A DNA stretch of 44,921 nucleotides from NCBI GenBank assembly GCA_027717925.1, contig JALLON010000001.1, positions 1 through 44,921 on the forward strand, in the 5' to 3' direction. The notes under the pieces are model-generated. The model did not search any database and was not told the DNA's origin. It saw only the letters and a program-made list of their open reading frames with translations. Origin of the DNA: Acidobacteria bacterium AH-259-G07 (GTDB taxonomy: Bacteria > Acidobacteriota > UBA6911 > RPQK01 > JADFOI01). Below are positions 1 through 44,921 of this stretch, piece by piece. The translations under genes were made by a program, and so were the position numbers. Positions within the stretch are counted from its first letter, which is position 1. Each line of letters begins with the position of its first letter.

Positions 1-2
1 CG

Positions 3-2747
3 GTGAGCTATCTGGGGTTTGATCGGGAGCGTCAGCAGCCGCTGGAGCGGGCGCTCTTTGAGCGGCCTCGGGGGCAGGAGCGGACGGTGCACCGGCTGAA
101 GGAGACGCTGGTGGGCGGCCAGGTGCGCTTTGTGAATGAAGAGCAGGAGAGACCCATCGGGGAGTTTTCGGCCTACTACGTGAGCCCGGGAAGGGGGCCG
201 CAGGGGATTGCCCAGCTGAGCTACACCGTCACCAACACAGAACCGGATAACCCCACGCTGGATCCGTTGGTCGAGTACATCCAGGGCCGGTTTCTGCCCG
301 ATGAGCGCTCCATCATGGTGGCTCTGCCAGAGGGCGCGCCCCGGAAGCCCAAAGTCTCCGAAATCGACAACCCTCTCCCCCTGGTCCATATTCTGATTCC
401 GTTCGAGTTCCGAGTGGAAAGACCGGGTGAGTACGAACGCTGGTACTCCTACACTTGGGAAAACTTCGACGGGGGGTTGGATGGCATCGTCATTGACCTT
501 CCGGCCTTGAGCGTGCGTCCGACCCATGGGGAGTATTTCCCCCTGAACATACAAATCAAGGATCCGCTGTGGATGGAGCGAAACCTGCTCGACTTCACCT
601 TTTCCTTGAAGGCGGGAGAACCCAAAAGGCTGTGGCTGGACACGCGGGACCGACTCCTTCCCAATGGCTACAGTTTTTATCTCACCATCGCCGGCGCCGG
701 TCCGGACTTCGGTGCCGATGCTCTGGAGGGGACCCGGATACACCTTGTTTTCAAGGAGCGCCGGCGAGCGCGAGCCGAACACGAAAAAGACCGTTTCACT
801 CAAGTGATCGACAACGTAGGCAATTTTCTGGAATGGGGGAGCAACAAGAAGCGGCTCAAGCTTTACGACCGCTACAGCCGGGACATTACCGATCTTCTGC
901 GGGTCAATCCGGATCATGTGCGGGGCCGTTATTACTGGAGCTATCTCAACACGGAACAACCCTGGCCGGCCTTTGAGCAGCGCCAGGCCCCAACCGATGT
1001 TCCCTTGTGGGCTTTTCGGCAGATTGAGTTGCTGAAGCTGTACCGGCAGTTCATCAACTGGTGGATTGACGAAAGACAGATCGAAAACGGGGAATTCGGG
1101 GGAGGGTTGTCCGATGACGGAGACCTGACGAATCTCTGGCCGGGAGCGGCTTTGATGGGAATTGATCCGGAGAAGATCACCCAATCGGTCCGCATCGAAA
1201 TGGATGCCTTTTACGACAACGGCATGTTCACCAATGGACTGAACACGATTTTGACGGATGCTCTTCACACCTACGAAGAGGGGATTCAAGTCTTGCCGCA
1301 GACGATGCTGCTGGAGTACGGGGACCCAAAGGTGGTGGAGCGGATCATGGCGACGGCCCAAGCGCTGGAGGGAATTACGGGGATTGACCAGTTCGGACAT
1401 CGTCACATCCGCTCCATGTATTTCAATGGGACGCAGATATCCGAGGACCCGGTTTGGGCAAGGGCCTACACGGACCGGTCCTACTTGATCCTGCAGCCGG
1501 GGCTGGTCCTGGTGGAGTACAACGGGCATCCGGCGCTCAAAAAGCTGCTGCTGGAGCTGGCGGATGGGCTGCTGGCGCATCGCAAGCAAGACCAAGAGGG
1601 GAATTACTATCTGCCGGCCGAGATTTCTTTTCCGAGCGGCGAGGGGCGTGGGCGGACTTTGGGTTCGGCGGCCCATCTGTTCTGGGCGGCCTGGCGATGG
1701 ACCGGCGATGAGAAGTACCTGTTGCCCATCACGGACCAAATCAAACCGGAAGATTTCGCGGTGCTGCGCTCTTTGAATGCCAATCTGATCGACTTGTTGG
1801 ACAAGCGCGAGACTTGGGGACAGACGATCTCCACGCTGGTCGACAGCGGCGCAAAGAATTACTTGTGGGAAAAGTACATTCGAGAGAGCCGTGCCTTCAA
1901 GTTTTACAAACATGTTGCCTGGCAGGTGACCGGAAAAGAGAGTTTTTTGGAAGAATACTACGCCGATCAGATTCAGGACACCTCCCAACGAATGGAAATG
2001 TTTACCGAAGATCACTGGTGGGTCGATCGAGTGGGTTTTCCCAGTGGAGAGCTACAACGATCTCGCCTTGGAGGGGTAGCGCTTCTTCGGGGTAGGATTT
2101 ATCCTGGACACGTTATCAGCTGGAAGTTCAAGGAACCCGCCAGGGCGGAAAGTGTGGCCATCCTGGTACCTCAAGCCACGCCCACAGCCGCCAATATTGT
2201 CGCCTTTAACCTTGAAAACGAACCGGTAACAGCAACCCTCACTGCCTGGGATCTCGATCCCGGAACCTGGGAAGTTACGGTGGGTGTTGACAACGACGGC
2301 GATGACACTGCCGACAGCTTGAGCCGCAAGGAAACCATCCGGCTGCAGCGGACAGAACAGCTGGAACTGGTTCTCGAGCCCAAGGTAAGTACGATCGTTC
2401 AGTTAAACCTCAAATCCAGGGCCAGTGCGCTCTGGGGCCGGCCGGATCTGGGTATTGGCCGGGAGGATGTGAAGGTGGAGGGCAGCCAGGTTACGGTCAC
2501 GATCCACAGTCTGGGTTCGGTGGATGCACCACGTACTTCAGTGGCACTAAGGGATCCGTCCGGACAGATCGTCGCTACTGCTCCTGTCCCCGCCCTGAAA
2601 GCGCCCCTGGATCTTCTGCCGAAATCGGCCACAGTGACGCTTGCAGCGCCGGGAGGTACGAATCTGAGTGGCTATAACATCCGTGTCGACCCTGAAAATG
2701 AAATCGAGGAGATTACCACTCGCAATAACATTGTAAGTCTCCCTTGA
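3..2747 (+). CDS. Large hypothetical protein, 5'-partial (probably continues upstream of the window); helical-repeat body with a C-terminal CARDB-like beta-sandwich domain
   Basis: ORF track 3..2747. The GTG at 3 is only the first in-frame start-like codon; there is no signal peptide or RBS, so the gene probably runs off the 5' edge. The last ~90 aa (VTVTIHSLGSVDAP...YNIRVDPENEIEEITTRNN) fit the CARDB pattern VDPxNxIxE..NN. An internal TGDEKYL helical motif recurs in the other glycan-active enzymes here. A 9-nt gap to the next gene suggests co-transcription. Confidence 0.45.
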   Translation: MSYLGFDRERQQPLERALFERPRGQERTVHRLKETLVGGQVRFVNEEQERPIGEFSAYYVSPGRGPQGIAQLSYTVTNTEPDNPTLDPLVEYIQGRFLPDERSIMVALPEGAPRKPKVSEIDNPLPLVHILIPFEFRVERPGEYERWYSYTWENFDGGLDGIVIDLPALSVRPTHGEYFPLNIQIKDPLWMERNLLDFTFSLKAGEPKRLWLDTRDRLLPNGYSFYLTIAGAGPDFGADALEGTRIHLVFKERRRARAEHEKDRFTQVIDNVGNFLEWGSNKKRLKLYDRYSRDITDLLRVNPDHVRGRYYWSYLNTEQPWPAFEQRQAPTDVPLWAFRQIELLKLYRQFINWWIDERQIENGEFGGGLSDDGDLTNLWPGAALMGIDPEKITQSVRIEMDAFYDNGMFTNGLNTILTDALHTYEEGIQVLPQTMLLEYGDPKVVERIMATAQALEGITGIDQFGHRHIRSMYFNGTQISEDPVWARAYTDRSYLILQPGLVLVEYNGHPALKKLLLELADGLLAHRKQDQEGNYYLPAEISFPSGEGRGRTLGSAAHLFWAAWRWTGDEKYLLPITDQIKPEDFAVLRSLNANLIDLLDKRETWGQTISTLVDSGAKNYLWEKYIRESRAFKFYKHVAWQVTGKESFLEEYYADQIQDTSQRMEMFTEDHWWVDRVGFPSGELQRSRLGGVALLRGRIYPGHVISWKFKEPARAESVAILVPQATPTAANIVAFNLENEPVTATLTAWDLDPGTWEVTVGVDNDGDDTADSLSRKETIRLQRTEQLELVLEPKVSTIVQLNLKSRASALWGRPDLGIGREDVKVEGSQVTVTIHSLGSVDAPRTSVALRDPSGQIVATAPVPALKAPLDLLPKSATVTLAAPGGTNLSGYNIRVDPENEIEEITTRNNIVSLP

Positions 2748-2756
2748 CAACTTGAA

Positions 2757-4304
2757 TTGAATCCTACAATGGCTCCCAAAACCCGTGCTAAGGAAGTTTC
2801 AATAAACTGGCGAAATCGGTGCGCAAAGATTGTGTTCATGGCCGTTTTCGTTGTGCATTCTGCGCTGGCGACATGGGCGGCACCAACACGAAAAGAGGTG
2901 CTGGCAGCCATGAAGACGGCAACCGACTTCATGATGAATACGGTTTCGACGAGAGGCGGGTTTGTCCAGAAGTACTCACTGGATCTCAAAGAAAAATACG
3001 GTGAACTCAAGGCTCGTGACTCCATGATCTGGGTCGAACCCCCTGGTACACCAACCGTGGGGCTCATGCTGATTGAAGCCCACCGTACAACCAACGACGC
3101 CCAGTACCTGGAGTACGCCGACCGCGTCGCCGGCGCACTGATTTGGGGACAGCTGCCATCCGGAGGCTGGCACTACTTCATCGATTTCGATATGGAGGGT
3201 GTCCAGAAGTACTACGATGAGTTCCTGTCACAGAGTTGGGGCTGGGAGGAATACTACCACTACTACGGTAATGGGACCTTTGACGATGATACCACGGCGT
3301 CCGCCACACGTTTTCTGCTCAGACTATACGCGACGACCCTAGATCCGAAATACAAGAGCCCCCTGCTCAAAGCACTGGACTTTACTCTGGACGCCCAGTA
3401 CCCCAACGGGGCCTGGCCTCAACGCTACCCGCTCTCCCGCGAATTCCGCCATCATGGCCACCCGGATTACACTTCGTTTTACACCTTCAATGATGGCGTC
3501 ATCTCAAACAACGTTGGTGCCCTGGTCGAAGCCTATGAAAAGCTTGGCGACAAAAAGTATTGGGAAGCCGCCCGCAGAGGAATGGATTTTTACATCCTCT
3601 CCCAGCTGCCCAGCCCTCAGACCGGATGGGCCCAGCAGTATGGCTTTGATATGAAGCCAGCCTGGGCTCGAAGCCAGGAGATGAATGCCGTCTCTTCCGG
3701 GCAAACCTTTCAAAACGTACGAGATCTGATGAACTTCTACCGGGTGACGGGGGATCGCAGATATCTGGAACCCATCCCGAAAGCCATTCGCTGGCTGGAG
3801 ACGGCACGTATCCCGGAAACGAACCGGCCCGGCGGCTATACACAGTTTTATGAACTCGGATCAAACCGGCCGGTCTACCAGAGACGAGAAGGAACTCCTC
3901 CCGATTTCCTGTGGGTGAAAACTTATGATGCCGCGGGGGTCTATCCGTTGGGTGTTCGGTTCGAGCTGGATGTGTCGGGCCTGGAGAGGGAGTTCCAGCA
4001 GGTTAGGAGCCTGTCGCCGTTGCAAGCTCGGTCTGAGTACGAACGAAGCAGAACCTATACCCACCCCAGGATTCAGCGTCCCGATCCCCTGGCCGACTAC
4101 CGGGTCCTGGCAAGAGACGCCGATGAGATCCGGCAGCTCATTGAGTCTCTGGACGAGAGGGGGGGATGGGTGGTCGAAACTCAGATGTCGGATCGAGAAG
4201 ATTTCATTAACAATCCTCCCCACAGATTCAAAGCCTACGATACAGGAACCTACGTGACACGCATGTACCGTTTGATCAATTATCTCAACTCCTTGAAACC
4301 TTAG
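2757..4304 (+). CDS. PL10 (PelA/Pel-15E family)-like polysaccharide lyase, exported; distal paralogue of the tandem trio at 38.3-43.5 kb
   Basis: Hydrophobic N-terminus (IVFMAVFVVHSALATWA). Motifs are colinear with the PL10/TIGR02474 consensus as I recall it: GTFDDDTTASATRFLLRLY (TIDNxAT..RFL), LDAQYPNGAWPQRYPL (QYPNGGWPQ.YP), YTFNDGVISNN (ITFNDDAM), and GWAQQY..MKPAWARSQE (W.QHD..P..AR.YE, carrying the catalytic Arg). Start is TTG at 2757 or ATG at 2769. Confidence 0.65.
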   Translation: MNPTMAPKTRAKEVSINWRNRCAKIVFMAVFVVHSALATWAAPTRKEVLAAMKTATDFMMNTVSTRGGFVQKYSLDLKEKYGELKARDSMIWVEPPGTPTVGLMLIEAHRTTNDAQYLEYADRVAGALIWGQLPSGGWHYFIDFDMEGVQKYYDEFLSQSWGWEEYYHYYGNGTFDDDTTASATRFLLRLYATTLDPKYKSPLLKALDFTLDAQYPNGAWPQRYPLSREFRHHGHPDYTSFYTFNDGVISNNVGALVEAYEKLGDKKYWEAARRGMDFYILSQLPSPQTGWAQQYGFDMKPAWARSQEMNAVSSGQTFQNVRDLMNFYRVTGDRRYLEPIPKAIRWLETARIPETNRPGGYTQFYELGSNRPVYQRREGTPPDFLWVKTYDAAGVYPLGVRFELDVSGLEREFQQVRSLSPLQARSEYERSRTYTHPRIQRPDPLADYRVLARDADEIRQLIESLDERGGWVVETQMSDREDFINNPPHRFKAYDTGTYVTRMYRLINYLNSLKP

Positions 4305-4361
4305 AGTTTATAGAAATCTCTTACACAACGTGAGAGAGGAATCAAGAGACGGGAGACCATC

Positions 4362-4853
4362 ATGAAACACTTCACAAACATCTGCTGTCTTTGGGCACTG
4401 CTCTTTATTGCCCTCCCCGGAACCTCACCTGCGGCGGCTCAAGAATGGTCAGCCGCGCAGAAGGAGGTCTTGGCGAGCATGGAAGCCTATGCCGCGGCTT
4501 GGGAGGGGGGAAATCAGGAAGAAATCGTGAGTTATCTTCACCCGGATTTTCACAGCTGGAACTTTGAAGAAGATTTTCCAAGGAGCCGACCTTCTGGAGA
4601 AAAAAAGATTGAGCTTTTTTTGCGAAAATATGACCTCATCTCAATGGAGCTGCGACCACTCGCTATTCAAGTCTTTGGCGACGCTGCAGTTGTCCACCTC
4701 TACTTTGAGGAAATCATGAGAGACTCCACAGGCACGCACACCAACAGCTCCGGCCGCTGGACCGTCAGCCTGCTCAAAGAGAACGGCAAGTGGGTTTTCA
4801 CCAGCTTTGCCTGGATCTCGACTGCACTGGTGCATGACTGGCCTCGACATTAG
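4362..4853 (+). CDS. Small exported SnoaL/NTF2-like (DUF4440-type) protein
   Basis: Signal peptide MKHFTNICCLWALLFIALPGTSPAAAQ. The size (~135 aa mature) and the C-terminal beta pattern (GRWTVSLLKENGKWVFTSFAW) are typical of NTF2-like/SnoaL folds. GGAG-like RBS (gacgggagaccatcATG). Confidence 0.4.
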   Translation: MKHFTNICCLWALLFIALPGTSPAAAQEWSAAQKEVLASMEAYAAAWEGGNQEEIVSYLHPDFHSWNFEEDFPRSRPSGEKKIELFLRKYDLISMELRPLAIQVFGDAAVVHLYFEEIMRDSTGTHTNSSGRWTVSLLKENGKWVFTSFAWISTALVHDWPRH

Positions 4854-4951
4854 CGCTGCAAGACGCCCTGAAGTGGGTTCTTGGCAAAGCTGCTAGTTAG
4901 TGGACACAGGCTTGAGCGATTTTTTTTAGATTATAAACGGGAGGACATCCT

Positions 4952-7261
4952 ATGCTAAGACGGATCCACACGGTTGTCCATCTGGGCCTGCTCTTCGCGG
5001 TTACTGTCGTGGCGGCGGCCCAAGGGCAGGGTATCCAGGGGATGCCGGTTGTGGGCTACGCCGACCGGTTCAGTGTGCAGCCGAGTGAAATCATCCGATT
5101 CATGGTGAGTTGTGAGCTGCCGAAGTATCGTGCCGACATTGTGCGATTGATCCATGGTGACCCTAACCCGAAAGGACCGGGCTTCAAAGAGGAGGTCATC
5201 CAGGCGTCAACTAACAAGGAGTATCCAGGCCGGCACCAGGATTTGCGGAGTGGTTCGTACGTGATCGTGGCGGACAGCCGTCTCCTGCGACTGACCGGCA
5301 GTCTCACGCTGCAGGCCTGGATTACAGCAACTACGCCGCACAAGGGTGCGCAGGGGATCCTCACCAAATGGTCTGCCACTGACCGGCTGGGTTACGGACT
5401 GTTTCTGGACACGGATGGGAGCCTGGCGCTATGGCTGGGGGACGCAAACGGCCAAGTCGAGAAGGTGAGGACTGGTAAGTCCCTGCGGCCTTGGACTCCC
5501 GCCTCAGTCTATGCCGGGGGTCACCAGATGGTCAACTCGACGAGCTCGTATTTTGTGGCTGCCACGTTCGACGCGGAAAGTGGTGACGTGGCACTGTACC
5601 AGGAACCCGTTGTCAGCTGGCCTATGGACGAGAGCCGGGTGCTGACACAACGCTCGACCGCTGTGCGGTCGATAGGGCAGAGCGACGCTCCTTTTTTGAT
5701 GGCGGGCTTTTGGGAATGGCGGAGTACGGAAAGGATTGCGGTTGGTGGTCATTTCAATGGAAAGATTGAGAGCCCCCGGCTATTTGGCCGGGCCCTGACG
5801 AAAGACGAGATTCAGGCGCTCAGACAAGGCGGCAGCCCACAGGATCCGGTGGCCGCATGGGACTTTTCATTGGACATTTCCTCGCGGAAGGTCACGGACA
5901 CCTCCCCCAACAAGCTGAACGGGCAGACCGTCCACATGCCGGCACGGGCGATGACGGGATACGGTTGGACGGGACAGGAAACAGACTTCCAACAGGCTCC
6001 GGGGCAGTACGGCGCGATCTATTTTCATGACGATGATTTGGATGATGCTGGGTGGGAGGTCGACTTTGAACTTCAGATCCCGGAAAATCTGAAGAGCGGG
6101 GTGTATGCCGCACGCCTGCGAGCCGGCAACGGGGAGGACTACGTTCCATTCTTTGTGCGCCCCAGGAAAGGGACGTCCTCAGCCCGGATCGCCTTCCTGG
6201 TTCCGACGTTCAGTTATCTGGCCTACGGCAATTTTTTTGGGCCTGACGTTCCCGAGCTGTTGAGCCTTTACGATCAGCACTCCGATGGCAGCGGTGTCTT
6301 CTACGCGTCCCGGCTCCGCCCCATCCTCAATATGCGTCCCAATGGTCGAGAAACCTGGAAAGGTATCACTTTTCCACACCAGTTCAGCGCCGATCTGCAC
6401 TTGGTGGACTGGCTGGACGCCAAAGGTCACGAATACGACGTCATCACCGATGAAGACCTTCATTTTGAGGGGACAGCGTTGCTGGCGCCTTACAAGGTTG
6501 TCATCACAGGCTCCCATCCGGAGTACTGGTCAGGACAGATGCTGGATGGGCTTGAGAAGTACCTGCATCAGGGCGGGCGGCTGATGTATCTGGGCGGTAA
6601 CGGCTTCTACTGGGTGACTTCGATGGATCCGGAGCGCCGACACACCATTGAAGTCCGACGAAGAGACGGAACACAAATCTGGGAAGCCGCACCAGGCGAG
6701 TATCGCCACAGCACGACCGGTGAGGTTGGAGGGTTGTGGAGGTTTCGCGGTAGACCCCCACAGAAGCTGGTGGGTGTCGGCTTCACGGCGATGGGTCCCG
6801 AGGGAAGACCATTCCGACGCCAGCCCGGGAGTTTCGACCCCCGAGCAGCGTTCGTCTTTGAGGGGATTGGGCCAGATGAGCTGATTGGGGACTTTGCCAA
6901 CCTGGTCATGGAGTACGGAGCCGCCGGACAAGAAATTGACCGCTTCGACCATCTCCTGGGAACCCCGGCTCATGCTCTCCTGCTAGCTACGGCGTCCGGT
7001 TTTTCCGACGAATCCCAACATGTGGTAGAGGAGATGCTGCACTCGGATCCCCTGCAAGGAGGCACCACCAACCCGTGGGTCAGAGGAGACATGGTGTATT
7101 TCGAATATCCCAACGGTGGCGCGGTATTATCAGTGGGCAGCATCAACTGGTGCGGCAGTCTTTCCTACAATGGATACAACAACAACGTGTCTCAGATCAC
7201 TGATAACGTCTTGAAACAATTTGCCTCAGACGATCCGCTTTCAAGGTCGGCGGCCCAGTAG
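4952..7261 (+). CDS. N,N-dimethylformamidase large (beta) subunit-like protein (LamG-like N-terminal region + DMFase-type C-terminal domain), with signal peptide
   Basis: 769 aa, close to the size of DmfA2. Blocks colinear with DmfA2 as I recall it: IVRLIHGDPNPKGPGFKEEVI, QYGAIYFHDDDLDDAGWEVDFELQIPENLKSGVYAARLR, IAFLVPTFSYLAYGN, ITGSHPEYWS, YLGGNGFYW, NNNVSQITDNVLKQF. N-terminal signal peptide HLGLLFAVTVVAAAQGQG. Strong RBS (gggaggacatcctATG). Confidence 0.65.
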   Translation: MLRRIHTVVHLGLLFAVTVVAAAQGQGIQGMPVVGYADRFSVQPSEIIRFMVSCELPKYRADIVRLIHGDPNPKGPGFKEEVIQASTNKEYPGRHQDLRSGSYVIVADSRLLRLTGSLTLQAWITATTPHKGAQGILTKWSATDRLGYGLFLDTDGSLALWLGDANGQVEKVRTGKSLRPWTPASVYAGGHQMVNSTSSYFVAATFDAESGDVALYQEPVVSWPMDESRVLTQRSTAVRSIGQSDAPFLMAGFWEWRSTERIAVGGHFNGKIESPRLFGRALTKDEIQALRQGGSPQDPVAAWDFSLDISSRKVTDTSPNKLNGQTVHMPARAMTGYGWTGQETDFQQAPGQYGAIYFHDDDLDDAGWEVDFELQIPENLKSGVYAARLRAGNGEDYVPFFVRPRKGTSSARIAFLVPTFSYLAYGNFFGPDVPELLSLYDQHSDGSGVFYASRLRPILNMRPNGRETWKGITFPHQFSADLHLVDWLDAKGHEYDVITDEDLHFEGTALLAPYKVVITGSHPEYWSGQMLDGLEKYLHQGGRLMYLGGNGFYWVTSMDPERRHTIEVRRRDGTQIWEAAPGEYRHSTTGEVGGLWRFRGRPPQKLVGVGFTAMGPEGRPFRRQPGSFDPRAAFVFEGIGPDELIGDFANLVMEYGAAGQEIDRFDHLLGTPAHALLLATASGFSDESQHVVEEMLHSDPLQGGTTNPWVRGDMVYFEYPNGGAVLSVGSINWCGSLSYNGYNNNVSQITDNVLKQFASDDPLSRSAAQ

Positions 7262-7266
7262 GCAGG

Positions 7267-8427
7267 CTAGCTCAGGAGGGTCTTCAAGTGCAAGGTCTCC
7301 ACGCGGACCTTCGGGTATCCGATCCACAACCTGAACTTTTTCTCCACGGGTGAAAACACAGCCGCAAAATCCGTGTACATGCCCTGCTCGCCCCGCTGGC
7401 AAATAGCCCCCTGGGGACTGCGGTCGGTCATGATCTCATTTATCTTCTTTTCAGCCCGAGTCAGCCGCAGCGCATTGTCGTAACGACGCCGGCTGTTGGT
7501 GCGGATCGGCTCTCTAGCTTGAGGGTTTGTGCGTGCAAACTCCGCATCCAGAATCTCATTCGTGTGCACCAGAGCGCTTCCCTCCTTCTCCGGCAATACC
7601 GCTGTGCCGGCGGCAGTCTTTTCCACCAGCGAAAGCACTCCATCTGCGTCGCCTAGCAACAGACTAAAACCCCCGGCGTTAATTGGAAGACGACGGATGT
7701 GTTCGATGGCTTCATTGACGGTGGCGCAGTTGGGAAGGATGGTGTGCAGCCCATCCAGAGAATGCATACCTCTCTGGTTGGCAACGGGGCCGTTTATACC
7801 GTTCATCCCCATCGCCAAACCGTGCTCGTTGATGCCAGCGACAGTCCAGATTGTCCCTGCAAAATGGAAATGGACGTGTCGGTGTCCCTGCTCTGGCCGA
7901 GTGGTCTCCATGATGTTCATGCCCAGTTCCCATTCCCGAATATCATCGGTCTTAGACACGAGCGGACGACCCTTCGCATCCCTGAATCCGACGACCGTGC
8001 AACTCCGAACCGGCCAGTCGAAGAAGTGGGCGGCAAAATAAGTTGGCTCATCCACACCCAATCCAGCCGCGATGCCGCGACATTCCTCAAATCCCTCAGG
8101 GTAGACCGCCTCCATGTCCCGCTGCCATTGCTCCAAATCCTTCTTGAAACGTCGTACCAGTTCAGCCCGCGAGGATAGCTCGTGTCCCTCGGCCCTTTTG
8201 CGCAAGTAGCGTTCCATCCAGGGATAGAAGAGATCCCGACAGGCCTCACCTTGCTGCTTGCCGCGTGAAAATGGACTCCCGTGCGTTTCCAGCCTCAGCA
8301 TTTTGCCGGGGGAGGCGAAGAGGTCCCGACCAAGCAAAACAGCAGATCCACCCAATGCCCACAGTCGGCCAAAGTCTCTCCGGCTTATCCCTTTTGCTTG
8401 GACCGACTCTTTGTTTCTTGCATACAT
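7267..8427 (-). CDS. Peptidase C45 / acyl-CoA:6-APA acyltransferase-like Ntn hydrolase with a twin-arginine (Tat) signal
   Basis: N-terminus ISRRDFGRLWALGGSAVLLG matches the Tat motif S-R-R-x-F. The candidate self-processing nucleophile context FFDWPVRSCTVVGF is typical of C45 members. Length 386 aa. Confidence 0.5.
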   Translation of the reverse strand: MYARNKESVQAKGISRRDFGRLWALGGSAVLLGRDLFASPGKMLRLETHGSPFSRGKQQGEACRDLFYPWMERYLRKRAEGHELSSRAELVRRFKKDLEQWQRDMEAVYPEGFEECRGIAAGLGVDEPTYFAAHFFDWPVRSCTVVGFRDAKGRPLVSKTDDIREWELGMNIMETTRPEQGHRHVHFHFAGTIWTVAGINEHGLAMGMNGINGPVANQRGMHSLDGLHTILPNCATVNEAIEHIRRLPINAGGFSLLLGDADGVLSLVEKTAAGTAVLPEKEGSALVHTNEILDAEFARTNPQAREPIRTNSRRRYDNALRLTRAEKKINEIMTDRSPQGAICQRGEQGMYTDFAAVFSPVEKKFRLWIGYPKVRVETLHLKTLLS

Positions 8428-8555
8428 TATGAAAAGCTCCCCTCTAGAGAGATATTATCAGACTCGGCTCCAGAATTCCTCCAATTTTATCTCTAAGAAC
8501 GAGTGCGAACTGCCGGATCGCCGCTACCCTGCTCGTGGCGGGCGCACGGTGAAAT

Positions 8556-10343
8556 TTACTTGGCCAGGGCAATGTCCAGCTCTACCAGGGAATGCGGGGG
8601 AAGGGCCACCTGAACATCTTTCTCTCGCGGAACGATGGTGCCTCCCTTGACCTGTACTCCAGCCACCCTCGTGTAAAGAAAGTCCTGGGGCTCAACCAGG
8701 ATTGTCTGGGGTTGATCGGCGGCGTTGTAGAGTTCGACCAGGCGGCGCTCTGATCGTGTGGGACGGTAATTTACAGCGATCGTGTCAGGAATTCCCACTG
8801 CTCCATCGGACTGGAAGAAGCGAACATCATACAGGCAAATAGCATTCGAGTACTCCCCGCCCGGGGCGAAGTGTCGGCCGACCATAGGGAACAGAACGTC
8901 AGCAACCTCAAATGCGAGAATGTAGACTCGCCAGTCCCAATCGTTCCATGCCCCTTCAGGGTGCAGGCTTTCGTACCGTGTTTCAGGCCGCGACTGCTGG
9001 GCATAGATCATCTGGGCCCGCTCGATCGCACCCTCGAGCATCCAATTCAGGTAGCGCTCATCACCGGTAATCTGATAGGCCAGGCCATAAGTGGTGGGAG
9101 CGGGATGCGTGCGGATCCAGTGCATATGAAACCAATCCCACCTGGCATCCTGGTAGGCGAGAGGCCGCCAGAAATATTGATACAGGTCGTCCGGATAATC
9201 GCGAGTCTTGTCGACCCAGTCCATCACGGCTCTATCCATGAAGTGGTCACCGCTCAAGTACCGGTAGTTGGCCAATGCGCTCGACTCTTTGTTACTCACC
9301 CAGGTATAGAGCGAGTCGGGCAGCGAGGGTTCCAGAACCTTGCGCGCGGCAAGCAGGTATTTGCTCTCATCCACCATACGGTAAAGGTCAAGCAAAGGGT
9401 TGGCCATCGATTCCAGAAAGTGATAGCGAATGCGATTGAAGTAACGGCCCAGACGTGGGTCCTCGTGATTGTAACTGAATCCCTGCAAATAGTACTTTTG
9501 ATGAGGCTCCTCAGGGCCGAGTTGATTGAGCCGCTCTATGTAGCCATCAAGATAATCTCCAGCCAGCTTCAGGTACCGTTCATTGCCGGTCGCGGCATGT
9601 GTCAGCAACACGATTTGGACCAGGCGGTGGTCATTCTGGTTCGTGTCATAGGTAATCTTGCCGATGTGTTCGGATCCCAAGTGGTATGACTTCCAGCGGT
9701 GTTTTTCCCAATCGTACCAGTCCGGCACATCCTCTTCTGACCAGTTTCCCGCCAGAGTGGCTGTGCTTTCCACCAGGTAGGTGAGTTTTTCATCGCCAGG
9801 TTCCAGCATCCACCATCGGCCCACGGTGTAGCCGATATCTTCGTTTCCATGATCCACATCTTGCGATTTCCAGTAACCGGCTTTGAAATACCGGTTGTCA
9901 CTCGACCACACTTTGTAGCGCACATCTGCCCAATCACGAATGGCGCTCCGTATTCGCTCGTCTCCGGTCAACAAGTAGTAGTCGAGCCACGCGGACATCT
10001 GCCACATGTTCTGGTTTTCGACAATCAGTCTTTCCTCAGGTTTCCAGAAAGACATGTACAGGTAGGCGAGTTCCCCATAGAGCTTGCGTAACCTGAAGTA
10101 GTTGTTGGCCCAAGTCGGAGCTGCGGGGTCGTGTACACGTCGGATCCTGGACCTGGGCGGCAGCGGGTAAAGACGCTTCTCCGTCACCCTCCACTGATAC
10201 TTGATGGGCATGTCGCGCGGGGGTGTGTCGGCTTTGACGGGCGACTGCCAGTCGTAGCCGGTCTCGACTTGGGACGGCTTTTCCTGGGACTGGCCCCCCG
10301 CTGCGACGACCAATAACAGGGTCAACAGTACACTTCGCTTCAT
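8556..10343 (-). CDS. Hypothetical secreted protein, probably an (alpha/alpha)-toroid glycan-active enzyme of unknown family
   Basis: ORF 8556..10397. I place the start at the ATG at 10343 (MKRSVLLTLLLVVAAGGQSQ, a clean signal peptide), which is preceded by GGAGG. Recurrent TGDERxL / TGNERYL helical-hairpin motifs (LLTGDERIRSAI, ATGNERYLKLA, ITGDERYLNWM) resemble those in the lyases of this window. No family recognised. Confidence 0.5.
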   Translation of the reverse strand: MKRSVLLTLLLVVAAGGQSQEKPSQVETGYDWQSPVKADTPPRDMPIKYQWRVTEKRLYPLPPRSRIRRVHDPAAPTWANNYFRLRKLYGELAYLYMSFWKPEERLIVENQNMWQMSAWLDYYLLTGDERIRSAIRDWADVRYKVWSSDNRYFKAGYWKSQDVDHGNEDIGYTVGRWWMLEPGDEKLTYLVESTATLAGNWSEEDVPDWYDWEKHRWKSYHLGSEHIGKITYDTNQNDHRLVQIVLLTHAATGNERYLKLAGDYLDGYIERLNQLGPEEPHQKYYLQGFSYNHEDPRLGRYFNRIRYHFLESMANPLLDLYRMVDESKYLLAARKVLEPSLPDSLYTWVSNKESSALANYRYLSGDHFMDRAVMDWVDKTRDYPDDLYQYFWRPLAYQDARWDWFHMHWIRTHPAPTTYGLAYQITGDERYLNWMLEGAIERAQMIYAQQSRPETRYESLHPEGAWNDWDWRVYILAFEVADVLFPMVGRHFAPGGEYSNAICLYDVRFFQSDGAVGIPDTIAVNYRPTRSERRLVELYNAADQPQTILVEPQDFLYTRVAGVQVKGGTIVPREKDVQVALPPHSLVELDIALAK

Positions 10344-10412
10344 TGCCCCAACCTCCCTCGTTATGGGAATGACTCCCTGAGATGGTTCAATTATCACCTC
10401 ACGATTGCCCCT

Positions 10413-11315
10413 TCAGGGCAAATAACGTGGAGAAACTCCGAAGATGAGTGTACACGGCCGATCCGAAGGATTGTAATACTGATGCCGTGTGCCCGCTGGA
10501 AGATAGACACCATCACCGGGTTTCACATCGAACCAGCGAGTCTGACCGCGCTCGTCCACTTTGTCCTCCGGGAGTCGCACGTGCAGGGCGCCTTCCAAGA
10601 GATAAAGACCAGCATCTCCCCCATGCGTGCGTATGTCTGTCTCCCGTCCAGGCAGCAACTTGATTCTGCCCACGGTTACATGGTCCGTGCTCACCAAGAT
10701 TCCAACCAGAACCTGGTTTTTTCCTCCTTCCAGTCGCCACAGAATGTCAGACTCGCGGACAACCTTCGTGCTAAAATTTCGATGAGCTTCCTGCTGGCTG
10801 TCAGGCCAGCGACCGATCCACTGATCCTGAGTGTATTTGGGACTCGATAGTTCCGGCTTCTCTGCGGGAGAAGGCTCGGACCGCGGCGGGATGTAGAATT
10901 CCAACACGCGCAGTGGCTCAGCGCCGTAACTGAAACCGTAATTCCATTTATTTCGACGCAGAAAGCCGGCTTCTCCCTGATTGACACGCTGTACCTCCCC
11001 GGTTTCCGGGTTGTTTAGCAGAAGGGTTCCGCTCAGAACATAGTAGACGGCATCCGTGGCAAACAGAGTCGGAAACCGATCCGAATGACGAAACACTTCC
11101 CCGGGGGCCATTCCATAGATCAGCTGATAAATATTGTCGCTCATGAAATAGAACGAATCGTGTACTTTTCCTGAGGTCTCGTCGCCCCACAAGACACGGG
11201 TTGTCTCCTGGAAGGGAATATGAGTCGGTTGATCGTAATGTTGAGCCTTGCCCAGCGAACACATAAACACAGTCTTTACCGCCAGGAGAACATAAAGTGA
11301 CTTACGAGCTTTCAT
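10413..11315 (-). CDS. Secreted bicupin protein (paralogue of 12699..13610)
   Basis: Signal peptide MKARKSLYVLLAVKTVFMCSLGKAQ. Two cupin barrels; the C-terminal one carries THGGDAGLYLLEG ... YLPAGTRHQYYN. Colinear with the other bicupin along its whole length (shared blocks VLSGTL..NNP..GE, ILWRLEG, LPG..TD...HGGD). Confidence 0.6.
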   Translation of the reverse strand: MKARKSLYVLLAVKTVFMCSLGKAQHYDQPTHIPFQETTRVLWGDETSGKVHDSFYFMSDNIYQLIYGMAPGEVFRHSDRFPTLFATDAVYYVLSGTLLLNNPETGEVQRVNQGEAGFLRRNKWNYGFSYGAEPLRVLEFYIPPRSEPSPAEKPELSSPKYTQDQWIGRWPDSQQEAHRNFSTKVVRESDILWRLEGGKNQVLVGILVSTDHVTVGRIKLLPGRETDIRTHGGDAGLYLLEGALHVRLPEDKVDERGQTRWFDVKPGDGVYLPAGTRHQYYNPSDRPCTLIFGVSPRYLP

Positions 11316-11378
11316 TTTGACCTCCTTTCAAGCACTCAAGCGCTTCTTATGGAATTGCGTAACGCGGTGAGCAGGGAA

Positions 11379-12671
11379 TTAACGGGCCACCTGTCCTGCC
11401 AGAAAACCATTGATAATGTCTGGGGGGAATGTGTGGCCTCCTTCGTGAATTGAACAGGTGACGTTATCCAGAGATTCCAGGAACTTACAGGTGTATCCTT
11501 CTTCGGCCTCAATCTTGAAAGTCCCGTATTCCTGCCTGCCGTAGGTTAAGAGGAACTGTGTTTTTGAGGCTTCCATGATCGAGCGTATGCGGTCGAGGGG
11601 GTACGCTTCCCACAAGCCCGGAATAATGATGCCGCCACCCCAGCCGTAGTTCACTTCCCGGTCGATTACCGTGAATCCCGAAGAGATAACGGCCCCGCTG
11701 GGCTCTGACTGGAGCACGTTCCAGAGGGCGGCTTGCGCGCCCTGGGAAAGACCCAGCACGAAAATTTTCTGATACTTCTGCTTCAAATACTTGGTGATGG
11801 CAAGGCTATTGACGATGTACAGCGCTGAGTAGGAACCTCCACGGTTGAGAAGATAGGGGATGATGAAATCGTAGCTCAGCTTTTTTTCTCCGTTGTAGAT
11901 GGCCACAAAGTCTTCGTTGGGTTTGACAAAGACGTAGGCATCACAATAGCGCTCTGTGAGACCTACGATATCCCTGTAATAAGTCCCCGGATCTCGCCTA
12001 TAAATTCCTGAAGAGGCGTTGTGGCCGCTGCCCGGGATGATGAGGGCTGCACAGTTCGAAGCGGGAACGGCACCGGTGGTGGGGGTGAAATAGGAGTGAG
12101 CCTTATAGCCTTTTCCACCGAGTTGGTAGTCGAGCTGAAAAATGTGATCTTCAATGAAAGTTCCCTGGCTCAGTTTCAACTTTTCGAAAGCATTCTGGAA
12201 CAAACCGGCGTCCATCAGATACTCTTCGATTCTCTGTTGAATTTCTCTGAAGGTAGTGGAAGCTGGGTGGAGTTGTTCATCCTCGGTGAGCAACTCGTCC
12301 ATTCCGGGCGCTGACCAGAGGGCAGGAGCGTAGGCGAATCGTAACAACTCCCCTTCTTTGTCATACTCATGAGGGGGATAGAGGTTGTCTTCCCGGATGG
12401 GTTGCCCGGCCTTCACCGGTGCTTTTAAACTTCTGCCCACCACCTGGCTTTTGTGCGAGACAACCCCCTCGCCGATCTCACTCATAGGTACCTCCCGGAC
12501 CTCAACACTGTTTTCGTTGATTCGATCGAAATCGGCTAGCCAACGTGAGGCCACTACAACTTCCCCCGTAGGCTCCACGTTTCCCGCTGCAGGTGACCAC
12601 AGCCACCACCCTGTCATAAGGCCGATTACAACACCTCCACCTCCCAAGAAACCCGCGCGTCTTCTTGTCAT
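11379..12671 (-). CDS. Membrane-anchored SAF-domain protein fused to an alpha/beta-hydrolase (esterase-like) domain
   Basis: N-terminal TM helix (GVVIGLMTGWWLW). This is followed by a SAF-like segment (VVVASRWLADFDRINENSVEVREVP...VVGRSLKAPVKAGQPIREDNL). The C-terminal domain has a nucleophile elbow GLSQG and a distal HEGGHTFP. Confidence 0.5.
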   Translation of the reverse strand: MTRRRAGFLGGGGVVIGLMTGWWLWSPAAGNVEPTGEVVVASRWLADFDRINENSVEVREVPMSEIGEGVVSHKSQVVGRSLKAPVKAGQPIREDNLYPPHEYDKEGELLRFAYAPALWSAPGMDELLTEDEQLHPASTTFREIQQRIEEYLMDAGLFQNAFEKLKLSQGTFIEDHIFQLDYQLGGKGYKAHSYFTPTTGAVPASNCAALIIPGSGHNASSGIYRRDPGTYYRDIVGLTERYCDAYVFVKPNEDFVAIYNGEKKLSYDFIIPYLLNRGGSYSALYIVNSLAITKYLKQKYQKIFVLGLSQGAQAALWNVLQSEPSGAVISSGFTVIDREVNYGWGGGIIIPGLWEAYPLDRIRSIMEASKTQFLLTYGRQEYGTFKIEAEEGYTCKFLESLDNVTCSIHEGGHTFPPDIINGFLAGQVAR

Positions 12672-12698
12672 TTGCCTACTCCCATTCGTTCTTCGACT

Positions 12699-13610
12699 CT
12701 ATTTCTTCTCAGGTAAGTAGTTGGGCGCAACCTGAAAGAGCAGAATGGCCGGCTCCTCGGACATATTGAAATACTGATGCGGTGTCCCTTCCGGCACATA
12801 AAAGCCGTCCTTCGGCTCTAGGACAAAAGACTGCTTTTCCCCATCCTGAAAAGTGACAATGTCCAGTGACTTGCCTTCGAGGAAGTAAACACTTTCATCA
12901 CCTCCATGTTCATGACGGTCGGTTTTTTGCCCCGGAAGTATGATCATCTTGCCGGAGGTCAGGTTTTCCGTTGAGGCATAAAGGCCCACCAGTGCTTGAC
13001 CCTCCAGTCGCCACAAGAGATCCGAGTCATCCATGACTTCCATGGTGAAAGTGTCCTCCACCTTAGCTCGGGACATGGGCCATTGGCCGATCCATTTATC
13101 CTGAGCTTCCTTGAATTCCTCCAGAAAGGGTTTCGAGGTCGAGTAGGTGCCGGTAGTTCCGGCAAGTGGTGGTGGGGCAAAATGCTCGAGCACCCGGACC
13201 GGTTCCTTTCCAAAACTGAAGCCGTGGTGCCAGGTATCCTTGCGAAAGAACACCGCCTCCCCTTTATTCACCACATGCATCTCGCCGTTCGCCGGGTTGT
13301 TGATCGCGAGAGTTCCGCTGAGAACATGCCAGACCTCATCGGCTCCGTAAATGACGGGGTTGTCCCTCGAACTTCTGTAAAAGGCTCCTGGAGGCATCTG
13401 GAAAAGGAGTTGATGAATCTTGAGATTGGAGACATAAACGAGATCGGAGGCATACCCCATGGTATCGTTTTCTCCCCAGAAGGCCTTGGTGACCGATGCA
13501 TAAGGGATATGGGCCGGCCCGTCAAAGGTCGGTCGTTGGTACTGCGCCAAAGTCCACGGGCAGAATGTGCAAACTAATACAAAGACAGACAACTTGATCG
13601 AAACTTTCAT
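12699..13610 (-). CDS. Secreted bicupin protein (paralogue of 10413..11315)
   Basis: Signal peptide MKVSIKLSVFVLVCTFCPWTLAQ. C-terminal cupin motifs EHGGDESVYFLEG ... YVPEGTPHQYFN. GGAGG RBS. Confidence 0.6.
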   Translation of the reverse strand: MKVSIKLSVFVLVCTFCPWTLAQYQRPTFDGPAHIPYASVTKAFWGENDTMGYASDLVYVSNLKIHQLLFQMPPGAFYRSSRDNPVIYGADEVWHVLSGTLAINNPANGEMHVVNKGEAVFFRKDTWHHGFSFGKEPVRVLEHFAPPPLAGTTGTYSTSKPFLEEFKEAQDKWIGQWPMSRAKVEDTFTMEVMDDSDLLWRLEGQALVGLYASTENLTSGKMIILPGQKTDRHEHGGDESVYFLEGKSLDIVTFQDGEKQSFVLEPKDGFYVPEGTPHQYFNMSEEPAILLFQVAPNYLPEKK

Positions 13611-13636
13611 GTCCTCCTCCTAATCACATTCAACGA

Positions 13637-13812
13637 TCAGTTTTCTAAGTTAGCAACTCTTCCAGATAAATCAAAAATCGAGGAATACTGCTCACCCCGA
13701 TAGACGACTGTGCATCTTAGAGTGTGGCCCTCCAGCACGGCGGTGCTGGCCTTACGAACCTCTCGAGCTTCCGACTCATTCTCCACAGGAACAAACGATA
13801 CAAGCCGGCCCT
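13637..13812 (-). pseudogene. 3'-terminal relic of a second heparinase II/III-like gene (last ~55 codons only)
   Basis: My own translation of the minus strand gives RLVSFVPVENESEAREVRKASTAVLEGHTLRCTVVYRGEQYSSIFDLSGRVANLEN*. This aligns with the C-terminus of the adjacent full-length gene (IVNIFVPIEDEAEAQRILGASRAARDGNNLRVSVMYKGTQNSWEFDLSNRVAQLR*). It lies in a different frame, has no start codon, and begins directly after the TAG (13813-13815) of the intact gene. Confidence 0.7.
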
Positions 13813-15942
13813 CTACCTCAGCTGTGCAACCCGGTTGGAAAGGTCAAACTCCCAAGAGTTCTGCGTGCCTTTGTACATCACGGACACCCGCAGGTTGTTT
13901 CCGTCCCGGGCTGCACGGCTGGCACCGAGAATTCGCTGGGCCTCCGCTTCATCTTCAATGGGAACGAAGATATTGACAATATAGGTCTTCTCGCTGGCTG
14001 CTGTCGTTTTCAGGTCATAGTAGGGAACCCAGTACAACACCGCATCCTTCACTTCGGGCAGGATGGGGTGACGATCCTCTCTGAAGGTGAATGTTTGCGG
14101 CAGTAGGGGTAGGGCTGCCATCACACCCCGCTCCCCTGTGAACAGGGCGTAGTCTTCCTTCAGGCTGAAGGGAACTCCGGGGTGGACTCTGACTGCGATG
14201 TCTGCATCCGGTGCCGATTCCACCTCATCCAGCACAACGAAAAAATGTGGCTTGCGGAAAATAATGTGTCTTCTCCATCCCTTTAGCTCTTTTCCCGGGT
14301 AAGCCTTGGAGGCGTCAATGAGCGCGTAATCCTGAGTCGCCGTGCTCCGGAACTCGAGCACTTTGGAAAAGTACTCGGGCCCATACTTCTGCTGCTCCCC
14401 ATTGACAAAGACCACGTTATGCCCCAGGGCGTTGGCATGAACGTACTCCTTAAAGCGCCTCCGGTGATCCCAATAGCCCAAACCATTGGGCTGCAGGTAT
14501 CCCAACTCCTTCACGTACCACTCCCCACGGTAGGCGATGGCGAATTGCCCGGAGTCCAGATGTCCGTGATGAGGGTCGTCGTGAATCCCACCCTTCGCTG
14601 CAAGAAGTGGGACATTTTCGTCTTCCCAGGAGGCTCTCATAATCACCCAATCGATGGTACGGAAATGCATCGACATCGGTGCAGAGGAATCGGGAAGGGA
14701 AGGTTCGATTTCAGCCTCCGGCCAGATGATGGAGTAGAGATCGAAGTCCAAGGGCCGCCGCCTGTAATCAAAAGGCCGAAACAGTTCCGCCAGCCATTTC
14801 GCCTGAGGGCTGTCGAGTTCTTGAGCCAGCTTATTATAGAGAGCGTAATTCCCCTGACTATAGGACATGTAGGTTAGATGGGCATCTCTTGCCTGAAGGA
14901 AAGCTCGGCTGTCGGCAAAGGCAACCGATCCGATTGGCGCAACGAAGGTATACAAAGGAAACTGGATGGTTTTTCTCAGCCGAGGGTTATCGAACATATC
15001 CACTCTTCCGCCGGAGATCTTTTTGAGCACGGCAGCAAATAGCACCGCATTTTCCATCCCATATCGCCAATAGCCGACACCCTCCTGATAGCCTCCATCC
15101 TGGCCGATCGATTCCTCAAAGTATTTGTTGATTCGTACTCGTGTTTCCTCCACCACATCCAAAAGCTGGGGGTCCTCCGAATACATCGCCAGCGCTGCCA
15201 GACCGACCCCGCTGAAACAGACCGGCAACCAGTTGGTCCGCCAGGCGTGGGCCCACCATTGGTAATCATAGTTGCCCCGCAGTCGAAGGACCGCATTTTC
15301 CAGAAGCGCGTTGCGGATTCTCTTGCGCTCATAGTCGTTGAGCGTGGGATAGATCCAGTCGTAAGTTGCGGCCAGCTGTTTGGAAGCCTCGGCAGCACCG
15401 AGGTCATAGGAATACACGATCTCGTTGTCTTCCTCCTCATTCCACTTGGCTCCATAGGGTTTGCCCATCCAGTAAAGCCATTGAAACTTGTCCCAGTTGT
15501 CCACCCAGCTGTCCAGAACACTCAGGGCTTCCGCAAACTCATAAGATTTGCGAGCGTACTTTTCATCCCCGGTCATCTGGTAAATAAAGGCAAGATAAAA
15601 AGCGTTTCTCCCCAGTTCAGTCCGATAATGATCGTAAGGATCCCCTGTCCGTATGAAATAAGGGCTGATTCCCTTACCTCTCGGGGGAACTTCCCGCGAC
15701 ACTGGCATATCCAAAAGCCGGTCACATTCCTTCAACAACCTCTGGTACACCACTTCCGCCCGCGGGTCGGTCCTCACTCGCTCTCTCAAAGCAGGCAGTT
15801 CTTCCTTGCTAAAGTGCAGATAGGGGTGCTCTAAATTCTTGGGCATGAGCCGTTCGAGAGATGCGGGGTTCGACTCGGCAAATATACCCGAAACCAGAAA
15901 GAAACTTAAAACTGCAAGCCCTAGTGAGTCAGAACATTTCAT
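13813..15942 (-). CDS. Heparinase II/III-like polysaccharide lyase (alginate-lyase-type N-terminal toroid + heparinase II/III C-terminal domain), secreted
   Basis: ORF 13813..15969. The start is placed at the ATG at 15942 (MKCSDSLGLAVLSFFLVSGIFA), preceded by AAGGGGG. Characteristic C-terminal block DPHHGHLDSGQFAIAYRGEWYVKELGY and GHNVVFVNGEQQ. N-terminal YQMTGDEKYARKSYEFAEAL helical repeats. Confidence 0.7.
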   Translation of the reverse strand: MKCSDSLGLAVLSFFLVSGIFAESNPASLERLMPKNLEHPYLHFSKEELPALRERVRTDPRAEVVYQRLLKECDRLLDMPVSREVPPRGKGISPYFIRTGDPYDHYRTELGRNAFYLAFIYQMTGDEKYARKSYEFAEALSVLDSWVDNWDKFQWLYWMGKPYGAKWNEEEDNEIVYSYDLGAAEASKQLAATYDWIYPTLNDYERKRIRNALLENAVLRLRGNYDYQWWAHAWRTNWLPVCFSGVGLAALAMYSEDPQLLDVVEETRVRINKYFEESIGQDGGYQEGVGYWRYGMENAVLFAAVLKKISGGRVDMFDNPRLRKTIQFPLYTFVAPIGSVAFADSRAFLQARDAHLTYMSYSQGNYALYNKLAQELDSPQAKWLAELFRPFDYRRRPLDFDLYSIIWPEAEIEPSLPDSSAPMSMHFRTIDWVIMRASWEDENVPLLAAKGGIHDDPHHGHLDSGQFAIAYRGEWYVKELGYLQPNGLGYWDHRRRFKEYVHANALGHNVVFVNGEQQKYGPEYFSKVLEFRSTATQDYALIDASKAYPGKELKGWRRHIIFRKPHFFVVLDEVESAPDADIAVRVHPGVPFSLKEDYALFTGERGVMAALPLLPQTFTFREDRHPILPEVKDAVLYWVPYYDLKTTAASEKTYIVNIFVPIEDEAEAQRILGASRAARDGNNLRVSVMYKGTQNSWEFDLSNRVAQLR

Positions 15943-16471
15943 GCGGACCCCCTTTGCATTGAGCACCACCTAGGGTAGAAATCTTGTGGATTGGGCCACT
16001 GGCCATTCCTGTCCCAGGTTATTGTGCTGGCTCTATAATGAATGGACGCACAAATTATGTTAAGTATATTATTTGAAATCCTAACAGAGGGCCAATATTT
16101 TTTTCTCCCATGTCAACAGATAGTCCTGTGCATCTTTACTCTTCAGAAGGCGAATTGTCGAACGGCCCTGTATCAGAAGAACAAAGGATAGCGAAGAATG
16201 GTTTCCATCCTTTGCCCGGCATCCCCTTCCCCGAGGGCCTCCAACATCTTCTCGGCATGCTTACCGCTCTGTCCCGGCAGCGTTGCATTGGCTTTCTTTG
16301 GACAACGTCTGGTAAAACATTGTAACCAACACAAGGAGGATTAAGCATGAAGCGACCAATTAAGAACCGCATTTACCCTCTTGATCAGTAACACCCAACG
16401 GGAACAAAGGCACCGATTCGGAGGAGTACGCTTACTCGAAGGGTCTTAAAGATCTTTGTCACAGGTCGAAA

Positions 16472-18142
16472 ATGACCAGGAAGATAATCAGTTCACTAAA
16501 GCTGTACGGGGGGCACCTCGGTTGGATCCAGCCCGTTGCCACCTTTGTGCTGATCTTTGCAGTGGCTATTGCTATTAGCGTGATTAGGGAGCAGGACATC
16601 CACTGGGCCGGTTTGCTTGCGATGGTTTTCTTCTACGCTCTGATGTATGGCGTAGGATTGATGGCAGCGAGTCTGAAAGGCTCGCACCTCGAGGACATGA
16701 TCGTTGCCGGTCGGTCGATGCCACTGTGGATTGGTGCTTTTAGCATGGCGGCAACCTGGGTGGATGGCGGTTACATCAACGGCACAGCCGAGTACACCTA
16801 TTCGACCGGATTGGTCTGGGCTCAGGCTCCCTGGTGTTATGCCCTTAGCCTGATGCTGGGAGGGATCTTCTTTGCCCGGAAAATGCGGCGTCAGCAGTTC
16901 ATGACGATGCTCGATCCTCTCGAACGCCGGTACGGACAAAAGTTAACCGCCTGCCTCTACCTAACGTCGTTGTTCGGAGACATCTTTTGGAGCGCGGCAA
17001 TACTGACGGCTCTGGGCACGACGTTTGGAACCATATTGGGAATGGACTTTATCACCTCAATCCTGCTCTCTGCGGCGATTTCAATTGCCTACACCAGGGC
17101 GGGAGGAATGTGGGCGGTCGCTTTTACAAACGTTTTACAGGTGGTGATCATTGTAATCGGACTCGCCGTAGTCGTTTTCTTCGTCACTCCTGAAGTCGGG
17201 GGGCTTTCCAGAGCTATTGAAACCTATCAGCAGGGGATGGGAGACAAGGCTGCAATTTTTCCACCCTTTGCCGGGTGGAAGGATCCAGCTTGGGGAAACG
17301 CCTATTGGAACTGGTGGGACATGGCCTTACTGTTAATCTTGGGTGGCATTCCCTGGCAAGGCTATTTCCAGAGAGTCCTCTCAGCAAAGAACGAAAACAC
17401 AGCGGCAGGGCTCTCTCTCTTGGCAGGGGCTGTCTGCCTGTCAGTTGCCATCCCTGCAGCGTTGATCGGCGTGGTGGGATATAACGTACGTTGGACTGAT
17501 TTTGGAACAACTGCCCCTGAGAATCCTGCCATGATTCTCCCTTATGTCCTTCGCTACATGACTCCACCAGTGATAGCAGCGTTAGGCTTGGGCGCTGTGG
17601 CAGCCGCGGTAATGTCTTCGGTGGCCTCCTCTGTACTGGCCAGCTCGTCTATGGCGGCCTGGAACATTTATCGGCCGCTGGTCAAACCCACGGCAAGTCG
17701 AGAGGAACTCGAAAAGGTGGTTCGAGTGGCCATCCTTTTTATTGGAATTGCAGCAACCATAGTCGGACTGAAAGTGCAGAGCGTTTACGCTCTGTGGTAT
17801 CTCTGTTCCGATTTCGTTTACTGTATACTGTTCCCGCAGCTGACCACTGCCCTGTTTTTCAAACGAGCCAACCGTTACGGAGCTGCCGCTGGGCTGGTGA
17901 CCTCTTTCATCTTAAGGATGGGGGGAGGAGAATCGATGCTGGGAATTCCTGCCATCATTCCTTATCCAATGATCGAAAACGGTGTCGTTCTTTTTCCTTT
18001 TCGTACACTGGCGATGACCTCAGGCCTCCTCATGATTATCGTGGTGTCCCTACTGACCCAGCGAAGCTGTCCGCCCCAACCTCTGGAACGTGCGAAAGAC
18101 GCCGAACTAGAATCCTCAAGTGTGGGTCCTATGGAGAATTAA
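16472..18142 (+). CDS. Sodium:solute symporter (SSF/SLC5) family transporter
   Basis: 556 aa and highly hydrophobic, with about 13 TM segments. The N-terminal signature GRSMPLWIGAFSMAATWVDGGYINGTAEYTY is typical of SSF members (choline-transporter-like subgroup). Confidence 0.8.
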   Translation: MTRKIISSLKLYGGHLGWIQPVATFVLIFAVAIAISVIREQDIHWAGLLAMVFFYALMYGVGLMAASLKGSHLEDMIVAGRSMPLWIGAFSMAATWVDGGYINGTAEYTYSTGLVWAQAPWCYALSLMLGGIFFARKMRRQQFMTMLDPLERRYGQKLTACLYLTSLFGDIFWSAAILTALGTTFGTILGMDFITSILLSAAISIAYTRAGGMWAVAFTNVLQVVIIVIGLAVVVFFVTPEVGGLSRAIETYQQGMGDKAAIFPPFAGWKDPAWGNAYWNWWDMALLLILGGIPWQGYFQRVLSAKNENTAAGLSLLAGAVCLSVAIPAALIGVVGYNVRWTDFGTTAPENPAMILPYVLRYMTPPVIAALGLGAVAAAVMSSVASSVLASSSMAAWNIYRPLVKPTASREELEKVVRVAILFIGIAATIVGLKVQSVYALWYLCSDFVYCILFPQLTTALFFKRANRYGAAAGLVTSFILRMGGGESMLGIPAIIPYPMIENGVVLFPFRTLAMTSGLLMIIVVSLLTQRSCPPQPLERAKDAELESSSVGPMEN

Positions 18143-18173
18143 ACGAACACTTTGACTTATGGATCCGAGCAGA

Positions 18174-18191
18174 AATTTTTTGCAAAAAATT
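18174..18191. repeat. Perfect 18-bp AT-rich palindrome AATTTTTTGCAAAAAATT between the symporter and the ACT-domain gene
   Basis: Read directly from the sequence; it is its own reverse complement. It lies 32 nt after the symporter stop and 47 nt before the ATG at 18238. Confidence 0.85.
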
Positions 18192-18237
18192 GAAAAGTTT
18201 GATATGCCTTCTGTTCAGCCAGAAGGGGCAAGGAAAT

Positions 18238-18822
18238 ATGTCAAACAGGGTTCGCCAGTTAACGATTGGAACTATCATCAAAGACACGGAAGGAGCGTTC
18301 GAGTTCATACTGAAAATGCTTCTGCAGCATGAAGCGAATGTCGAGGCCAGTCAGATGACACGTCTTGGAGGTCTGATGTCGCTGATTGCAACAGTGACGG
18401 TGCCAGCCAAGAGGCTGGAGACACTCTTGCGCGAGTTGGGAACTCTATCGGATGAAATAGTGATGGTTGAACAACCTATAAGCTCAGCGTTAGAGAAGGG
18501 GCTTGTCCTGGACGAAGGTTGCGAGCTTGTTGTTGAGTGTGCTGATCACTTAGGGATTATCTACGCGATCACGGAGCAACTCAGAGAAAAGGGGATCCGG
18601 ATTGAAGATATACAAAGTGAGGTCGTGAACGCCCCTTTTTCGGGAACGGCGATGTTTAAGATGAAGGCCAAGTTGCGGCCGCTCGGTGTATTCTCCTTTG
18701 GTGCTTTGGAGAGGTGGTTGGGCGAAGTGGCGGTGGACCGTGGAGTCAATATTAAGGTCAATCTAATTCCTTCACCCATTTCCAGTGCGGAATCCTCACG
18801 TGAGCACCTCTGTGGCCGGTGA
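18238..18822 (+). CDS. Tandem ACT-domain protein, GcvR-like (glycine-cleavage regulator family)
   Basis: This is the real gene inside ORF 17794..18822. The upstream part of that ORF overlaps the symporter out of frame. The ATG at 18238 is preceded by GGGGCAAGGAAAT. The 194-aa product has two ACT-like halves (ANVEASQMTRLGGLMSLIATVTVP; VVECADHLGIIYAITEQLREKGIRIEDIQSEV), the same layout as E. coli GcvR. Confidence 0.5.
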   Translation: MSNRVRQLTIGTIIKDTEGAFEFILKMLLQHEANVEASQMTRLGGLMSLIATVTVPAKRLETLLRELGTLSDEIVMVEQPISSALEKGLVLDEGCELVVECADHLGIIYAITEQLREKGIRIEDIQSEVVNAPFSGTAMFKMKAKLRPLGVFSFGALERWLGEVAVDRGVNIKVNLIPSPISSAESSREHLCGR

Positions 18823-18876
18823 AGTATCATTGTTCGCCGATCGCTCATTTCGTCGTGCTGAGGGCAGCTTGCGGAA

Positions 18877-19965
18877 ATGGTTAAGAAAAAAAGAAAATCA
18901 AGAAGAAAAGTCACCTTGCAGGACATTGCTCAAAGAGTTCAGGTCAGTATTTCAAGCGTTTCCCGTGTGGTCAGTAATTATCCGGGAGTCCATCCGGAGT
19001 TGCGCCTGCGCATTGAGCGGGCAATGCGAGAGCTTGATTATCGTCCGATTTCCAGTAGAAGGACATTTCAGAAGCCGGGCAACTACATTATCTATTTCCT
19101 GCTGACCAATCGAGACTTGGATATTCCCGTCCATTCGAGAATCTTGCAGGCAATTGAAAAAGAGACCACCGCAGAAGGGGACTTGCTACTGTTTAGAAGC
19201 TTTCGATATAATCCGGGAAGTCCCCCTGAAGATTTGAACATTTTTCAGTCAATAGAGCTCACTCAACTGGGGAATCGGGCACTTCCCGCCGGTGGAGTAA
19301 TACTCACTGGCTTAACTTATCCCAACCTTTTGGACGCATTGGGAAGTTTGGAAATTCCTTATGTGCTCTTAGGCAATAACTATGCGGGTTCTGACGAACT
19401 GACGAGTGACGCTGTCATCTTTGACGGCCATCAAGGTGCTTGTGATGCCACCCGTTATCTGATCGATCTCGGACACACCAACATCCTCTTCGTCGGCGAT
19501 CCCAATATAGGCTGGTTCTCTAGCCTCTACCAAGGTTATGTCGAAGCACTAAACGAGGCAGGGCTCAAGCCTTTTGCCCAAACCAAAACTCTCTCTGACA
19601 GCTTCTATTCCAATGGCTATTTCAGTGTTGAAATGGCATTTGAACAATTGCGTGAGATCACCGCTATTTTTGCCGGTTGTGATGAGATCGCCATGGGAGC
19701 ATGGAAAGCGTTGAACGATCGCAATCTTTCGGTACCGCAAGATGTGAGCCTGGTCGGCTTCGATGATGAAGAGTATGCAGCCTTTACAGTTCCTCCCCTC
19801 AGCACTGTCAGGATTGACGTCGAAGCCATTGGGCGGGAACTTGTCAGGCAACTTTACAGAAAGCTTGAAGATCCTTCACTCAAATTACCTCTGATGAACC
19901 TTTCGACGACCCTAATTAAGCGGGGGACTTGTAGACCCTTGGCGGTCCTTTCCGAGTCTGTTTGA
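18877..19965 (+). CDS. LacI-family transcriptional regulator
   Basis: N-terminal HTH VTLQDIAQRVQVSISSVSRVVSN. The C-terminal sugar-binding fold carries the typical LVGFDDEEYAAFTVPPLSTVRID block. Confidence 0.85.
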   Translation: MVKKKRKSRRKVTLQDIAQRVQVSISSVSRVVSNYPGVHPELRLRIERAMRELDYRPISSRRTFQKPGNYIIYFLLTNRDLDIPVHSRILQAIEKETTAEGDLLLFRSFRYNPGSPPEDLNIFQSIELTQLGNRALPAGGVILTGLTYPNLLDALGSLEIPYVLLGNNYAGSDELTSDAVIFDGHQGACDATRYLIDLGHTNILFVGDPNIGWFSSLYQGYVEALNEAGLKPFAQTKTLSDSFYSNGYFSVEMAFEQLREITAIFAGCDEIAMGAWKALNDRNLSVPQDVSLVGFDDEEYAAFTVPPLSTVRIDVEAIGRELVRQLYRKLEDPSLKLPLMNLSTTLIKRGTCRPLAVLSESV

Positions 19966-20016
19966 GGATCTTTCTCCGGAAAACCAGGGGACCTCTGCGG
20001 GCTAAGGTGAGGTACG

Positions 20017-21486
20017 TTACTCCTTTTTTCCACTGCTGTAGCTTACATCAAAAACGATCGTTTTCAGGTCGGTCATTTCCAGGAGGGCGTACTTGCCCCC
20101 CACCCGACCGACACCGCTTGCTTTGCCTGAGCGACCACCGAAGGGCAGGTGAGTCTCCCAATAGTTGGAGGACTCGTTGATGTTGACCCATCCGCTCTGG
20201 AGTTGCTCGGCGAAGTAGAAAGCGCGGGAAAGGTCGCGCGTGTAGACCGAAGACAAAAGCCCGTATTCGCAGCTGTTGGCCAGTAACAGGCACTCTTCAT
20301 CGCTGGAGAAAGGGATGATTGGAGCGATGGGTCCAAAGGTCTCCTCTTGGCTGACAAGCATGTCTGGGCTCACCTGGTCGAGGATGGTCGGCTCGTAGTA
20401 GAGATCAGTGGGGAAACCGGCTGCCCGCCGGCCCCCACACACCAGTTTGGCTCCCTTGGCCAGGGCATCCTCTATATGGATGTCCATTTTGGAGGCGACT
20501 CCTTCGTTGTTTAGTGGGCCCATCGTGGTCCGCTCATCGAAGGGATCACCTAAGACAATGTCTTTGGTGGCTTGGGTGAGGCATTCTACAAACGCATCGT
20601 GGATGGCCTGGTGAACGAGGATACGCTCTCCGGCTGAGCAGCTTTGCCCGGCACACAAGAAGCAGCCCAGGACAGTGCCCTTCACCGCCTTTTCCAGGTC
20701 CGCGTCGTCGAGGATGATCATTGGCCCGTTGCCTCCTAGTTCCAACAGCATCGGCTTACAAGCACCGCGACGAGCCACCAGGCGGCCGACCTCGGTCGAG
20801 CCCACCAGCCCGATGGCGTCGGTGTCTGGGTGACCCGCAATCTCATCGCCAACTGTCGCCCCTGGTCCGGTGATGAGGTTAAAAACTCCTTCGGGCACTC
20901 CGGCGTCCACGATACACTCGGCCAGCTTAACGCCTACTAGAGAGGTGGTCGAGGCTGGCGACCAGACAATGGCGTTGCCGGCCGCTAAGCCGGGAGCCAA
21001 AAACTCGGCCGGCATAGTCAAAGGCCAGTTCCACGGGCTAATGACGGCGCACACGCCACGCGGCTGACGCAGGGTGAGCACTCGCTTGTTGGGGCTGCCC
21101 GAGGGGATGACTGAGGTTTCCAAACGCTTTATGTCCTCAGCAGAGATCCGGAAGTATTCAACACACTCATCCACCTCTTCCAGTGCTTCGGTATGATAGG
21201 GCTTGCCTTGATCCAGCGTGACAATTCGGGCGATTTCGTCTCGCCGCTCCTCGATCAAGTCAGCGACGCGATGACATAGGCGAGCTCGTTCAAAAGGCGG
21301 CATTTGGGCGATTTTGCCCTTGTTAGCGTTAGCTGCGGCAATGGCCGCGCGAGCATCTTCCCGTGTACCCTTGGGTAGTTCGGCGATGACCTCACCGCTA
21401 GCCGGGCTGTAAGCTAGGAAGGTTTCCCCGCTTTGGCTCTCTACCCACTTTCCATCAATGTACATCTCGTAGCGCTGCCGCATCAT
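20017..21486 (-). CDS. NAD(P)+-dependent aldehyde dehydrogenase
   Basis: ALDH signatures: ELGGNGP (catalytic Glu region), FLCAGQSCSAGERILV (catalytic Cys), GSTEVGR and PFGG. The ORF-track GTG at 21492 overlaps the AGGAGG box (21497-21492). The ATG at 21486 (5-nt spacer) or 21483 is the likely start. Confidence 0.9.
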   Translation of the reverse strand: MMRQRYEMYIDGKWVESQSGETFLAYSPASGEVIAELPKGTREDARAAIAAANANKGKIAQMPPFERARLCHRVADLIEERRDEIARIVTLDQGKPYHTEALEEVDECVEYFRISAEDIKRLETSVIPSGSPNKRVLTLRQPRGVCAVISPWNWPLTMPAEFLAPGLAAGNAIVWSPASTTSLVGVKLAECIVDAGVPEGVFNLITGPGATVGDEIAGHPDTDAIGLVGSTEVGRLVARRGACKPMLLELGGNGPMIILDDADLEKAVKGTVLGCFLCAGQSCSAGERILVHQAIHDAFVECLTQATKDIVLGDPFDERTTMGPLNNEGVASKMDIHIEDALAKGAKLVCGGRRAAGFPTDLYYEPTILDQVSPDMLVSQEETFGPIAPIIPFSSDEECLLLANSCEYGLLSSVYTRDLSRAFYFAEQLQSGWVNINESSNYWETHLPFGGRSGKASGVGRVGGKYALLEMTDLKTIVFDVSYSSGKKE

Positions 21487-21960
21487 GCTCACCTCCTGAT
21501 TTTGCTTATCTGTAGTTTTTCAACGCTGCTACAAGAAGTGGGGGTGTCATGGTAGCTCCATAGAACCGCTGAGTCAAAAAAACGGAGAAACCCCACTGGG
21601 AAGGAAGATTAACCCAAGCGACCAATAATGAAAAGAGTTGGCGAGTGAGGAGTGTGATTAAAAGCTCGAATTTAGAACGCATTGACAACAGCGTGCAGCC
21701 AAGCTGGGCCATCTCGGACATTAACCCGCCTACCTCGGGAAGCTGCATTGGGGTGACCCGCTTAAGGGCGGTCTGTTTGCGGGAAGTAAAAAAGTTGACA
21801 TGTTCAATATATCATTGGTACATTTCAAGTTCCACGGTAGGGTGCACAGAAAAGTTCCGGAGTACCGAAAGCATCTTTTATTGAGCCTTGACTGAACCCA
21901 CCAAATGATTGTCGGGCCATTATTGATTTCACTAAAAAAGATCTAATCGAGAGGTGCATC

Positions 21961-22359
21961 ATGAGAACGGTAATCGGAGAAGGTCGGTTTGACAAAATCC
22001 TGAATACCCACTACTCGCAGGCCATCCGTGTTAACAACCTGGTCTTTGTGGCTGGCCAGTTGCCAGTAGATGACAATTTCAACATCATGAGCAGAGGCGA
22101 TGTGGGTGCTCAGGCTCAGAAAGTGTTCGAGAACATGAAGTCAGTCCTGGCCGAGGCCGGGGCGACCATGCAAGATGTTGTGCAGGTCGAAATCTTCGTC
22201 AAGAACATCAGACACTTGCCCATTATTGCACCGGCGCGCCGCGAATATTTTGGTCAGAACCGGCCTGTGGCCACGCTTGTTGAAATAAACGAGCTCGTTC
22301 ATCCCGATGCGCTGATTGAGGTGAGCGCTATAGCGGTGATCGACAGTGCAAGCCAATGA
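21961..22359 (+). CDS. RidA / YjgF / endoribonuclease L-PSP family protein
   Basis: 132 aa. Blocks LVFVAGQLPVD, ATMQDVVQVEIFV and ALIEVSAIAV are typical of the family. RBS GAGAGG. Confidence 0.8.
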   Translation: MRTVIGEGRFDKILNTHYSQAIRVNNLVFVAGQLPVDDNFNIMSRGDVGAQAQKVFENMKSVLAEAGATMQDVVQVEIFVKNIRHLPIIAPARREYFGQNRPVATLVEINELVHPDALIEVSAIAVIDSASQ

Positions 22360-22500
22360 ACCGAACTCCAACGAATGGTGTTCCGCCAGCCAGTTGCCTT
22401 TCTGGTGTCGTGAAACCTTTTTGGCTAAGGAGCAAAATGCCTTCAAAATGGCGATCGCACAGACCTGCCATGAATGCCCATCTGAGTTTCGAAGCTTTAA

Positions 22501-23775
22501 GTGGATGAGCTAATGCATGCCCGTTGGTGGATGCTGAGTTTGCTCTTTCTCGTGGCTATGATCAACTACGTCGATCGGCAGAGTCTATCCGTGGCGGTGC
22601 CAGCTATCAGAGAACAGTTCAACCTGAGCGCCACAGAGTACGGGCAGATTGTTTTTGCCTTTATGCTTGCCTATGCGATCATGCATCCGATCGCAGGGCG
22701 ATTCATAGATTCAGTGGGAACTCGTAAAGGATTTACACTCGCCGTTGTTTGGTGGTCTGCTGCGAGTATGATGCATGCGTCGGCAAGGGGATTTTGGTCC
22801 TTGGGGGCTTATCGCTTCCTTCTAGGAGTAGGGGAAGCGGGCCTCTTGCCCGGGTCTGTAAAGGCCATTTCGGAGTGGTTTCCTAAATCTGAAAGATCCT
22901 TAGCCGTAGGGGTGACCAATGTCGGCATTACTCTGGGGGCGGTCGTGGCTCCACCGCTCATGACCTGGTTGATCTTAACTTATGACTGGCGTTTCGCTTT
23001 TCTCATCACCGGTCTACTGGGATTTGTTTGGGTGGTATTTTGGCTAATTTTTTACCAAGAACCGGAAACAGGAATGGTTTCCAGCGTGGGGCCAGAAGAT
23101 CTCGTCGAAGTGCACCAGGAGCCCAATTCCGGAGAGGAAGCCAATTCTGACTTTTCGTGGCTGCAGCTTCTAAAGTATCGCCAAGTTTGGGGCCTAATGC
23201 TGGCCAGACTTCTGGCAGACCCTGTCTGGTACTTTTACCTCTTTTGGCTTCCCGAGTACCTCAATCGGGAAAGAGGCTTCAGTTTGAGTGAAATTGGTCA
23301 TTTTGCATGGATCCCATTCGTGGCAGGCATGGTGGGAAACCTGGTGGGAGGATGGATCCCTGGTCAGCTCATAAAGAGAGGATGGTCTTTGACTTGGGCG
23401 AGGAAGGGTGTCACCGTGGCAAGTGCTTTTCTAATGCCCTGCGCGATCTTAGCAGCATTCGTACGAGAAGCCGGCTTAGCAATAGCTCTCATTAGCCTAG
23501 CCGTTTTCCTGATTTGGATCTGGGCTACCAACCTGTTCACATTGCCGGCCGACTTGTTCCCTTCGAAGGTGGTGGGTTCGGTTTACGGATTGTCCGGTGC
23601 GGCTGGAAGCTTTGGGGCCGTCCTTTTCATGCCTGTCGTGGGGGTTATCGTGGATAATTTTTCCTATACCCCGGTCTTCGTCACGGTCGGTTTGTTGCAT
23701 CCGGCAGCCGCTTGCATCATTCTTTTAACCATACCGAGGGTGGAGTTGATAAGTGGGAAACAAAAAACTGCTTGA
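22501..23775 (+). CDS. MFS transporter, anion:cation symporter (ExuT / hexuronate-glucarate-like) subfamily
   Basis: 12-TM profile. The N-terminal block INYVDRQSLSVAVPAIREQFNLSATEYGQIVFAFMLAYAIMHPIAGRFIDSVGTRKGF is characteristic of ExuT-type carriers. Start is GTG at 22501 or ATG at 22513. Confidence 0.75.
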   Translation: MDELMHARWWMLSLLFLVAMINYVDRQSLSVAVPAIREQFNLSATEYGQIVFAFMLAYAIMHPIAGRFIDSVGTRKGFTLAVVWWSAASMMHASARGFWSLGAYRFLLGVGEAGLLPGSVKAISEWFPKSERSLAVGVTNVGITLGAVVAPPLMTWLILTYDWRFAFLITGLLGFVWVVFWLIFYQEPETGMVSSVGPEDLVEVHQEPNSGEEANSDFSWLQLLKYRQVWGLMLARLLADPVWYFYLFWLPEYLNRERGFSLSEIGHFAWIPFVAGMVGNLVGGWIPGQLIKRGWSLTWARKGVTVASAFLMPCAILAAFVREAGLAIALISLAVFLIWIWATNLFTLPADLFPSKVVGSVYGLSGAAGSFGAVLFMPVVGVIVDNFSYTPVFVTVGLLHPAAACIILLTIPRVELISGKQKTA

Positions 23776-23884
23776 ACAAGGATCGCCTCTTTTTGATTTT
23801 CCGTTGATCCTTGGTCACACGGTTAAACCGTGCACAAGCACTCGTTTTGCTAACTTTTGAAGTTTAAAGGGAGGTTTTACAATC

Positions 23885-24733
23885 ATGTTCAAGAAAGGAA
23901 TTTTACCCGGCCTACTCGGGATTGGACTGCTTATGGTGGCGTCCCTTCAGGGTCAGAGTGACGAGCAGATGGAAGTCGTAAGAAAAATTCGAGAAAACAG
24001 GGAACCCACCTTCGGAACGTGGGTCTATCTGAAGGATCCAGCTATAACCGAAATGTTGGCTGACGCGGGTTTGGATTGGATGATCATCGACATGGAACAT
24101 GGGAACTTGAATGAAGACCTGGTTCAGAGTCTCGTGGTTCCCCTGAAGGGCACAAAGTGCGTGCCCTTGGTCCGTATCCCTGAACTCGATAGGGGAATAA
24201 TCAACAAGCTCCTCGATACGGGTGTTCAGGGTATCCTCGTTCCGTTCGTCTACTCAAAGGAGGATGCCCAAAAGGCGGTTCGGTACGCCAAATATCCCCC
24301 GCAAGGAGATAGAGGAATAGGGTACGCGCGTGCACAGGGATGGGGACAAAAGGTGCAGTCCTACTTAGGAAAAGCGAATGACGCTGTGCTGATTGGTCTC
24401 ATCATTGAAACAAAGGAAGCACTGGACCAAATTGATGAGATCCTCGAGGTTCCGGGCATCGATTTCATTTTGCCCGGGACATATGATCTTTCTGGTGCCT
24501 TAGGCGTGATCGGGCAATTTGACCATCCTCTAGTGTTAAAGGCCAAGGAAAAAATTGAGAAGGCTTGTAAGAGAAAGAACATCGCGCTTGCCTCTTGGGC
24601 AATGGGCAAGGAGGGGATCGAAAAGGCGATTAAAGAGGGTTCGAACTTCGTTGCGCTCGCCGGGGATGTCGATTGGATCGGACAGGGGGTCGGGAACTTG
24701 CTAAAAGCGGCACAAGAGGTAACGAGCCACTAG
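23885..24733 (+). CDS. HpcH/HpaI-family 2-keto-3-deoxy-acid aldolase with an N-terminal signal peptide
   Basis: Family blocks: GTWVYLKDPAITEMLADAGLDWMIIDMEHG, PLVRIP, YPPQGDRGIGY, IIETKEAL, GIDFILPGTYDLS. The N-terminus MFKKGILPGLLGIGLLMVASLQGQ looks like a Sec signal. The ATG at 23885 has a strong RBS (AGGGAGG, 9 nt upstream). Confidence 0.75.
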   Translation: MFKKGILPGLLGIGLLMVASLQGQSDEQMEVVRKIRENREPTFGTWVYLKDPAITEMLADAGLDWMIIDMEHGNLNEDLVQSLVVPLKGTKCVPLVRIPELDRGIINKLLDTGVQGILVPFVYSKEDAQKAVRYAKYPPQGDRGIGYARAQGWGQKVQSYLGKANDAVLIGLIIETKEALDQIDEILEVPGIDFILPGTYDLSGALGVIGQFDHPLVLKAKEKIEKACKRKNIALASWAMGKEGIEKAIKEGSNFVALAGDVDWIGQGVGNLLKAAQEVTSH

Positions 24734-24894
24734 CGCGTAGGGACTGATTTTCGGTCTGGGGTAAGGAAGATGTGGGACGCGCTCGAACTTGAACCTGCTT
24801 CGGGATGCATAAAAAAGTAAAACGCCACGGCTTGATAGAAAGCAGCAGGTTGTTGCTTCGCCAATCAACCAATGTAAGGGAGCAAGCAGGAAAG

Positions 24895-25701
24895 ATGAGA
24901 GAGTATGATGTCAGTTTCGAATCAACACATATTCACTTCCTAGAGGAGGGCTCGGGCTTTCCGGTGCTTTTGCTGCATGGTTCTGGCCCGGGCGTCTCCA
25001 CCATGGGAAATTTCCGCAAGGTGCTCGACGGGTTGGCCAATCGATACCATGTGGTGGCGATGGACTGGATCGGATTTGGCAGCTCGGGACAGCTTTCATC
25101 GCCTCCCTACTTCGACATGGCGCTGTGGGAGCGCCAAATACAATTTGCCTTGGACCGCGTGACGGGCGAGAAAGTGGGTATCCTGGCGCACTCTCTCGCA
25201 TCTGTGTTTGCCCTGAAGGCAGCTGCGTCGAACACGAGGGTGTCGAAAATCCTAATGACAGGAGCCATGGGGACTCCGTTTCAAGCGAACGAACACCTGA
25301 CGAGAATTTGGACCTTTCCCGCAACACAGGAGGAATTGCGAAAGGCATTGGAGTGTCTGGTGTATGACCAGAGCGTGATCACTGACGATTTCATTCAAAA
25401 TCGCTTTGAGAACCTTCACCGGGGTAACTATGAAGAGTATTTTTCCTCCATGTTTTCCGGTGACAAACAGCCTTATGTCGATGCCTCCATATTGTCCGCT
25501 GAGCTGCTGCAAGAAATCCAGTGCAAAGTCCTGATACTGCACGGCCGTGATGATTTGCCCATTCCTTTTGAAGAGACCGCGTTGGTACTGGCTAAGAACA
25601 TTCCTCGTGCAGACCTTTGGATCATAGCGCAATGTGGGCATTCCCCTGCCTTGGAGCATCCGAATAAGCTGCTAGCCGCAGCCAAGAGTTTGTTTGGGTG
25701 A
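24895..25701 (+). CDS. Alpha/beta-fold hydrolase, meta-cleavage-product (C-C bond) hydrolase-like
   Basis: The real start is probably the ATG at 24895 (MREYDVSF...), preceded by AAGGGAG, not 24805. Blocks FPVLLLHGSGPGVS, YHVVAMDWIGFGSS, LILHGRDDLPIP and QCGHSPALEHP are colinear with BphD/MhpC-type hydrolases. The nucleophile elbow reads AHSLA rather than GNSMG. Confidence 0.7.
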   Translation: MREYDVSFESTHIHFLEEGSGFPVLLLHGSGPGVSTMGNFRKVLDGLANRYHVVAMDWIGFGSSGQLSSPPYFDMALWERQIQFALDRVTGEKVGILAHSLASVFALKAAASNTRVSKILMTGAMGTPFQANEHLTRIWTFPATQEELRKALECLVYDQSVITDDFIQNRFENLHRGNYEEYFSSMFSGDKQPYVDASILSAELLQEIQCKVLILHGRDDLPIPFEETALVLAKNIPRADLWIIAQCGHSPALEHPNKLLAAAKSLFG

Positions 25702-25716
25702 GCAAGGGCGTGTATT

Positions 25717-25918
25717 TTCAGAAAACAGTTTAATTTGAGCGCCACAGAGTATGGACAGATTGTGTTTGCCTTCATGCTTGCCTATGCGATCATGCATCCG
25801 ATTGCCGGGCGATTGATAGACTCGGTGGGAGCCGTAAGGGGTTTTCTTTAGCAGTTGCTTGGTGGTCTGCTGCCAGTATGATGCACGGGCTGGCAACGGG
25901 ATTTTGGTCTTTTGGCTT
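25717..25918 (+). pseudogene. Relic of a second ExuT-like MFS gene (codons ~35-105 only, with a 1-nt frameshift)
   Basis: About 200 bp are clearly alignable at the nucleotide level to 22606-22810 of the intact MFS gene (e.g. ttgagcgccacagagta, atgcttgcctatgcgatcatgcatccgat, ttggtggtctgctgc). It encodes FRKQFNLSATEYGQIVFAFMLAYAIMHPIAGRLIDSVGA. A missing base near 25831-25833 then leads to a TAG at 25849. Homology resumes in the shifted frame (ARKGFSLAVAWWSAASMMHG..GFW). There is no start codon and no downstream TM segments. Confidence 0.8.
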
Positions 25919-26526
25919 TCAAACACTGGCCTTGACATTCTGACTGTGTTTGGGACTATATTAGAACTAAAAGCCGTTGGAAGGATGCCCTACGACCCTC
26001 ACCCCAAGCCAGGAGAAGAAGCAGACTGGTGCCCAGTACACCATGTCGTTGATTGTGAGTGCGTGCACCCTCAGCTAAACAACCTGCTTTTGCGATGCAC
26101 GATCTACCCGAGAGGAAACAACTTAGCAGCGAATCGAGCTGCGGGGATCACGAAGACAACATTGAGTATGCTGGTTTGGTTACGCGTAAAGTGATTCCCG
26201 GTAAGATGAGCCAGTGTCTCGCCCCGTATACAAGTCGTCTGCACCCACAGAGAGTCCGCCCAAGACGAGGAGTTGCTTTCCTACCAGGCTCGTTTGCGGA
26301 GTTGCTTGAGGAAAGAGGCCTCGGTCACGCGAGGGCATTTAACATACTTGGTTCTCAGAAAGCCCGAGACAGAGAATCTCAGCTGCTTGTGTTCGGAGAT
26401 GTTGCTTACCGTGGAACCTTTGTCTGCGGTTTGCCGACCTATCAGAAACTTCATATCTCAGTGTGCATGGAATCATTAATCCCAAATGTTCAATCAGTCA
26501 AACCATCTTGAAAGGATGACTTCGCT

Positions 26527-27618
26527 ATGCAGTCCCAAAGACCAACTCAATGTCGATTGATACTAGCCGTGCTGGCGACCTTTTTGATACTTGTTGCTAC
26601 CTGTTCGCAAGAGCAGCCAACTACGAATCCTGAAGCAGCCGGTAACCGGGCCCGGGCTCCAATTCGAGCGCCTGGCGAAGGCACGATCACCCGTCCTGCC
26701 CGGGGTGATTGGGATACCGGCTGGTTCCACGCAGAGATTTTCCGACAATTATTACAAGAGTTAGGATACACGGTCGAAGAAGCTCGGACGTTGGGCGATC
26801 CAGCTTTTTTCGAGGCTGTTTCACGGGGTGAGGTCGATTTTTGGGCAAATGGCTGGTTTCCTAACTCCGATAAAGAATTGCAGGAAGTCCAAGACGCAGT
26901 CGCTGTCGTGGGCTATGTGGTGAAGGCAGGAGCTCTACAAGGATACCTCATTGACAAGAACACGGCTCAAAAATATGACATCACCAATCTCAAGGACTTC
27001 AGGAGGCCTGAAATCGCGAAACTCTTCGATACGGACGGTGATGGAAAAGCTGATCTTACCGGTTGCAATCCCGACTGGACCTGCGCAGACGTAATTGAGC
27101 ACCACCTGAGTGCTTACGGCCTTCGCGACACCGTCCACCAAGTGCAAGGTGAGTACAGCCATCTAGTAAACCAAGCGATGGCCCGTTACAAGCAAGCCAA
27201 GGCGATTTTCTTTTACACCTGGACGCCCAATTGGACGGTGGGTGAGTTACTCCCGGGTGAGGATGTGGTCTGGCTTGAAGTTCCATTTCCCAGTCTACCT
27301 GATGAGCAGAAAGACGAGGAAGAACTAACGACTGTTTCGGGCGTGAAGGGGTGTGTGGACGATCCGTGCGATCTAGGCTGGCCGCCTAATGATATCCGTG
27401 TGGTGGCGAATAAGAGATTCCTGGAGGAAAACCCAGCGGCCGAACGACTATTTGAGCTAGTCGAAATACCCCTTGTTGACATCTCCACACAGAACGCCCG
27501 GATGTTTCAAGGGGAGAAAAGCGAGAAAGACATCCGCCGTCATGCTGGCGAGTGGATCGAAAAGCACCAAACTCTGGTAGATAATTGGCTAAGGGAGGCC
27601 GGAGAAGCCGCCTTGTAA
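26527..27618 (+). CDS. proX: Glycine betaine / proline betaine-binding periplasmic protein ProX (ABC substrate-binding protein), orphan
   Basis: The long block [60 protein letters not shown] is nearly colinear with E. coli ProX as I recall it (AAQGYLIDKKTADQYKITN...[25 protein letters not shown]). Also [19 protein letters not shown] and [13 protein letters not shown]. N-terminal signal peptide. No proV/proW nearby. Confidence 0.85.
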   Translation: [363 protein letters not shown]

Positions 27619-27689
27619 AGGGCAGCGAAGGATTTCTATCCCGTTCCATGTAACAGCCCCCCCAAGGCGTTTATCGGCTGTCAAGCTGT

Positions 27690-29459
27690 TTACAGTCCTC
27701 GGTTCACGGTCTCAACCGGCTCATTGGATTCTTCCGCCTCTGGCGCCTCCTTCTTATTCTGAGGGACTATTGTCTCGCCTTCTGTAACAAGAATAAACTG
27801 ATTGGAATCGATGGGCCCCATTTGATCAACGATCCCACTGGGCCAGTGAACCTGCAACTTGGTGACTTTCTGTTGCGCTCCGAGGCCAAAATGAACTCTT
27901 AGATGGTTGGAAGAAAGGTAGCTTCCTCCTCCTACTATCTGCGTTTTCTGAATCCCTGTGCCGGTTTGAAGAGTCAAGACAGCACCAATCCCATTCCTGT
28001 TGCTTTTTACCCCCCGTAGTCGGATACTCAACCAATTCTGTCGGTTTCCCCCATTATTGCGGAGAAGCATCGGCTTCTCTCCAGCATTAGCGACCAGAAT
28101 GTCCACATCCCCATCGTTATCATAATCAGCAAAGGCCGCTCCGCGGCTGACTTGCTTCTTTAACAGGGCTTCTCCATGTCCTAAAGACACTTCCTCAAAG
28201 CGGGGGCCAATGTTTTCGAAAAGAAGTTTAGGCTGCTGAAAAGAGCGCCCTGGTGTGATCAAGTGAACCCGATCATCGATGTGACCGTTGGCTGCAAAGA
28301 GGTCGAGATCGGCGTCGTTGTCGAAGTCAAAAAATCCCACTCCGAATCCCACGTACTGGCTGCTGGCACGTTTTACATTGATCCGGGAGCTGACGTCTTC
28401 AAAAAAGAAGTTGCCCAGGTTGCGATAAACAGCCAGGTACTCTGGGCTATCCAAATTGGTAACGGCCAGATCAAAAAGACCGTCTCCGTCATAGTCGGCG
28501 CAGCCGATACCCATCCCGGATTGTGCCTCGCCGTTCTCGCCCAAAGCAACACCGGCTAGCAGACCGATTTCTTGAAAAGTTTCGTCCCCGTTATTCCGAA
28601 AAAGATAGTTTGGATCAGTATCGTTTGCGATATAAATATCTGGCCACCCGTCCTGATTTAAATCGGCTCCCACCACGCCGAGACCTTTGGCAGCAAAAGA
28701 GGAGATACCTGTGTCAGAGCTGACATCAGTAAAAGTTCCATCTTTATTGTTGCGGAACAGCAGATCAGGGATGCCCTCATAGATTTTAGGGGAACAATAG
28801 ATCCGGAATCCTCTTTCCACGGGCCCGCACACTCTATTATCGTCGAAGTCAAAGTCGGCGTAACGGCAGACGTAGAGATCGAGAAAAGCGTCCCTGTTGT
28901 AGTCGAAGAAAGCCGCGCTGGTACTCCATCGGCCACCTCCCCCTAGACCTGCTTTTCTTGTTACATCAGTAAAGGTGCCATCTCCGTTGTTTCGATACAG
29001 CTGGTTTGGTCCTCGGAAATAAGTGAGGTAAAGATCGTCGTACCCATCATTGTTGTAATCTCCAACTGTGACTCCCATGCCGTAGTAGAGGTTTTCCTGA
29101 ATTCCCGCCTGGCGGCTCACGTCTTGAAACTTACCATTCCCGCGGTTTCGGTAAAGCGCGTGGTTGATCTCCCCATCGTAGTGGAACCCTGGAACTTTGC
29201 CACCATTGACCAGAAAGATGTCTAGCCAACCATCTCCGTTGTAATCGAAAAACGCACATCCGGAACCCATGATTTCTACCAAATATTTTTCAGGAGTCGC
29301 TGCTCTGATATGAATAAAATCAATGGCGGAAGCCTGGGTCACATCTAGAAACTGAACCCCGGCCTGGTTCCTTGCAATTGATCTGCCCAGTTCCGCAAGG
29401 ACAAAAAAAAAGATGAATGAGGAACTGAGAAAAAATAGTGCCCGTTTAAAGATTCGCAC
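27690..29459 (-). CDS. CRTAC1-family protein (FG-GAP/VCBS repeats + C-terminal ASPIC/UnbV domain), secreted
   Basis: Multiple FxDYNxDGxxDLxV-type repeats (FFDYNGDGWLDIFLVN, VGDYNNDGYDDLYLT, FFDYNRDAFLDLYV, ADLNQDGWPDIYIAN, CADYDGDGLFDLAVTN, FFDFDNDADLDLFAAN, FADYDNDGDVDILVAN). ASPIC/UnbV block NRNGIGAVLTLQTGTGIQKTQIVGGGSYLSSNHLRVHFGLG. Confidence 0.8.
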   Translation of the reverse strand: MRIFKRALFFLSSSFIFFFVLAELGRSIARNQAGVQFLDVTQASAIDFIHIRAATPEKYLVEIMGSGCAFFDYNGDGWLDIFLVNGGKVPGFHYDGEINHALYRNRGNGKFQDVSRQAGIQENLYYGMGVTVGDYNNDGYDDLYLTYFRGPNQLYRNNGDGTFTDVTRKAGLGGGGRWSTSAAFFDYNRDAFLDLYVCRYADFDFDDNRVCGPVERGFRIYCSPKIYEGIPDLLFRNNKDGTFTDVSSDTGISSFAAKGLGVVGADLNQDGWPDIYIANDTDPNYLFRNNGDETFQEIGLLAGVALGENGEAQSGMGIGCADYDGDGLFDLAVTNLDSPEYLAVYRNLGNFFFEDVSSRINVKRASSQYVGFGVGFFDFDNDADLDLFAANGHIDDRVHLITPGRSFQQPKLLFENIGPRFEEVSLGHGEALLKKQVSRGAAFADYDNDGDVDILVANAGEKPMLLRNNGGNRQNWLSIRLRGVKSNRNGIGAVLTLQTGTGIQKTQIVGGGSYLSSNHLRVHFGLGAQQKVTKLQVHWPSGIVDQMGPIDSNQFILVTEGETIVPQNKKEAPEAEESNEPVETVNRGL

Positions 29460-29461
29460 AG

Positions 29462-30832
29462 TTAGTCAGACCTTTTTGTGAGAAGCTTCAGGTAGAGCTC
29501 CTTCTCCTTTTTGCTTTCTTCTAAGCTTCCCAATTTGGCTAAGGCGGAGGAGAGGTTTAGATGGTACAGGGGATTGTCAGGATCCAAATCGACAGCTTTT
29601 CGGTAAGCAGACGCTGCTTCCCGGTGTTCTTCCTTTGTGAACAAAAGATTGCCAAGAAGATTGTGGTAATCGGGCAGGACGGGATTTAAGTTGATGGCTT
29701 TTTTCACAGCTTCAACAGCGGCAGGAATGTTTTTGAGCTCGTGCAAACAAACCGCCCTGGTGTAGTGATACATTGAATCATAGGGCTGCAGTTCTAAGGC
29801 TTTTTCGATGTTGCGTAAGGCTTCGAGGGGACTTCCGCGATTGAGATAGACTTGAGCTAGTCCGAAACAAGCTTCATGACTATCCGGCGCGACTTCCAGG
29901 GCTTTTTGAAATGCCTTTAAAGCCTGGTCCAGATTATCTCGCCATAAATGTTCTTCCCCTTCGAGATACAATGATCGGCCCTTTAGCCGACTTTTCTCTT
30001 GAATTTGGCTTTCTGAATCAAGTGCCTGAAACCGGGACAGAATCTGTTGAGTCTTCTCAACGTCGCCTTGCTTTCGATAGGCTGCACTAAGAAGAAAATA
30101 AGCCTCAGCCAAATTAGGGTCCAATTCAATTGCCTTTTGAAAATGATCTATTGCCTGCTGAGTTCTATCTAGATTCAGAAGAGTTTTCCCAAGTTCTTGG
30201 TGGACAAACGGCAGATTAGACCGTAACTCCAGGACCTTTTCGAAATGGTCAACCGCTTTCTGATAGCTCTGCTGACTCTGGCTATACAATTCAGCCAAAT
30301 TGAGGTGGGCCTCTATAAGGTCCGGCTTCAGTTCTAACACCTCCAAGAGACGCTGCTCTCCCTCATCATAGCGTTGTCGGCCGAGCAAGTTTCTTCCCAT
30401 CAGGTGCAGGGCGTGTACTCGCACAGGATCATCCTTTGAAACCTTCTCTTTCAGTTTCTCCAGCACAACTCGAATTTGCTCCTCCGCTTCCTGAAGGTTC
30501 CCTTGTGCTTGCAGGAGATAAGCCAGATTGAGGCGGACTTTGAGGAGCTCAGGATGAACGCCTAGGACTTGGCGGTTGACATCATATGCTTCTTGATACC
30601 GACCCAATTTGTAGAGGAGTCTTGCAAGTGCTATGGCTGCTTGCTCATGGGTAGGCTCTAGTTCCAGCGCCTGCCGATATTCAACCACTGCCTCCAAAAA
30701 CTTGTCCTGGCTCTCATAGCTTCGCGCCGATCGCAGCCGTTCCTCGAGGCCTTTGTGTTCTTCGCGAGGGGTTTGGCCATAAGTCCAGCTAAGCACTGCA
30801 GTGAGTAGGAAGGAAACAAGAACGTTTTTCAT
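29462..30832 (-). CDS. Secreted tetratricopeptide-repeat (TPR) protein, translationally coupled to the CRTAC1 gene
   Basis: Many 34-aa repeats of the A..Y..AL.L.P....A...L type along the whole length. Signal peptide MKNVLVSFLLTAVLSWTYGQ if the ATG at 30832 is used (the ORF-track GTG is at 30850). Its stop lies 2 nt from the start of the downstream CRTAC1 gene. Confidence 0.75.
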   Translation of the reverse strand: MKNVLVSFLLTAVLSWTYGQTPREEHKGLEERLRSARSYESQDKFLEAVVEYRQALELEPTHEQAAIALARLLYKLGRYQEAYDVNRQVLGVHPELLKVRLNLAYLLQAQGNLQEAEEQIRVVLEKLKEKVSKDDPVRVHALHLMGRNLLGRQRYDEGEQRLLEVLELKPDLIEAHLNLAELYSQSQQSYQKAVDHFEKVLELRSNLPFVHQELGKTLLNLDRTQQAIDHFQKAIELDPNLAEAYFLLSAAYRKQGDVEKTQQILSRFQALDSESQIQEKSRLKGRSLYLEGEEHLWRDNLDQALKAFQKALEVAPDSHEACFGLAQVYLNRGSPLEALRNIEKALELQPYDSMYHYTRAVCLHELKNIPAAVEAVKKAINLNPVLPDYHNLLGNLLFTKEEHREAASAYRKAVDLDPDNPLYHLNLSSALAKLGSLEESKKEKELYLKLLTKRSD

Positions 30833-30951
30833 CGCCGCTGATACAAACACTATTTGAACTATTTCCCCACCAATTCACGGCTGACAACCACTGCTCGGCA
30901 ACCCCCTTTCCTATTTTCGTGGGCTCAAGGTTTTAATCCTGCTATGAGAGC

Positions 30952-31887
30952 TCAATATTTTTTCACACGCCTGAGTGCCGCAGCCGCATCGGCTCTTAGT
31001 TCTCCACTATCCAAGATGAAAATCTTATAGCCCTCCTCGATGCGCTGTTCAATCGTTTCCGCATTGGCGGGAACACCACACGGAATTCCTTTTTTCTTAC
31101 AGGTAGCCAAGATCTTCCTCATGGCCTGCTGGACTTCAGGGGCGGATGGATCTGCAGGAAAACCCATGGAAGTCGCCAGGTCTAAAGGACCAATAAAGAC
31201 GCTTGAGACACCGGGAACGTCGAGGATGGCTTCTAGGTTCTTCACCCCTTCCGCCTCTTCGATCTGCAAAAATAAAATGATTTCTCCGCCTGGATCTAAA
31301 GGCCAAATGTCGGCCCGTTTTACATACTCTTTTAAGGACAAACCCCAATAGCGCAATGCGATCAGGGGCGATACACCTCTCAAACCTGGAGGGTCAAAAT
31401 CAGGTGCCCCTCTTTCCTGAGGATATCTGGCTGCCCGCACGGCAGCCAGCGCATCTTCAGGAGTGTTAATGTGGGGAAACATCACACCGTATGCCCCCAG
31501 GTCCAGCGCCTGCTTGACAAGGAACTGCAACTGTTCCCGACCATTACTGGGTATGGCCAGAGTGGGGACCACATTGGGGCGCAAAGAGCTGTTTTCTAAG
31601 GGCTCTTGACGCGAAAGCATTCCCTGCAGAAACTGCTGCAGCCGCTCAAAGTCGAGGGCACCGTGTTCCATGTCAATAGTTATAAAGTCAAGCGGCGAAT
31701 CAGCCAGAACGGCCGCGTTAGTTAGCGAGAGATCCTGGGGCGAAATGCCAAAGATGGGCTTGCCCTGCTGCAGGGTTTCAATGATCCGGTTAATTCGCTC
31801 GCGAGACTGAGCCAAAGTGGGGGGAAGAGCGAAGGCAAATAGGAAGACGAAAAACGCAAATGGAGAGAGCTTTTCAAAAGGTTTCAT
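30952..31887 (-). CDS. HpcH/HpaI-family aldolase paralogue with a clear signal peptide
   Basis: The ATG at 31887 gives MKPFEKLSPFAFFVFLFAFALPPTLAQS. Family blocks: LDFITIDMEHGALD, ARYPQERGAP..PGLRGVS, FLQIEEAEGVKNLEAILDVPGVSSVFIGPLDLATSMG. There is no Met between the signal peptide and the conserved core, so the signal cannot be removed by choosing a later start. Confidence 0.7.
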   Translation of the reverse strand: MKPFEKLSPFAFFVFLFAFALPPTLAQSRERINRIIETLQQGKPIFGISPQDLSLTNAAVLADSPLDFITIDMEHGALDFERLQQFLQGMLSRQEPLENSSLRPNVVPTLAIPSNGREQLQFLVKQALDLGAYGVMFPHINTPEDALAAVRAARYPQERGAPDFDPPGLRGVSPLIALRYWGLSLKEYVKRADIWPLDPGGEIILFLQIEEAEGVKNLEAILDVPGVSSVFIGPLDLATSMGFPADPSAPEVQQAMRKILATCKKKGIPCGVPANAETIEQRIEEGYKIFILDSGELRADAAAALRRVKKY

Positions 31888-32257
31888 GAAGATTCCCCAA
31901 GACTTGAGCAAGAGAGACGAAAAGAAGTCTTTGCTCAAGCTCTTGCCTCATTCGTCAGCCATTTGGGCAGCGTTAGAAGCTACCTCTCAACCCGTACAAA
32001 TCTATAGTGCCACCAATCCTAAGTCAAAGGAAAGAGTTTAGTTTCGCTGTCCAAATTATTGAATCATATTATCGAATTATCCAAATTATTGTATATTAGA
32101 AGACCGCTTGTGCCCTTTCGAGCTCGATCTGTAACCTTCTAAGTATTTGAGAATACGTATCTTGATCTTTGTACTCGATCTTAACTGAAGACTTCGGTAT
32201 ATAAATTGCATTCATTGTTAAAAGGGGAATTTAAGCTTGACGCGATTTTTACGCTTG

Positions 32258-32321
32258 TTGACAATTTAGCAAAATTTGACAATATGCATTGACAATATTC
32301 AGAAAATCTTGACAATATGCA
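32258..32321 (+). repeat. Array of four direct TTGACAAT boxes (starts at 32258, 32276, 32289 and 32309). Three have the extended form TTGACAATAT(G/T)CA. A degenerate TTGACG lies at 32237.
   Basis: Read directly from the sequence. Start-to-start spacings are 18, 13 and 20 bp. Located in the AT-rich divergent region between the aldolase (-) and the TonB-dependent receptor (+). Confidence 0.85.
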
Positions 32322-32338
32322 GAGAAGGTCGATATATG
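32309..32338 (+). promoter_or_regulatory. Candidate sigma70-type promoter for the TonB-dependent receptor gene (TTGACA - 17/18 nt - ATATAT/TATATG)
   Basis: The last TTGACA box (32309-32314) is followed at a 17-18 nt spacing by ATATAT/TATATG (32332-32338). This would give a leader of about 280 nt. Promoter rules for this lineage are uncertain. Confidence 0.3.
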
Positions 32339-32617
32339 GGCACACGAGCATCTTTCTTTAGAGACTTGTATACAAATATAGAGTAATGTCAAATCCTACC
32401 AGAGTTGATTCTTGTGCGACAGGGAGGTAGCATTTCATTTTGAAAGATTCTAGCGGGGGGATCCGAGTCTTGATAGCGTCGGCAACCTTCACAAGAGCAT
32501 GATGTTAAACTCGAGTTCTTTGATCCAAATAATCCATTGTTAGGGGCAAATATAGGGACATTTGTCAAGTTAGGAACTTTTTAACCTTTTTAACCTAAGT
32601 CTTAAGGAGGGGGAAAA

Positions 32618-35600
32618 ATGAGACGTAACGTTTCAGGTTTCGAATGGGTGGGGATTTTCTCCTGCCTAATTTTGTTAATGTCCACGGCCGCTCTGGGCCA
32701 GCTCACCGGCAGGATCCAGGGGCAAGTTACAGATGCGACGGGAGCTGTTCTTCCGGGTGTGGAAGTGACCGTTACTAATGAAGCGATCGGGTTCTCGCGT
32801 GTGGTAATTACTGCCGATGATGGCTACTACCGAGTTTCCGATCTTTTGCCGGGCACCTACACGGTAAGTGTGGAAATGCCGGGATTTAGGACGAGTATTC
32901 GAAGCAATGTAGAGGTCAGCGCGGAATCTGTCCTGGGGCTGAATGTGACTCTGGAGGTGGGTGAAATCACGGAGTCGGTTACTGTCAGTGGCGAAACAAT
33001 TCAAGTGGAGACCCAGGTGACTCGAATCTCGGAGGTGCTCCAGGAGGACGATATTCGGGAACTACCCATGCAGGGCCGGGGTGTCCTGAACATCGTGATG
33101 ATCACGCCCGGACTTGTGGGCAAGCAAATGCAGCAGGGAAATTATTGCTGTGATGTTTTTTCTAATTACGGAGCTCCGCGGATTAATTCAGGTGCTAATG
33201 AGCAAAAGGCTGTCTTTATGCTGGACGGGATTGACCTTCGCTACAGCGAAGGGAGCGGTTGGGGGATGTCTTTTTCTCCCAGCCCGGATGCCATTCAGGA
33301 AGTCCGCGTGACGACCAATCCGCATTCAGCGGAATTTGGCCGGGTCAGTGGGCCTCAAATCCAGATCGTGACCAAGGGTGGGACCAACAACTTCCATGGG
33401 ACGGCTCACTATCTGTTTAACGGTGACCAACTGAATGCCAGAGCCTTCTTTAGTGATTCCAAACCGGACATCGAGTATAACCTTTTTGGAGGAACGGTGG
33501 GAGGGCCCATTCTGAAGGACAAGTTGTTCTTTTTTGGAGCTTATGAAGGACTGCAGTCCACGCGCGCGGGAAGCCAAAGAGTGGTGGTGGAAACACAGGC
33601 TTTTCGCGATTTTGTGGTGAACACGAGACCGAACACCCTTGCCGCAAACTTGCTTCAGCAGTTCCCACCTGTCAAATATGCGACACAAGAGCTGCAAGAC
33701 GTGGGAAGCCCCCTTCCGGGAGTTTTTAATTGGGACTCTACTCCAGACGGTATTCCAGATCTGGGGGTGATCACACTGGATGATCCTTTTAAGCGCGACG
33801 GAAACCAGTACAATGGGAGAATTGATTTTCACCATCCCAACGACAAGGATCGTATCTTCGGTACCTATTGGTTTTCCCACCCCGAGTGGGGGCTTTCGCG
33901 GGTCCGTACGGCGTTTATTGGGCTCACCGACACGGCAGTCACTTCAGCTCACTTCACCCATACTCGGTCTTGGACACCCACGGTATTGTCCGAGGTTCGC
34001 TACGGACTGGATATCATCGATTTCACCAGTGGCGCACCCGTCAGACGCTTTCCCCACATTCCAAGTACTGGGGCCGACGATGGCTTCGGGATCGGAGCGC
34101 ATGGCTGGTCAGAATACGACTCCTATGTTCACTATGCTGAGGGAGTGTTTTCCATCAACCGGGGCAAACACGCCTTTAAGTTCGGTACCACTTACCGGAA
34201 TTCCGATCTACATGCTGAATGGCCCAACGTCCCCAGCTACGGCTTTGCCAGCATCCTCGACTTTGCTGATGACGAACCCTATTCTGAAAGTCGGCGCATT
34301 GATACTGCGGGAGGGCAAGGGACGGACACCGATCTGAGAATGCTCACGGGCGATTTTTCCCTGTTCGTGCAGAACACCTGGCAGATTCGTCCCAATCTGA
34401 CTCTCAACTACGGCTTAAGGTGGGAGTACTTCTTCCCGGTCTGGCTGGACGACAGGGACAATTGGCAGCCCCATCTGAGCTCGGATCAGATCAACCCGGC
34501 AGGCGTAACTGCTGGGACAAATACACAAGCAGCCAACCGTTTGTACAGCAGGGACCTGGACAATTTTTCTCCGCGGTTCGGCTTGGCCTGGGATCCCTCC
34601 GGTGAGGGAAAAATGTCGATCCGGTTCGGCTTGGGGCTACTCAACGAAGAGATCAACACCTTCAATCTCTACGGAGTGAACTCGAATCCGCCGAGTGCTG
34701 CCTACCTCTCGGCAGGATTTTTCGAGGAAATTAAAGACATTGTTTACGGTCTGGCACCGGAGGGGACGGTCGACTTCCCCCTCAACCCGGCCTTCAGTCG
34801 GCCGACGCTATCGCCTGCCGGTGGGATTGAGGGTGCTCGAGTGAGTGTAACCGGCTTCATGACCGATCTGCAGTCCCCGCAGGTCCTGGACACCTTGGCC
34901 GGAATTCAATACCAGCTGCGCGGAGATACGCTGGTTCAGCTCAACTACAAGTACAGACGCGGCACCAAGGAACTCTATATGGACGACATCAATCGTTTCG
35001 CGGGAGATCTTCTGGATGGCACGTTGGATCGATTGAACCCCAACTTCAACCGGGTGACCATGCTGACTAATCGAGGCCGACGCATCGGCCATAACATTGT
35101 CGCCTCTCTGACCAAACGGTATAGTCAGGGTTATTCTTTGACCGCCTCCTACAACTATACAAACGCCAGAAACAACTTCGGCGCTATACCGCGGGGTCAC
35201 AGTGACTTCTATCAGGCCGGTTCCACGGATGCGTTCAATCTGGATCCGGAGTGGGCTCGCGATGACATCCCGCACGTGTTCACCTTCCACAGCCTCTGGG
35301 AATTGCCTTTCCTGCGCGACCGTAATGACTTGGCTGGACGCCTCTTGGGAGGTTGGAAGCTGGGTACGATCGCGAACCTCCAGGCGGGAGAACTCTTTAT
35401 TGTATCGAGCAATGCTGGGTTTGGAGCTGGCGGAGATTTCAACGCGGACGGCCAGCAAACGGGTTTTCGAGGTGCCGGTGGGGACCGGCCCGACGAGCCC
35501 TCGCAGAGCTTGTCCTCCTCGTTCAGCAAGCAGGAATGGCTTCGGGGAGCGATTCCGGCAAGCGCGTTTCCAATTCCCGATCCCTCCAGCCCGCGAATCG

Positions 35601-35851
35601 GGACGCTGGCGCGAGATGCCTTTCGGGAACCCGGCTACGGCAACGTGGATCTGAACCTTATCAAAGAGTTTCGGTTTCCCGTTTGGGGTAATGAGGACGG
35701 TCGGCTGCAGGTGCGAGGCGAGTTCCTGAACCTGTTGAATCGTCTCAACATCGGTAGTGTGAGCCGTTTCATGAACTCCGCTAACTTTGCTGAAGCCACC
35801 TCAGCTCACCCCAACCGTGTGATCCAGCTGGCCTTCAAGTTCATCTTCTAG
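32618..35851 (+). CDS. TonB-dependent outer-membrane receptor with an N-terminal carboxypeptidase-regulatory-like domain (acidobacterial type)
   Basis: Signal peptide, then GRIQGQVTDATGAVLPGVEVTVTNEAIGFSRVVITADDGYYRVSDLLPGTYTVSVEMPGF (CarboxypepD_reg-like). A plug-like region follows (DDIRELPMQGRGVLNIVMITPGL). A long beta-barrel region ends in the aromatic terminus QLAFKFIF. Perfect RBS AAGGAGG at 32604-32610. Confidence 0.85.
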   Translation: MRRNVSGFEWVGIFSCLILLMSTAALGQLTGRIQGQVTDATGAVLPGVEVTVTNEAIGFSRVVITADDGYYRVSDLLPGTYTVSVEMPGFRTSIRSNVEVSAESVLGLNVTLEVGEITESVTVSGETIQVETQVTRISEVLQEDDIRELPMQGRGVLNIVMITPGLVGKQMQQGNYCCDVFSNYGAPRINSGANEQKAVFMLDGIDLRYSEGSGWGMSFSPSPDAIQEVRVTTNPHSAEFGRVSGPQIQIVTKGGTNNFHGTAHYLFNGDQLNARAFFSDSKPDIEYNLFGGTVGGPILKDKLFFFGAYEGLQSTRAGSQRVVVETQAFRDFVVNTRPNTLAANLLQQFPPVKYATQELQDVGSPLPGVFNWDSTPDGIPDLGVITLDDPFKRDGNQYNGRIDFHHPNDKDRIFGTYWFSHPEWGLSRVRTAFIGLTDTAVTSAHFTHTRSWTPTVLSEVRYGLDIIDFTSGAPVRRFPHIPSTGADDGFGIGAHGWSEYDSYVHYAEGVFSINRGKHAFKFGTTYRNSDLHAEWPNVPSYGFASILDFADDEPYSESRRIDTAGGQGTDTDLRMLTGDFSLFVQNTWQIRPNLTLNYGLRWEYFFPVWLDDRDNWQPHLSSDQINPAGVTAGTNTQAANRLYSRDLDNFSPRFGLAWDPSGEGKMSIRFGLGLLNEEINTFNLYGVNSNPPSAAYLSAGFFEEIKDIVYGLAPEGTVDFPLNPAFSRPTLSPAGGIEGARVSVTGFMTDLQSPQVLDTLAGIQYQLRGDTLVQLNYKYRRGTKELYMDDINRFAGDLLDGTLDRLNPNFNRVTMLTNRGRRIGHNIVASLTKRYSQGYSLTASYNYTNARNNFGAIPRGHSDFYQAGSTDAFNLDPEWARDDIPHVFTFHSLWELPFLRDRNDLAGRLLGGWKLGTIANLQAGELFIVSSNAGFGAGGDFNADGQQTGFRGAGGDRPDEPSQSLSSSFSKQEWLRGAIPASAFPIPDPSSPRIGTLARDAFREPGYGNVDLNLIKEFRFPVWGNEDGRLQVRGEFLNLLNRLNIGSVSRFMNSANFAEATSAHPNRVIQLAFKFIF

Positions 35852-35881
35852 TTCTAGTCCACCAGTTCTGGCTAAGTCAAA

Positions 35882-35908
35882 GGGCGGGCCTGTTGGCCCG
35901 CCCTTTTT
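35882..35908. terminator. Rho-independent terminator hairpin between convergent genes
   Basis: GGGCGGGCC-TGTT-GGCCCGCCC (perfect 9-bp GC stem) followed by TTTTTGTTT. Located 31 nt after the receptor stop codon. Confidence 0.7.
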
Positions 35909-35962
35909 GTTTCACTGAGAGCTGAAATGCCTTACGGCAACGTTGCGAATTGATTCGATCTT

Positions 35963-37927
35963 CTATCTTTGATCCACGATCTTCAGGCCAAGCGCTTTCG
36001 CTTGCTCTAGATGTTTCTGCGCCCTGGCATCCATGCCCTTCTGTCGGTAGGCAAAGGCCAGAAGCAAGTGTGCTTCGGTGTTTTGCGGTTGGCGCTGGAG
36101 CACGCTCTGAAATTCCTCAATCCCAGCATCCAGGTGCCCCTCCGCCACAAGGACACGGCCAAAACCCAGTTTGGCTGCTATGAAGGCACCCAGATTTAAT
36201 GCTTCTTGATAATGCGACCTTGCACGATCCAGGTTTTTCTGCATCACATGCACATGTCCCAGACCGATATGACCCTGTGGATTGTCTGGCTGGAGTTGAA
36301 GCAAGCGCTCATAGCCTGTCACCGCTGCTTCAGTCATCCCCAACTGGAAGTAACTCATCGCCAGATAGTGAACGGCTCCGGGAGAGTCGGGAGACAGCTC
36401 CAGCGCTGCCTTAAACTCACCGACAGCGCTCATGAATTGAGAGGTCTGGTAGTAATTGAAACCCTGCAGATAACGGGCGGCGTAAATCTTGGGATCCTTC
36501 TTGATCACTTCTCTCAGTCTGCGAATGGATGAGCTGTAGTTCCTGTTCTCGCTCTCCAGCGTGGCTGTCCGAATGGAATTGAACAGCTCGATCTTGTCCT
36601 TCGGATCAGCGCGATCGCTGTCTTCATCTTGGCTTTTACCCGCTGATAGAGCCACGTATCCCAGGGACTGCAACCTTTGACGAGTCGCCTCATCGATGTC
36701 CGAAAACTCTTGCTCATGGCCCGTGGGATTCTTGAACTTGTTGGTCAGGCTTGCCAGGAGATTGTCATACTGTTTTCCAAGATCCGAAAGCCGGTTATAC
36801 AGATTCACCTCCTCGCCGGGATCTGCGCGCAAGTCATACAATTCTTGCCTAGGTACTCGAATGTACTTGTAGCGCTCATCCTGATAGCTGGTCACCGAGC
36901 TCCAGCCAAAGTGATAACGGGCATAGTAGGATTCACCATAGCTGTAAGTACCCCCACCAAGGCTCCCCCTTCTGATTAGACCGAGAAGACCGCGTCCCTG
37001 CATTTGATTTCCCCGCCTGCCTAGGGTCTGCAGAATGGTTGGCGCCAGGTCCAGTGACTGAACCAGCGTACCGATAACCACCCCTCCGGATGCATTACCA
37101 GGAAGCTTAATGATCAATGGGATGTGCAGAGTCGAATTGTATACAAAGAACCCGTGGGTCTCTTCTCCGTGTTCGCCCAGTCCCTCTCCATGATCGCTCA
37201 TCACAACGATTAAAGAAGAATCATAGAGATGGGTATCCTTGACGGCATCGATTAAGCGCCCCAGCTGTGCATCGGCAAAAGCGACCTCTCCGTCGTACAG
37301 CTTGTCTGAGAAACGACTTCGATAAGGTTCAGGTGGCTCATAGGGATCATGCGGGTCAAATAAGTGAACCCAGAGAAAGAATCGTTTAGATCTGTTCTGG
37401 CTTAGCCAATCGATCGCCAAATCGACTGTTTCGTCCCCTCTTCGTTCGACTGCGTTGAATCCGAAGTCGTCATGGTAAAGGTCAAAGCCCTGATCCAGGC
37501 CCCAATTGGAATCCAGAGCAAAAGAGCTGACAAAGGCAGCTGTTATGTAACCATTTCGCTTCAGTATCTCTGCCAGCGTCTCCCGGTCCTCTTTGAACTT
37601 GAAGAGGGAGAACTGCCCGCCAGCACTAGATCCGCCGAAGTCTCTTACCCCGTGGTACATGGGATAGGTGCCCGTCAGGATTGACGCGTGGGAGGGCAAG
37701 GTGATGGGAACCTGGACCATAGCGCGCGAGAAGCGAATTCCGTCCTGAGCCAGGGAATCCATCGCCGGTGTAATAGAGGCCGGATGGCGGCCAACCCGGT
37801 CGGCTCGAAGTGTGTCAATCGTCACAAGGAGTATGGAAGGTTCCGTACCGGACACAAGCGCACAGGACACAAGCGTGCCAAAAAAAAGCAACGCGATCAA
37901 TGGAAGAATCGTAAAAGACTTCATCAA
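35963..37927 (-). CDS. Sulfatase-superfamily (alkaline-phosphatase-like) hydrolase/transferase fused to C-terminal TPR repeats; possible lipoprotein
   Basis: N-terminal blocks ILLVTIDTLRADRVG, PITLPSHASILTGTYP and VVMSDHGEGLGEHGE fit PF00884-type enzymes. The last ~200 aa are TPR-like. The N-terminus LFFGTLVSCALVSG contains a lipobox-like LVSC. Confidence 0.65.
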   Translation of the reverse strand: MMKSFTILPLIALLFFGTLVSCALVSGTEPSILLVTIDTLRADRVGRHPASITPAMDSLAQDGIRFSRAMVQVPITLPSHASILTGTYPMYHGVRDFGGSSAGGQFSLFKFKEDRETLAEILKRNGYITAAFVSSFALDSNWGLDQGFDLYHDDFGFNAVERRGDETVDLAIDWLSQNRSKRFFLWVHLFDPHDPYEPPEPYRSRFSDKLYDGEVAFADAQLGRLIDAVKDTHLYDSSLIVVMSDHGEGLGEHGEETHGFFVYNSTLHIPLIIKLPGNASGGVVIGTLVQSLDLAPTILQTLGRRGNQMQGRGLLGLIRRGSLGGGTYSYGESYYARYHFGWSSVTSYQDERYKYIRVPRQELYDLRADPGEEVNLYNRLSDLGKQYDNLLASLTNKFKNPTGHEQEFSDIDEATRQRLQSLGYVALSAGKSQDEDSDRADPKDKIELFNSIRTATLESENRNYSSSIRRLREVIKKDPKIYAARYLQGFNYYQTSQFMSAVGEFKAALELSPDSPGAVHYLAMSYFQLGMTEAAVTGYERLLQLQPDNPQGHIGLGHVHVMQKNLDRARSHYQEALNLGAFIAAKLGFGRVLVAEGHLDAGIEEFQSVLQRQPQNTEAHLLLAFAYRQKGMDARAQKHLEQAKALGLKIVDQR

Positions 37928-38197
37928 CGCAATCCATTATAACCTGACACCAGATTAGAGGTCACCTCTTGCTTTACCTTGCCCATGGTTGGTAGTAGGA
38001 GAATGAGGTTTCCAGCACTTTCCCTCAGCATTTTCTTATTGTCCAGCTACCCTCTTCTCTCCAAGGACCGCACGCCGGGCGCATACAGGCCACGTCGAAG
38101 CTTGACCAGGTCTGGTACGAAGGTGTAGTTTACACGATTAAAAAATGGGATTGCGTGCGGAGTTTTCTGCAAAAATCGTGCTGCTCGGTTTATGTAG

Positions 38198-38218
38198 GGG
38201 TCAGCCGGTGGCTGACCC
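38198..38218. repeat. Perfect inverted repeat GGGTCAGCC-GGT-GGCTGACCC upstream of the PL10-cupin gene
   Basis: Read directly from the sequence. A 9-bp stem with a 3-nt loop, 57 nt upstream of the ATG at 38275. No flanking T-run on either strand. Confidence 0.8.
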
Positions 38219-38274
38219 GAGCAAAGCATGCCAAGCCGATCTTTGGATGACTTCCAAGTGAGGGAGATTTGACC

Positions 38275-40203
38275 ATGAATTACCGTATTTTTTTCCGTCC
38301 TGGCCCCAGATTCCATCTGCCTTTGCCCGCTGTTTGGTCCTTTTTGATTTCAACCGTGTATTGCTTCTCGATTCCTGTTTGCGCGTCGGTCTGTCTACCG
38401 GCCGCCCCAGGGGAAAGGGAAGTTCTGGCGGCCATGAGAAAGGCGACCGACTTCATGATGAACCGGGTGTCGAGCCGGGGCGGATTTGTGTGGCATTACT
38501 CGGAGGATTTTTCCAGACAATGGGGCGAGGTACCGGCCCGGAAATCGCAGGTCTGGGTCCAGCCTCCCGGGAGCACACCCTCTGTGGGGATGATGCTCTT
38601 GGAAGCGTACGAAGTTAGAGGGGATGCCCAGTATTTGAAATATGCCGACAAGGTTGCGGGAGCTCTGATCTGGGGCCAACTGCCATCCGGAGGGTGGCAT
38701 TATTTCATCGACTTTGATGCGGCGGGAGTTCAGAAATGGTATCGGGAGGTGGCCTCCCAGTGCCGGGGCTGGGAGGAGTTTTACCATTACAACGGCAACG
38801 CCACTTACGATGATGACACCACGGCCAGCGCCACCCGCTTGTTGCTTCGGCTTTACGCCAGGACACTGGATCCCAAGTACCGGCCCTCGCTGCTGAAGGC
38901 GCTGGATTTCATACTGGAGTCGCAGTATCCGAACGGGGCCTGGCCGCAGCGCTATCCCCTGCGCTACGATTTTCCTCACGACGGGCACGCCGACTACACA
39001 TCTTTTTACACCTTCAACGACGGCGTGATCTCCAACAACATCGAGCTTCTTTTGGAAGCTTACGAGAAACTGGGGAACGAAGAGTATCGGAAGGCGGCTT
39101 ACCGCGGGATGGACTTTTACATTCTTTCGCAGCTTCCGTCTCCACAGGCCGGTTGGGCCCAGCAGTACGACATGGACCTGAGACCGGCCTCGGCGCGCTC
39201 CTACGAGCCGGCTGCACTGAACACATATCAGACAATGCGCAATATCAAAGACCTCGAGAACTTTTACCTGATTACGCGAGATCGGCGCTATCTGGAGCCA
39301 ATCCCGAAAGCCCTGCAGTGGCTCGAAGCATCTGTCATTAACACTGACCGGTCCCGTAACTTCACCCATGCGATCTATTATGAAATCGAAACGAACAAGC
39401 CTCTGTATCCCCACCACGAGCATCGTCGGAATTCGGAAGGAAAGTTGCAGATCGTCCGTTTCTGGGTGGATGGTCAATACACAGATGAACGGCCTTACAG
39501 CGCGCTGCCGCAAGTGGATCTTCAGGCGCTTCGGAGAGAGTTTGAACACGTTAGCGCTCTGACGCCTGAGGAAGCAGCCGCGGAGTACGGTCGAAGAAAG
39601 AAGGCTGACCCGACAGTTTCCACCACTGCCGAGGAGGTCAAGGAAATTCTCTCATCCCTGGACAGCCGCGGAGCCTGGGTCACCGATATTGAGTTCTTAG
39701 ACACTCTTGATTATGTCGATAATCCGCGCACCAGGTTTCGGGGCATTGACACCCGCACGTATGTTTCTAATATGCGGAAATTGGTCGCCTACCTTAGAGC
39801 AAGAGAGGATCAAGCCTTGAAGAGTGAGGGTCCTCAGGCCCGTTTGACCTTCATTGATCTTGCTGAAATCCCTATCAACGAACTGCTCCCAGGGGTGCGA
39901 ACGCGCACCCCGTACGGTGAAAACCTGATGTTCTCCTACGTAGAAATGGACGCGGGAACCGAGGTTCCTACCCATAGTCATCCTCACGAGCAGGGCGGTA
40001 TCTTGCTGGAAGGTCGTATTGAAATGACGATCGGTTTGCAAACCAGGGTGCTAGAACCCGGGGTGCTTTACCTGATTCCGCCCAACGTTCCGCACGCAGT
40101 ACTGACCGTTGGAGGGCCAGCCAAGATCCTTGACGTCTTCAGTCCAATAAGAGAGGACTATGCAAAGTTGGTGAACGAGTACATCAAGCAAGAAGACAGA
40201 TGA
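38275..40203 (+). CDS. PL10-like lyase paralogue fused to a C-terminal KdgF-like cupin domain (first of the tandem trio)
   Basis: The ATG at 38275 is preceded by GAGGGAG (8-nt spacer); the ORF-track TTG is at 38269. It carries the same PL10-type motifs as 2757..4304 (NATYDDDTTASATRLLLRLY, ESQYPNGAWPQRYPL, YTFNDGVISNN, GWAQQYDMDLRPASARSYEP). It has very high amino-acid identity to the third copy across the catalytic region, read by eye. It extends ~120 aa beyond the point where the other copies stop. Confidence 0.65.
   Translation: MNYRIFFRPGPRFHLPLPAVWSFLISTVYCFSIPVCASVCLPAAPGEREVLAAMRKATDFMMNRVSSRGGFVWHYSEDFSRQWGEVPARKSQVWVQPPGSTPSVGMMLLEAYEVRGDAQYLKYADKVAGALIWGQLPSGGWHYFIDFDAAGVQKWYREVASQCRGWEEFYHYNGNATYDDDTTASATRLLLRLYARTLDPKYRPSLLKALDFILESQYPNGAWPQRYPLRYDFPHDGHADYTSFYTFNDGVISNNIELLLEAYEKLGNEEYRKAAYRGMDFYILSQLPSPQAGWAQQYDMDLRPASARSYEPAALNTYQTMRNIKDLENFYLITRDRRYLEPIPKALQWLEASVINTDRSRNFTHAIYYEIETNKPLYPHHEHRRNSEGKLQIVRFWVDGQYTDERPYSALPQVDLQALRREFEHVSALTPEEAAAEYGRRKKADPTVSTTAEEVKEILSSLDSRGAWVTDIEFLDTLDYVDNPRTRFRGIDTRTYVSNMRKLVAYLRAREDQALKSEGPQARLTFIDLAEIPINELLPGVRTRTPYGENLMFSYVEMDAGTEVPTHSHPHEQGGILLEGRIEMTIGLQTRVLEPGVLYLIPPNVPHAVLTVGGPAKILDVFSPIREDYAKLVNEYIKQEDR
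39841..40200 (+). other. Single-barrel cupin domain (KdgF-like) forming the C-terminal extension of the 38275 gene
   Basis: RLTFIDLAEIPINELLPGVRTRTPYGENLMFSYVEMDAGTEVPTHSHPHEQGGILLEGRIEMTIGLQTRVLEPGVLYLIPPNVPHAVLTVGGPAKILDVFSPIREDYAKL. Both cupin metal motifs are present (HxHxxxQ/E and PxxxPH). The D.FSP.R.DY tail resembles small KdgF-type cupins. Confidence 0.65.
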
Positions 40204-40249
40204 CGCTTCAAATGACCTCTTCCTCTGCGCCCTCCCAAGAGGTATTCTG

Positions 40250-41905
40250 ATGAAGAGGAATGAACTTATTCTCCAGCTTAACCATTCCTTTGCCTTGTAC
40301 AGAAACGCTGTGACCTTCCGTCTACTAAGACCACTTTTTGTTCTGACGGTCTTGTTTTTGAACTTTCATTGGACGGCGTCAGGCGCACCGCCCACGAAAA
40401 CGGAAGTTCTAGCCGCCATGAGAAAAGCGACCGATTTTATGATGAACAGGGTCTCGAACCGCGGGGGATTTCTGTGGCATTACTCCGAGGACCTCTCTCA
40501 GGGGTGGGGTGAAGTCCCAGCGCGCAAGTCCCAAATCTGGGTACAACCTCCCAGCACTCCCACCGTGGGCAGGATGCTTTTGGCTGCTTATGAAGCTACC
40601 GGTGATCGCCAGTACCTGGAACACGCCGAGAAAGTGGCTGGCGCTCTCATCTGGGGACAACACCCTTCGGGAGGATGGCACTATTTCATCGATTTTGACA
40701 TGTCCGGGGTTCGTCACTGGTATCGCGAGGAGGCCTCCCGGTGGCGGGGATGGGAGGAATTCTACCACTACTACGGCAACTGTACGTATGATGATGACAC
40801 CACCACCAGCCCCACTCAGTTTCTCCTTGAGCTTTATATAACGACACTGGATCCAAAGTATAGGAAGCCGCTGTTCAAAGCCCTGGGTTTTATCCTCCAA
40901 TCGCAGTATCCCAATGGTTCCTGGCCGCAGCGCTACCCCCTGAGCCGCGAGTTTCCGTTCGAAGGCCGGCCCGATTACACTTCGTACTACACCTTTAATG
41001 ACGATGTGACCTCTAATAATATCTATCTTCTCCTGAAAGCCTACGAGAAATTGGGAGACGAAAAGTACCTGAAAGCTGCTCGCAGAGGAATGGACTTTTA
41101 CATTCTTTCGCAGTTGCCCAGTCCTCAGGCGGGATGGGCAACACAGTATGACATGGATATGAAACCAGCCTGGGGCCGTAGTTATGAACCTGCCGCTGTC
41201 TGTTTGGATCAAACAATCGGGAATATTGAGGACCTTGAAAACTTCTATCGAATCACTGGCGATAAAAGATATCTTGAACCCATTTCGAGAGCCATTGAGT
41301 GGCTCGAGTATTCAGTTATCAACACTGATCCTTCCAAGGATTTCACGCACGCAAATTTTTGTGAAGTGGGAACCAACAAGCCGCTGGTTATTCATCATGA
41401 ACATCGAAGGCGCCCAGACGGGAAACTGGGAATTGTCCGGTATTGGGTTGATTCCGAGCTAGGAGAGGAGGCTGCTATTGAAAGAGAGATGCCCGTAAGT
41501 GCAAGCGAAAGGGCGACCGGATACCACTTAGGAATTGAATTCCAAGATTCTCACTTCAAAACCTTTTCACCCAGCAGAATAGATATCGAGGCTATGAAAA
41601 AGCGGTTGAAAGAATATCTCACCGTGCCTTTTGCCGAAATTCGCACCAGGCACGGGAAGGGAATCGAGAGACCGATGCGATTCTCCGACCGGCGAGCCAA
41701 AGCGAGGGCGGATTCTGAAGGACTGCAGGAACTCATCTCGTCGATGGACGCGCGAGGCGCTTGGCTTACAGAGATCGAGTTCCTGGACAAGTTTGATTTC
41801 ACGCATAACCCGCCGACACGGTTTCGGGGAATCGATACGGGTACCTATGTGTCGAATATGTACAAGCTGATTAATTTTTTGAAATCAAACTCAGAGAAAA
41901 AGTAA
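40250..41905 (+). CDS. PL10-like lyase paralogue (second of the tandem trio), exported
   Basis: Same motif set (NCTYDDDTTTSPTQFLLELY, QSQYPNGSWPQRYPL, YTFNDDVTSNN, GWATQYDMDMKPAWGRSYEP). Hydrophobic N-terminal segment LRPLFVLTVLFLNFHWTASGA. Carries the shared C-terminal module GAWLTEIEFLDKFDFTHNPPTRFRGIDTGTYVSNMYKLINFL. Confidence 0.65.
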   Translation: MKRNELILQLNHSFALYRNAVTFRLLRPLFVLTVLFLNFHWTASGAPPTKTEVLAAMRKATDFMMNRVSNRGGFLWHYSEDLSQGWGEVPARKSQIWVQPPSTPTVGRMLLAAYEATGDRQYLEHAEKVAGALIWGQHPSGGWHYFIDFDMSGVRHWYREEASRWRGWEEFYHYYGNCTYDDDTTTSPTQFLLELYITTLDPKYRKPLFKALGFILQSQYPNGSWPQRYPLSREFPFEGRPDYTSYYTFNDDVTSNNIYLLLKAYEKLGDEKYLKAARRGMDFYILSQLPSPQAGWATQYDMDMKPAWGRSYEPAAVCLDQTIGNIEDLENFYRITGDKRYLEPISRAIEWLEYSVINTDPSKDFTHANFCEVGTNKPLVIHHEHRRRPDGKLGIVRYWVDSELGEEAAIEREMPVSASERATGYHLGIEFQDSHFKTFSPSRIDIEAMKKRLKEYLTVPFAEIRTRHGKGIERPMRFSDRRAKARADSEGLQELISSMDARGAWLTEIEFLDKFDFTHNPPTRFRGIDTGTYVSNMYKLINFLKSNSEKK

Positions 41906-41970
41906 CGTCATCGAGGCAAGTTAAGCTTTTACTTTTGTCCATTATAAGTTGGTCCATCCCTCAGATTGGC

Positions 41971-43452
41971 ATGTCTCTTCTAGTTGAGAGGATTTTTTTA
42001 ATTTGCACGGTCTTTCTCTTTCTGAGTTTCATGCCTGTGGGCTTTGGGGCAGCACCGACGGAGAAAGAAGTTCTCGAAGCCATGAAAAGGGCGACCGATT
42101 TCATGATGAATACCGTCTCCAACCGGGGAGGATTTCTGTGGCACTACTCCGAAGACTTTTCCAAACAATGGGGGGAGGTTCCGGCGCGCAAATCCCAAAT
42201 CTGGGTCCAACCTCCTGGTAGCACACCCTCAGTGGGGATAATGCTCCTGGAAGCCTATGAAGTCACCGGGGATCTCCAGTACCTGAGATATGCCGAAAAA
42301 GTAGCGGGAGCCCTCATCTGGGGTCAGCTTCCTTCGGGAGGATGGCACTATTTCATTGACTTTGATACGGCGGGAGTTGAGAAATGGTATGAGGAGGTAG
42401 CCTCCCAGTGCCGGGGTTGGGAGGAGTTTTACCATTACTACGGCAACGCCACCTACGATGATGACACGACGACCAGTGCCACCCGCTTTTTGCTTGGACT
42501 TTACGCGAGAACTTTAGATCCCCAATATCGGCCGTTTCTTTTGAAGGCGCTGGCTTTCATTCTGGAGTCGCAGTATCCGAACGGTGCCTGGCCCCAGCGC
42601 TATCCCCTGCGCTACGATTTTCCCCACGACGGCCATGCCGATTATACGTCCTTTTACACGTTCAATGACGGGGTGATCTCGAACAATATTGATCTTCTTC
42701 TGGAAGCGTACGAGAAACTGGGGGACGAAGGGTACAGGAAGGCGGCTTACCGGGGGATGGACTTTTACATTCTATCGCAGCTGCCGACTCCTCAGGCGGG
42801 ATGGGCTCAGCAGTATGACATGGACATGAAACCGGCCTGGGCGCGTTCTTACGAGCCAGCTGCACTGAACACGCATCAGACCGCGCGGAACATAAAAGGC
42901 CTTGAGAACTTCTACCTGATTACGGGAGATCGCCGCTATCTGGAACCGATCCCGAAAGCTCTTCAATGGCTTGAAGCGTCTGTGATTAACATGGATCCTA
43001 CAAAGCAATTCACACATGCGACTTTTTATGAAGTACAAACCAACAGACCGCTTTACGCCCATCACGAAGTACGGGACGGAAAAATTGTCAGCTATCGAGT
43101 CGATTACGAGGAATTCGATTTACCATATTACGGCGGACGCCGGAATATAGAAATCATCGCGCTCAAGAAAGAATTCCAAACGGTTAGCGCCTTAGAACCT
43201 GAAGAAGCCAGGGCTGATTACCGCAAGCGAAGGCAATCGGCGCAAGCCGTTCTCAAAGTGGAGCCCCTAGAGGTGGAGAAGCTCATTGGCTCGACGGACA
43301 AAAGAGGCGCATGGGTCACAGAAATCAAGTTCCTTGACACGGACAATTACGCGGATAATCCTCAGATAGAATTTCGTGGGATCGATACCCAAACCTACAT
43401 TTCCAATATGTATGCACTGATCAATTTCTTGAAAACATCTAAAGAGAGATAG
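41971..43452 (+). CDS. PL10-like lyase paralogue (third of the tandem trio), exported
   Basis: The ORF-track TTG is at 41935. The ATG at 41971 gives a conventional signal peptide, MSLLVERIFLICTVFLFLSFMPVGFGA. Motifs NATYDDDTTTSATRFLLGLY, ESQYPNGAWPQRYPL, YTFNDGVISNN, GWAQQYDMDMKPAWARSYEP. Stretches of its nucleotide sequence align to the first tandem copy with few mismatches. Confidence 0.65.
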   Translation: MSLLVERIFLICTVFLFLSFMPVGFGAAPTEKEVLEAMKRATDFMMNTVSNRGGFLWHYSEDFSKQWGEVPARKSQIWVQPPGSTPSVGIMLLEAYEVTGDLQYLRYAEKVAGALIWGQLPSGGWHYFIDFDTAGVEKWYEEVASQCRGWEEFYHYYGNATYDDDTTTSATRFLLGLYARTLDPQYRPFLLKALAFILESQYPNGAWPQRYPLRYDFPHDGHADYTSFYTFNDGVISNNIDLLLEAYEKLGDEGYRKAAYRGMDFYILSQLPTPQAGWAQQYDMDMKPAWARSYEPAALNTHQTARNIKGLENFYLITGDRRYLEPIPKALQWLEASVINMDPTKQFTHATFYEVQTNRPLYAHHEVRDGKIVSYRVDYEEFDLPYYGGRRNIEIIALKKEFQTVSALEPEEARADYRKRRQSAQAVLKVEPLEVEKLIGSTDKRGAWVTEIKFLDTDNYADNPQIEFRGIDTQTYISNMYALINFLKTSKER

Positions 43453-43479
43453 AAGAATCACGGCTCTCGGACGAATCAT

Positions 43480-44090
43480 GTGAAAAAGATTTATTTGATT
43501 GGGGCTTTCTTCCTGACTTGTTGCTCAACTGGTTTTCTTTTGCAACATCCACTGATGCGAATCTTGCGCGGGTTATGCCCAAGAAATTGGAGCGACCTTA
43601 TCTCCATTTTACAAGTGAAGACATCCGGGCCATGAGAGAGAGACTTCTCGTCGAGGCGAACCGGCTCTTGGATATGCCGGTGTCCCGGGAAGTGCCGGCC
43701 AGATACGTGGGACCCAGCCCCTACTATGAAGGTTGGCGTGATGCTTACGAGCTCTACTTTCGGGCCCTGGGTAGAAACTGCTACAACCTTGCATTTATTT
43801 ATCAGATGACCGGAGATGAGAAGTACGCTCAGAAAGCGTACGAGTTCGCCGAGGCTCTCAGTGTGCTGGACAGCTGGGTTTACACGGGTGAGAAGTTTGC
43901 AGCGCTCTACTGGATGGGCAAGCCCTATGGAGTTAAATGGAATAAAGAGGAGGACAACGAGATCGTCTATTCGTACGATCTGAGTGCGTCTCGTCTCGGA
44001 TTGCCCGTCCGTGGAGGACCTTTATTTGGACCTCATGGTGAACTGGCTGTTTTTGAGTTGGGGCCGAACGCCTTGAGGTGATTCGTCTGA
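43480..44090 (+). pseudogene. 5' relic of a heparinase II/III-like paralogue (frameshifted signal peptide, internal deletion, truncated after ~200 codons)
   Basis: ORF 43518..44081 aligns with residues ~35-195 of the intact gene at 13813..15942 (MPKKLERPYLHFTSEDIRAMRERL / LLDMPVSREVP / LAFIYQMTGDEKYAQKAYEFAEALSVLDSWV / YWMGKPYGVKWNKEEDNEIVYSYDL). It lacks the ~18 aa VRTDPRAEVVYQRLLKEC. A signal-peptide-like reading (V)KKIYLIGAFFLTCCSTGF starts at the GTG at 43480 in another frame, which implies a frameshift near 43531-43542. Similarity fades after YSYDLSAS. Confidence 0.75.
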
Positions 44091-44145
44091 ACCTGTGAGC
44101 ACACAGAATGCTAAAAGGCATGCAAAGTCAGAGTTCAGGGGAAAT

Positions 44146-44921
44146 CATGCAAAGAACAAAGCCGTGGAGTTTCAAAGTTGTCGTGGCATTAATGTTCGAG
44201 ATGTTCGCACTCGGGGCGTGTTCCACCTTGGACGAGTCCTTGAAAGCGCCGACGGGCGGGCCGACAATTGCCCTCGCTTCTCCCGTGATTGTCACGACTG
44301 GCCCACCGAACGTGATGCGCTGGGGTTTCTACCAGTTTCCGGATATGTGGCGAGCGCCCGGAGGAAAGTTGTACCTGTCAATGAACGTTGGTGAAGATAA
44401 TTCGATTGTTGGAGAACATCGTCCGACGCAGTTCTTTGTCTCAAGCGATCAGGGTCAGTCCTGGCAGCCGATCCGGCACGATCAGGTGGACTTTTCGCCA
44501 GATATCTATACATTGCCAAACGGGCAGCAAGTGGCGTTCGGCAAGGGGAAGTTCGTTTATCATTTCTCGTCACTCAGTCCGAGCGCTCGCGAAGAGTATT
44601 CGCTGGAGGATTTGGGACTGAAGCCGGTCATGACATTTATGGACGGGTGGGAGTATTCGGTGTACGCATATTACCGTTACGCCGACCTGCCCGAGGAGCT
44701 TCGGCGAATTCCAATGTTACGACGAGCAGGCCCAGACGCTCCCTGGAGACGAGAATATGCCACCATAGAACCTTCGGACTTGCTGTTTTCGGCGGGCATT
44801 CGGTCTTTGGATGACAGCTGGGAGTGGCACAATGTGCCACCGAAGGTGAGTAACCCTGTCTTCTCGCCCCAGCGGGTCGTTGTACTGCCGGATGAAACAT
44901 TGCTGTGGGTTCACTCCACAC
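44146..44921 (+). CDS. BNR/Asp-box repeat (sialidase-like beta-propeller) lipoprotein, 3'-partial; NOT in the supplied ORF track
   Basis: My own translation from the ATG at 44146 (RBS AGGGGA, 5 nt upstream) is open for 258 codons to the window end: MQRTKPWSFKVVVALMFEMFALGACSTLDES...FFVSSDQGQSWQPIRHDQ... It has a lipobox-like ALGAC and an Asp-box SSDQGQSW (44440-44463). It is missing from the track only because no stop codon lies inside the window. Confidence 0.6.

Follow-up and report, generated by a model that had tools for sequence, protein, structure and literature searches.

A probable TonB-dependent-receptor-centred utilisation locus for an acidic glycan, and possible periplasmic processing of its lyase products

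The stretch of DNA analysed here (the window) is one whole contig of 44,921 bp, and it raises the question of whether part of the chemistry that follows its lyases could proceed in the periplasm. It holds 29 credible genes and one relic (Table 1); g1 and g30 are truncated, as the window is the entire contig and is cut at both ends. The locus is very probably a TonB-dependent-receptor-centred, CUT/PUL-like carbohydrate-utilisation locus, probably acidobacterial, for an acidic uronate-containing glycan. The g24 receptor, without a SusD partner, would form its centre, and five signal-bearing lyases (four extended PL10-like and one PL35-like) would cleave the glycan either periplasmically or on the cell surface. 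The ACS-type MFS protein g16 and the SSF carrier g11 would move small products over the inner membrane, and the LacI regulator, ALDH, RidA and the C-C-hydrolase-like enzyme would remain cytoplasmic.

Table 1. Features of the window. Export is predicted; matches are Pfam families unless another source is named, with scores in bits.
Gene	Positions	Strand	Product	Matches
g1	3..2747	+	C-terminal 914 aa of giant LamG/CARDB surface protein; 5' end missing at contig end	CARDB 26
g2	2757..4304	+	Extended PL10-like lyase, most diverged copy; Sec signal (heuristic positive); probable ATG start 2769	Pec_lyase 91 (cut-off 22)
g3	4362..4853	+	Small NTF2-like (DUF4440/SnoaL) protein, exported, signal MKHFTNICCLWALLFIALPGTSPAAAQ	DUF4440 31 (cut-off 25.2)
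g4	4952..7261	+	N,N-dimethylformamidase (DMFase) large-subunit homologue (LamG + DMFA2_C); Sec signal	DMFA2_C 333.6
g5	7267..8427	-	C45 autoproteolytic Ntn acyltransferase/hydrolase; Tat-type signal SRRDFGRL	NCBIfam NF040521 147.5 (cut-off 85); AAT 53.7
g6	8556..10343	-	595-aa protein, exported, signal MKRSVLLTLLLVVAAGG	
g7	10413..11315	-	Bicupin, exported	Cupin_2 56
g8	11379..12671	-	SAF-domain protein, membrane-anchored; C-terminal domain with GLSQG motif	SAF; ChapFlgA
g9	12699..13610	-	Bicupin, exported; C-terminal barrel with intact H-x-H...E...H site	Cupin_2 75.8 (two stretches); Cupin_3
g10	13813..15969	-	Heparinase II/III-like lyase; Sec signal; probable ATG start 15942	Hepar_II_III_C 40.5 (cut-off 24)
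g11	16472..18142	+	Sodium:solute symporter, inner membrane	SSF 145; TIGR00813 174
g12	18238..18822	+	ACT-domain protein, cytoplasmic; start taken at codon 149	ACT_6 35.8
g13	18877..19965	+	LacI-family regulator	LacI; Peripla_BP_3; Peripla_BP_1
g14	20017..21492	-	NAD(P)-dependent aldehyde dehydrogenase (ALDH), cytoplasmic	Aldedh 523
g15	21961..22359	+	RidA; heads RidA-MFS-HpcH-hydrolase operon	Ribonuc_L-PSP 103
g16	22501..23775	+	ACS-family (ExuT/galactonate/glucarate-type) MFS acid-sugar transporter	MFS_1 193.6; TIGR00893 284 (under 395 cut-off)
g17	23885..24733	+	HpcH/HpaI class II aldolase, exported; full catalytic set	Pfam 123; PDB 3QZ6, 1DXE, 2V5J, 2VWS 123-131
g18	24895..25701	+	Alpha/beta hydrolase, meta-cleavage-product (C-C) hydrolase type, cytoplasmic	Abhydrolase_1 73; HsaD 120 and BphD 99 (both under cut-offs)
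g20	26527..27618	+	ProX/OpuAC-type lipoprotein	NF008334 ProX 402.7 (cut-off 215)
g21	27690..29459	-	FG-GAP/UnbV_ASPIC protein, exported; final gene of g23-g22-g21 operon	FG-GAP_3 165; UnbV_ASPIC 65
g22	29462..30850	-	TPR protein, exported	TPR families
g23	30952..31938	-	HpcH/HpaI-fold protein, exported, signal MKPFEKLSPFAFFVFLFAFALPPTLAQ; probable ATG start 31887	Pfam 90; PDB 4MF4 109
g24	32618..35851	+	TonB-dependent receptor, CarboxypepD_reg + OMP_b-brl_4 type	OMP_b-brl_4 394; CarboxypepD_reg 78
g25	35963..37927	-	Sulfatase-fold + TPR protein, exported	Sulfatase 136; TPR
g26	38269..40203	+	PL10-like lyase with C-terminal single-barrel cupin fusion; signal peptide	Pec_lyase 88.9; Cupin_2 56.5
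g27	40250..41905	+	PL10-like lyase; Sec signal	Pec_lyase 88.9; PDB 1R76 38.7, 1GXM 30.1
g28	41935..43452	+	PL10-like lyase; Sec signal; probable ATG start 41971	Pec_lyase 85.6
g29	43518..44081	+	Relic: N-terminal 160 aa of second PL35-like lyase gene	
g30	44108..44920	+	Lipoprotein, one Asp-box, lipobox LGAC; 3' end missing at contig end	BNR E=0.059 (under threshold)

Predicted export of the gene products

Export was assessed with a crude heuristic (positive n-region, uncharged hydrophobic core 9 aa or longer whose mean Kyte-Doolittle hydropathy is 2.0 or more, small-x-small site), by which 18 of the 27 products with complete N-termini were positive, two of them the polytopic SSF and MFS transporters. 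Four more were taken as exported or anchored by eye: g5 with its Tat motif (SRRDFGRL also in the orthologue on the relative's contig L010, SRRDFARI in that on L090), g7 (MKARK and then a hydrophobic core; the L006 orthologue, 58% identical, has a clean signal peptide), g8 on its N-terminal anchor and g30 on its lipobox. The lost N-terminus of g1 leaves it outside the export classes. In all, a Sec, Tat or lipoprotein signal or an anchor is present in 20 of 29 products, two are polytopic transporters and five look cytoplasmic (ACT, LacI, ALDH, RidA and the alpha/beta hydrolase). This count agrees with the initial annotation, which had credited about 20 of some 30 products with a signal or anchor and had named the same five as the only cytoplasmic-looking ones.

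Of 63 classical cytoplasmic HpcH homologues 3 were positive by the heuristic, and of the five cytoplasmic proteins of the window none. Across 10 orthologue pairs identity was 9-33% over the first 22-45 residues as against 56-73% elsewhere, and these N-terminal regions remained hydrophobic despite the low identity; two cytoplasmic control pairs showed 80-88% identity. Similarity among the four PL10 paralogues restarts right behind the hydrophobic stretch, at a common mature N-terminus A(P)PT.KEVLAAM. A search for better downstream starts found none for g17 and g23, where no other start codon retains the conserved core without the signal. As judged from sequence, the export signals are real. Assuming an exported background of 30%, the probability of at least 20 exported products among 29 is 2e-5; such enrichment is normal in glycan-utilisation loci. 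The signals, and the family calls above curated cut-offs, were counted in favour of the overall explanation, a glycan-utilisation locus with periplasmic processing.

Searches of Pfam, NCBIfam and PDB gave no match for g6, whose AlphaFold single-sequence model was unusable, with a pLDDT of 31.8. The N-terminus of g8 is CpaB/FlgA-like with scores under the NCBIfam cut-offs, and its C-terminal domain matched only Abhydrolase_2 at an E-value of 0.25. The description of g30 as a BNR protein is unconfirmed, its basis being a single sub-threshold Asp-box; no homologue was found in the fetched relatives' loci.

Lyases, receptor and cytoplasmic enzymes

All four PL10 calls and the heparinase II/III call passed the HMM thresholds. 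The (A/G)RxYEP arginine motif of g27 is in register with 1R76 and 1GXM, and R310 is invariant in alignment A1. A lyase-cupin fusion of the g26 type also occurs in a relative (P0108/L007). The PDB matches of g10 (8KHW 104.6 bits, 8KHV 87.9 bits and 9O3Q, "PL35 chondroitinase", 72 bits) place it nearest to PL35 glycosaminoglycan lyases. The relic g29 is 63% identical to residues 30-193 of g10 and has no continuation in any frame. Neighbours of the wider PL10-like family are of pectin type (pectinesterase, GH88, GH43, many esterases, SusC/D). These neighbours, the PL35-like g10 and the PL10 motif with its invariant Arg were counted in favour of the overall explanation; the lack of GH88 and GH105 in the island was counted against it.

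The receptor g24, whose family call likewise passed HMM thresholds, has orthologues in L005 (72%) and L090 (55%), and SusD is absent from the window ORFs, which bears out the proposed SusD-less receptor. In L005 the receptor and PL10 genes are followed by one for a 1326-aa LamG protein, to whose C-terminal part g1 is 60% identical over its full length. KduI, KduD, KdgK and KdgA families were likewise missing among the window ORFs, as first noted. The aldehyde dehydrogenase g14 met no equivalog cut-off and has an 81% identical orthologue in L090. ABC partners of g20 are absent nearby; its orthologue in L090 (64% identity) lies beside PL10 genes, a co-conservation seen in that one relative. SusD-less receptor loci for carbohydrates, one for pectin included, were reportedly described in 2007 as CUT loci. 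For the layout as such no description was found among the papers searched, in line with the initial annotation, which knew of no described system of this kind.

Amidase-type, cupin and HpcH/HpaI proteins

The DMFase-large-subunit, C45 and cupin calls also passed HMM thresholds. The g4 protein is colinear with 6LVB (526 bits), retains residues equivalent to its Y399, Y440, H519 and E521, and carries its signal as a 27-aa N-terminal extension; g3 gave no PDB match to DMFase small subunits at E<=1. By alignment, the C-terminal barrel of g7 has lost two of the metal ligands, normally four in number. Further matches of g9, to OxdC and gentisate dioxygenase, were weak. Neither bicupin has detectable similarity to KduI, which was counted against a periplasmic pathway. 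The cupin domain of g26, labelled KdgF-like at first, matched 4E2G with 107 bits and BacB with 51; it is nearer to the cellulose-oxidising CelOCE (9BWF, 55.6 bits) than to KdgF (37 bits), which calls for a correction of the label and was also counted against the pathway. In g25 the sulfatase fold and signal are present but the formylglycine motif is not: read directly from the sequence, ITLPSHASILTG (T-L-P-S-H) stands in place of C/S-x-P-x-R.

Two exported HpcH/HpaI aldolases had been proposed; both family calls and signals stand, but only g17 is a credible aldolase. It resembles GarL, HpaI and YfaU (123-131 bits), has H45, R70, E149 and D175 and combines a strong RBS with its signal; the orthologues P0002, P0003, P0004, P0007 and P0010 have signals too. 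This catalytic set was counted in favour of the pathway. In g23 the R70 column, Arg in 159 of about 175 aligned family members, holds Ala, and a classical aldolase was rejected on loss of this essential residue; g23 probably has another role or none. The catalytic Arg (and His) is missing from the HpcH-like proteins of L006 and L008 as well, and several lyase-linked "aldolases" therefore cannot be classical ones; these proteins and g23 were counted against the pathway.

The export of usually cytoplasmic families is not peculiar to the island. By the crude heuristic, the nearest 150 HpcH cluster representatives include 74 with signal-like N-termini and the nearest 119 DMFase-like proteins include 60; the exported HpcH-like and DMFase-like proteins are members of large exported subclades, and such proteins are widespread in other contexts. 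That they are common elsewhere was counted against the pathway.

Conservation in relatives and a possible periplasmic pathway

The gene set recurs in reshuffled order on seven close-relative contigs (L001, L005, L006, L007, L008, L010 and L090), but the neighbourhood is not conserved around the wider PL10-like family; only close relatives show the association with PL10-like genes, which among metagenome loci of 8 kb or more occurs in 1 of 26, another point counted against the pathway. The four-gene order RidA-MFS-HpcH-hydrolase is kept in L001, L002 and L007. In L006 and L008 a gap of 3-12 bp separates an HpcH-like gene from the PL10-like gene downstream of it, and the C45 gene adjoins PL10 in L010. 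In L007, as in the window, an FG-GAP gene comes after an HpcH-like gene, and the g22 orthologue (46% identity) adjoins that of g23. L090 repeats the bicupin, C45, ALDH, receptor, two PL10, OpuAC and two HpcH genes, and its FAH-family hydrolase has a signal-like segment behind an internal Met; in L006 an FAH hydrolase, HpcH protein and bicupin all carry signals. The conserved operon, the HpcH-PL10 and C45-PL10 adjacencies, the L090 repeat and the L006 signals were counted in favour.

That exported non-CAZyme enzymes process the lyase products in the periplasm is possible, though rather doubtful. The candidates would be the g26 cupin, the bicupins g7 and g9, the aldolase g17 and the relatives' exported FAH-family hydrolase. 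For characterised members of these cupin, HpcH and FAH families a metal ion suffices, and ATP, NAD(P) and CoA are not needed. The lyases would release a 4,5-unsaturated uronate, and this would open to 4-deoxy-5-keto-uronate, a 4-hydroxy-2-keto acid and thus of the substrate class of HpcH/GarL/YfaU aldolases. With all four catalytic residues kept, g17 could split it into pyruvate and a C3 aldehyde, to be taken up and then oxidised by ALDH; the amidases g4 (DMFase-like) and g5 (C45) would remove amide-linked substituents. Such periplasmic post-lyase catabolism is chemically plausible, and we tentatively prefer it as the best explanation overall. On one relative's contig UxuA adjoins a DMFase-like gene, so that a classical cytoplasmic route may coexist; this was counted against the periplasmic pathway. 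Canonical systems combine periplasmic lyases with a KdgF that has no signal peptide (PMC11381880), so that there, too, the unsaturated monomer is formed before it enters the cytoplasm, an observation counted in favour.

Gene content, export signals and family assignments

ORF listing, translation and start-codon inspection yielded 29 credible genes and one relic in the window, a complete contig of 44,921 bp, arranged in same-strand modules (see table), and several products have their closest named relatives in Acidobacteriota MAGs. Export signals were called with a home-made heuristic for n-, h- and c-regions, not a trained predictor, together with comparative evidence. The heuristic was positive in 18 of the 27 products with complete N-termini, two polytopic transporters among them, and flagged none of the five proteins that the initial annotation had called cytoplasmic and 3 of 63 classical HpcH homologues. 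Four more products were accepted by eye as exported or anchored: g5 (twin-arginine motif SRRDFGRL, kept by the L010 and L090 orthologues), g7 (clean signal in the L006 orthologue), g8 (CpaB-like N-terminal anchor, NCBIfam matches under their cut-offs) and g30 (lipobox). In ten orthologue pairs the first 22-45 residues were only 9-33% identical, compared with 56-73% for the remainder, the pattern expected of cleavable signal peptides; as controls, the N-termini of RidA and the hydrolase were 80-88% identical between orthologues. Similarity among the four PL10 paralogues restarts at A(P)PT.KEVLAAM right after the hydrophobic stretch, and the alignment of g4 to the crystal sequence of N,N-dimethylformamidase (DMFase) begins at residue 31, leaving over a 27-aa signal. 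An origin of the signals in mis-called starts was rejected, since orthologues keep the signals and the cores start directly behind them. The heuristic, the by-eye cases and the orthologue comparison indicated that the initial count of about 20 exported or anchored proteins among some 30 products holds. With an assumed exported background of 30%, this enrichment had P = 2e-5; enrichment of this kind is normal for glycan loci.

All main family calls lay above curated thresholds except that of g16, an MFS transporter of the galactonate/ExuT-type ACS subfamily, whose 284 bits are below the cut-off. The four PL10-like lyases scored 86-91 bits against Pec_lyase (Pfam PF09492, cut-off 22), and R310, E313, N250, D251 and W225-R228 were invariant in 30 sequences. 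They share this family, the NDD, WPQ and (A/G)RxYEP motifs and an aligned arginine with solved PL10 enzymes such as Cellvibrio Pel10A (1GXM) and Azospirillum PelA (1R76), to which they are distant (30-39 bits only). Unlike these enzymes, the window proteins are about 490-550 aa long, carry an N-terminal extension of about 170 aa and belong to an uncharacterised subfamily of at least 1817 clusters named "pectate lyase" by NCBI. The fifth lyase, g10, matched Hepar_II_III_C with 40.5 bits (cut-off 24), which bears out the initially proposed set of four PL10-like lyases and one heparinase II/III-like lyase. By sequence, g10 appears closest to the newly described PL35 broad-spectrum glycosaminoglycan lyases (PMC12088678, PMC11262172), with 104.6 bits to 8KHW over residues 187-586 and 72 bits to 9O3Q; the alignment covers about 400 residues (8KHW, 8KHV, 9O3Q; E=4e-29), and the relationship is distant. 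The relic g29 is 63% identical to g10 residues 30-193 and has neither a signal nor a catalytic domain; its place behind the PL10 genes is taken by an intact PL35-like gene in both L006 and L008.

The TonB-dependent receptor (TBDR) g24 matched OMP_b-brl_4 (394 bits) as well as TonB_dep_Rec_b-barrel. No SusD_RagB member was found among the window ORFs, no gap is big enough for one, and the downstream neighbour of g24 is the convergent g25, in agreement with the SusD-less receptor first described. To our knowledge, Acidobacteriota lack SusD. Equally consistent with the initial annotation, g5 is a C45 Ntn hydrolase (C45_proenzyme, 147.5 bits, cut-off 85), g3 is an NTF2-like protein (DUF4440), and KduI, KduD, KdgK and KdgA/Eda were not found among the window ORFs. 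The sulfatase-like g25 has the sulfatase fold (136 bits) and TPR, but at the position where formylglycine sulfatases carry C/S-x-P-x-R it has T-L-P-S-H (in the context ITLPSHASILTG). Thr and His are found at this site in those members of the alkaline-phosphatase superfamily that are phosphotransferases or phosphodiesterases; judged from these residues, g25 is probably not a sulfatase. The BNR assignment of g30 was not confirmed, as this protein, cut by the contig end, shows a single sub-threshold Asp-box (E=0.059, 13.8 bits, cut-off 27). The ProX-type binding protein g20 (402.7 bits, cut-off 215) has no ABC permease or ATPase gene nearby; its interpretation as an unrelated passenger was dropped because of its co-conservation in L090.

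The C-terminal domain of g26 is the only small cupin of the window and is carried by a signal-bearing lyase. This single-barrel Cupin_2 domain has the H-x-H...Q/E...H metal motif in common with CelOCE (9BWF) and KdgF (5FPX, 5FQ0) and, unlike both, is fused to a PL10-like lyase. Among solved structures its nearest relative is the uncharacterised 4E2G (107 bits); the scores were 55.6 bits for CelOCE, 51 bits for BacB and 37 bits for KdgF. Related to KdgF and BacB, the cupin CelOCE degrades cellulose by oxidative cleavage (PMC11946906). Of the KdgF-like cupin proposed to be exported by lyase fusion, the fusion and its signal were therefore retained, whereas the domain itself is closer to CelOCE. 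The two bicupins differ in that g9 has an intact H-x-H...E...H motif in its C-terminal barrel, and in g7 and its L006 orthologue R/T-H and Ala replace the first His and the Glu; from these motifs, it is likely that only one of the pair binds metal classically. The gene set of the relatives also includes a gene of the fumarylacetoacetate-hydrolase (FAH) family (FAA_hydrolase), of which the window has no copy. Its product has a signal-peptide-like N-terminus in L006 and a signal-like segment behind an internal Met in L090. FAH is another normally cytoplasmic C-C hydrolase family.

Coordinates and content of the features of the window (genes g1-g30) and of further contigs; percentages are protein identities
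Contig	Feature	Coordinates	Strand	Content
Window	g1-g4		+	Giant LamG/CARDB protein, PL10-like lyase, NTF2-like protein, DMFase-like protein
Window	g1	3-2747	+	C-terminal 914 residues only of a LamG/CARDB protein of ~1326 aa; cut at contig end
Window	g10-g5		-	PL35-like lyase, bicupin, SAF-anchored protein, bicupin, unknown protein, C45; six exported, gaps 27-202 bp
Window	g7	10413-11315	-	Bicupin
Window	g9	12699-13610	-	Bicupin
Window	g11-g13		+	SSF, ACT, LacI
Window	g14		-	ALDH
Window	Sigma-70-like match	21795-21824	+	TTGACA, 18-nt spacer, TACATT, extended TG
Window	g15-g18		+	RidA, MFS, HpcH, alpha/beta hydrolase
Window	Stretch between g18 and g20	25702-26526		825 bp; only two overlapping ORFs, 111 and 150 codons
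Window	g20	26527-27618	+	Glycine-betaine-binding ProX/OpuAC-type (ProX-like) lipoprotein
Window	g23-g21		-	HpcH-like, TPR, FG-GAP/ASPIC
Window	g24		+	TBDR
Window	g25	35963-37927	-	Sulfatase-fold protein with TPR
Window	g26-g30		+	PL10-cupin fusion, two PL10-like lyases, lyase relic, lipoprotein
Window	g29	43518-44081	+	187-codon ORF, remnant (N-terminal 160 residues) of a second PL35-like lyase
L001	Gene set			TBDR, RidA-MFS-HpcH(signal)-hydrolase, heparinase-like, sulfatase-TPR
L005	Gene set			TBDR (72%), PL10, LamG giant (60% to g1), PL35-like (68%), FG-GAP
L005	Full-length counterpart of g1	11808-15788		After TBDR and PL10
L006	Gene set			C45, TBDR, bicupin (58%), FAH hydrolase with signal, HpcH-like with signal, 2-3 PL10, PL35-like
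L006	FAH gene	6078-7160
L006	HpcH-fold gene	7362-8387		Upstream of PL10-like gene
L007	Gene set			FG-GAP, four HpcH, RidA-MFS-HpcH-hydrolase, TPR, PL10-cupin fusion, PL10
L008	Gene set			HpcH-like, PL10, PL10, PL35-like, PL10
L008	HpcH-fold gene	3-974		Upstream of PL10-like gene
L010	Gene set			C45 (61%) adjoining PL10
L090	Gene set			Bicupin, C45 (54%), ALDH (81%), TBDR (55%), FAH hydrolase, two PL10, ProX-like (64%), two HpcH with signals
L090	FAH gene	8335-9612
L090	Copy of g20	13226-14314		Adjoins PL10 genes
L088	DMFase-like cluster	1-14814		Five DMFA2_C genes, full or partial (two with LamG), interleaved with two Peptidase_S15 (CocE/NonD-type)
L089	DMFase-like locus	2572-14052		DMFase-like gene with UxuA (mannonate dehydratase), SDR, two BNR_2 sialidase-like, true sulfatase-family gene, SSF

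HpcH-like and DMFase-like proteins

The initial annotation had listed two exported HpcH/HpaI aldolases, g17 and g23. Both belong to the family (HpcH_HpaI, PF03328, 123 and 90 bits, cut-off 25) and share the fold of HpaI, GarL and YfaU/RhmA (2V5J, 1DXE, 2VWS), and g17 retains all four catalytic and metal positions H45, R70, E149 and D175. In g23, however, Ala occupies the R70 column, where about 159 of 175 aligned family members have Arg. Ala is also found in the 74% identical L007 orthologue, and a 57% identical L007 paralogue and the 62% identical L090 orthologue keep Arg. Unlike HpaI, GarL and YfaU, both window proteins have signal peptides, and their NCBIfam scores lie under every equivalog cut-off. 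In both L006 and L008 a further HpcH-fold gene stands 3-12 bp upstream of a PL10-like one; the products carry H45Y and R70N and keep both metal ligands. They represent a conserved, exported and lyase-coupled HpcH-like form that is probably neofunctionalised, and the loss of Arg in g23 and of Arg and His in this form suggest that several of the lyase-linked "aldolases" are unlikely to be classical aldolases.

In the clade closest to g17 (52-65% identity), clear signals are present in five proteins and missing from several others, and one distant Chloroflexia locus (32% identity) was among the matches listed in a search of genome contigs with g17. An exhaustive search with g23 returned 167 cluster representatives at E<=1e-30, and 74 of the nearest 150 were signal-positive by the heuristic. 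On a family tree of 159 N-terminally complete members the signal state changed 25 times, whereas 200 label shuffles gave 53 changes on average and never fewer than 43, which indicates that export is clade-structured and not an annotation artefact. A literature search found no paper on exported bacterial HpcH aldolases.

The initial call of an exported DMFase large-subunit homologue was confirmed. g4 scored 334 bits against DMFA2_C, is colinear with DMFase (PDB 6LVB, 526 bits) and N-acetyl-(R)-beta-phenylalanine acylase (8I5A, 421 bits), and has the Tyr-Tyr-Glu(+His) iron site of these enzymes conserved at the positions matching Y399, Y440, H519 and E521. Unlike these two enzymes, it has a signal peptide and lies in a glycan island. 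No homologue of the DMFase small subunit was detected: a PDB search at E<=1 with the upstream NTF2-like g3 gave no DMFase chain, and g3 was not found beside the DMFase-like homologues of L088 and L089. The family comprises at least 3932 clusters. Among the nearest 119 proteins (58-70% identity) 60 have signals, and the signal-less ones inspected begin directly at M(E/K)IVGYADR. Nothing relevant on DMFase with signal peptides was found in a literature search. Two families that are usually cytoplasmic, HpcH and DMFase-like, are thus represented here by exported subclades. Elsewhere, the DMFase-like genes of L088 form a paralogue-rich amidase cluster unrelated to lyases. The context in L089 links the family also to the use of acidic or sulfated glycans and indicates that a classical uronate route exists in the lineage.

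Recurrence in relatives and comparison with described loci

The gene set is repeated, in differing orders, on seven contigs of other samples, so that the genes are co-conserved among near relatives. In the 26 metagenome loci of 8 kb or more from the wider PL10-like family, an HpcH gene was found in L008 only. The expected conservation of the neighbourhood therefore extends to near relatives but not to the wider family, and the association of HpcH with PL10-like genes is lineage-restricted. When 104 neighbouring ORFs from 23 loci were classified with Pfam, they included many esterases (BD-FAE, Abhydrolase_3, COesterase, GDSL) besides GH88, pectinesterase, GH43 and SusC/D; the setting of the wider family is a pectin-type context.

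With the TBDR g24, five lyases, MFS and SSF transporters and a LacI regulator, the island has a TBDR-centred, SusD-less, CUT-locus architecture. As in the CUT loci of Xanthomonas campestris, a TBDR without SusD, degradative enzymes, an inner-membrane transporter and a regulator are united in one locus (PMC1790865); in the predicted pectin CUT locus these enzymes are a pectin methylesterase and a pectate lyase (Blanvillain et al., 2007). Unlike these loci, the island belongs to another phylum, its receptor is of the CarboxypepD_reg + OMP_b-brl_4 type and its lyases are extended PL10-like and PL35-like, and exported aldolase, cupin, FAH and DMFase-type enzymes are unmentioned in the excerpted text (PMC1790865). 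The layout, regarded as undescribed in the initial annotation, is thus already known as far as the SusD-less TBDR plan is concerned, and a literature search found no paper on the layout as a whole. Bacteroidota alginate, pectin and glycosaminoglycan PULs, which go with the cytoplasmic KdgF-KduI/DehR-KduD-KdgK-KdgA route, likewise combine periplasmic lyases with a cupin and an MFS that imports the unsaturated monomer, and in the alginate PUL of Bacteroides eggerthii the periplasmic lyases bear signals and KdgF has no signal peptide (PMC11381880). In contrast to these PULs, the island has neither SusD nor KduI/KduD/KdgK/KdgA, its cupin is exported via the lyase fusion, and exported HpcH, bicupin and amidase genes are added. 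A literature search found nothing relevant on acidobacterial PUL-like loci. The island is a locus of the CUT/PUL-like type whose exported enzymes form an unusually broad set and come from large exported subfamilies that are uncharacterised.

Possible fates of the lyase products

In canonical systems the lyases are periplasmic and KdgF has no signal peptide (PMC11381880), so that the unsaturated monomer would already arise outside the cytoplasm. Gene content and predicted signals tentatively suggest that the exported non-CAZyme enzymes of the island may catabolise lyase products in the periplasm. Characterised members of the families concerned (cupins, bicupins, HpcH, FAH, amidases) need only metals or no cofactor. 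The cofactor needs of the exported non-CAZyme enzymes would thus be limited to metals or none, and ALDH, the sole NAD-dependent enzyme, would stay cytoplasmic. The open-chain form of the monomer, 4-deoxy-5-keto-uronate, is a 4-hydroxy-2-keto acid and so falls into the substrate class of GarL, HpaI and YfaU, which makes its periplasmic retro-aldol split by g17 into pyruvate and a C3 aldehyde chemically reasonable; the products would be imported and then oxidised by ALDH. In its most specific form, which we consider rather unlikely, the proposal would be a cofactor-free periplasmic branch in which cupins and bicupins, the FAH C-C hydrolase of the relatives and the HpcH aldolase would turn 4,5-unsaturated uronates into pyruvate and small aldehydes or acids, the NADH/ATP-dependent KduI-KduD-KdgK-KdgA steps being bypassed and only C3 products imported.

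The main alternative, possible although somewhat doubtful, has the polymer or its decorations as the target of the exported cupins, HpcH-like proteins and amidases, and leaves catabolism of the monomer to cytoplasmic enzymes encoded elsewhere in the genome. The g26 cupin, with its better match to CelOCE than to KdgF and its fusion to a lyase in two lineages, would cleave oxidatively like CelOCE; g4, which retains the DMFase Fe site, and the C45 amidase-type g5 fit a removal of amide, acyl or pyruvyl substituents, as do the many esterases around the wider PL10-like family; and the HpcH-like proteins of g23 and L006/L008, conserved beside PL10 genes despite their lost catalytic residues, could be catalytically dead carbohydrate binders. 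The lyases would then proceed. Such roles are difficult to reconcile with g17, which has the full small-molecule aldolase machinery and shares its operon with RidA, an acid-sugar MFS and a C-C hydrolase. A literature search found no polymer-acting HpcH-fold enzyme, and we know of only small keto acids as substrates of FAH-family hydrolases and HpcH aldolases.

It is improbable that the island is a mosaic of independent exported modules (lyase; DMFase-like; FG-GAP/TPR/HpcH; RidA-MFS-HpcH operon) that are common around TBDRs in the lineage, share no substrate and are co-located through shared descent and paralogue abundance. The exported HpcH-like and DMFase-like families are indeed very large and occur in unrelated contexts, the HpcH gene is rare in the larger loci of the wider PL10-like family, the relatives' loci are transposase-rich, and the contigs that share the gene set belong to fairly close relatives (51-81% protein identity). 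Nevertheless, the same 9-10 families recur on the seven contigs in reshuffled order, which argues for selection on clustering and not for frozen synteny; moreover, only 3-12 bp separate HpcH-like from PL10 genes, and the ALDH and the ProX-like lipoprotein travel with the set.

Least probable of all is a meta-cleavage-like route in which a humic or lignin-derived compound of aromatic or enol-keto type would be degraded in the periplasm by a ring-cleaving bicupin dioxygenase, an FAH/MCP hydrolase for C-C cleavage and a final HpaI-type aldolase and HpaE-type ALDH, with the lyases as bystanders: HpaI is the top NCBIfam match of g17 (160 bits), HpaE is among those of ALDH (385 bits), g18 resembles HsaD and BphD, g9 is weakly similar to gentisate dioxygenase and OxdC, and the FAH gene adjoins bicupin and HpcH genes in L006 and L090, but all these matches are far under equivalog cut-offs, ring-hydroxylating enzymes, extradiol dioxygenase and hydratase were not found, linkage is tightest with the PL10-like and PL35-like lyases, and the MFS is of acid-sugar type.

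If periplasmic catabolism of the lyase products were true, it would be a new layout for uronate catabolism and would give a first assigned role to the large uncharacterised exported HpcH-like (167 representatives from g23 alone) and DMFase-like subclades, which are common in soil and sediment metagenomes. On a conservative reading, the reproducible gene set consists of PL10-like and PL35-like lyases, TBDR, HpcH, bicupin, C45, ALDH and ProX-like protein, and can serve as a guide in seeking the substrate of the extended PL10-like subfamily and in working out how Acidobacteriota harvest acidic glycans.

For g6, g30 and the C-terminal domain of g8, searches of PDB, Pfam and NCBIfam returned nothing. 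AlphaFold models reached a pLDDT of 31.8 for g6 (single sequence) and 40.4 for the bicupin g9 (3-sequence alignment), too low for either to be used. An Rfam scan of the window at gathering thresholds gave no match. Pfam gave no match for the 150-codon ORF in the stretch between g18 and g20; this stretch could be non-coding or the remains of a gene. In a promoter and terminator scan of 20-33 kb, which overall was not above shuffles (13 vs 9.6 +/- 3.5), the top sigma-70-like match lies about 140 bp upstream of RidA and fits a single promoter for the RidA-MFS-HpcH-hydrolase operon.

Follow-up and report, generated by a model that had tools for sequence, protein, structure and literature searches.

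A catalytically intact HpcH/HpaI aldolase with a predicted and conserved Sec-type signal peptide in an acidobacterium

Aldolases of the HpcH/HpaI family act in the catabolism of aromatic compounds and sugar acids and are widely used as biocatalysts. To our knowledge, they are known only as cytoplasmic enzymes. The chains of the solved or characterised relatives of the protein considered here begin 10–18 residues before the barrel. The full-text literature searched holds no description of an exported or periplasmic HpcH/HpaI aldolase; the phrase ‘periplasmic aldolase’ is absent from it, and fungal matches merely list the Pfam domain. Nor does the literature searched offer a described precedent for a periplasmic enzyme that releases pyruvate.

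The closest described systems are HpaI/HpcH, GarL and YfaU/RhmA. The locus compared with them here lies in a window of 44,921 nucleotides (the whole stretch of DNA that was analysed) and encodes a relative, P0001, for which a signal peptide is predicted. The features of the gene are the following.

23868..23874, + strand: Shine-Dalgarno (SD) sequence AGGGAGG, read directly, followed by 10 nt and then the ATG at 23885
23885..24733, + strand: complete gene of the aldolase precursor P0001 (282 aa), from the list of open reading frames and the translation
23885..23953, + strand: predicted Sec/SPase I signal peptide, residues 1–23, with n-region MFKK, h-region GILPGLLGIGLLMVASL and a c-region ending in LQG, cut before Q24
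23954..24730, + strand: predicted mature enzyme, residues 24–282 (259 residues), modelled by AlphaFold2 as a helix (26–37) followed by a (β/α)8 barrel
23969..23971, + strand: ATG codon of Met29, proposed as an alternative start in the preliminary description, with no SD-like motif
24098..24100, + strand: codon of catalytic His72, aligned with HMMER to 1dxe, equivalent to GarL His50 (His in 222 of 226 family rows)
24173..24175, + strand: codon of catalytic Arg97, aligned to 1dxe, equivalent to GarL Arg75 and HpaI Arg70 (Arg in 219 of 226 rows)
24407..24409, + strand: codon of metal ligand Glu175, aligned to 1dxe, equivalent to GarL Glu153 and invariant in alignment A3
24485..24487, + strand: codon of metal ligand Asp201, aligned to 1dxe, equivalent to GarL Asp179 and invariant in alignment A3

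The reading frame runs from the ATG at 23885 to the stop codon at 24731–24733 and is the sole long open reading frame at that position. Its translated N-terminus, MFKKGILPGLLGIGLLMVASLQGQ, agrees with the letters given in the preliminary description, and the 282-residue translation begins with MFKKGILPGLLGIGLLMVASLQGQSDEQM.

Judged by its sequence and modelled fold, P0001 is a member of the HpcH/HpaI family of class II metal-dependent pyruvate aldolases with its catalytic set intact. Residues 43–262 match PF03328 (HpcH_HpaI) with an E-value of 1.3e-35 and 123.1 bits (gathering cut-off 25). The AlphaFold2 model, built with 74 homologues, reaches a mean pLDDT of 93.4 and a pTM of 0.88, and Foldseek relates it to the solved members 4mf4, 3qz6, 2v5k (HpcH), 4b5w (HpaI), 1dxe (GarL) and 2vws (YfaU) with TM-scores of 0.79–0.91 and rmsd values of 1.7–2.6 Å. 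The first 23 residues are not part of the TIM-barrel fold in this model, where residues 1–20 have a pLDDT of about 55, adopt no fixed structure and lie outside the fold. Residues H72, R97, E175 and D201 align without gaps to GarL and are conserved in 219–226 of the 226 family rows; D69, E71 and R143 are likewise conserved in P0001 and its clade.

Family membership does not extend to any characterised function. HpaI/HpcH (2v5j, 2v5k, 4b5s; TIGR02311) share with P0001 the Pfam family, the (β/α)8 fold (TM 0.8–0.9), the catalytic His/Arg and the Glu/Asp ligands. HpaI is the best-scoring NCBIfam equivalog (160 bits against a cut-off of 369), yet its identity to P0001 is only about 31–32%; unlike P0001, it is cytoplasmic and has no N-terminal extension, and no homoprotocatechuate-pathway genes lie near P0001. 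In the case of GarL (1dxe; TIGR03239), H50, R75, E153 and D179 match residue for residue, with scores of 148 bits against 407 for TIGR03239 and 150 against 393 for NF007849. E. coli garL is co-encoded with garP, much as P0001 is with an MFS transporter of the acid-sugar type. GarL differs, however, in being cytoplasmic and devoid of a signal peptide, and GarR and GarK genes are absent from the vicinity of P0001. YfaU/RhmA (2vws) has the same fold and family, and the automatic JGI annotation calls relatives of P0001 RhmA, but this is the weakest equivalog match (NF007521, 122 bits against 441); the enzyme has no signal peptide, and P0001 has no rhamnonate dehydratase context. The identities HpaI, GarL and RhmA were rejected for P0001, every score being below half of the curated cut-off. 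The preliminary description had placed the gene in an ‘acid-sugar’ module, a label that is supported neither by these scores nor by the adjacent hydrolase, whose closest solved relative is CumD.

The N-terminal segment of P0001 has the n/h/c organization of a Sec-type signal. Lys3 and Lys4 are followed by 16–17 uncharged residues with a mean Kyte-Doolittle hydropathy of 2.1, an h-region at the long end of the range for signal peptides. Signal calls were made with a heuristic of our own plus comparative data, and the cleavage position 23|24 was placed through the orthologue alignment. The predicted context is L-Q-G|Q, with Leu at −3, Gly at −1 and Gln at +1. Under the −3,−1 rule, Leu at −3 is tolerated though suboptimal, and LQG|Q makes a poorer site than AxA, which several orthologues have. 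The n-region contains no twin-arginine (RR) motif and residues 1–30 contain no cysteine; since both the RR motif and the lipobox Cys are missing, the Tat and lipoprotein routes were ruled out and the Sec/SPase I route is the one predicted. Signal peptidase I itself is encoded in this genome (TIGR02227, 169.8 bits, on contig C212). Removal of 23 residues would also bring the protein back to family proportions: among 226 family members the median pre-barrel length is 18 residues versus 43 in P0001, and the cut leaves 20 residues ahead of the GTW strand.

Comparison with orthologues gives this segment its evolutionary profile. Eight signal-bearing orthologues were compared, namely P0001 and its closest relatives P0003, P0004, P0005, P0008, P0011, P0078 and P0080, which are 51–65% identical to it. 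Their signal-type N-termini span 21–32 aa with an uncharged run of 13–18 residues, and the net charge ahead of the hydrophobic core ranges from 0 to +5, being positive in all except P0003 (7/8). At the cleavage site, position −1 is A or G and position +1 is Q in every one of them (8/8 each), while −3 is A, V, T or L. On average, pairs of these proteins are 18% identical in the signal and 56% identical in the mature part. Signal peptides typically evolve in this way, keeping their architecture while their sequence drifts. Among near-identical variants of P0003, the signal differs only by the conservative changes E4K, V12L and L17P. The signal-type extension that had been pointed out ahead of the conserved core of P0001 is thereby borne out, its architecture being kept in the eight orthologues despite 18% identity. 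The extension is, on this comparison, more than a chance feature, and its pattern of evolution is very probably that of a Sec/SPase I signal peptide; export of the protein is predicted.

The conserved glutamine at +1 accords with the organism's habits. Q follows AxA in 13 of the 57 signal-like N-termini of this genome, against a background of 3.9% (binomial P 2e-7), and because of this enrichment the predicted cleavage context of P0001 fits what the organism usually does. A glutaminyl cyclase (PF05096) that might explain the conserved residue was not found in the genome, which is 66% complete.

The same residues bear on whether the segment is cut at all. As an uncleaved signal-anchor, it would hold the aldolase on the periplasmic side of the inner membrane, possibly beside the co-encoded MFS transporter, with Lys3 and Lys4 orienting the protein N-in and C-out. 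The uncharged run, 16–17 residues in P0001 and 13–18 in its orthologues, is longer than many signal-peptide cores, Leu occupies −3 in P0001, and the aldolase gene adjoins the MFS gene in both of the two genomes that carry the cassette described below. Runs of 13–18 residues that include several Gly and Pro are nevertheless short for a membrane-spanning helix. Moreover, A/G at −1 and Gln at +1 are fixed at the SPase I site in all eight orthologues while the rest drifts, an anchor needs neither, and A|Q is a context typical of the other signal-like N-termini of the genome. Anchoring is accordingly held to be unlikely, and cleavage by signal peptidase I is the preferred reading.

The DNA bears on whether the segment is translated. 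The preliminary description gave the spacing as AGGGAGG-N9-ATG; the motif stands, at 23868–23874, while the spacing is 10 nt and not 9. In this genome (GC 53%), the spacer between GGAGG and the start is most often 6 nt (46 cases), with 10 nt also well represented (15 cases). SD-like motifs precede 26% of first starts versus 11% of internal ATGs. Upstream of the ATG at 23885 there are only 8 open codons, none of them a start codon. The other in-frame candidates, M17 and V18, lie within the hydrophobic stretch, and have no GGAG, GAGG or AGGAG at −20 to −5. The same three motifs are missing from −20 to −5 of the ATG at 23969, which upholds the earlier remark that the internal Met29 has no convincing SD. 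All four orthologues for which DNA is available have GGAGG ahead of the ATG that includes the signal, at a spacing of 10 nt (P0001), 5 nt (P0003), 7 nt (P0078) and 8 nt (P0011), and in P0003 and P0011 no ATG, GTG or TTG occurs from the hydrophobic core (h-region) to strand β1. Given these GGAGG motifs and the two orthologues in which no second start precedes the first barrel strand, translation is unlikely to begin mainly at Met29, and the N-terminal segment of P0001 is very probably translated.

Initiation at Met29 (23969) would make a cytoplasmic aldolase, with the 28 upstream codons serving as a leader or, if both starts were used, with dual localisation. Met29 aligns with the annotated starts of P0007 and P0010, two relatives without a signal, the 15 residues that would then precede the barrel are normal for the family, and the RidA and hydrolase partners of the cassette are cytoplasmic. 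As a clear SD stands before just 26% of the first starts of the genome, its absence is not disqualifying. Against this, the ATG at 23885 has a strong AGGGAGG ahead of it, and the one at 23969 has no SD-like motif. Six of the eight signal-bearing orthologues carry Ile or Leu at the position of Met29, and P0003 and P0011, with no usable start codon past the hydrophobic core, still keep an open, signal-like extension with GGAGG before it. An untranslated leader would not keep an open frame and an n/h/c architecture at 18% identity. A main start at Met29 is therefore judged quite improbable. Some cytoplasmic P0001 may nonetheless arise by internal initiation there, which is conceivable since the Met29 codon is present and signal-less relatives start at this position.

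The distribution of the signal among relatives adds an evolutionary dimension to the export reading. The protein is rare: a scan of 1.84 billion representative proteins returned 13,985 relatives, only three clusters of which exceed 50% identity, and among 401 genomes sampled from the phylum an orthologue occurs in two, the source genome and an Acidobacteriota metagenome-assembled genome (G136, OZ244623.1) of the same order and a different family. In a 221-row tree, the clade of P0001 comprises 11 rows (SH-aLRT 100), seven of them signal-bearing, with a nested signal-less subclade of four. An overlooked upstream signal was excluded for P0006, whose ATG is preceded by an in-frame stop at a distance of 17 codons, and for P0007, which starts at the equivalent of Met29 and is preceded only by a hydrophobic relic disrupted by stops. 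One gain of the signal at the base of the clade followed by one loss is the simplest reading, the direction of change depending on a quick tree method and midpoint rooting. The signal-bearing clade with its nested signal-less subclade, together with the P0006 stop and the P0007 relic, indicates that the signal has been selected for and is open to loss.

Signals of this type recur elsewhere in the family. A survey for signal-bearing HpcH members, as had been recommended, finds them in about 8% of the 150 best representative clusters and in about 1–3% of 78 metagenome loci. Branches with strong support divide the signal-bearing tree rows into at least four distinct groups.

Group 1, tree rows: clade of P0001, catalytic residues kept
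Group 2: two arginine-less paralogues of the source genome (30952–31887 and contig C79), catalytic Arg lost
Group 3: P0106, P0117, P0126 and P0135, with the EF-hand fusion P0168, catalytic residues kept
Group 4: a group that includes signal-DJ-1/PfpI-HpcH fusions, catalytic residues kept

Across the signal-bearing clades other than that of P0001, the catalytic residues are intact in most. Group 2 includes a second gene of the window.

30952..31887, − strand: second HpcH-fold paralogue, from translation, Pfam E-value 1.4e-25, signal-like N-terminus MKPFEKL...TLA|QS

This gene had been presented as a second, unambiguous case that made export of the family plausible in this organism. The signal-like N-terminus is indeed there. 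The residue equivalent to Arg97 is, however, Ala in this paralogue and Leu in that of contig C79, and because both lack the catalytic arginine, the gene at 30952–31887 offers little precedent for aldolase export. It has in common with P0001 the genome, the fold and a Sec-type signal with Q at +1 (A|Q there, G|Q in P0001), but it belongs with the C79 paralogue to a separate clade (SH-aLRT 99) and has exchanged Arg for Ala, whereas P0001 retains the full catalytic set.

These paralogues raise the question of what an exported HpcH fold does. P0001 might be exported and yet not act as an aldolase in vivo, the fold serving another metal-dependent reaction (e.g. oxaloacetate decarboxylation) or binding, as may hold for the arginine-less proteins. 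That two other signal-bearing paralogues of the genome have lost the catalytic Arg is in keeping with such a role, as are the failure of P0001 to reach any characterised equivalog model and the fact that nothing obvious emerged as a supplier of a 4-hydroxy-2-oxo acid in the periplasm. The conservation of the four catalytic and metal-binding residues and of D69, E71 and R143, in P0001 and throughout its clade, speaks for aldolase chemistry instead, and the clade is phylogenetically apart from the arginine-less one. We give a non-aldolase role little credence, and continue with P0001 as a probable exported aldolase.

The genomic setting of the aldolase is a four-gene cassette, in which P0001 is gene 3, 65% identical to the cassette aldolase of OZ244623.1. 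The other genes are the following.

21961..22359, + strand: gene 1, RidA/YjgF-family protein (Pfam Ribonuc_L-PSP, 1.3e-29), no signal peptide, 79% identity to the OZ244623.1 gene
22501..23775, + strand: gene 2, MFS transporter of the anion:cation symporter type (Pfam MFS_1, 5.9e-57), 65% identity to the OZ244623.1 gene, start codon approximate
24895..25701, + strand: gene 4, alpha/beta hydrolase of the meta-cleavage-product (C-C) type (Pfam Abhydrolase_1), no signal peptide, 66% identity to the OZ244623.1 gene counted from Met31

The transporter scores 284 bits against the D-galactonate-transporter subfamily TIGR00893, below the cut-off of 395. For the hydrolase, the likely start is Met31 (24895) of a reading frame that opens at 24805, an SD-like motif being present before 24895 and absent before 24805; its best solved relative is CumD (2d0d, 6.9e-42). 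In OZ244623.1, integrase and transposase genes stand on both sides of the cassette and the flanks are unlike those of the source genome. RidA and the hydrolase are signal-less in both genomes, so that the aldolase is the only enzyme of the cassette predicted to be exported. These two cytoplasmic partners make the topology of a pathway with an exported aldolase awkward.

Beyond the cassette, the window has the character of a polysaccharide-utilisation-type island, with four PL10-like lyases, a heparinase II/III-like protein, a sulfatase and an outer-membrane barrel of the TonB-dependent type. Most of the island enzymes, two bicupins included, carry export signals. The module had been called ‘otherwise cytoplasmic’, which holds for the signal-less RidA and hydrolase and not for the surrounding island. 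Other orthologues of P0001 occur in differing gene contexts, and for this reason the substrate is not inferable from context. At one locus (L035), the orthologue P0078 directly follows orthologues of both bicupins of the window (55% and 57% identity). There is no bicupin in G136/OZ244623.1, although the aldolase cassette is present, and no HpcH neighbour was found in three bicupin contexts; on gene neighbourhood, a functional tie between the aldolase and the exported bicupins is a weak lead.

Taken as a whole, P0001 is probably a Sec-exported, SPase I-processed and catalytically competent periplasmic aldolase of this uncultured acidobacterium. Translation would initiate at the ATG at 23885, and residues 1–23 would act as a Sec-type signal peptide, the unfolded protein crossing the inner membrane. 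Signal peptidase I would cut after Gly23, making Gln24 the new N-terminus, and the mature enzyme of 259 residues would fold and bind its divalent metal in the periplasm. It would there cleave a 4-hydroxy-2-oxo acid into pyruvate and an aldehyde, or form the acid from them; such chemistry is feasible in the periplasm because it requires only a divalent metal and no nucleotide cofactor. The co-inheritance of the gene with an MFS transporter of the anion type and with the cytoplasmic RidA and hydrolase suggests that a product of the periplasmic step would be imported and its conversion completed inside the cell. The adjacent MFS protein would shuttle products or substrates.

A broader proposition is that extracytoplasmic class II pyruvate aldolases form a real, recurrent and undescribed enzyme class. 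In this acidobacterium, catabolic steps that are free of cofactors (the aldolase and the two bicupins) would then have been moved to the periplasm, a 4-hydroxy-2-oxo acid being cleaved outside and the fragments imported by the MFS transporter. We regard this proposition as tentative and, on balance, doubtful. Within it, the substrate might derive from unsaturated uronates released by the lyases. The relatives of the two exported bicupins are mostly cytoplasmic.

What is new here is a catalytically intact HpcH aldolase with a predicted and conserved export signal, the counterpart of the arginine-less paralogue. The case lends itself to direct testing, given a short signal, a small enzyme and well-expressed relatives, and the sister subclade that lacks the signal provides a natural comparison within the clade. 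If P0001 is exported, pyruvate-forming C-C cleavage would be possible in the periplasm, and pathway maps drawn from homology alone would misplace such steps. Short catabolic routes would then, in some bacteria, be divided between the two sides of the inner membrane, possibly so that a reactive aldehyde stays outside or so that a compound closed to import is first broken down.

Two bicupins encoded in the window carry predicted export signals, and the following genes are concerned:

10413-11315, minus strand: bicupin of about 300 aa with a predicted Sec-type signal, A|Q at its end
12699-13610, minus strand: bicupin of about 300 aa with a predicted Sec-type signal, A|Q at its end
7267-8427, minus strand: PF03417 (AAT-family) protein whose N-terminus is Tat-like (SRRDFGRLWALGG...)

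Among the best 120 homologues listed for the bicupin at 12699-13610, most are 280-295 aa long, do not possess the N-terminal segment and are encoded in cytoplasmic sugar operons with GFO/IDH/MocA proteins, a ROK kinase and an ABC transporter. Both bicupins and the HpcH/HpaI aldolase display one pattern, that of a usually cytoplasmic family predicted to be exported here. In L035, the aldolase orthologue lies directly downstream of orthologues of both bicupins. The AAT-family protein with its Tat-like N-terminus is found again beside the exported bicupins on a metagenome contig (L116 3702-4931).

Throughout the genome holding the window (G000), glutamine occupies position +1 after AxA in 13 of 57 signal-like N-termini, a strong enrichment over a background of 3.9%. 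The pattern is similar to the 'Q-rule' of Bacteroidetes, described in a paper that does not report it for Acidobacteria (PMC5837995). No PF05096 glutaminyl cyclase was found in G000, which is only 66% complete.

Two further HpcH paralogues are encoded in this genome. The fourth, on contig C189, is canonical and signal-less and adjoins an aldehyde dehydrogenase; the third, sister to the second paralogue of the window, is as follows:

Contig C79, L004 1237-2274: signal-bearing HpcH-fold paralogue of 345 aa, catalytic Arg replaced by Leu

Outside the window, metagenomic proteins P0088, P0092 and P0100 form a clade of multidomain proteins (510-873 aa) in which a signal peptide precedes a DJ-1/PfpI domain and then an HpcH aldolase domain with intact catalytic residues, and P0168 combines a signal-like N-terminus, an HpcH domain and C-terminal EF-hands. 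Both the clade and P0168 appear to be previously undescribed.

Upstream of P0007, a signal-less relative in the aldolase clade, a hydrophobic segment whose last residues are MGQ|EQ is still present in frame (L012 1-160; L013 1-112). It is broken after MSPSKL by a stop codon, identical in two independent metagenomes, and looks like a decayed signal peptide.

Since a phage-type integrase fragment, an rve transposase and a Transposase_mut gene bracket the RidA-MFS-aldolase-hydrolase cassette in the related Acidobacteriota MAG OZ244623.1 (L005 1813-5857 and 10341-11555), the arrangement suggests that the cassette moves as a unit.

What the first reader, a model, noticed from the sequence alone, without database searches (positions are those of the whole stretch)
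30952..31887. Second HpcH/HpaI aldolase paralogue with an unavoidable signal peptide
The N-terminus MKPFEKLSPFAFFVFLFAFALPPTLAQS has the n-, h- and c-regions of a classic Sec signal. No Met lies between it and the first conserved block (PIFGI...LDFITIDMEHG), so it cannot be explained away by a mis-called start.

The gene is divergent from the TonB-dependent receptor gene across the AT-rich control region. It lies upstream, on the same strand, of the TPR + CRTAC1 pair.

Two independent exported copies in one island argue that aldol cleavage, or the reverse reaction, of a 2-keto-3-deoxy acid takes place outside the cytoplasm. I do not know this to be described.
Basis: partly seen in the sequence, partly recalled or inferred. 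Interest (0 to 1): 0.65.

Follow-up and report, generated by a model that had tools for sequence, protein, structure and literature searches.

The report
Exported aldolase-like protein missing catalytic arginine
This gene encodes an HpcH/HpaI aldolase-fold protein with a genuine, evolutionarily conserved export signal, from a large undescribed clade of exported relatives, but it has lost the arginine these aldolases need for catalysis, so it is probably not an ordinary aldolase.

Summary
Window 30952-31887 (minus strand) is an intact 311-codon gene with an HpcH/HpaI domain, a predicted TIM barrel and a 28-residue Sec-type N-terminus.

The export signal is a clade trait. About 90 of the ~98 closest database homologues and nearly all of the best 80 loci from genome-database species carry a similar N-terminal extension. 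Canonical cytoplasmic relatives have 3-7 residues there. A cysteine pair (C263/C270) tracks the signal.

The His of the DxEH motif and the metal-binding Glu/Asp pair are kept. The catalytic arginine (E. coli HpaI Arg70) is Ala111 here. It is Ala or Ser in the five closest homologues and Arg in nearly all others.

This Arg-less group is monophyletic (97/100 bootstrap), under purifying selection, and always sits next to PL10-like lyase and TonB-dependent receptor genes.

The first paralogue (23885-24733) keeps all catalytic residues and is the better candidate for a periplasmic aldolase.

My best reading is an exported, metal-binding enzyme with altered chemistry or substrate. It likely acts on uronate-derived products. 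Its function is inferred, not shown.

The parts
30952..31887 (-). Target gene: 311-codon exported HpcH/HpaI-fold protein of the Arg-less subclade
   Evidence: ORF and translation. Pfam PF03328 E 1.2e-25. AF2 model pLDDT 82.7 with eight strands. Foldseek best hits are 4mf4 and HpaI, TM about 0.8.
31804..31887 (-). Codons 1-28: Sec-type signal peptide. n-region MKPFEK, h-region LSPFAFFVFLFAFAL, c-region PPTLAQS. Likely cleavage is TLA|QS or AQS|RE.
   Evidence: Heuristic hydrophobicity 2.94, net +1 n-region, small residues at -3/-1, no Cys, no RR. AF2 gives an isolated low-confidence helix at 9-20 and a disordered stretch at 21-28. Conserved as a trait in homologues.
31813..31815 (-). In-frame TTG (codon 25), the only alternative start between the signal and the domain
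   Evidence: the upstream 20 nt are C-rich with no SD-like motif.
31555..31557 (-). Codon 111, GCC = Ala, at the position of the catalytic Arg (E. coli HpaI Arg70) at the end of strand beta3
   Evidence: phmmer alignments to 4mf4 and HpaI. MAFFT of 121 sequences. BLASTP against paralogue 1. Codons. Strand 107-111 in the model.
31663..31674 (-). Codons 72-75, the D-M-E-H motif (HpaI Asp42/Glu44/His45 equivalents), retained
31258..31260 (-). Codon 210, Glu (metal ligand, HpaI Glu149 equivalent), retained
31180..31182 (-). Codon 236, Asp (metal ligand, HpaI Asp175 equivalent), retained
31888..32617 (.). AT-rich divergent intergenic region between the target and the TonB-dependent receptor gene
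   Evidence: GC 0.33-0.41. Promoter-like hexamers on both strands, 6 found against 1.8 expected. No Rfam match.
32618..35851 (+). TonB-dependent receptor (CarboxypepD_reg + OMP_b-brl_4). Its homologue is a neighbour in the S-type Arg-less loci and at the edge of the Arg+ sister locus; none lies on the short P0002 contig.
29462..30850 (-). Exported TPR protein immediately downstream. This adjacency is also seen in the closest homologue's locus.
27690..29459 (-). FG-GAP/ASPIC-UnbV ('CRTAC1-like') protein downstream of the TPR gene
23885..24733 (+). Paralogue 1: HpcH/HpaI protein with a signal-like N-terminus and all catalytic residues (DMEH, PLVRIP, IIET, YDL)
21961..25701 (+). Conserved operon RidA - MFS - paralogue 1 - alpha/beta hydrolase
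38269..43452 (+). Three PL10-like (Pec_lyase) genes, one fused to a cupin. A fourth lies at 2757-4304. Homologues flank every Arg-less relative.

Best explanation
The gene encodes a Sec-exported, probably periplasmic protein with the HpcH/HpaI class II aldolase TIM-barrel fold. It belongs to a large, previously undescribed clade of signal-peptide-bearing HpcH/HpaI-like proteins.

Inferred steps: signal peptidase I cleaves near Ala26/Ser28. The mature protein of about 285 residues folds in the periplasm, possibly with a C263-C270 disulfide. It binds a divalent metal through Glu210/Asp236 and a 2-oxo-acid or enol-carboxylate moiety.

The arginine that polarises the carbonyl and stabilises the enolate (HpaI Arg70) is Ala111 here. 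Pocket positions on strands beta2, beta7 and beta8 changed with it. I therefore think it is not a canonical pyruvate aldolase. I think it is a derived enzyme with altered chemistry or a bulkier substrate. That substrate is most likely a uronate-derived product of the adjacent PL10-like lyases, taken up through the adjacent TonB-dependent receptor.

Shown: fold, signal-like N-terminus and its conservation, loss of Arg, retention of His/Glu/Asp, purifying selection, gene linkage. Inferred: export, cleavage site, metal binding, substrate and reaction.
For: - **Fold and family.** Pfam 90.6 bits. AF2 model of eight beta strands, pLDDT 82.7. Foldseek top hits are 4mf4 and HpaI, TM about 0.8.
- **Signal.** The n/h/c anatomy is present and the same heuristic separates exported from cytoplasmic island proteins. 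About 90 of the ~98 closest homologues have SP-like extensions, as do 79 of 96 from a second search and nearly all of the best 80 loci from genome-database species. Canonical relatives have only 3-7 residues before the domain.
- **Cysteine pair.** C263/C270 are the only cysteines in the protein. Both are present in 185 of 239 SP-like homologues against 20 of 76 SP-less ones.
- **Arg loss.** Three independent alignments agree. Ala or Ser is found only in P0001-P0006. Arg is found in 78 of the best 80 species loci (1 Ser, 1 not alignable), 96/96 and 133/143 of other relatives.
- **Clade.** The Arg-less group is monophyletic, 97/100 bootstrap. Different codons (GCC, GCA, AGC) occur in independent assemblies.
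- **Selection.** pN is 0.15-0.30 while pS is about 0.77 (saturated). dN/dS is 0.12 for P0006 against P0004.
- **Co-changes.** Positions 70, 273 and 291 changed with position 111 and lie on strands beta2, beta7 and beta8.
- **Retained binding.** HpaI R70A still crystallises with pyruvate bound (entry 4b5w).
- **Linkage.** PL10-like genes flank the gene in all four Arg-less loci and in the nearest Arg+ relative, but in none of about 78 more distant loci. A homologous TonB-dependent receptor gene is seen in the window, the two S-type loci and the sister locus.
Against: - No trained signal-peptide predictor and no experiment was available.
- Model coordinates could not be inspected. I could not test whether another basic residue reaches the active site and rescues aldolase chemistry. 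Candidates are Arg117 of the clade's NGRE loop insertion, Arg170 and Arg179.
- His, Glu, Asp and Gln are all retained, which is also what a still-active aldolase would show.
- No substrate evidence exists. The link to uronates rests only on gene neighbourhood.
- The TTG at codon 25 could give a cytoplasmic isoform.
Confidence: 0.45

Rival explanations
1. This is the first reader's reading: a bona fide periplasmic class II pyruvate aldolase. Another residue or the metal takes over the missing Arg's role. Candidates are Arg117 in the lengthened beta3-alpha3 loop, or a basic residue from the neighbouring subunit.
For: The metal-binding Glu/Asp pair, the His and the Gln are all conserved. Arg117 is present in 6/6 Arg-less sequences and sits in a loop at the catalytic face of the barrel. 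Purifying selection acts on the gene. The wider exported clade has the full catalytic set.
Against: Arg70 is described as important for C-C cleavage and enolate stabilisation in HpaI (PMC8560999). It is conserved in over 90% of relatives. No clade-specific gain of a basic residue was found: Arg117, Arg170 and Arg179 also occur in Arg-containing sisters. Several pocket residues changed at the same time.
Confidence: 0.25
2. It is a catalytically dead pseudo-enzyme. It could be an exported 2-oxo-acid or uronate binding protein, or a scaffold working with the downstream TPR protein. It could also be a non-catalytic subunit mixed with paralogue 1.
For: The key catalytic residue is lost. The HpcH-TPR adjacency is conserved, with overlapping genes in L001. 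A paralogue-1-like gene co-occurs in the window, in L001 and in L008.
Against: Pseudo-enzymes usually lose several catalytic residues. Here the His, Glu, Asp and Gln are invariant or nearly so in all six members. The S-type loci show no second HpcH gene or TPR gene nearby.
Confidence: 0.17
3. It is a cytoplasmic enzyme. The apparent signal comes from translation being assigned to the wrong start, with the real start at TTG codon 25, or it is an uncleaved membrane anchor.
For: An in-frame TTG lies exactly at the end of the signal.
Against: No SD-like sequence precedes the TTG, while GGGGA precedes the ATG. Signal-like extensions with AxA/AQ-type ends are conserved in hundreds of homologues whose DNA differs. 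The cysteine pair tracks the signal. The neighbours are exported proteins.
Confidence: 0.05

Closest known systems
E. coli HpaI/HpcH (4-hydroxy-2-oxoheptanedioate aldolase; PDB 2v5j, 4b5s)
   Same: Same Pfam family and TIM-barrel fold (TM about 0.8, about 30% identity). The DxEH motif, the Gln-x-Glu and the GPxDL metal site are all present.
   Different: HpaI is cytoplasmic and has no signal peptide. It has Arg70 where the target has Ala111. The target has clade-specific insertions (LSRQEPLENSSLRPN before beta3, an NGRE loop, and YPQERGAPDFDPPG). It scores 116 bits against the 369-bit NCBIfam equivalog cut-off.
HpaI R70A variant (PDB 4b5w)
   Same: It has the same residue (Ala) at the catalytic position. 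It is among the best sequence and structure matches. It was crystallised with pyruvate bound, so the metal/2-oxo-acid site survives the substitution.
   Different: It is a laboratory mutant made to disable catalysis. From my own recollection of the HpaI literature, not verified here, R70A is inactive. The natural Arg-less clade carries further pocket changes and is under purifying selection.
Burkholderia cenocepacia HpcH/HpaI family protein (PDB 4mf4)
   Same: It is the best solved relative (E 2e-30, about 32% identity, TM 0.80).
   Different: It is an uncharacterised structural-genomics entry. It keeps the Arg (PVVRVP) and has no signal peptide in the deposited chain.
GarL (2-dehydro-3-deoxyglucarate aldolase) and RhmA/YfaU (2-keto-3-deoxy-L-rhamnonate aldolase)
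   Same: They share the family and fold and act in sugar-acid catabolism, which fits a uronate-polysaccharide island.
   Different: The target scores far below their equivalog cut-offs (98 against 407 bits; 77 against 441 bits). They are cytoplasmic and Arg-containing.
Unnamed exported HpcH/HpaI-like clade (e.g. P0007-P0098; Pseudohongiella, Woeseiaceae, Gemmatimonadota and Acidobacteriota loci L014-L090)
   Same: They share the signal peptide, the insertions, the NGRE loop and the C263/C270 pair. They are 40-60% identical to the target.
   Different: They keep the catalytic Arg. Their usual neighbours are an exported NHL beta-propeller, an OpuAC-type ABC transporter and PQQ dehydrogenases, not PL10-like lyases.

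Membership tests
HpcH/HpaI class II (metal-dependent) pyruvate aldolases (PF03328) | Pfam HpcH_HpaI domain above the gathering score | tested here: met
   90.6 bits against 25.
HpcH/HpaI class II (metal-dependent) pyruvate aldolases (PF03328) | (beta/alpha)8 barrel superposable on HpaI | tested here: met
   AF2 pLDDT 82.7 with eight strands. Foldseek gives 4mf4, 4b5w and 2v5k at TM about 0.8.
HpcH/HpaI class II (metal-dependent) pyruvate aldolases (PF03328) | Metal-ligand Glu/Asp pair (HpaI Glu149/Asp175) | tested here: met
   Glu210 and Asp236 align with them. Both are invariant in the species loci that could be aligned (79 of 80).
HpcH/HpaI class II (metal-dependent) pyruvate aldolases (PF03328) | His of the D-x-E-H motif (HpaI His45) | tested here: met
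   D72-M-E-H75.
HpcH/HpaI class II (metal-dependent) pyruvate aldolases (PF03328) | Catalytic Arg at the end of beta3 (HpaI Arg70, YfaU Arg74, AbHpaI Arg72) | tested here: not met
   Ala111 in three independent alignments. The role of the Arg is described in PMC8560999.
HpcH/HpaI class II (metal-dependent) pyruvate aldolases (PF03328) | Equivalog-level match to HpaI, GarL or RhmA | tested here: not met
   116.5 against 368.8 bits, 97.7 against 406.75, and 76.5 against 441.
HpcH/HpaI class II (metal-dependent) pyruvate aldolases (PF03328) | Hexameric assembly and measurable aldol cleavage of a 4-hydroxy-2-oxo acid | not testable with these tools
   This needs biochemistry or multimer modelling with coordinates.
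Sec-type (signal peptidase I) signal peptide | Positively charged n-region, h-region of 10-15 hydrophobic residues, c-region with small residues at -3/-1 | tested here: met
   K2/K6 give net +1. The h-region scores 2.94 on a Kyte-Doolittle 10-mer. Candidate sites are TLA|QS and AQS|RE. The same score separates exported from cytoplasmic island proteins.
Sec-type (signal peptidase I) signal peptide | Not a lipoprotein signal (no lipobox Cys) and not a Tat signal (no twin Arg) | tested here: met
   There is no Cys and no RR in residues 1-30.
Sec-type (signal peptidase I) signal peptide | Conserved as a trait in orthologues while variable in sequence | tested here: met
Sec-type (signal peptidase I) signal peptide | Call by a trained predictor (SignalP or similar) and experimental cleavage or localisation | not testable with these tools
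Exported HpcH/HpaI-like clade (unnamed, defined here) | Signal peptide, RxN N-terminal motif, insertion before beta3, NGRE loop, YPQ...PxGxRG insertion and the C263/C270 pair | tested here: met

The most novel reading that the evidence does not exclude
The Arg-less exported HpcH-fold proteins may be a new kind of periplasmic enzyme that works on the products of the neighbouring PL10-like lyases.

The 4,5-unsaturated uronate end (ring O-C5(=C4)-COO-) is an enolpyruvyl-like group. It could chelate the Glu/Asp-bound metal the way the pyruvate enolate does in aldolases. The His/water pair would then protonate C4. This would hydrate or open the unsaturated sugar, a role normally filled by GH88/GH105 hydrolases or KdgF cupins.

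This chemistry needs no enolate-stabilising Arg. It would benefit from the wider, less polar pocket created by R111A/S, T273A/G/P and T291I/L.
Probability: 0.1. Interest if true: 0.8.

Novelty: new variant of a known kind. Interest (0 to 1): 0.55.

Why it matters
Class II pyruvate aldolases of the HpcH/HpaI family are treated as cytoplasmic enzymes of aromatic and sugar-acid catabolism. This window points to a widespread exported branch. At least 498 loci in genome-database species, and 167 clusters at 50% identity scoring E 1e-30 or better, are relatives of the target, and among the closest of them most carry signals. They occur in Acidobacteriota, Gemmatimonadota, marine Gammaproteobacteria and other phyla.

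If these proteins are active in the periplasm, part of sugar-acid or other 2-oxo-acid metabolism happens before uptake. That changes how polysaccharide-utilisation loci should be read.

The target's subclade adds a natural experiment. The supposedly indispensable Arg has been lost, other pocket residues changed with it, and selection is still purifying. This marks either a new reaction on this scaffold or an unexpected way to do aldol chemistry without the Arg.

It is also a practical warning. Automatic annotation as '4-hydroxy-2-oxoheptanedioate aldolase' is unsafe for these proteins.

Tried and rejected
- **Compensating basic residue.** I looked for one gained only in the Arg-less clade and found none. 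Arg103, Arg117, Arg170 and Arg179 also occur in Arg-containing sisters.
- **dN/dS.** Synonymous sites are saturated for most pairs, so only a qualitative statement of purifying selection is possible.
- **Phylogeny.** The first tree attempt timed out. A faster neighbour-joining run with Kimura distances was used instead. No maximum-likelihood tree could be built.
- **Model coordinates.** They are not exposed, so active-site geometry, the possible disulfide and the reach of Arg117 could not be checked.
- **RNA elements.** An Rfam scan of the AT-rich intergenic region found nothing. A riboswitch or other known RNA family is not supported.
- **Literature.** Searches for exported or periplasmic HpcH/HpaI aldolases found nothing relevant. 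The primary HpaI R70A paper is not held.
- **Third database search.** Seeding with an S-type member found no further Arg-less relatives.
- **Pseudogene or sequencing error.** Rejected, because the ORF is intact, independent assemblies use different codons, and pN is far below pS.
- **Lipoprotein or Tat signal.** Rejected, because there is no Cys and no RR in the signal.
- **Position 295 (Asp to Gly/Ala).** The apparent change lies in an ambiguous part of the alignment, so I did not rely on it.
Full report
**Observation**

The ORF on the minus strand runs from ATG 31885-31887 to TGA 30952-30954. It is identical to a protein annotated in 'Acidobacteria bacterium AH-259-G07', and the window is that protein's whole 44,921-base contig.

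Pfam places it in HpcH_HpaI at 90.6 bits against a cut-off of 25. NCBIfam matches to HpaI, GarL and RhmA fall far below their equivalog cut-offs.

An AlphaFold2 model built on 14 homologues has mean pLDDT 82.7 and eight beta strands alternating with helices. Foldseek returns 4mf4, HpaI/HpcH, GarL and YfaU with target-normalised TM of about 0.8.

A first paralogue lies at 23885-24733 (+) and is 30% identical. The positional claims hold:
- The TonB-dependent receptor gene is divergent, across a stretch of GC 0.33-0.41 against 0.53 for the window.
- The TPR and FG-GAP/ASPIC genes follow on the same strand.

**The signal peptide is real as a sequence feature and conserved**

Residues 1-28 have two Lys in the n-region and a 14-residue hydrophobic core, the most hydrophobic 10-mer scoring 2.94. 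Small residues sit at -3/-1 (TLA|QS or AQS|RE). There is no Cys and no twin Arg.

The same crude score separates the island's evident cytoplasmic proteins from its exported ones:

| Class | Proteins | Score |
|---|---|---|
| Cytoplasmic | LacI, aldehyde dehydrogenase, alpha/beta hydrolase | 1.36, 0.63, 0.97 |
| Exported | other island proteins | 2.2 or higher |

The model shows an isolated low-confidence helix at 9-20 and a disordered stretch at 21-28 before the barrel.

The strongest evidence is comparative. SP-like extensions of 20-40 residues ending in AxA/AQ-type motifs occur as follows:
- about 90 of the ~98 closest homologues (95 of all 121 aligned sequences)
- 79 of 96 sequences from a second search
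- nearly all of the best 80 loci from genome-database species representatives

Canonical cytoplasmic relatives such as P0099 and P0102-P0120 have only 3-7 residues before the domain.

The protein's only two cysteines are C263 and C270. Both are present in 185 of 239 SP-like homologues but in only 20 of 76 SP-less ones. This fits a periplasmic disulfide. It is an inference, and the counts are not phylogenetically independent.

'Unavoidable' needs one qualification. An in-frame TTG at codon 25 could start a signal-less form. It has no Shine-Dalgarno-like sequence, whereas GGGGA precedes the ATG.

**The catalytic arginine is missing**

In phmmer alignments to 4mf4 and E. coli HpaI, the motif PVVR(V/P)P aligns with PTLAIP. 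The best-scoring HpaI entry is the R70A mutant 4b5w. The same result comes from a 121-sequence MAFFT alignment and from BLASTP against paralogue 1, where VPLVRIP aligns with VPTLAIP. Position 111 ends the predicted strand beta3.

The following residues are retained:
- the D72-M-E-H75 motif
- Gln208 and the metal ligand Glu210
- the metal ligand Asp236

In HpaI-type enzymes the Arg, the His and a metal-bound water are described as important for C-C cleavage and enolate stabilisation. The Arg hydrogen-bonds the C4-OH or the aldehyde carbonyl (PMC8560999).

**The loss defines a small, selected clade**

Only the target and its five closest database clusters (59-76% identical among themselves) lack the Arg:

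| Residue at position 111 | Members |
|---|---|
| Ala | P0001, P0002 |
| Ser | P0003, P0004, P0005, P0006 |

Other relatives keep the Arg:
- 78 of the best 80 species loci; the exceptions are L013 (= P0004, a Bryobacterales genome, Ser) and one locus that could not be aligned
- 96 of 96 sequences from a search seeded with P0006
- 133 of 143 alignable 50%-identity representatives

The ten exceptions in the last set are distant and less securely aligned.

A neighbour-joining tree makes the Arg-less group monophyletic with 97/100 bootstrap. It is nested inside the Arg-containing exported clade.

The codons are GCC and GCA (Ala), AGC (Ser) and CGC (Arg in the sisters), from independent assemblies. 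Non-synonymous differences are 0.15-0.30 per site while synonymous sites are saturated at about 0.77. dN/dS is 0.12 for the one measurable Arg-less pair. So this is not a decaying gene.

Positions that are highly conserved in the sister clade changed together with the Arg:

| Position | Change | Location |
|---|---|---|
| 70 | Ile to Thr/Gln | beta2 |
| 175 | Gly to Leu/Val/Thr | not on a predicted strand |
| 273 | Thr to Pro/Gly/Ala | beta7 |
| 291 | Thr to Ile/Leu | beta8 |

Positions 70, 273 and 291 lie on barrel strands. No basic residue was gained specifically in the clade.

**Genomic context**

The window is a uronate-polysaccharide island rich in exported proteins. It contains:
- four PL10-like (Pec_lyase) genes
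- a heparinase II/III-like gene
- two signal-bearing bicupins
- a sulfatase-TPR fusion
- a TonB-dependent receptor
- an SSF transporter and an MFS transporter
- a LacI regulator
- an aldehyde dehydrogenase
- an OpuAC-type binding protein

In all four Arg-less loci with context, the gene lies close to a PL10-like gene. These loci are the window, L001, L002-5 and L006/7. A homologous TonB-dependent receptor gene is present in the window and the two S-type loci; none lies on the short P0002 contig. In P0006 loci a periplasmic PQQ/cytochrome c dehydrogenase lies directly upstream. In the P0002 locus the TPR gene overlaps the stop codon.

The nearest Arg-containing relative, P0007, shares the PL10-like, OpuAC and receptor neighbours. 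None of about 78 more distant exported homologues has a PL10-like neighbour.

**The wider exported clade**

At least 498 loci in genome-database species representatives encode relatives. The best 80 span Acidobacteriota, Gemmatimonadota, Gammaproteobacteria (Pseudohongiella, Woeseiaceae, SAR86), Marinimicrobia, Verrucomicrobiota and Planctomycetota. In a library of 1.84 billion representatives, 167 clusters score E 1e-30 or better.

Their commonest neighbours are:
- an exported NHL beta-propeller of about 380 residues, in 30 of 76 loci and usually directly upstream
- components of an OpuAC-type ABC transporter
- PQQ quinohaemoprotein dehydrogenases
- a cytochrome c-like protein
- an aminotransferase

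I found no paper on exported HpcH/HpaI aldolases in the searchable library.

**Paralogue 1**

It keeps the His, Arg, Glu and Asp. It sits in a conserved RidA-MFS-HpcH-alpha/beta hydrolase operon. Only about half of its closest relatives have a signal. The window copy has Met29 exactly where signal-less relatives start. Its export is therefore less certain, but its catalytic competence is more likely.

**Mechanism and rivals**

I consider it most likely (0.45) that the protein is exported by Sec and binds metal and a 2-oxo-acid-like group. On this reading it performs altered chemistry, or acts on a bulkier uronate-derived substrate supplied by the PL10-like lyases and the receptor.

The rivals are:
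- A true aldolase whose Arg role is taken by another residue such as Arg117 (0.25).
- A non-catalytic binding or scaffold protein (0.17).
- A cytoplasmic protein starting at TTG25 (0.05).

The most novel reading not excluded is hydration or ring opening of the enolpyruvyl-like 4,5-unsaturated uronate end on the aldolase metal site. That would be a GH88/GH105/KdgF-like role on a new scaffold (probability about 0.1).

**Comparison and novelty**

It works like, and folds like, an HpcH/HpaI aldolase. It fails one defining catalytic feature and the equivalog thresholds. I therefore file it as an HpcH/HpaI-fold protein, not as an HpaI, GarL or RhmA aldolase.

Both the conserved export signal on this family and the selected loss of the Arg appear undescribed. 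I rate it a new variant of a known kind.

**Limits**

- No trained signal predictor was available.
- No maximum-likelihood phylogeny could be built.
- There is no experimental data.
- Function rests on residue conservation and gene neighbourhood.

Noticed in passing
window 21961-25701 (+); also L001, L093, L094: Paralogue 1 lies in a conserved four-gene operon: RidA, MFS transporter, HpcH/HpaI, alpha/beta hydrolase. The hydrolase and RidA have no signal peptide, so the operon mixes compartments if paralogue 1 is really exported.
   Followed up: partly
window 23885-23971 (codons 1-29 of paralogue 1); P0123, P0124, P0126, P0129: Signal-bearing relatives of paralogue 1 often keep a Met exactly where signal-less relatives begin (window M29 in EQMEVVRKIR; P0126 starts MQFETIKR). 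This suggests a recent N-terminal extension, or two alternative starts giving exported and cytoplasmic isoforms.
   Followed up: partly
L014-L090, e.g. L048:6769-7959, L018:6742-7872: In the wider exported HpcH/HpaI clade, the commonest neighbour is an exported NHL-repeat beta-propeller of about 380 aa. It occurs in 30 of 76 loci, mostly directly upstream on the same strand. Its best enzymatic PDB relative is peptidyl-alpha-hydroxyglycine alpha-amidating lyase (3fvz, E 1.2e-10). OpuAC-type ABC transporters, PQQ quinohaemoprotein dehydrogenases and an aminotransferase recur as well. This looks like an uncharacterised periplasmic pathway.
   Followed up: partly
window 10413-11315 (-) and 12699-13610 (-): Two bicupin proteins of about 300 aa carry signal peptides (MKARKSLYVLLAVKTVFMCSLGKAQ; MKVSIKLSVFVLVCTFCPWTLAQ). 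They resemble oxalate decarboxylase cupin domains only weakly. Exported cupins in a lyase island could be KdgF/KduI-like enzymes working outside the cytoplasm.
   Followed up: partly
window 7267-8427 (-): The AAT-family (acyl-CoA:6-APA acyltransferase-like) protein has a Tat-like N-terminus (SRRDFGRLWALGGSAVLL).
   Followed up: no
P0083-P0098 and P0104 (homologues): One exported subfamily replaces the DMEH motif by IDEQYG/IDTQYG (Glu to Gln, His to Tyr) while keeping the Arg and the metal ligands. This is a second, different remodelling of the catalytic set in the exported clade.
   Followed up: no
P0100, P0411, P0420, P0435 and others: A few distant representatives also lack the Arg (Thr, Glu, Gly, Met or Lys at that column, e.g. 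IVTLPTDG). Alignment there is less secure, but Arg loss may have happened more than once in this superclade.
   Followed up: partly
L008/L009 6862-7770 (+): In the locus of the Arg-containing sister P0007, a paralogue-1-like HpcH gene lies directly upstream of the target-like gene. It is 302 aa with an SP-like N-terminus, and its metal Glu is replaced by Asp in LIVDSKEG. The two paralogue types co-occur in three genomes.
   Followed up: partly
window 3-2747 (+); L008:4307-6718; L002:9126-11537; L006:8829-11387: Large exported proteins of unknown function (800-914 aa; weak CARDB, PPC, transglutaminase-core or Rha78A-Ig hits) accompany the PL10-like and HpcH genes in the window, the S-type loci and the sister locus. 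The versions are not all homologous to each other.
   Followed up: partly
P0291 (598 aa) and P0307 (916 aa): Some representatives contain two or three HpcH/HpaI-like stretches in one polypeptide. These are tandem duplications or fusions of the exported type.
   Followed up: no

What the first reader, a model, noticed from the sequence alone, without database searches (positions are those of the whole stretch)
39841..40200. Fusion of a polysaccharide lyase with a KdgF-like cupin
Copies 2 and 3 terminate 5-6 codons after the shared ...INFLK motif (NSEKK* / TSKER*). Copy 1 reads on through a short linker (AYLRA-REDQALKSEGPQA) into a complete single-barrel cupin. The cupin has intact metal motifs (HSHPHEQ ; PPNVPHAV) and a DVFSPIREDY tail.

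Small cupins of this type include KdgF. The literature, as I recall it, reports that KdgF catalyses ring opening or linearisation of the 4,5-unsaturated uronates released by pectate and alginate lyases. That step was long assumed to be spontaneous.

A covalent lyase-KdgF fusion carrying an export signal would link two consecutive steps and place the second one outside the cytoplasm. The layout also looks like a stop-codon-loss fusion with a formerly separate downstream gene. I am not aware of a described PL10-cupin fusion.
Basis: partly seen in the sequence, partly recalled or inferred. Interest (0 to 1): 0.7.

Follow-up and report, generated by a model that had tools for sequence, protein, structure and literature searches.

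The report
Exported lyase fused to a cupin
An uncultured marine-type Acidobacterium encodes a probably exported polysaccharide lyase with a complete small metal-binding cupin enzyme fused to its end; the fusion is genuine and conserved in a second lineage, but the cupin is only a distant cousin of KdgF and its reaction is still unknown.

Summary
One uninterrupted ORF (38269/38275..40203, +) joins a distant PL10-like lyase to a complete Cupin_2 domain through a 16-residue linker. The two tandem paralogues downstream stop 5-6 codons after INFLK.

It is not an assembly artefact. The same architecture (57% identity, 634 aa) occurs in at least five independent long-read metagenome assemblies, in a syntenic locus.

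The lyase family keeps the PL10 catalytic Arg and acidic residues. Nearly all its members start with signal peptides. NCBI's start codon for this gene (M56) is probably too far downstream.

The cupin keeps the His/His/Gln/His metal site and the Asp-x-Phe-x-x-x-Arg triad needed for KdgF activity. It is not in the KdgF cluster:
- 47% identity to 4E2G (function unknown)
- 35% to the copper oxidase CelOCE, whose PXHXHP motif it carries
- 28% to KdgF

It belongs to a large family of mostly free-standing, signal-less cupins. Only 1 of 80 genomic loci of that family had a PL10-like gene nearby.

Best reading: a real, rare, exported lyase-cupin enzyme whose cupin most plausibly processes the lyase's unsaturated uronate product in the KdgF manner. 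A CelOCE-like oxidative role is a live rival. I rate it a new variant of known kinds, of moderate interest.

The parts
38260..38267 (+). Shine-Dalgarno-like GAGGGAGA, 7 nt upstream of ATG 38275
   Evidence: Read directly from the sequence. It supports a start at 38275 rather than NCBI's M56 (38434).
38275..40203 (+). Whole fusion gene (642 aa from ATG 38275; the ORF listing starts it at TTG 38269, giving 644 aa), stop codon included
   Evidence: P0001 is the NCBI model of the same gene with a later start.
38275..38406 (+). Putative Sec signal peptide (MNYRIFFRPGPRFHLPLP + hydrophobic AVWSFLISTVYCFSIPVCASVCL + PAA)
   Evidence: Its Kyte-Doolittle maximum of 2.13 is comparable to the signal peptides of the homologues. 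Most of the 21 homologue N-termini listed carry one just before the conserved EVLAAM.... No SignalP run was possible and the cleavage site is not determined.
38413..39795 (+). PL10-like polysaccharide lyase domain (aa 49-509 of the 644-aa numbering)
   Evidence: PF09492 E 4.8e-25. PDB 1R76 scores 3.4e-15 with the single sequence and 2.6e-22 with the family profile. The AF2 model has pLDDT 94.7, and its best Foldseek hits are the two PL10 structures.
38809..38811 (+). Asp181, equivalent of Pel10A Asp389
   Evidence: The 1GXM versus 1GXO (D389A) alignments place the mutated Asp on this column. It is invariant in 66 family members.
39019..39021 (+). Asp251 (TFND), probable equivalent of the Ca-binding Asp451 of Pel10A. 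The alternative alignment puts Asp451 on Asp242, which is also invariant.
39196..39198 (+). Arg310 (ARSYE), equivalent of the catalytic base Arg524 of Pel10A
   Evidence: Invariant in the family alignment A3.
39796..39843 (+). Linker RAREDQALKSEGPQAR (16 aa). There is no counterpart in copies 2 and 3, which stop here.
   Evidence: The linker of the second lineage (ESAQSREEDDV) has a different sequence.
39844..40200 (+). Complete single-barrel cupin (aa 526-644). TTG 39844 aligns with Met1 of the closest free-standing relatives.
   Evidence: Cupin_2 E 2.8e-16. 60-68% identity to about 120-aa free-standing cupins. AF2 pLDDT 87.5, with Foldseek hits to 4E2G, CelOCE and KdgF. Alignment.
39967..39993 (+). 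Metal motif P-T-H569-S-H571-P-H-E-Q575 (the first two His ligands plus Gln; this is CelOCE's PXHXHP)
40093..40095 (+). His609, the third His ligand
40132..40152 (+). D622-V-F624-S-P-I-R628, equivalent to YeKdgF Asp100/Phe102/Arg106 and to CelOCE Glu96/.../Arg102
40250..41905 (+). Lyase paralogue copy 2 (no cupin)
41935..43452 (+). Lyase paralogue copy 3 (no cupin; 75% identical to the copy 1 lyase part)

Best explanation
The gene encodes a genuine two-domain enzyme that is probably exported. It has an N-terminal signal peptide, then a divergent PL10-like polysaccharide lyase working by beta-elimination (Arg base, Ca2+ held by conserved Asp residues). A 16-residue flexible linker follows, then a complete mononuclear-metal cupin of the KdgF / CelOCE / 4E2G superfamily.

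The fusion arose when a whole cupin gene was captured in frame behind the first gene of a tandem lyase array. It has been kept under selection in two lineages that have diverged to about 60% identity.

Inferred function: the lyase releases products that carry a 4,5-unsaturated uronate. The tethered cupin uses its conserved Asp (general acid/base), Arg and metal site to process that product in the periplasm or outside the cell. The most plausible reaction is KdgF-type ring opening of the free unsaturated monouronate to the linear 5-keto-4-deoxyuronate. That product would then be imported by the MFS or SSF transporters of the locus and catabolised by its aldehyde dehydrogenase and HpcH-type aldolases.

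Shown: the architecture, its recurrence, residue conservation and the export signals of the family. Inferred: the substrate, the cupin's reaction and the downstream pathway.
For: **Architecture and recurrence**
- The ORF is continuous and carries both Pfam domains.
- The same fusion sits in a syntenic locus in five independent assemblies.

**Selection on the cupin**
- All 24 invariant columns of the close cupin family are kept in the window domain (by construction, since it is the first sequence of A1). By eye, all but two are also kept in P0002, and those two changes are conservative (G to A, D to E).

**KdgF chemistry is possible**
- The His/His/Gln/His ligands and the Asp-x-Phe-x-x-x-Arg triad align with YeKdgF D100/F102/R106. 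D100A abolishes KdgF activity (PMC11381880).
- TM 0.79-0.81 and rmsd 1.8-1.9 A to KdgF structures.
- At two pocket positions the domain is KdgF-like rather than CelOCE-like: Asp not Glu96, and Val not Phe33.

**Lyase chemistry**
- The equivalents of D389, D451 and R524 are invariant in 66 homologues.

**Export**
- Signal peptides occur throughout the lyase family.
- In a neighbour-joining tree the fused cupins fall in one small clade with the only two free-standing members that have textbook signal peptides (P0126, P0133). P0126 sits in a cluster with a Pec_lyase gene.

**Locus**
- It is a uronate-polysaccharide locus: four PL10-like genes, a heparinase II/III-like lyase, a sulfatase, a TonB-type outer-membrane protein, MFS and SSF transporters, an aldehyde dehydrogenase and two HpcH aldolases.
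Against: - The cupin is not in the KdgF sequence cluster: 28% identity, and CelOCE and 4E2G are closer.
- None of the 119 nearest 50%-identity representatives has KdgF as its best characterised match.
- The triad and the ligands are shared across the whole superfamily, so they do not prove KdgF activity.
- KdgF acts only on free monomeric unsaturated uronate. Characterised PL10 enzymes are endo-acting (PMC10992409). Nothing here shows an exo mode.
- Known KdgFs are cytoplasmic (the BeKdgF table in PMC11381880).
- Most relatives of this cupin lack signal peptides and lie in unrelated contexts such as Fpg, thiolase, malate synthase and planctomycete PSCyt genes.
- Only 1 of 80 genomic loci had a PL10-like neighbour.
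- A third syntenic locus (L087) does without any cupin.
Confidence: 0.42

Rival explanations
1. The cupin is a CelOCE-type copper oxidase. It would be tethered to the lyase and cleave or modify chain ends of the same, possibly sulfated, acidic polysaccharide that the lyase cannot process. The arrangement would be analogous to LPMO-hydrolase synergy.
For: - CelOCE is the closest characterised relative: E 5e-14 and 35-38% identity, above the 30% 'orthologue' threshold used in PMC11946906.
- The PXHXHP motif that shapes CelOCE's flat binding face is present (PTHSHP) in both fused cupins and absent from KdgFs.
- Ligands H44/H46/Q50/H84 and pocket residues L13, L14, R102 and Y105 are conserved.
- The domain is exported, as a polysaccharide oxidase must be.
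- In L002 the secreted free-standing relative sits immediately upstream of a PQQ-dehydrogenase with cytochrome c domains, a possible electron donor.
- Foldseek ranks CelOCE above KdgF by E-value.
Against: - CelOCE's substrate-stacking Phe33 is Val here, and its sugar-anchoring Glu96 is Asp.
- The second Pro of PXHXHP is lost in the nearest secreted relatives (HSHV, HSHF).
- Most family members are signal-less and so probably cytoplasmic, which does not fit a polysaccharide oxidase.
- TM-scores are higher to KdgF (0.79-0.81) than to CelOCE (0.74).
- The NJ tree does not place the domain robustly with CelOCE: CelOCE nearer in 31 of 60 bootstraps, tie in 23, KdgF nearer in 6.
- No redox partner is evident in the window.
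Confidence: 0.2
2. The cupin performs some other small-molecule reaction, or a non-catalytic role. Candidates are an isomerase or tautomerase of the BacB kind, metal- or sugar-binding, or a dimerisation module that pairs two lyase domains. The fusion would then reflect co-localisation, not consecutive steps.
For: - The family's nearest solved member, 4E2G, has no known function.
- The free-standing relatives occur in heterogeneous, non-carbohydrate contexts.
- BacB, an isomerase, scores as well as the KdgFs (1.6e-12).
- KdgF, CelOCE and their relatives are obligate homodimers (PMC11381880, PMC11946906), so a fused cupin would dimerise the lyase.
- Related cupins are fused to quite different partners, including GNAT, DUF1284 and SMP-30/gluconolactonase.
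Against: - Every catalytic and metal residue is retained in both fused lineages, which argues against a purely structural role.
- Fusion partners usually act in the same process.
- The subclade containing the fusions is the one that has become secreted and lyase-linked.
Confidence: 0.3
3. The fusion is an artefact: a missed stop codon or frameshift, or a chimeric single-cell assembly. The lyase and the cupin would then be separate genes.
For: - The source looks like a single-cell or MAG-type assembly (name AH-259-G07).
- One assembly of the other lineage has the gene split into 272-aa and 290-aa pieces.
- SD-like motifs and GTG/TTG codons lie at the junctions.
Against: - The same in-frame architecture is found in a second lineage at 57% identity, in five independent long-read assemblies with identical junction DNA.
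- Neither lineage has a stop codon in frame.
- The junction SD-like motifs are no more frequent than the background within these genes: 6 of 33 in-frame NTG codons pass the same test in L001.
Confidence: 0.03

Closest known systems
KdgF (YeKdgF 5FPX/5FPZ, HaKdgF 5FQ0, BeKdgF 7ZYB/7ZYC): ring-opening enzyme for 4,5-unsaturated monouronates
   Same: - Single-barrel cupin of about 110 aa.
- His/His/Gln/His metal site.
- Asp-x-Phe-x-x-x-Arg catalytic triad in the C-terminal DxFxPxR(E/D)D motif.
- TM about 0.8.
- Functionally tied to polysaccharide lyases; here the tie is covalent.
   Different: - Only 28% identity for the window domain (32-35% for the P0002 cupin).
- KdgFs have a one-residue longer metal motif (HxHxxHxQ) and no PXHXHP.
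- KdgFs are free-standing, signal-less and cytoplasmic, and lie in kdu/kdg or alginate loci.
- This domain is C-terminally fused to an exported lyase and belongs to another clade.
CelOCE (9BWF): secreted homodimeric copper cupin that oxidatively cleaves cellulose chain ends (PMC11946906)
   Same: - The closest characterised relative by sequence (35% identity, E 5e-14).
- PXHXHP motif.
- Same four metal ligands.
- L13, L14, R102 and Y105 conserved.
- Acts outside the cytoplasm on polysaccharide.
   Different: - Phe33 is Val and Glu96 is Asp.
- The partner here is an acidic-polysaccharide lyase, not cellulases.
- The metal is unknown.
- CelOCE is free-standing.
4E2G (Sthe2323, Sphaerobacter thermophilus), a structural-genomics cupin of unknown function, together with the large family of ~120-aa free-standing cupins of Planctomycetota, Acidobacteriota and Latescibacterota
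   Same: - This is the domain's true family: 47% identity to 4E2G and 60-68% to the free-standing proteins.
- Identical motifs (PxHxHPHEQGG, PPNVPH, DVFSPIREDY).
   Different: - Those proteins are stand-alone, mostly lack signal peptides, and sit in varied genomic contexts.
- None is characterised.
PL10 pectate lyases (Cellvibrio Pel10A 1GXM/1GXO, Azospirillum PelA 1R76)
   Same: - Pfam Pec_lyase match.
- Best sequence and fold matches in the PDB.
- The equivalents of D389, D451 and the catalytic base R524 are conserved.
- Secreted.
   Different: - About 20% identity and TM 0.4-0.56.
- Below the TIGR02474 equivalog cut-off.
- Glu535 is replaced by Gln.
- About 130 extra residues, including a beta-rich C-terminal part.
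- The genomic context (sulfatase, heparinase II/III-like lyase) points to a substrate other than plant pectate.
- No characterised PL10 enzyme that I know of carries a cupin (own knowledge plus the literature searches).

Membership tests
KdgF | Small single-domain cupin barrel superposable on KdgF structures | tested here: met
   Cupin_2 E 2.8e-16. The AF2 model has pLDDT 87.5. TMq is 0.79-0.81 with rmsd 1.8-1.9 A to 5FQ0, 5FPZ and 7ZYC.
KdgF | Metal site of three His plus one Gln | tested here: met
   H569, H571, Q575 and H609 align with the ligands of KdgF and CelOCE. The spacing differs by one residue from KdgF.
KdgF | Catalytic Asp100 / Phe102 / Arg106 (YeKdgF numbering) | tested here: met
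   D622, F624 and R628 in DVFSPIR. The feature is not specific: 4E2G and 2PFW also have it, and CelOCE has E/F/R.
KdgF | Clusters with characterised KdgFs in sequence space | tested here: not met
   - 28% identity to Ha/YeKdgF, against 47% to 4E2G and 35% to CelOCE.
- The NJ tree puts the KdgFs with 2PFW in a different clade.
- None of the 119 nearest cluster representatives is closest to KdgF.
KdgF | Genomic association with lyases and uronate catabolism | tested here: inconclusive
   - The domain is fused to a lyase inside a uronate-type locus.
- L002 links a secreted relative to a Pec_lyase gene.
- Only 1 of 80 loci of the free-standing family has a PL10-like neighbour.
- No kduI, kduD, kdgK or kdgA was seen in the window.
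KdgF | Accelerates conversion of 4,5-unsaturated monouronate to the linear keto-deoxy-uronate | not testable with these tools
   This needs an enzyme assay (A232-235 or NMR).
CelOCE-type copper cupin | Ligands H44, H46, Q50 and H84 | tested here: met
   All four align. The identity of the metal cannot be tested.
CelOCE-type copper cupin | PXHXHP loop motif | tested here: met
   PTHSHP is present in the window and in P0002. The nearest secreted free-standing relatives have HSHV or HSHF instead.
CelOCE-type copper cupin | Pocket residues F33 (stacking) and E96 (anchors the -2 sugar) | tested here: not met
   These positions are Val and Asp here, which are the KdgF states.
CelOCE-type copper cupin | More than 30% identity to CelOCE (the paper's orthologue criterion) | tested here: met
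   35% over 99 aa for the window domain and 38% for P0002. However, P0002 is also 35% identical to HaKdgF, so the criterion does not separate the families here.
CelOCE-type copper cupin | Reductant- or H2O2-dependent oxidative cleavage of a polysaccharide | not testable with these tools
   This needs biochemistry.
PL10 polysaccharide lyase | Matches the Pec_lyase family model | tested here: met
   PF09492 scores 88.9 bits against a cut-off of 22. The family profile scores 2.6e-22 against 1R76 and 2.2e-17 against 1GXM.
PL10 polysaccharide lyase | Reaches the TIGR02474 pectate-lyase equivalog threshold | tested here: not met
   87.4 bits against a cut-off of 189.8.
PL10 polysaccharide lyase | Active-site Asp389, Ca-binding Asp451 and catalytic base Arg524 (Pel10A numbering) | tested here: met
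   - D181, D251 (or D242) and R310 take these positions.
- The column assignment is fixed by the 1GXM versus 1GXO (D389A) difference.
- All are invariant in 66 homologues.
- The residue roles come from PMC10992409.
PL10 polysaccharide lyase | Structural Glu535 | tested here: not met
   It is Gln321 here and in all paralogues and in P0002.
PL10 polysaccharide lyase | PL10 alpha/alpha toroid fold | tested here: inconclusive
   The top five Foldseek hits are all PL10 structures (E 7e-11 to 1e-8), but TM is only 0.38-0.56. Generic (alpha/alpha)6 enzymes follow.
PL10 polysaccharide lyase | Beta-eliminative cleavage of polygalacturonate | not testable with these tools
   The substrate is unknown. 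The context (sulfatase, heparinase II/III-like lyase) suggests another acidic glycan.
Sec-exported protein | N-terminal signal peptide | tested here: inconclusive
   There is a hydrophobic N-terminus and an SD-supported upstream start, and homologues have clear signal peptides. No dedicated predictor was available, and the NCBI model omits this region.

The most novel reading that the evidence does not exclude
The tethered cupin is a CelOCE-like copper oxidase. That would make this the first natural bifunctional enzyme combining beta-eliminative and oxidative cleavage of an acidic, possibly sulfated, marine or host glycan. It would also extend the newly discovered CelOCE chemistry beyond cellulose. 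A related reading is also open: the fusion may act as a 'Rosetta stone' that assigns a carbohydrate-product-processing function to the whole uncharacterised 4E2G-like cupin family, which has hundreds of genomic loci.
Probability: 0.18. Interest if true: 0.8.

Novelty: new variant of a known kind. Interest (0 to 1): 0.5.

Why it matters
KdgF showed that a step long thought to be spontaneous is enzyme-catalysed, and CelOCE showed that the same small cupin scaffold can oxidatively cleave polysaccharide. A natural, conserved, exported fusion of a lyase with a cupin lying between those two families is direct genetic evidence that such cupins work on lyase substrates or products outside the cytoplasm.

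It also provides a ready-made construct (full length, cupin-deleted, D622A or His mutants) for finding out which chemistry it performs. The answer would give a first functional handle on a very large uncharacterised cupin family.

It would also help explain how these Acidobacteria, whose locus lacks KduI and KduD but has an aldehyde dehydrogenase and HpcH aldolases, catabolise unsaturated uronates.

Tried and rejected
1. **Artefact hypothesis: rejected.** Independent assemblies of a second lineage carry the same in-frame fusion.
2. **Relic or active internal ribosome-binding site at the junction: not significant.**
   - The window has GAGGG 13 nt before TTG 39844. L001 has GGGAGGAA 6 nt before a GTG.
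   - A ≥5/6 AGGAGG match 4-13 nt upstream occurs at 6 of 33 in-frame NTG codons in the L001 gene, and the window junction scores only 3/6.
   - I kept this only as a passing note.
3. **Full-length structure model: not made.** MAFFT placed the short cupins across the lyase part (alignment A2). I modelled the two domains separately, so nothing can be said about how they pack together.
4. **Search for more fusions: none found.**
   - The 50%-identity representative library, queried with the lyase tail plus the cupin, returned no other lyase-cupin protein among the best 150.
   - The metagenome scan with exact peptide patterns found only two distant cupins.
   - The fusion is therefore rare, but clustering may hide members inside lyase-only clusters.
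5. **Searches with no informative result.** NCBIfam and PHROGs gave no hit for the cupin. A literature search for AH-259-G07 found nothing.
6. **Clade HMMs for KdgF and CelOCE: could not be built.** All representatives collected were closer to the query or to 4E2G.
7. **Single versus double origin of the fusion: unresolved.**
   - For a single origin: the loci are syntenic and both cupins fall in one small clade.
   - Against: the two cupins are strict sisters in only 7 of 60 bootstraps.
   - Against: the copy 1 lyase is closer to the unfused copy 3 (75%) than to the other fused lyase (61%).
   - That pattern fits either later duplication with loss of the cupin, or gene conversion.
8. **ORFs after copy 3 (43518-44621):** no family match.


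Full report
**1. The observation**

The window is a 44.9-kb contig of 'Acidobacteria bacterium AH-259-G07', an unclassified member of Acidobacteriota. A single ORF runs from 38269 (TTG) or 38275 (ATG) to the stop at 40201-40203. Over the junction, the two other frames are full of stops and the coding frame has none.

Pfam finds Pec_lyase (PF09492, aa 139-361, E 4.8e-25) and Cupin_2 (PF07883, aa 557-624, E 2.2e-15) in this protein. It finds only Pec_lyase in the two tandem paralogues at 40250..41905 and 41935..43452. A fourth paralogue lies at 2757..4304.

**2. The fusion is not an artefact**

A homologue search returned a second protein with the same two domains: P0002, 634 aa, 57% identity over 96% of the query. 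Its 90% cluster holds four full-length variants. These lie on contigs from five different ENA assemblies (40-647 kb), all with identical junction DNA.

The loci are syntenic with the window. In both lineages the fused gene is the first of a tandem lyase array. In both it sits beside these genes:
- an MFS transporter, an HpcH/HpaI aldolase and an alpha/beta hydrolase;
- a TPR protein;
- a further HpcH aldolase;
- FG-GAP/ASPIC proteins;
- an AAT-family protein;
- a SAF-domain protein;
- a heparinase II/III-like lyase.

The fusion has therefore been kept across divergence to about 60% amino-acid identity. The window cupin carries all 24 invariant positions of its family (by construction, as the first sequence of A1). 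By eye, P0002 keeps all but two, and both changes are conservative.

The fusion is rare. No other lyase-cupin protein appeared among the best 150 representatives of a 1.8-billion-protein library. A metagenome scan found none either. A third syntenic locus (L087/L088) has two lyases and no cupin.

**3. Start codon and export**

NCBI's model (P0001, 589 aa) starts at M56. Three things argue that this start is too late:
- GAGGGAGA lies 7 nt upstream of ATG 38275.
- The residues just before M56 (EVLAAM) are conserved in the paralogues and homologues.
- Those residues belong to the first helix of a high-confidence model.

From ATG 38275 the protein begins with a basic stretch and then a 23-residue hydrophobic stretch. 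Most of the 21 homologue N-termini inspected, including P0002 (MVNRHSRSKTGGGVVVLSLLTLTFVLVAPVPGAAQG), carry a clear signal peptide directly before the conserved mature N-terminus. Export is thus well supported for the family and plausible for this copy. No dedicated predictor was available, and I cannot tell periplasmic from extracellular.

**4. The lyase part**

The best solved relatives are the two PL10 structures. 1R76 scores 3.4e-15 with the single sequence and 2.6e-22 with a 66-member family profile; 1GXM scores 2.2e-17 with the profile. An AlphaFold model (pLDDT 94.7) also hits them first, but with TM of only 0.4-0.56. Generic (alpha/alpha)6 enzymes follow. The score is well below NCBI's pectate-lyase equivalog cut-off (87 vs 190 bits).

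The difference between the 1GXM and 1GXO (D389A) alignments fixes the residue numbering. With that numbering:
- Pel10A Asp389 maps to Asp181.
- The catalytic base Arg524 maps to Arg310.
- The Ca-binding Asp451 maps to Asp251 (or Asp242).

All of these are invariant in the family. Glu535 is Gln throughout.

So this is a divergent PL10-like lyase with intact catalytic machinery. Its substrate is unknown. The neighbouring sulfatase, heparinase II/III-like lyase and TonB-type outer-membrane protein suggest an acidic, perhaps sulfated, glycan rather than plant pectate.

**5. The cupin part**

It is a complete domain. After a 16-residue linker (RAREDQALKSEGPQAR), the sequence LTFIDLAEIP aligns with the very N-terminus of free-standing relatives (MTFIDLSEIP, MGFIDLSQLP). 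The codon in the Met position is TTG.

The SD-like motifs at both junctions are not statistically remarkable. I found no directly adjacent unfused pair.

The domain is 60-68% identical to a very large family of about 120-aa stand-alone cupins, mostly from Planctomycetota, Acidobacteriota and Latescibacterota. That family has more than 590 matching genomic stretches.

Relationships to solved or characterised proteins:

| Protein | Function | PDB E-value | Identity |
|---|---|---|---|
| 4E2G | unknown | 4e-30 | 47% |
| CelOCE | copper cellulose oxidase | 5e-14 | 35% |
| BacB | bacilysin biosynthesis | 1.6e-12 | 32% |
| 2PFW | unknown | 5e-10 | 33% |
| KdgF (Halomonas / Yersinia) | uronate ring opening | 4e-8 / 4e-7 | 28% |

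Foldseek gives the same order by E-value. TM-scores are slightly higher for the KdgFs (0.79-0.81) than for CelOCE (0.74).

A neighbour-joining tree puts the two fused cupins in one small clade with P0126 and P0133. These are the only free-standing members with textbook signal peptides. KdgF+2PFW, CelOCE and 4E2G sit in other clades, and the deep order is unresolved.

Residue by residue, the domain is a mosaic:
- It has the His/His/Gln/His ligands common to all these proteins.
- It has the Asp-x-Phe-x-x-x-Arg triad that KdgF needs (YeKdgF D100/F102/R106; PMC11381880). That triad is shared by 4E2G and 2PFW and is nearly shared by CelOCE (Glu96).
- It has CelOCE's PXHXHP motif, and it lacks the one-residue insertion typical of KdgFs (PMC11946906).
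- At CelOCE's Phe33 and Glu96 it has the KdgF states, Val and Asp.

**6. Genomic context of the cupin family**

Of the best 80 genomic loci encoding a free-standing relative, only one (L038, Pirellulaceae) has a PL10-like gene within 10 kb. Others sit beside Fpg, thiolase, malate synthase or planctomycete PSCyt/DUF1501 genes.

The exception is L002. There the secreted P0126 lies in a cluster with a Pec_lyase gene, an AAT-family gene and a 300-aa bicupin, all of which also occur in the window. It sits directly upstream of a PQQ-dehydrogenase/cytochrome c gene.

So the link to lyases is a property of the small secreted or fused subclade, not of the family as a whole.

**7. Interpretation**

What is shown is a genuine, conserved, rare and probably exported fusion of a catalytically competent PL10-like lyase with a catalytically competent cupin of the KdgF/CelOCE superfamily. 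What the cupin does is inferred.

- I favour KdgF-type handling of the unsaturated uronate product (confidence about 0.4). The acid/base Asp, the Arg and the metal site are all in place. Two pocket positions are KdgF-like. The partner enzyme makes exactly the class of product on which KdgF works.
- The main weakness is that KdgF needs free monomer, and nothing shows this lyase is exo-acting.
- A CelOCE-like oxidative role (about 0.2) is supported by closer sequence similarity, the PXHXHP motif, the exported location and the PQQ/cytochrome neighbour in L002. The missing Phe33 and Glu96 and the mostly cytoplasmic family count against it.
- Another small-molecule reaction, or a dimerising or binding role, remains possible (about 0.3).
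- An artefact is very unlikely (about 0.03).

**8. Novelty**

I found no description of a lyase-KdgF or PL10-cupin fusion in the searchable literature. GenBank calls the protein only 'cupin domain-containing protein'.

Both domains belong to known superfamilies, so this is a new variant of known kinds rather than something categorically new. Its value is as a natural experiment. It ties an uncharacterised, very large cupin clade lying between KdgF and CelOCE to polysaccharide-lyase chemistry outside the cytoplasm, and it offers simple constructs to decide between the two chemistries.

Noticed in passing
window 38275-38436: The GenBank model of this gene (MDA2925638.1, 589 aa) starts at M56 (ATG 38434). 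An SD-like GAGGGAGA before ATG 38275, conservation of EVLAAM upstream of M56, and the signal peptides of homologues all indicate that the real start is 53 codons earlier. The deposited model therefore lacks the export signal.
   Followed up: yes
window 20017-31938; also L001, L087, L089-L092: Three lineages share a conserved locus type. It combines tandem PL10-like lyases with an aldehyde dehydrogenase, two to four HpcH/HpaI aldolases, an MFS transporter, RidA, an alpha/beta hydrolase, OpuAC and (in L087) an FAA hydrolase. No KduI, KduD, KdgK or KdgA was seen. This suggests an oxidative or non-phosphorylative route for the unsaturated uronate: the aldehyde oxidised to a keto-deoxy-aldarate, then aldol cleavage. 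Compare the DEHU oxidative pathway in PMC8563752.
   Followed up: partly
window 10413-11315 (-) and 12699-13610 (-), flanking 11379-12671 (-): Two bicupin proteins of about 300 aa (Cupin_2) flank a SAF-domain protein (429 aa), next to a heparinase II/III-like lyase (13813-15969, -). A homologous bicupin also lies in L002 near the secreted cupin, and the SAF protein recurs in L089, L091 and L092. Their function is unknown, and they may be further uronate-processing cupins.
   Followed up: no
L002 6014-8846: The secreted free-standing relative of the fused cupin (P0126, 173 aa, with a clear signal peptide) is followed 116 nt later, on the same strand, by a PQQ-dependent dehydrogenase with cytochrome c domains. 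This would be a plausible electron donor if these cupins are redox enzymes of the CelOCE kind.
   Followed up: no
window 39823-39846; L001 11528-11548: In both lineages the linker contains a purine-rich SD-like stretch followed by a near-cognate start codon, at or next to the position of Met1 of the free-standing cupins. In the window this is GTGAGGG ... TTG. In L001 it is GGGAGGAA, then 6 nt, then GTG. It could be a relic of the former intergenic region, or an internal start that yields a free cytoplasmic cupin. It is not more frequent than background within these genes.
   Followed up: partly
L089 356-1849; L001, L090-L092: The contigs of the second fused lineage carry an ankyrin-repeat protein, a BrnT toxin and many transposases of several families (DDE_Tnp_1, Transposase_mut, IS110) inserted around the locus. 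This style of genome is typical of host-associated symbionts, for example of sponges. The source of the samples was not checked.
   Followed up: no
window 35963-37927 (-): A sulfatase fused to a C-terminal block of TPR repeats (654 aa) sits directly upstream of the lyase array and is divergently oriented. This architecture is unusual for a sulfatase.
   Followed up: no
window 3-2747 (+), 8556-10397 (-), 43518-44621 (+): Two large ORFs (914 and 612 aa) have no Pfam match at E ≤ 1e-5. A string of short ORFs after lyase copy 3 has none at E ≤ 0.01, and may be a degraded or frameshifted gene.
   Followed up: partly
P0379: A 627-aa protein combines two cupin stretches of this superfamily with an SMP-30/gluconolactonase domain. 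It is a second example of these cupins being fused to a sugar-acid-related enzyme.
   Followed up: no
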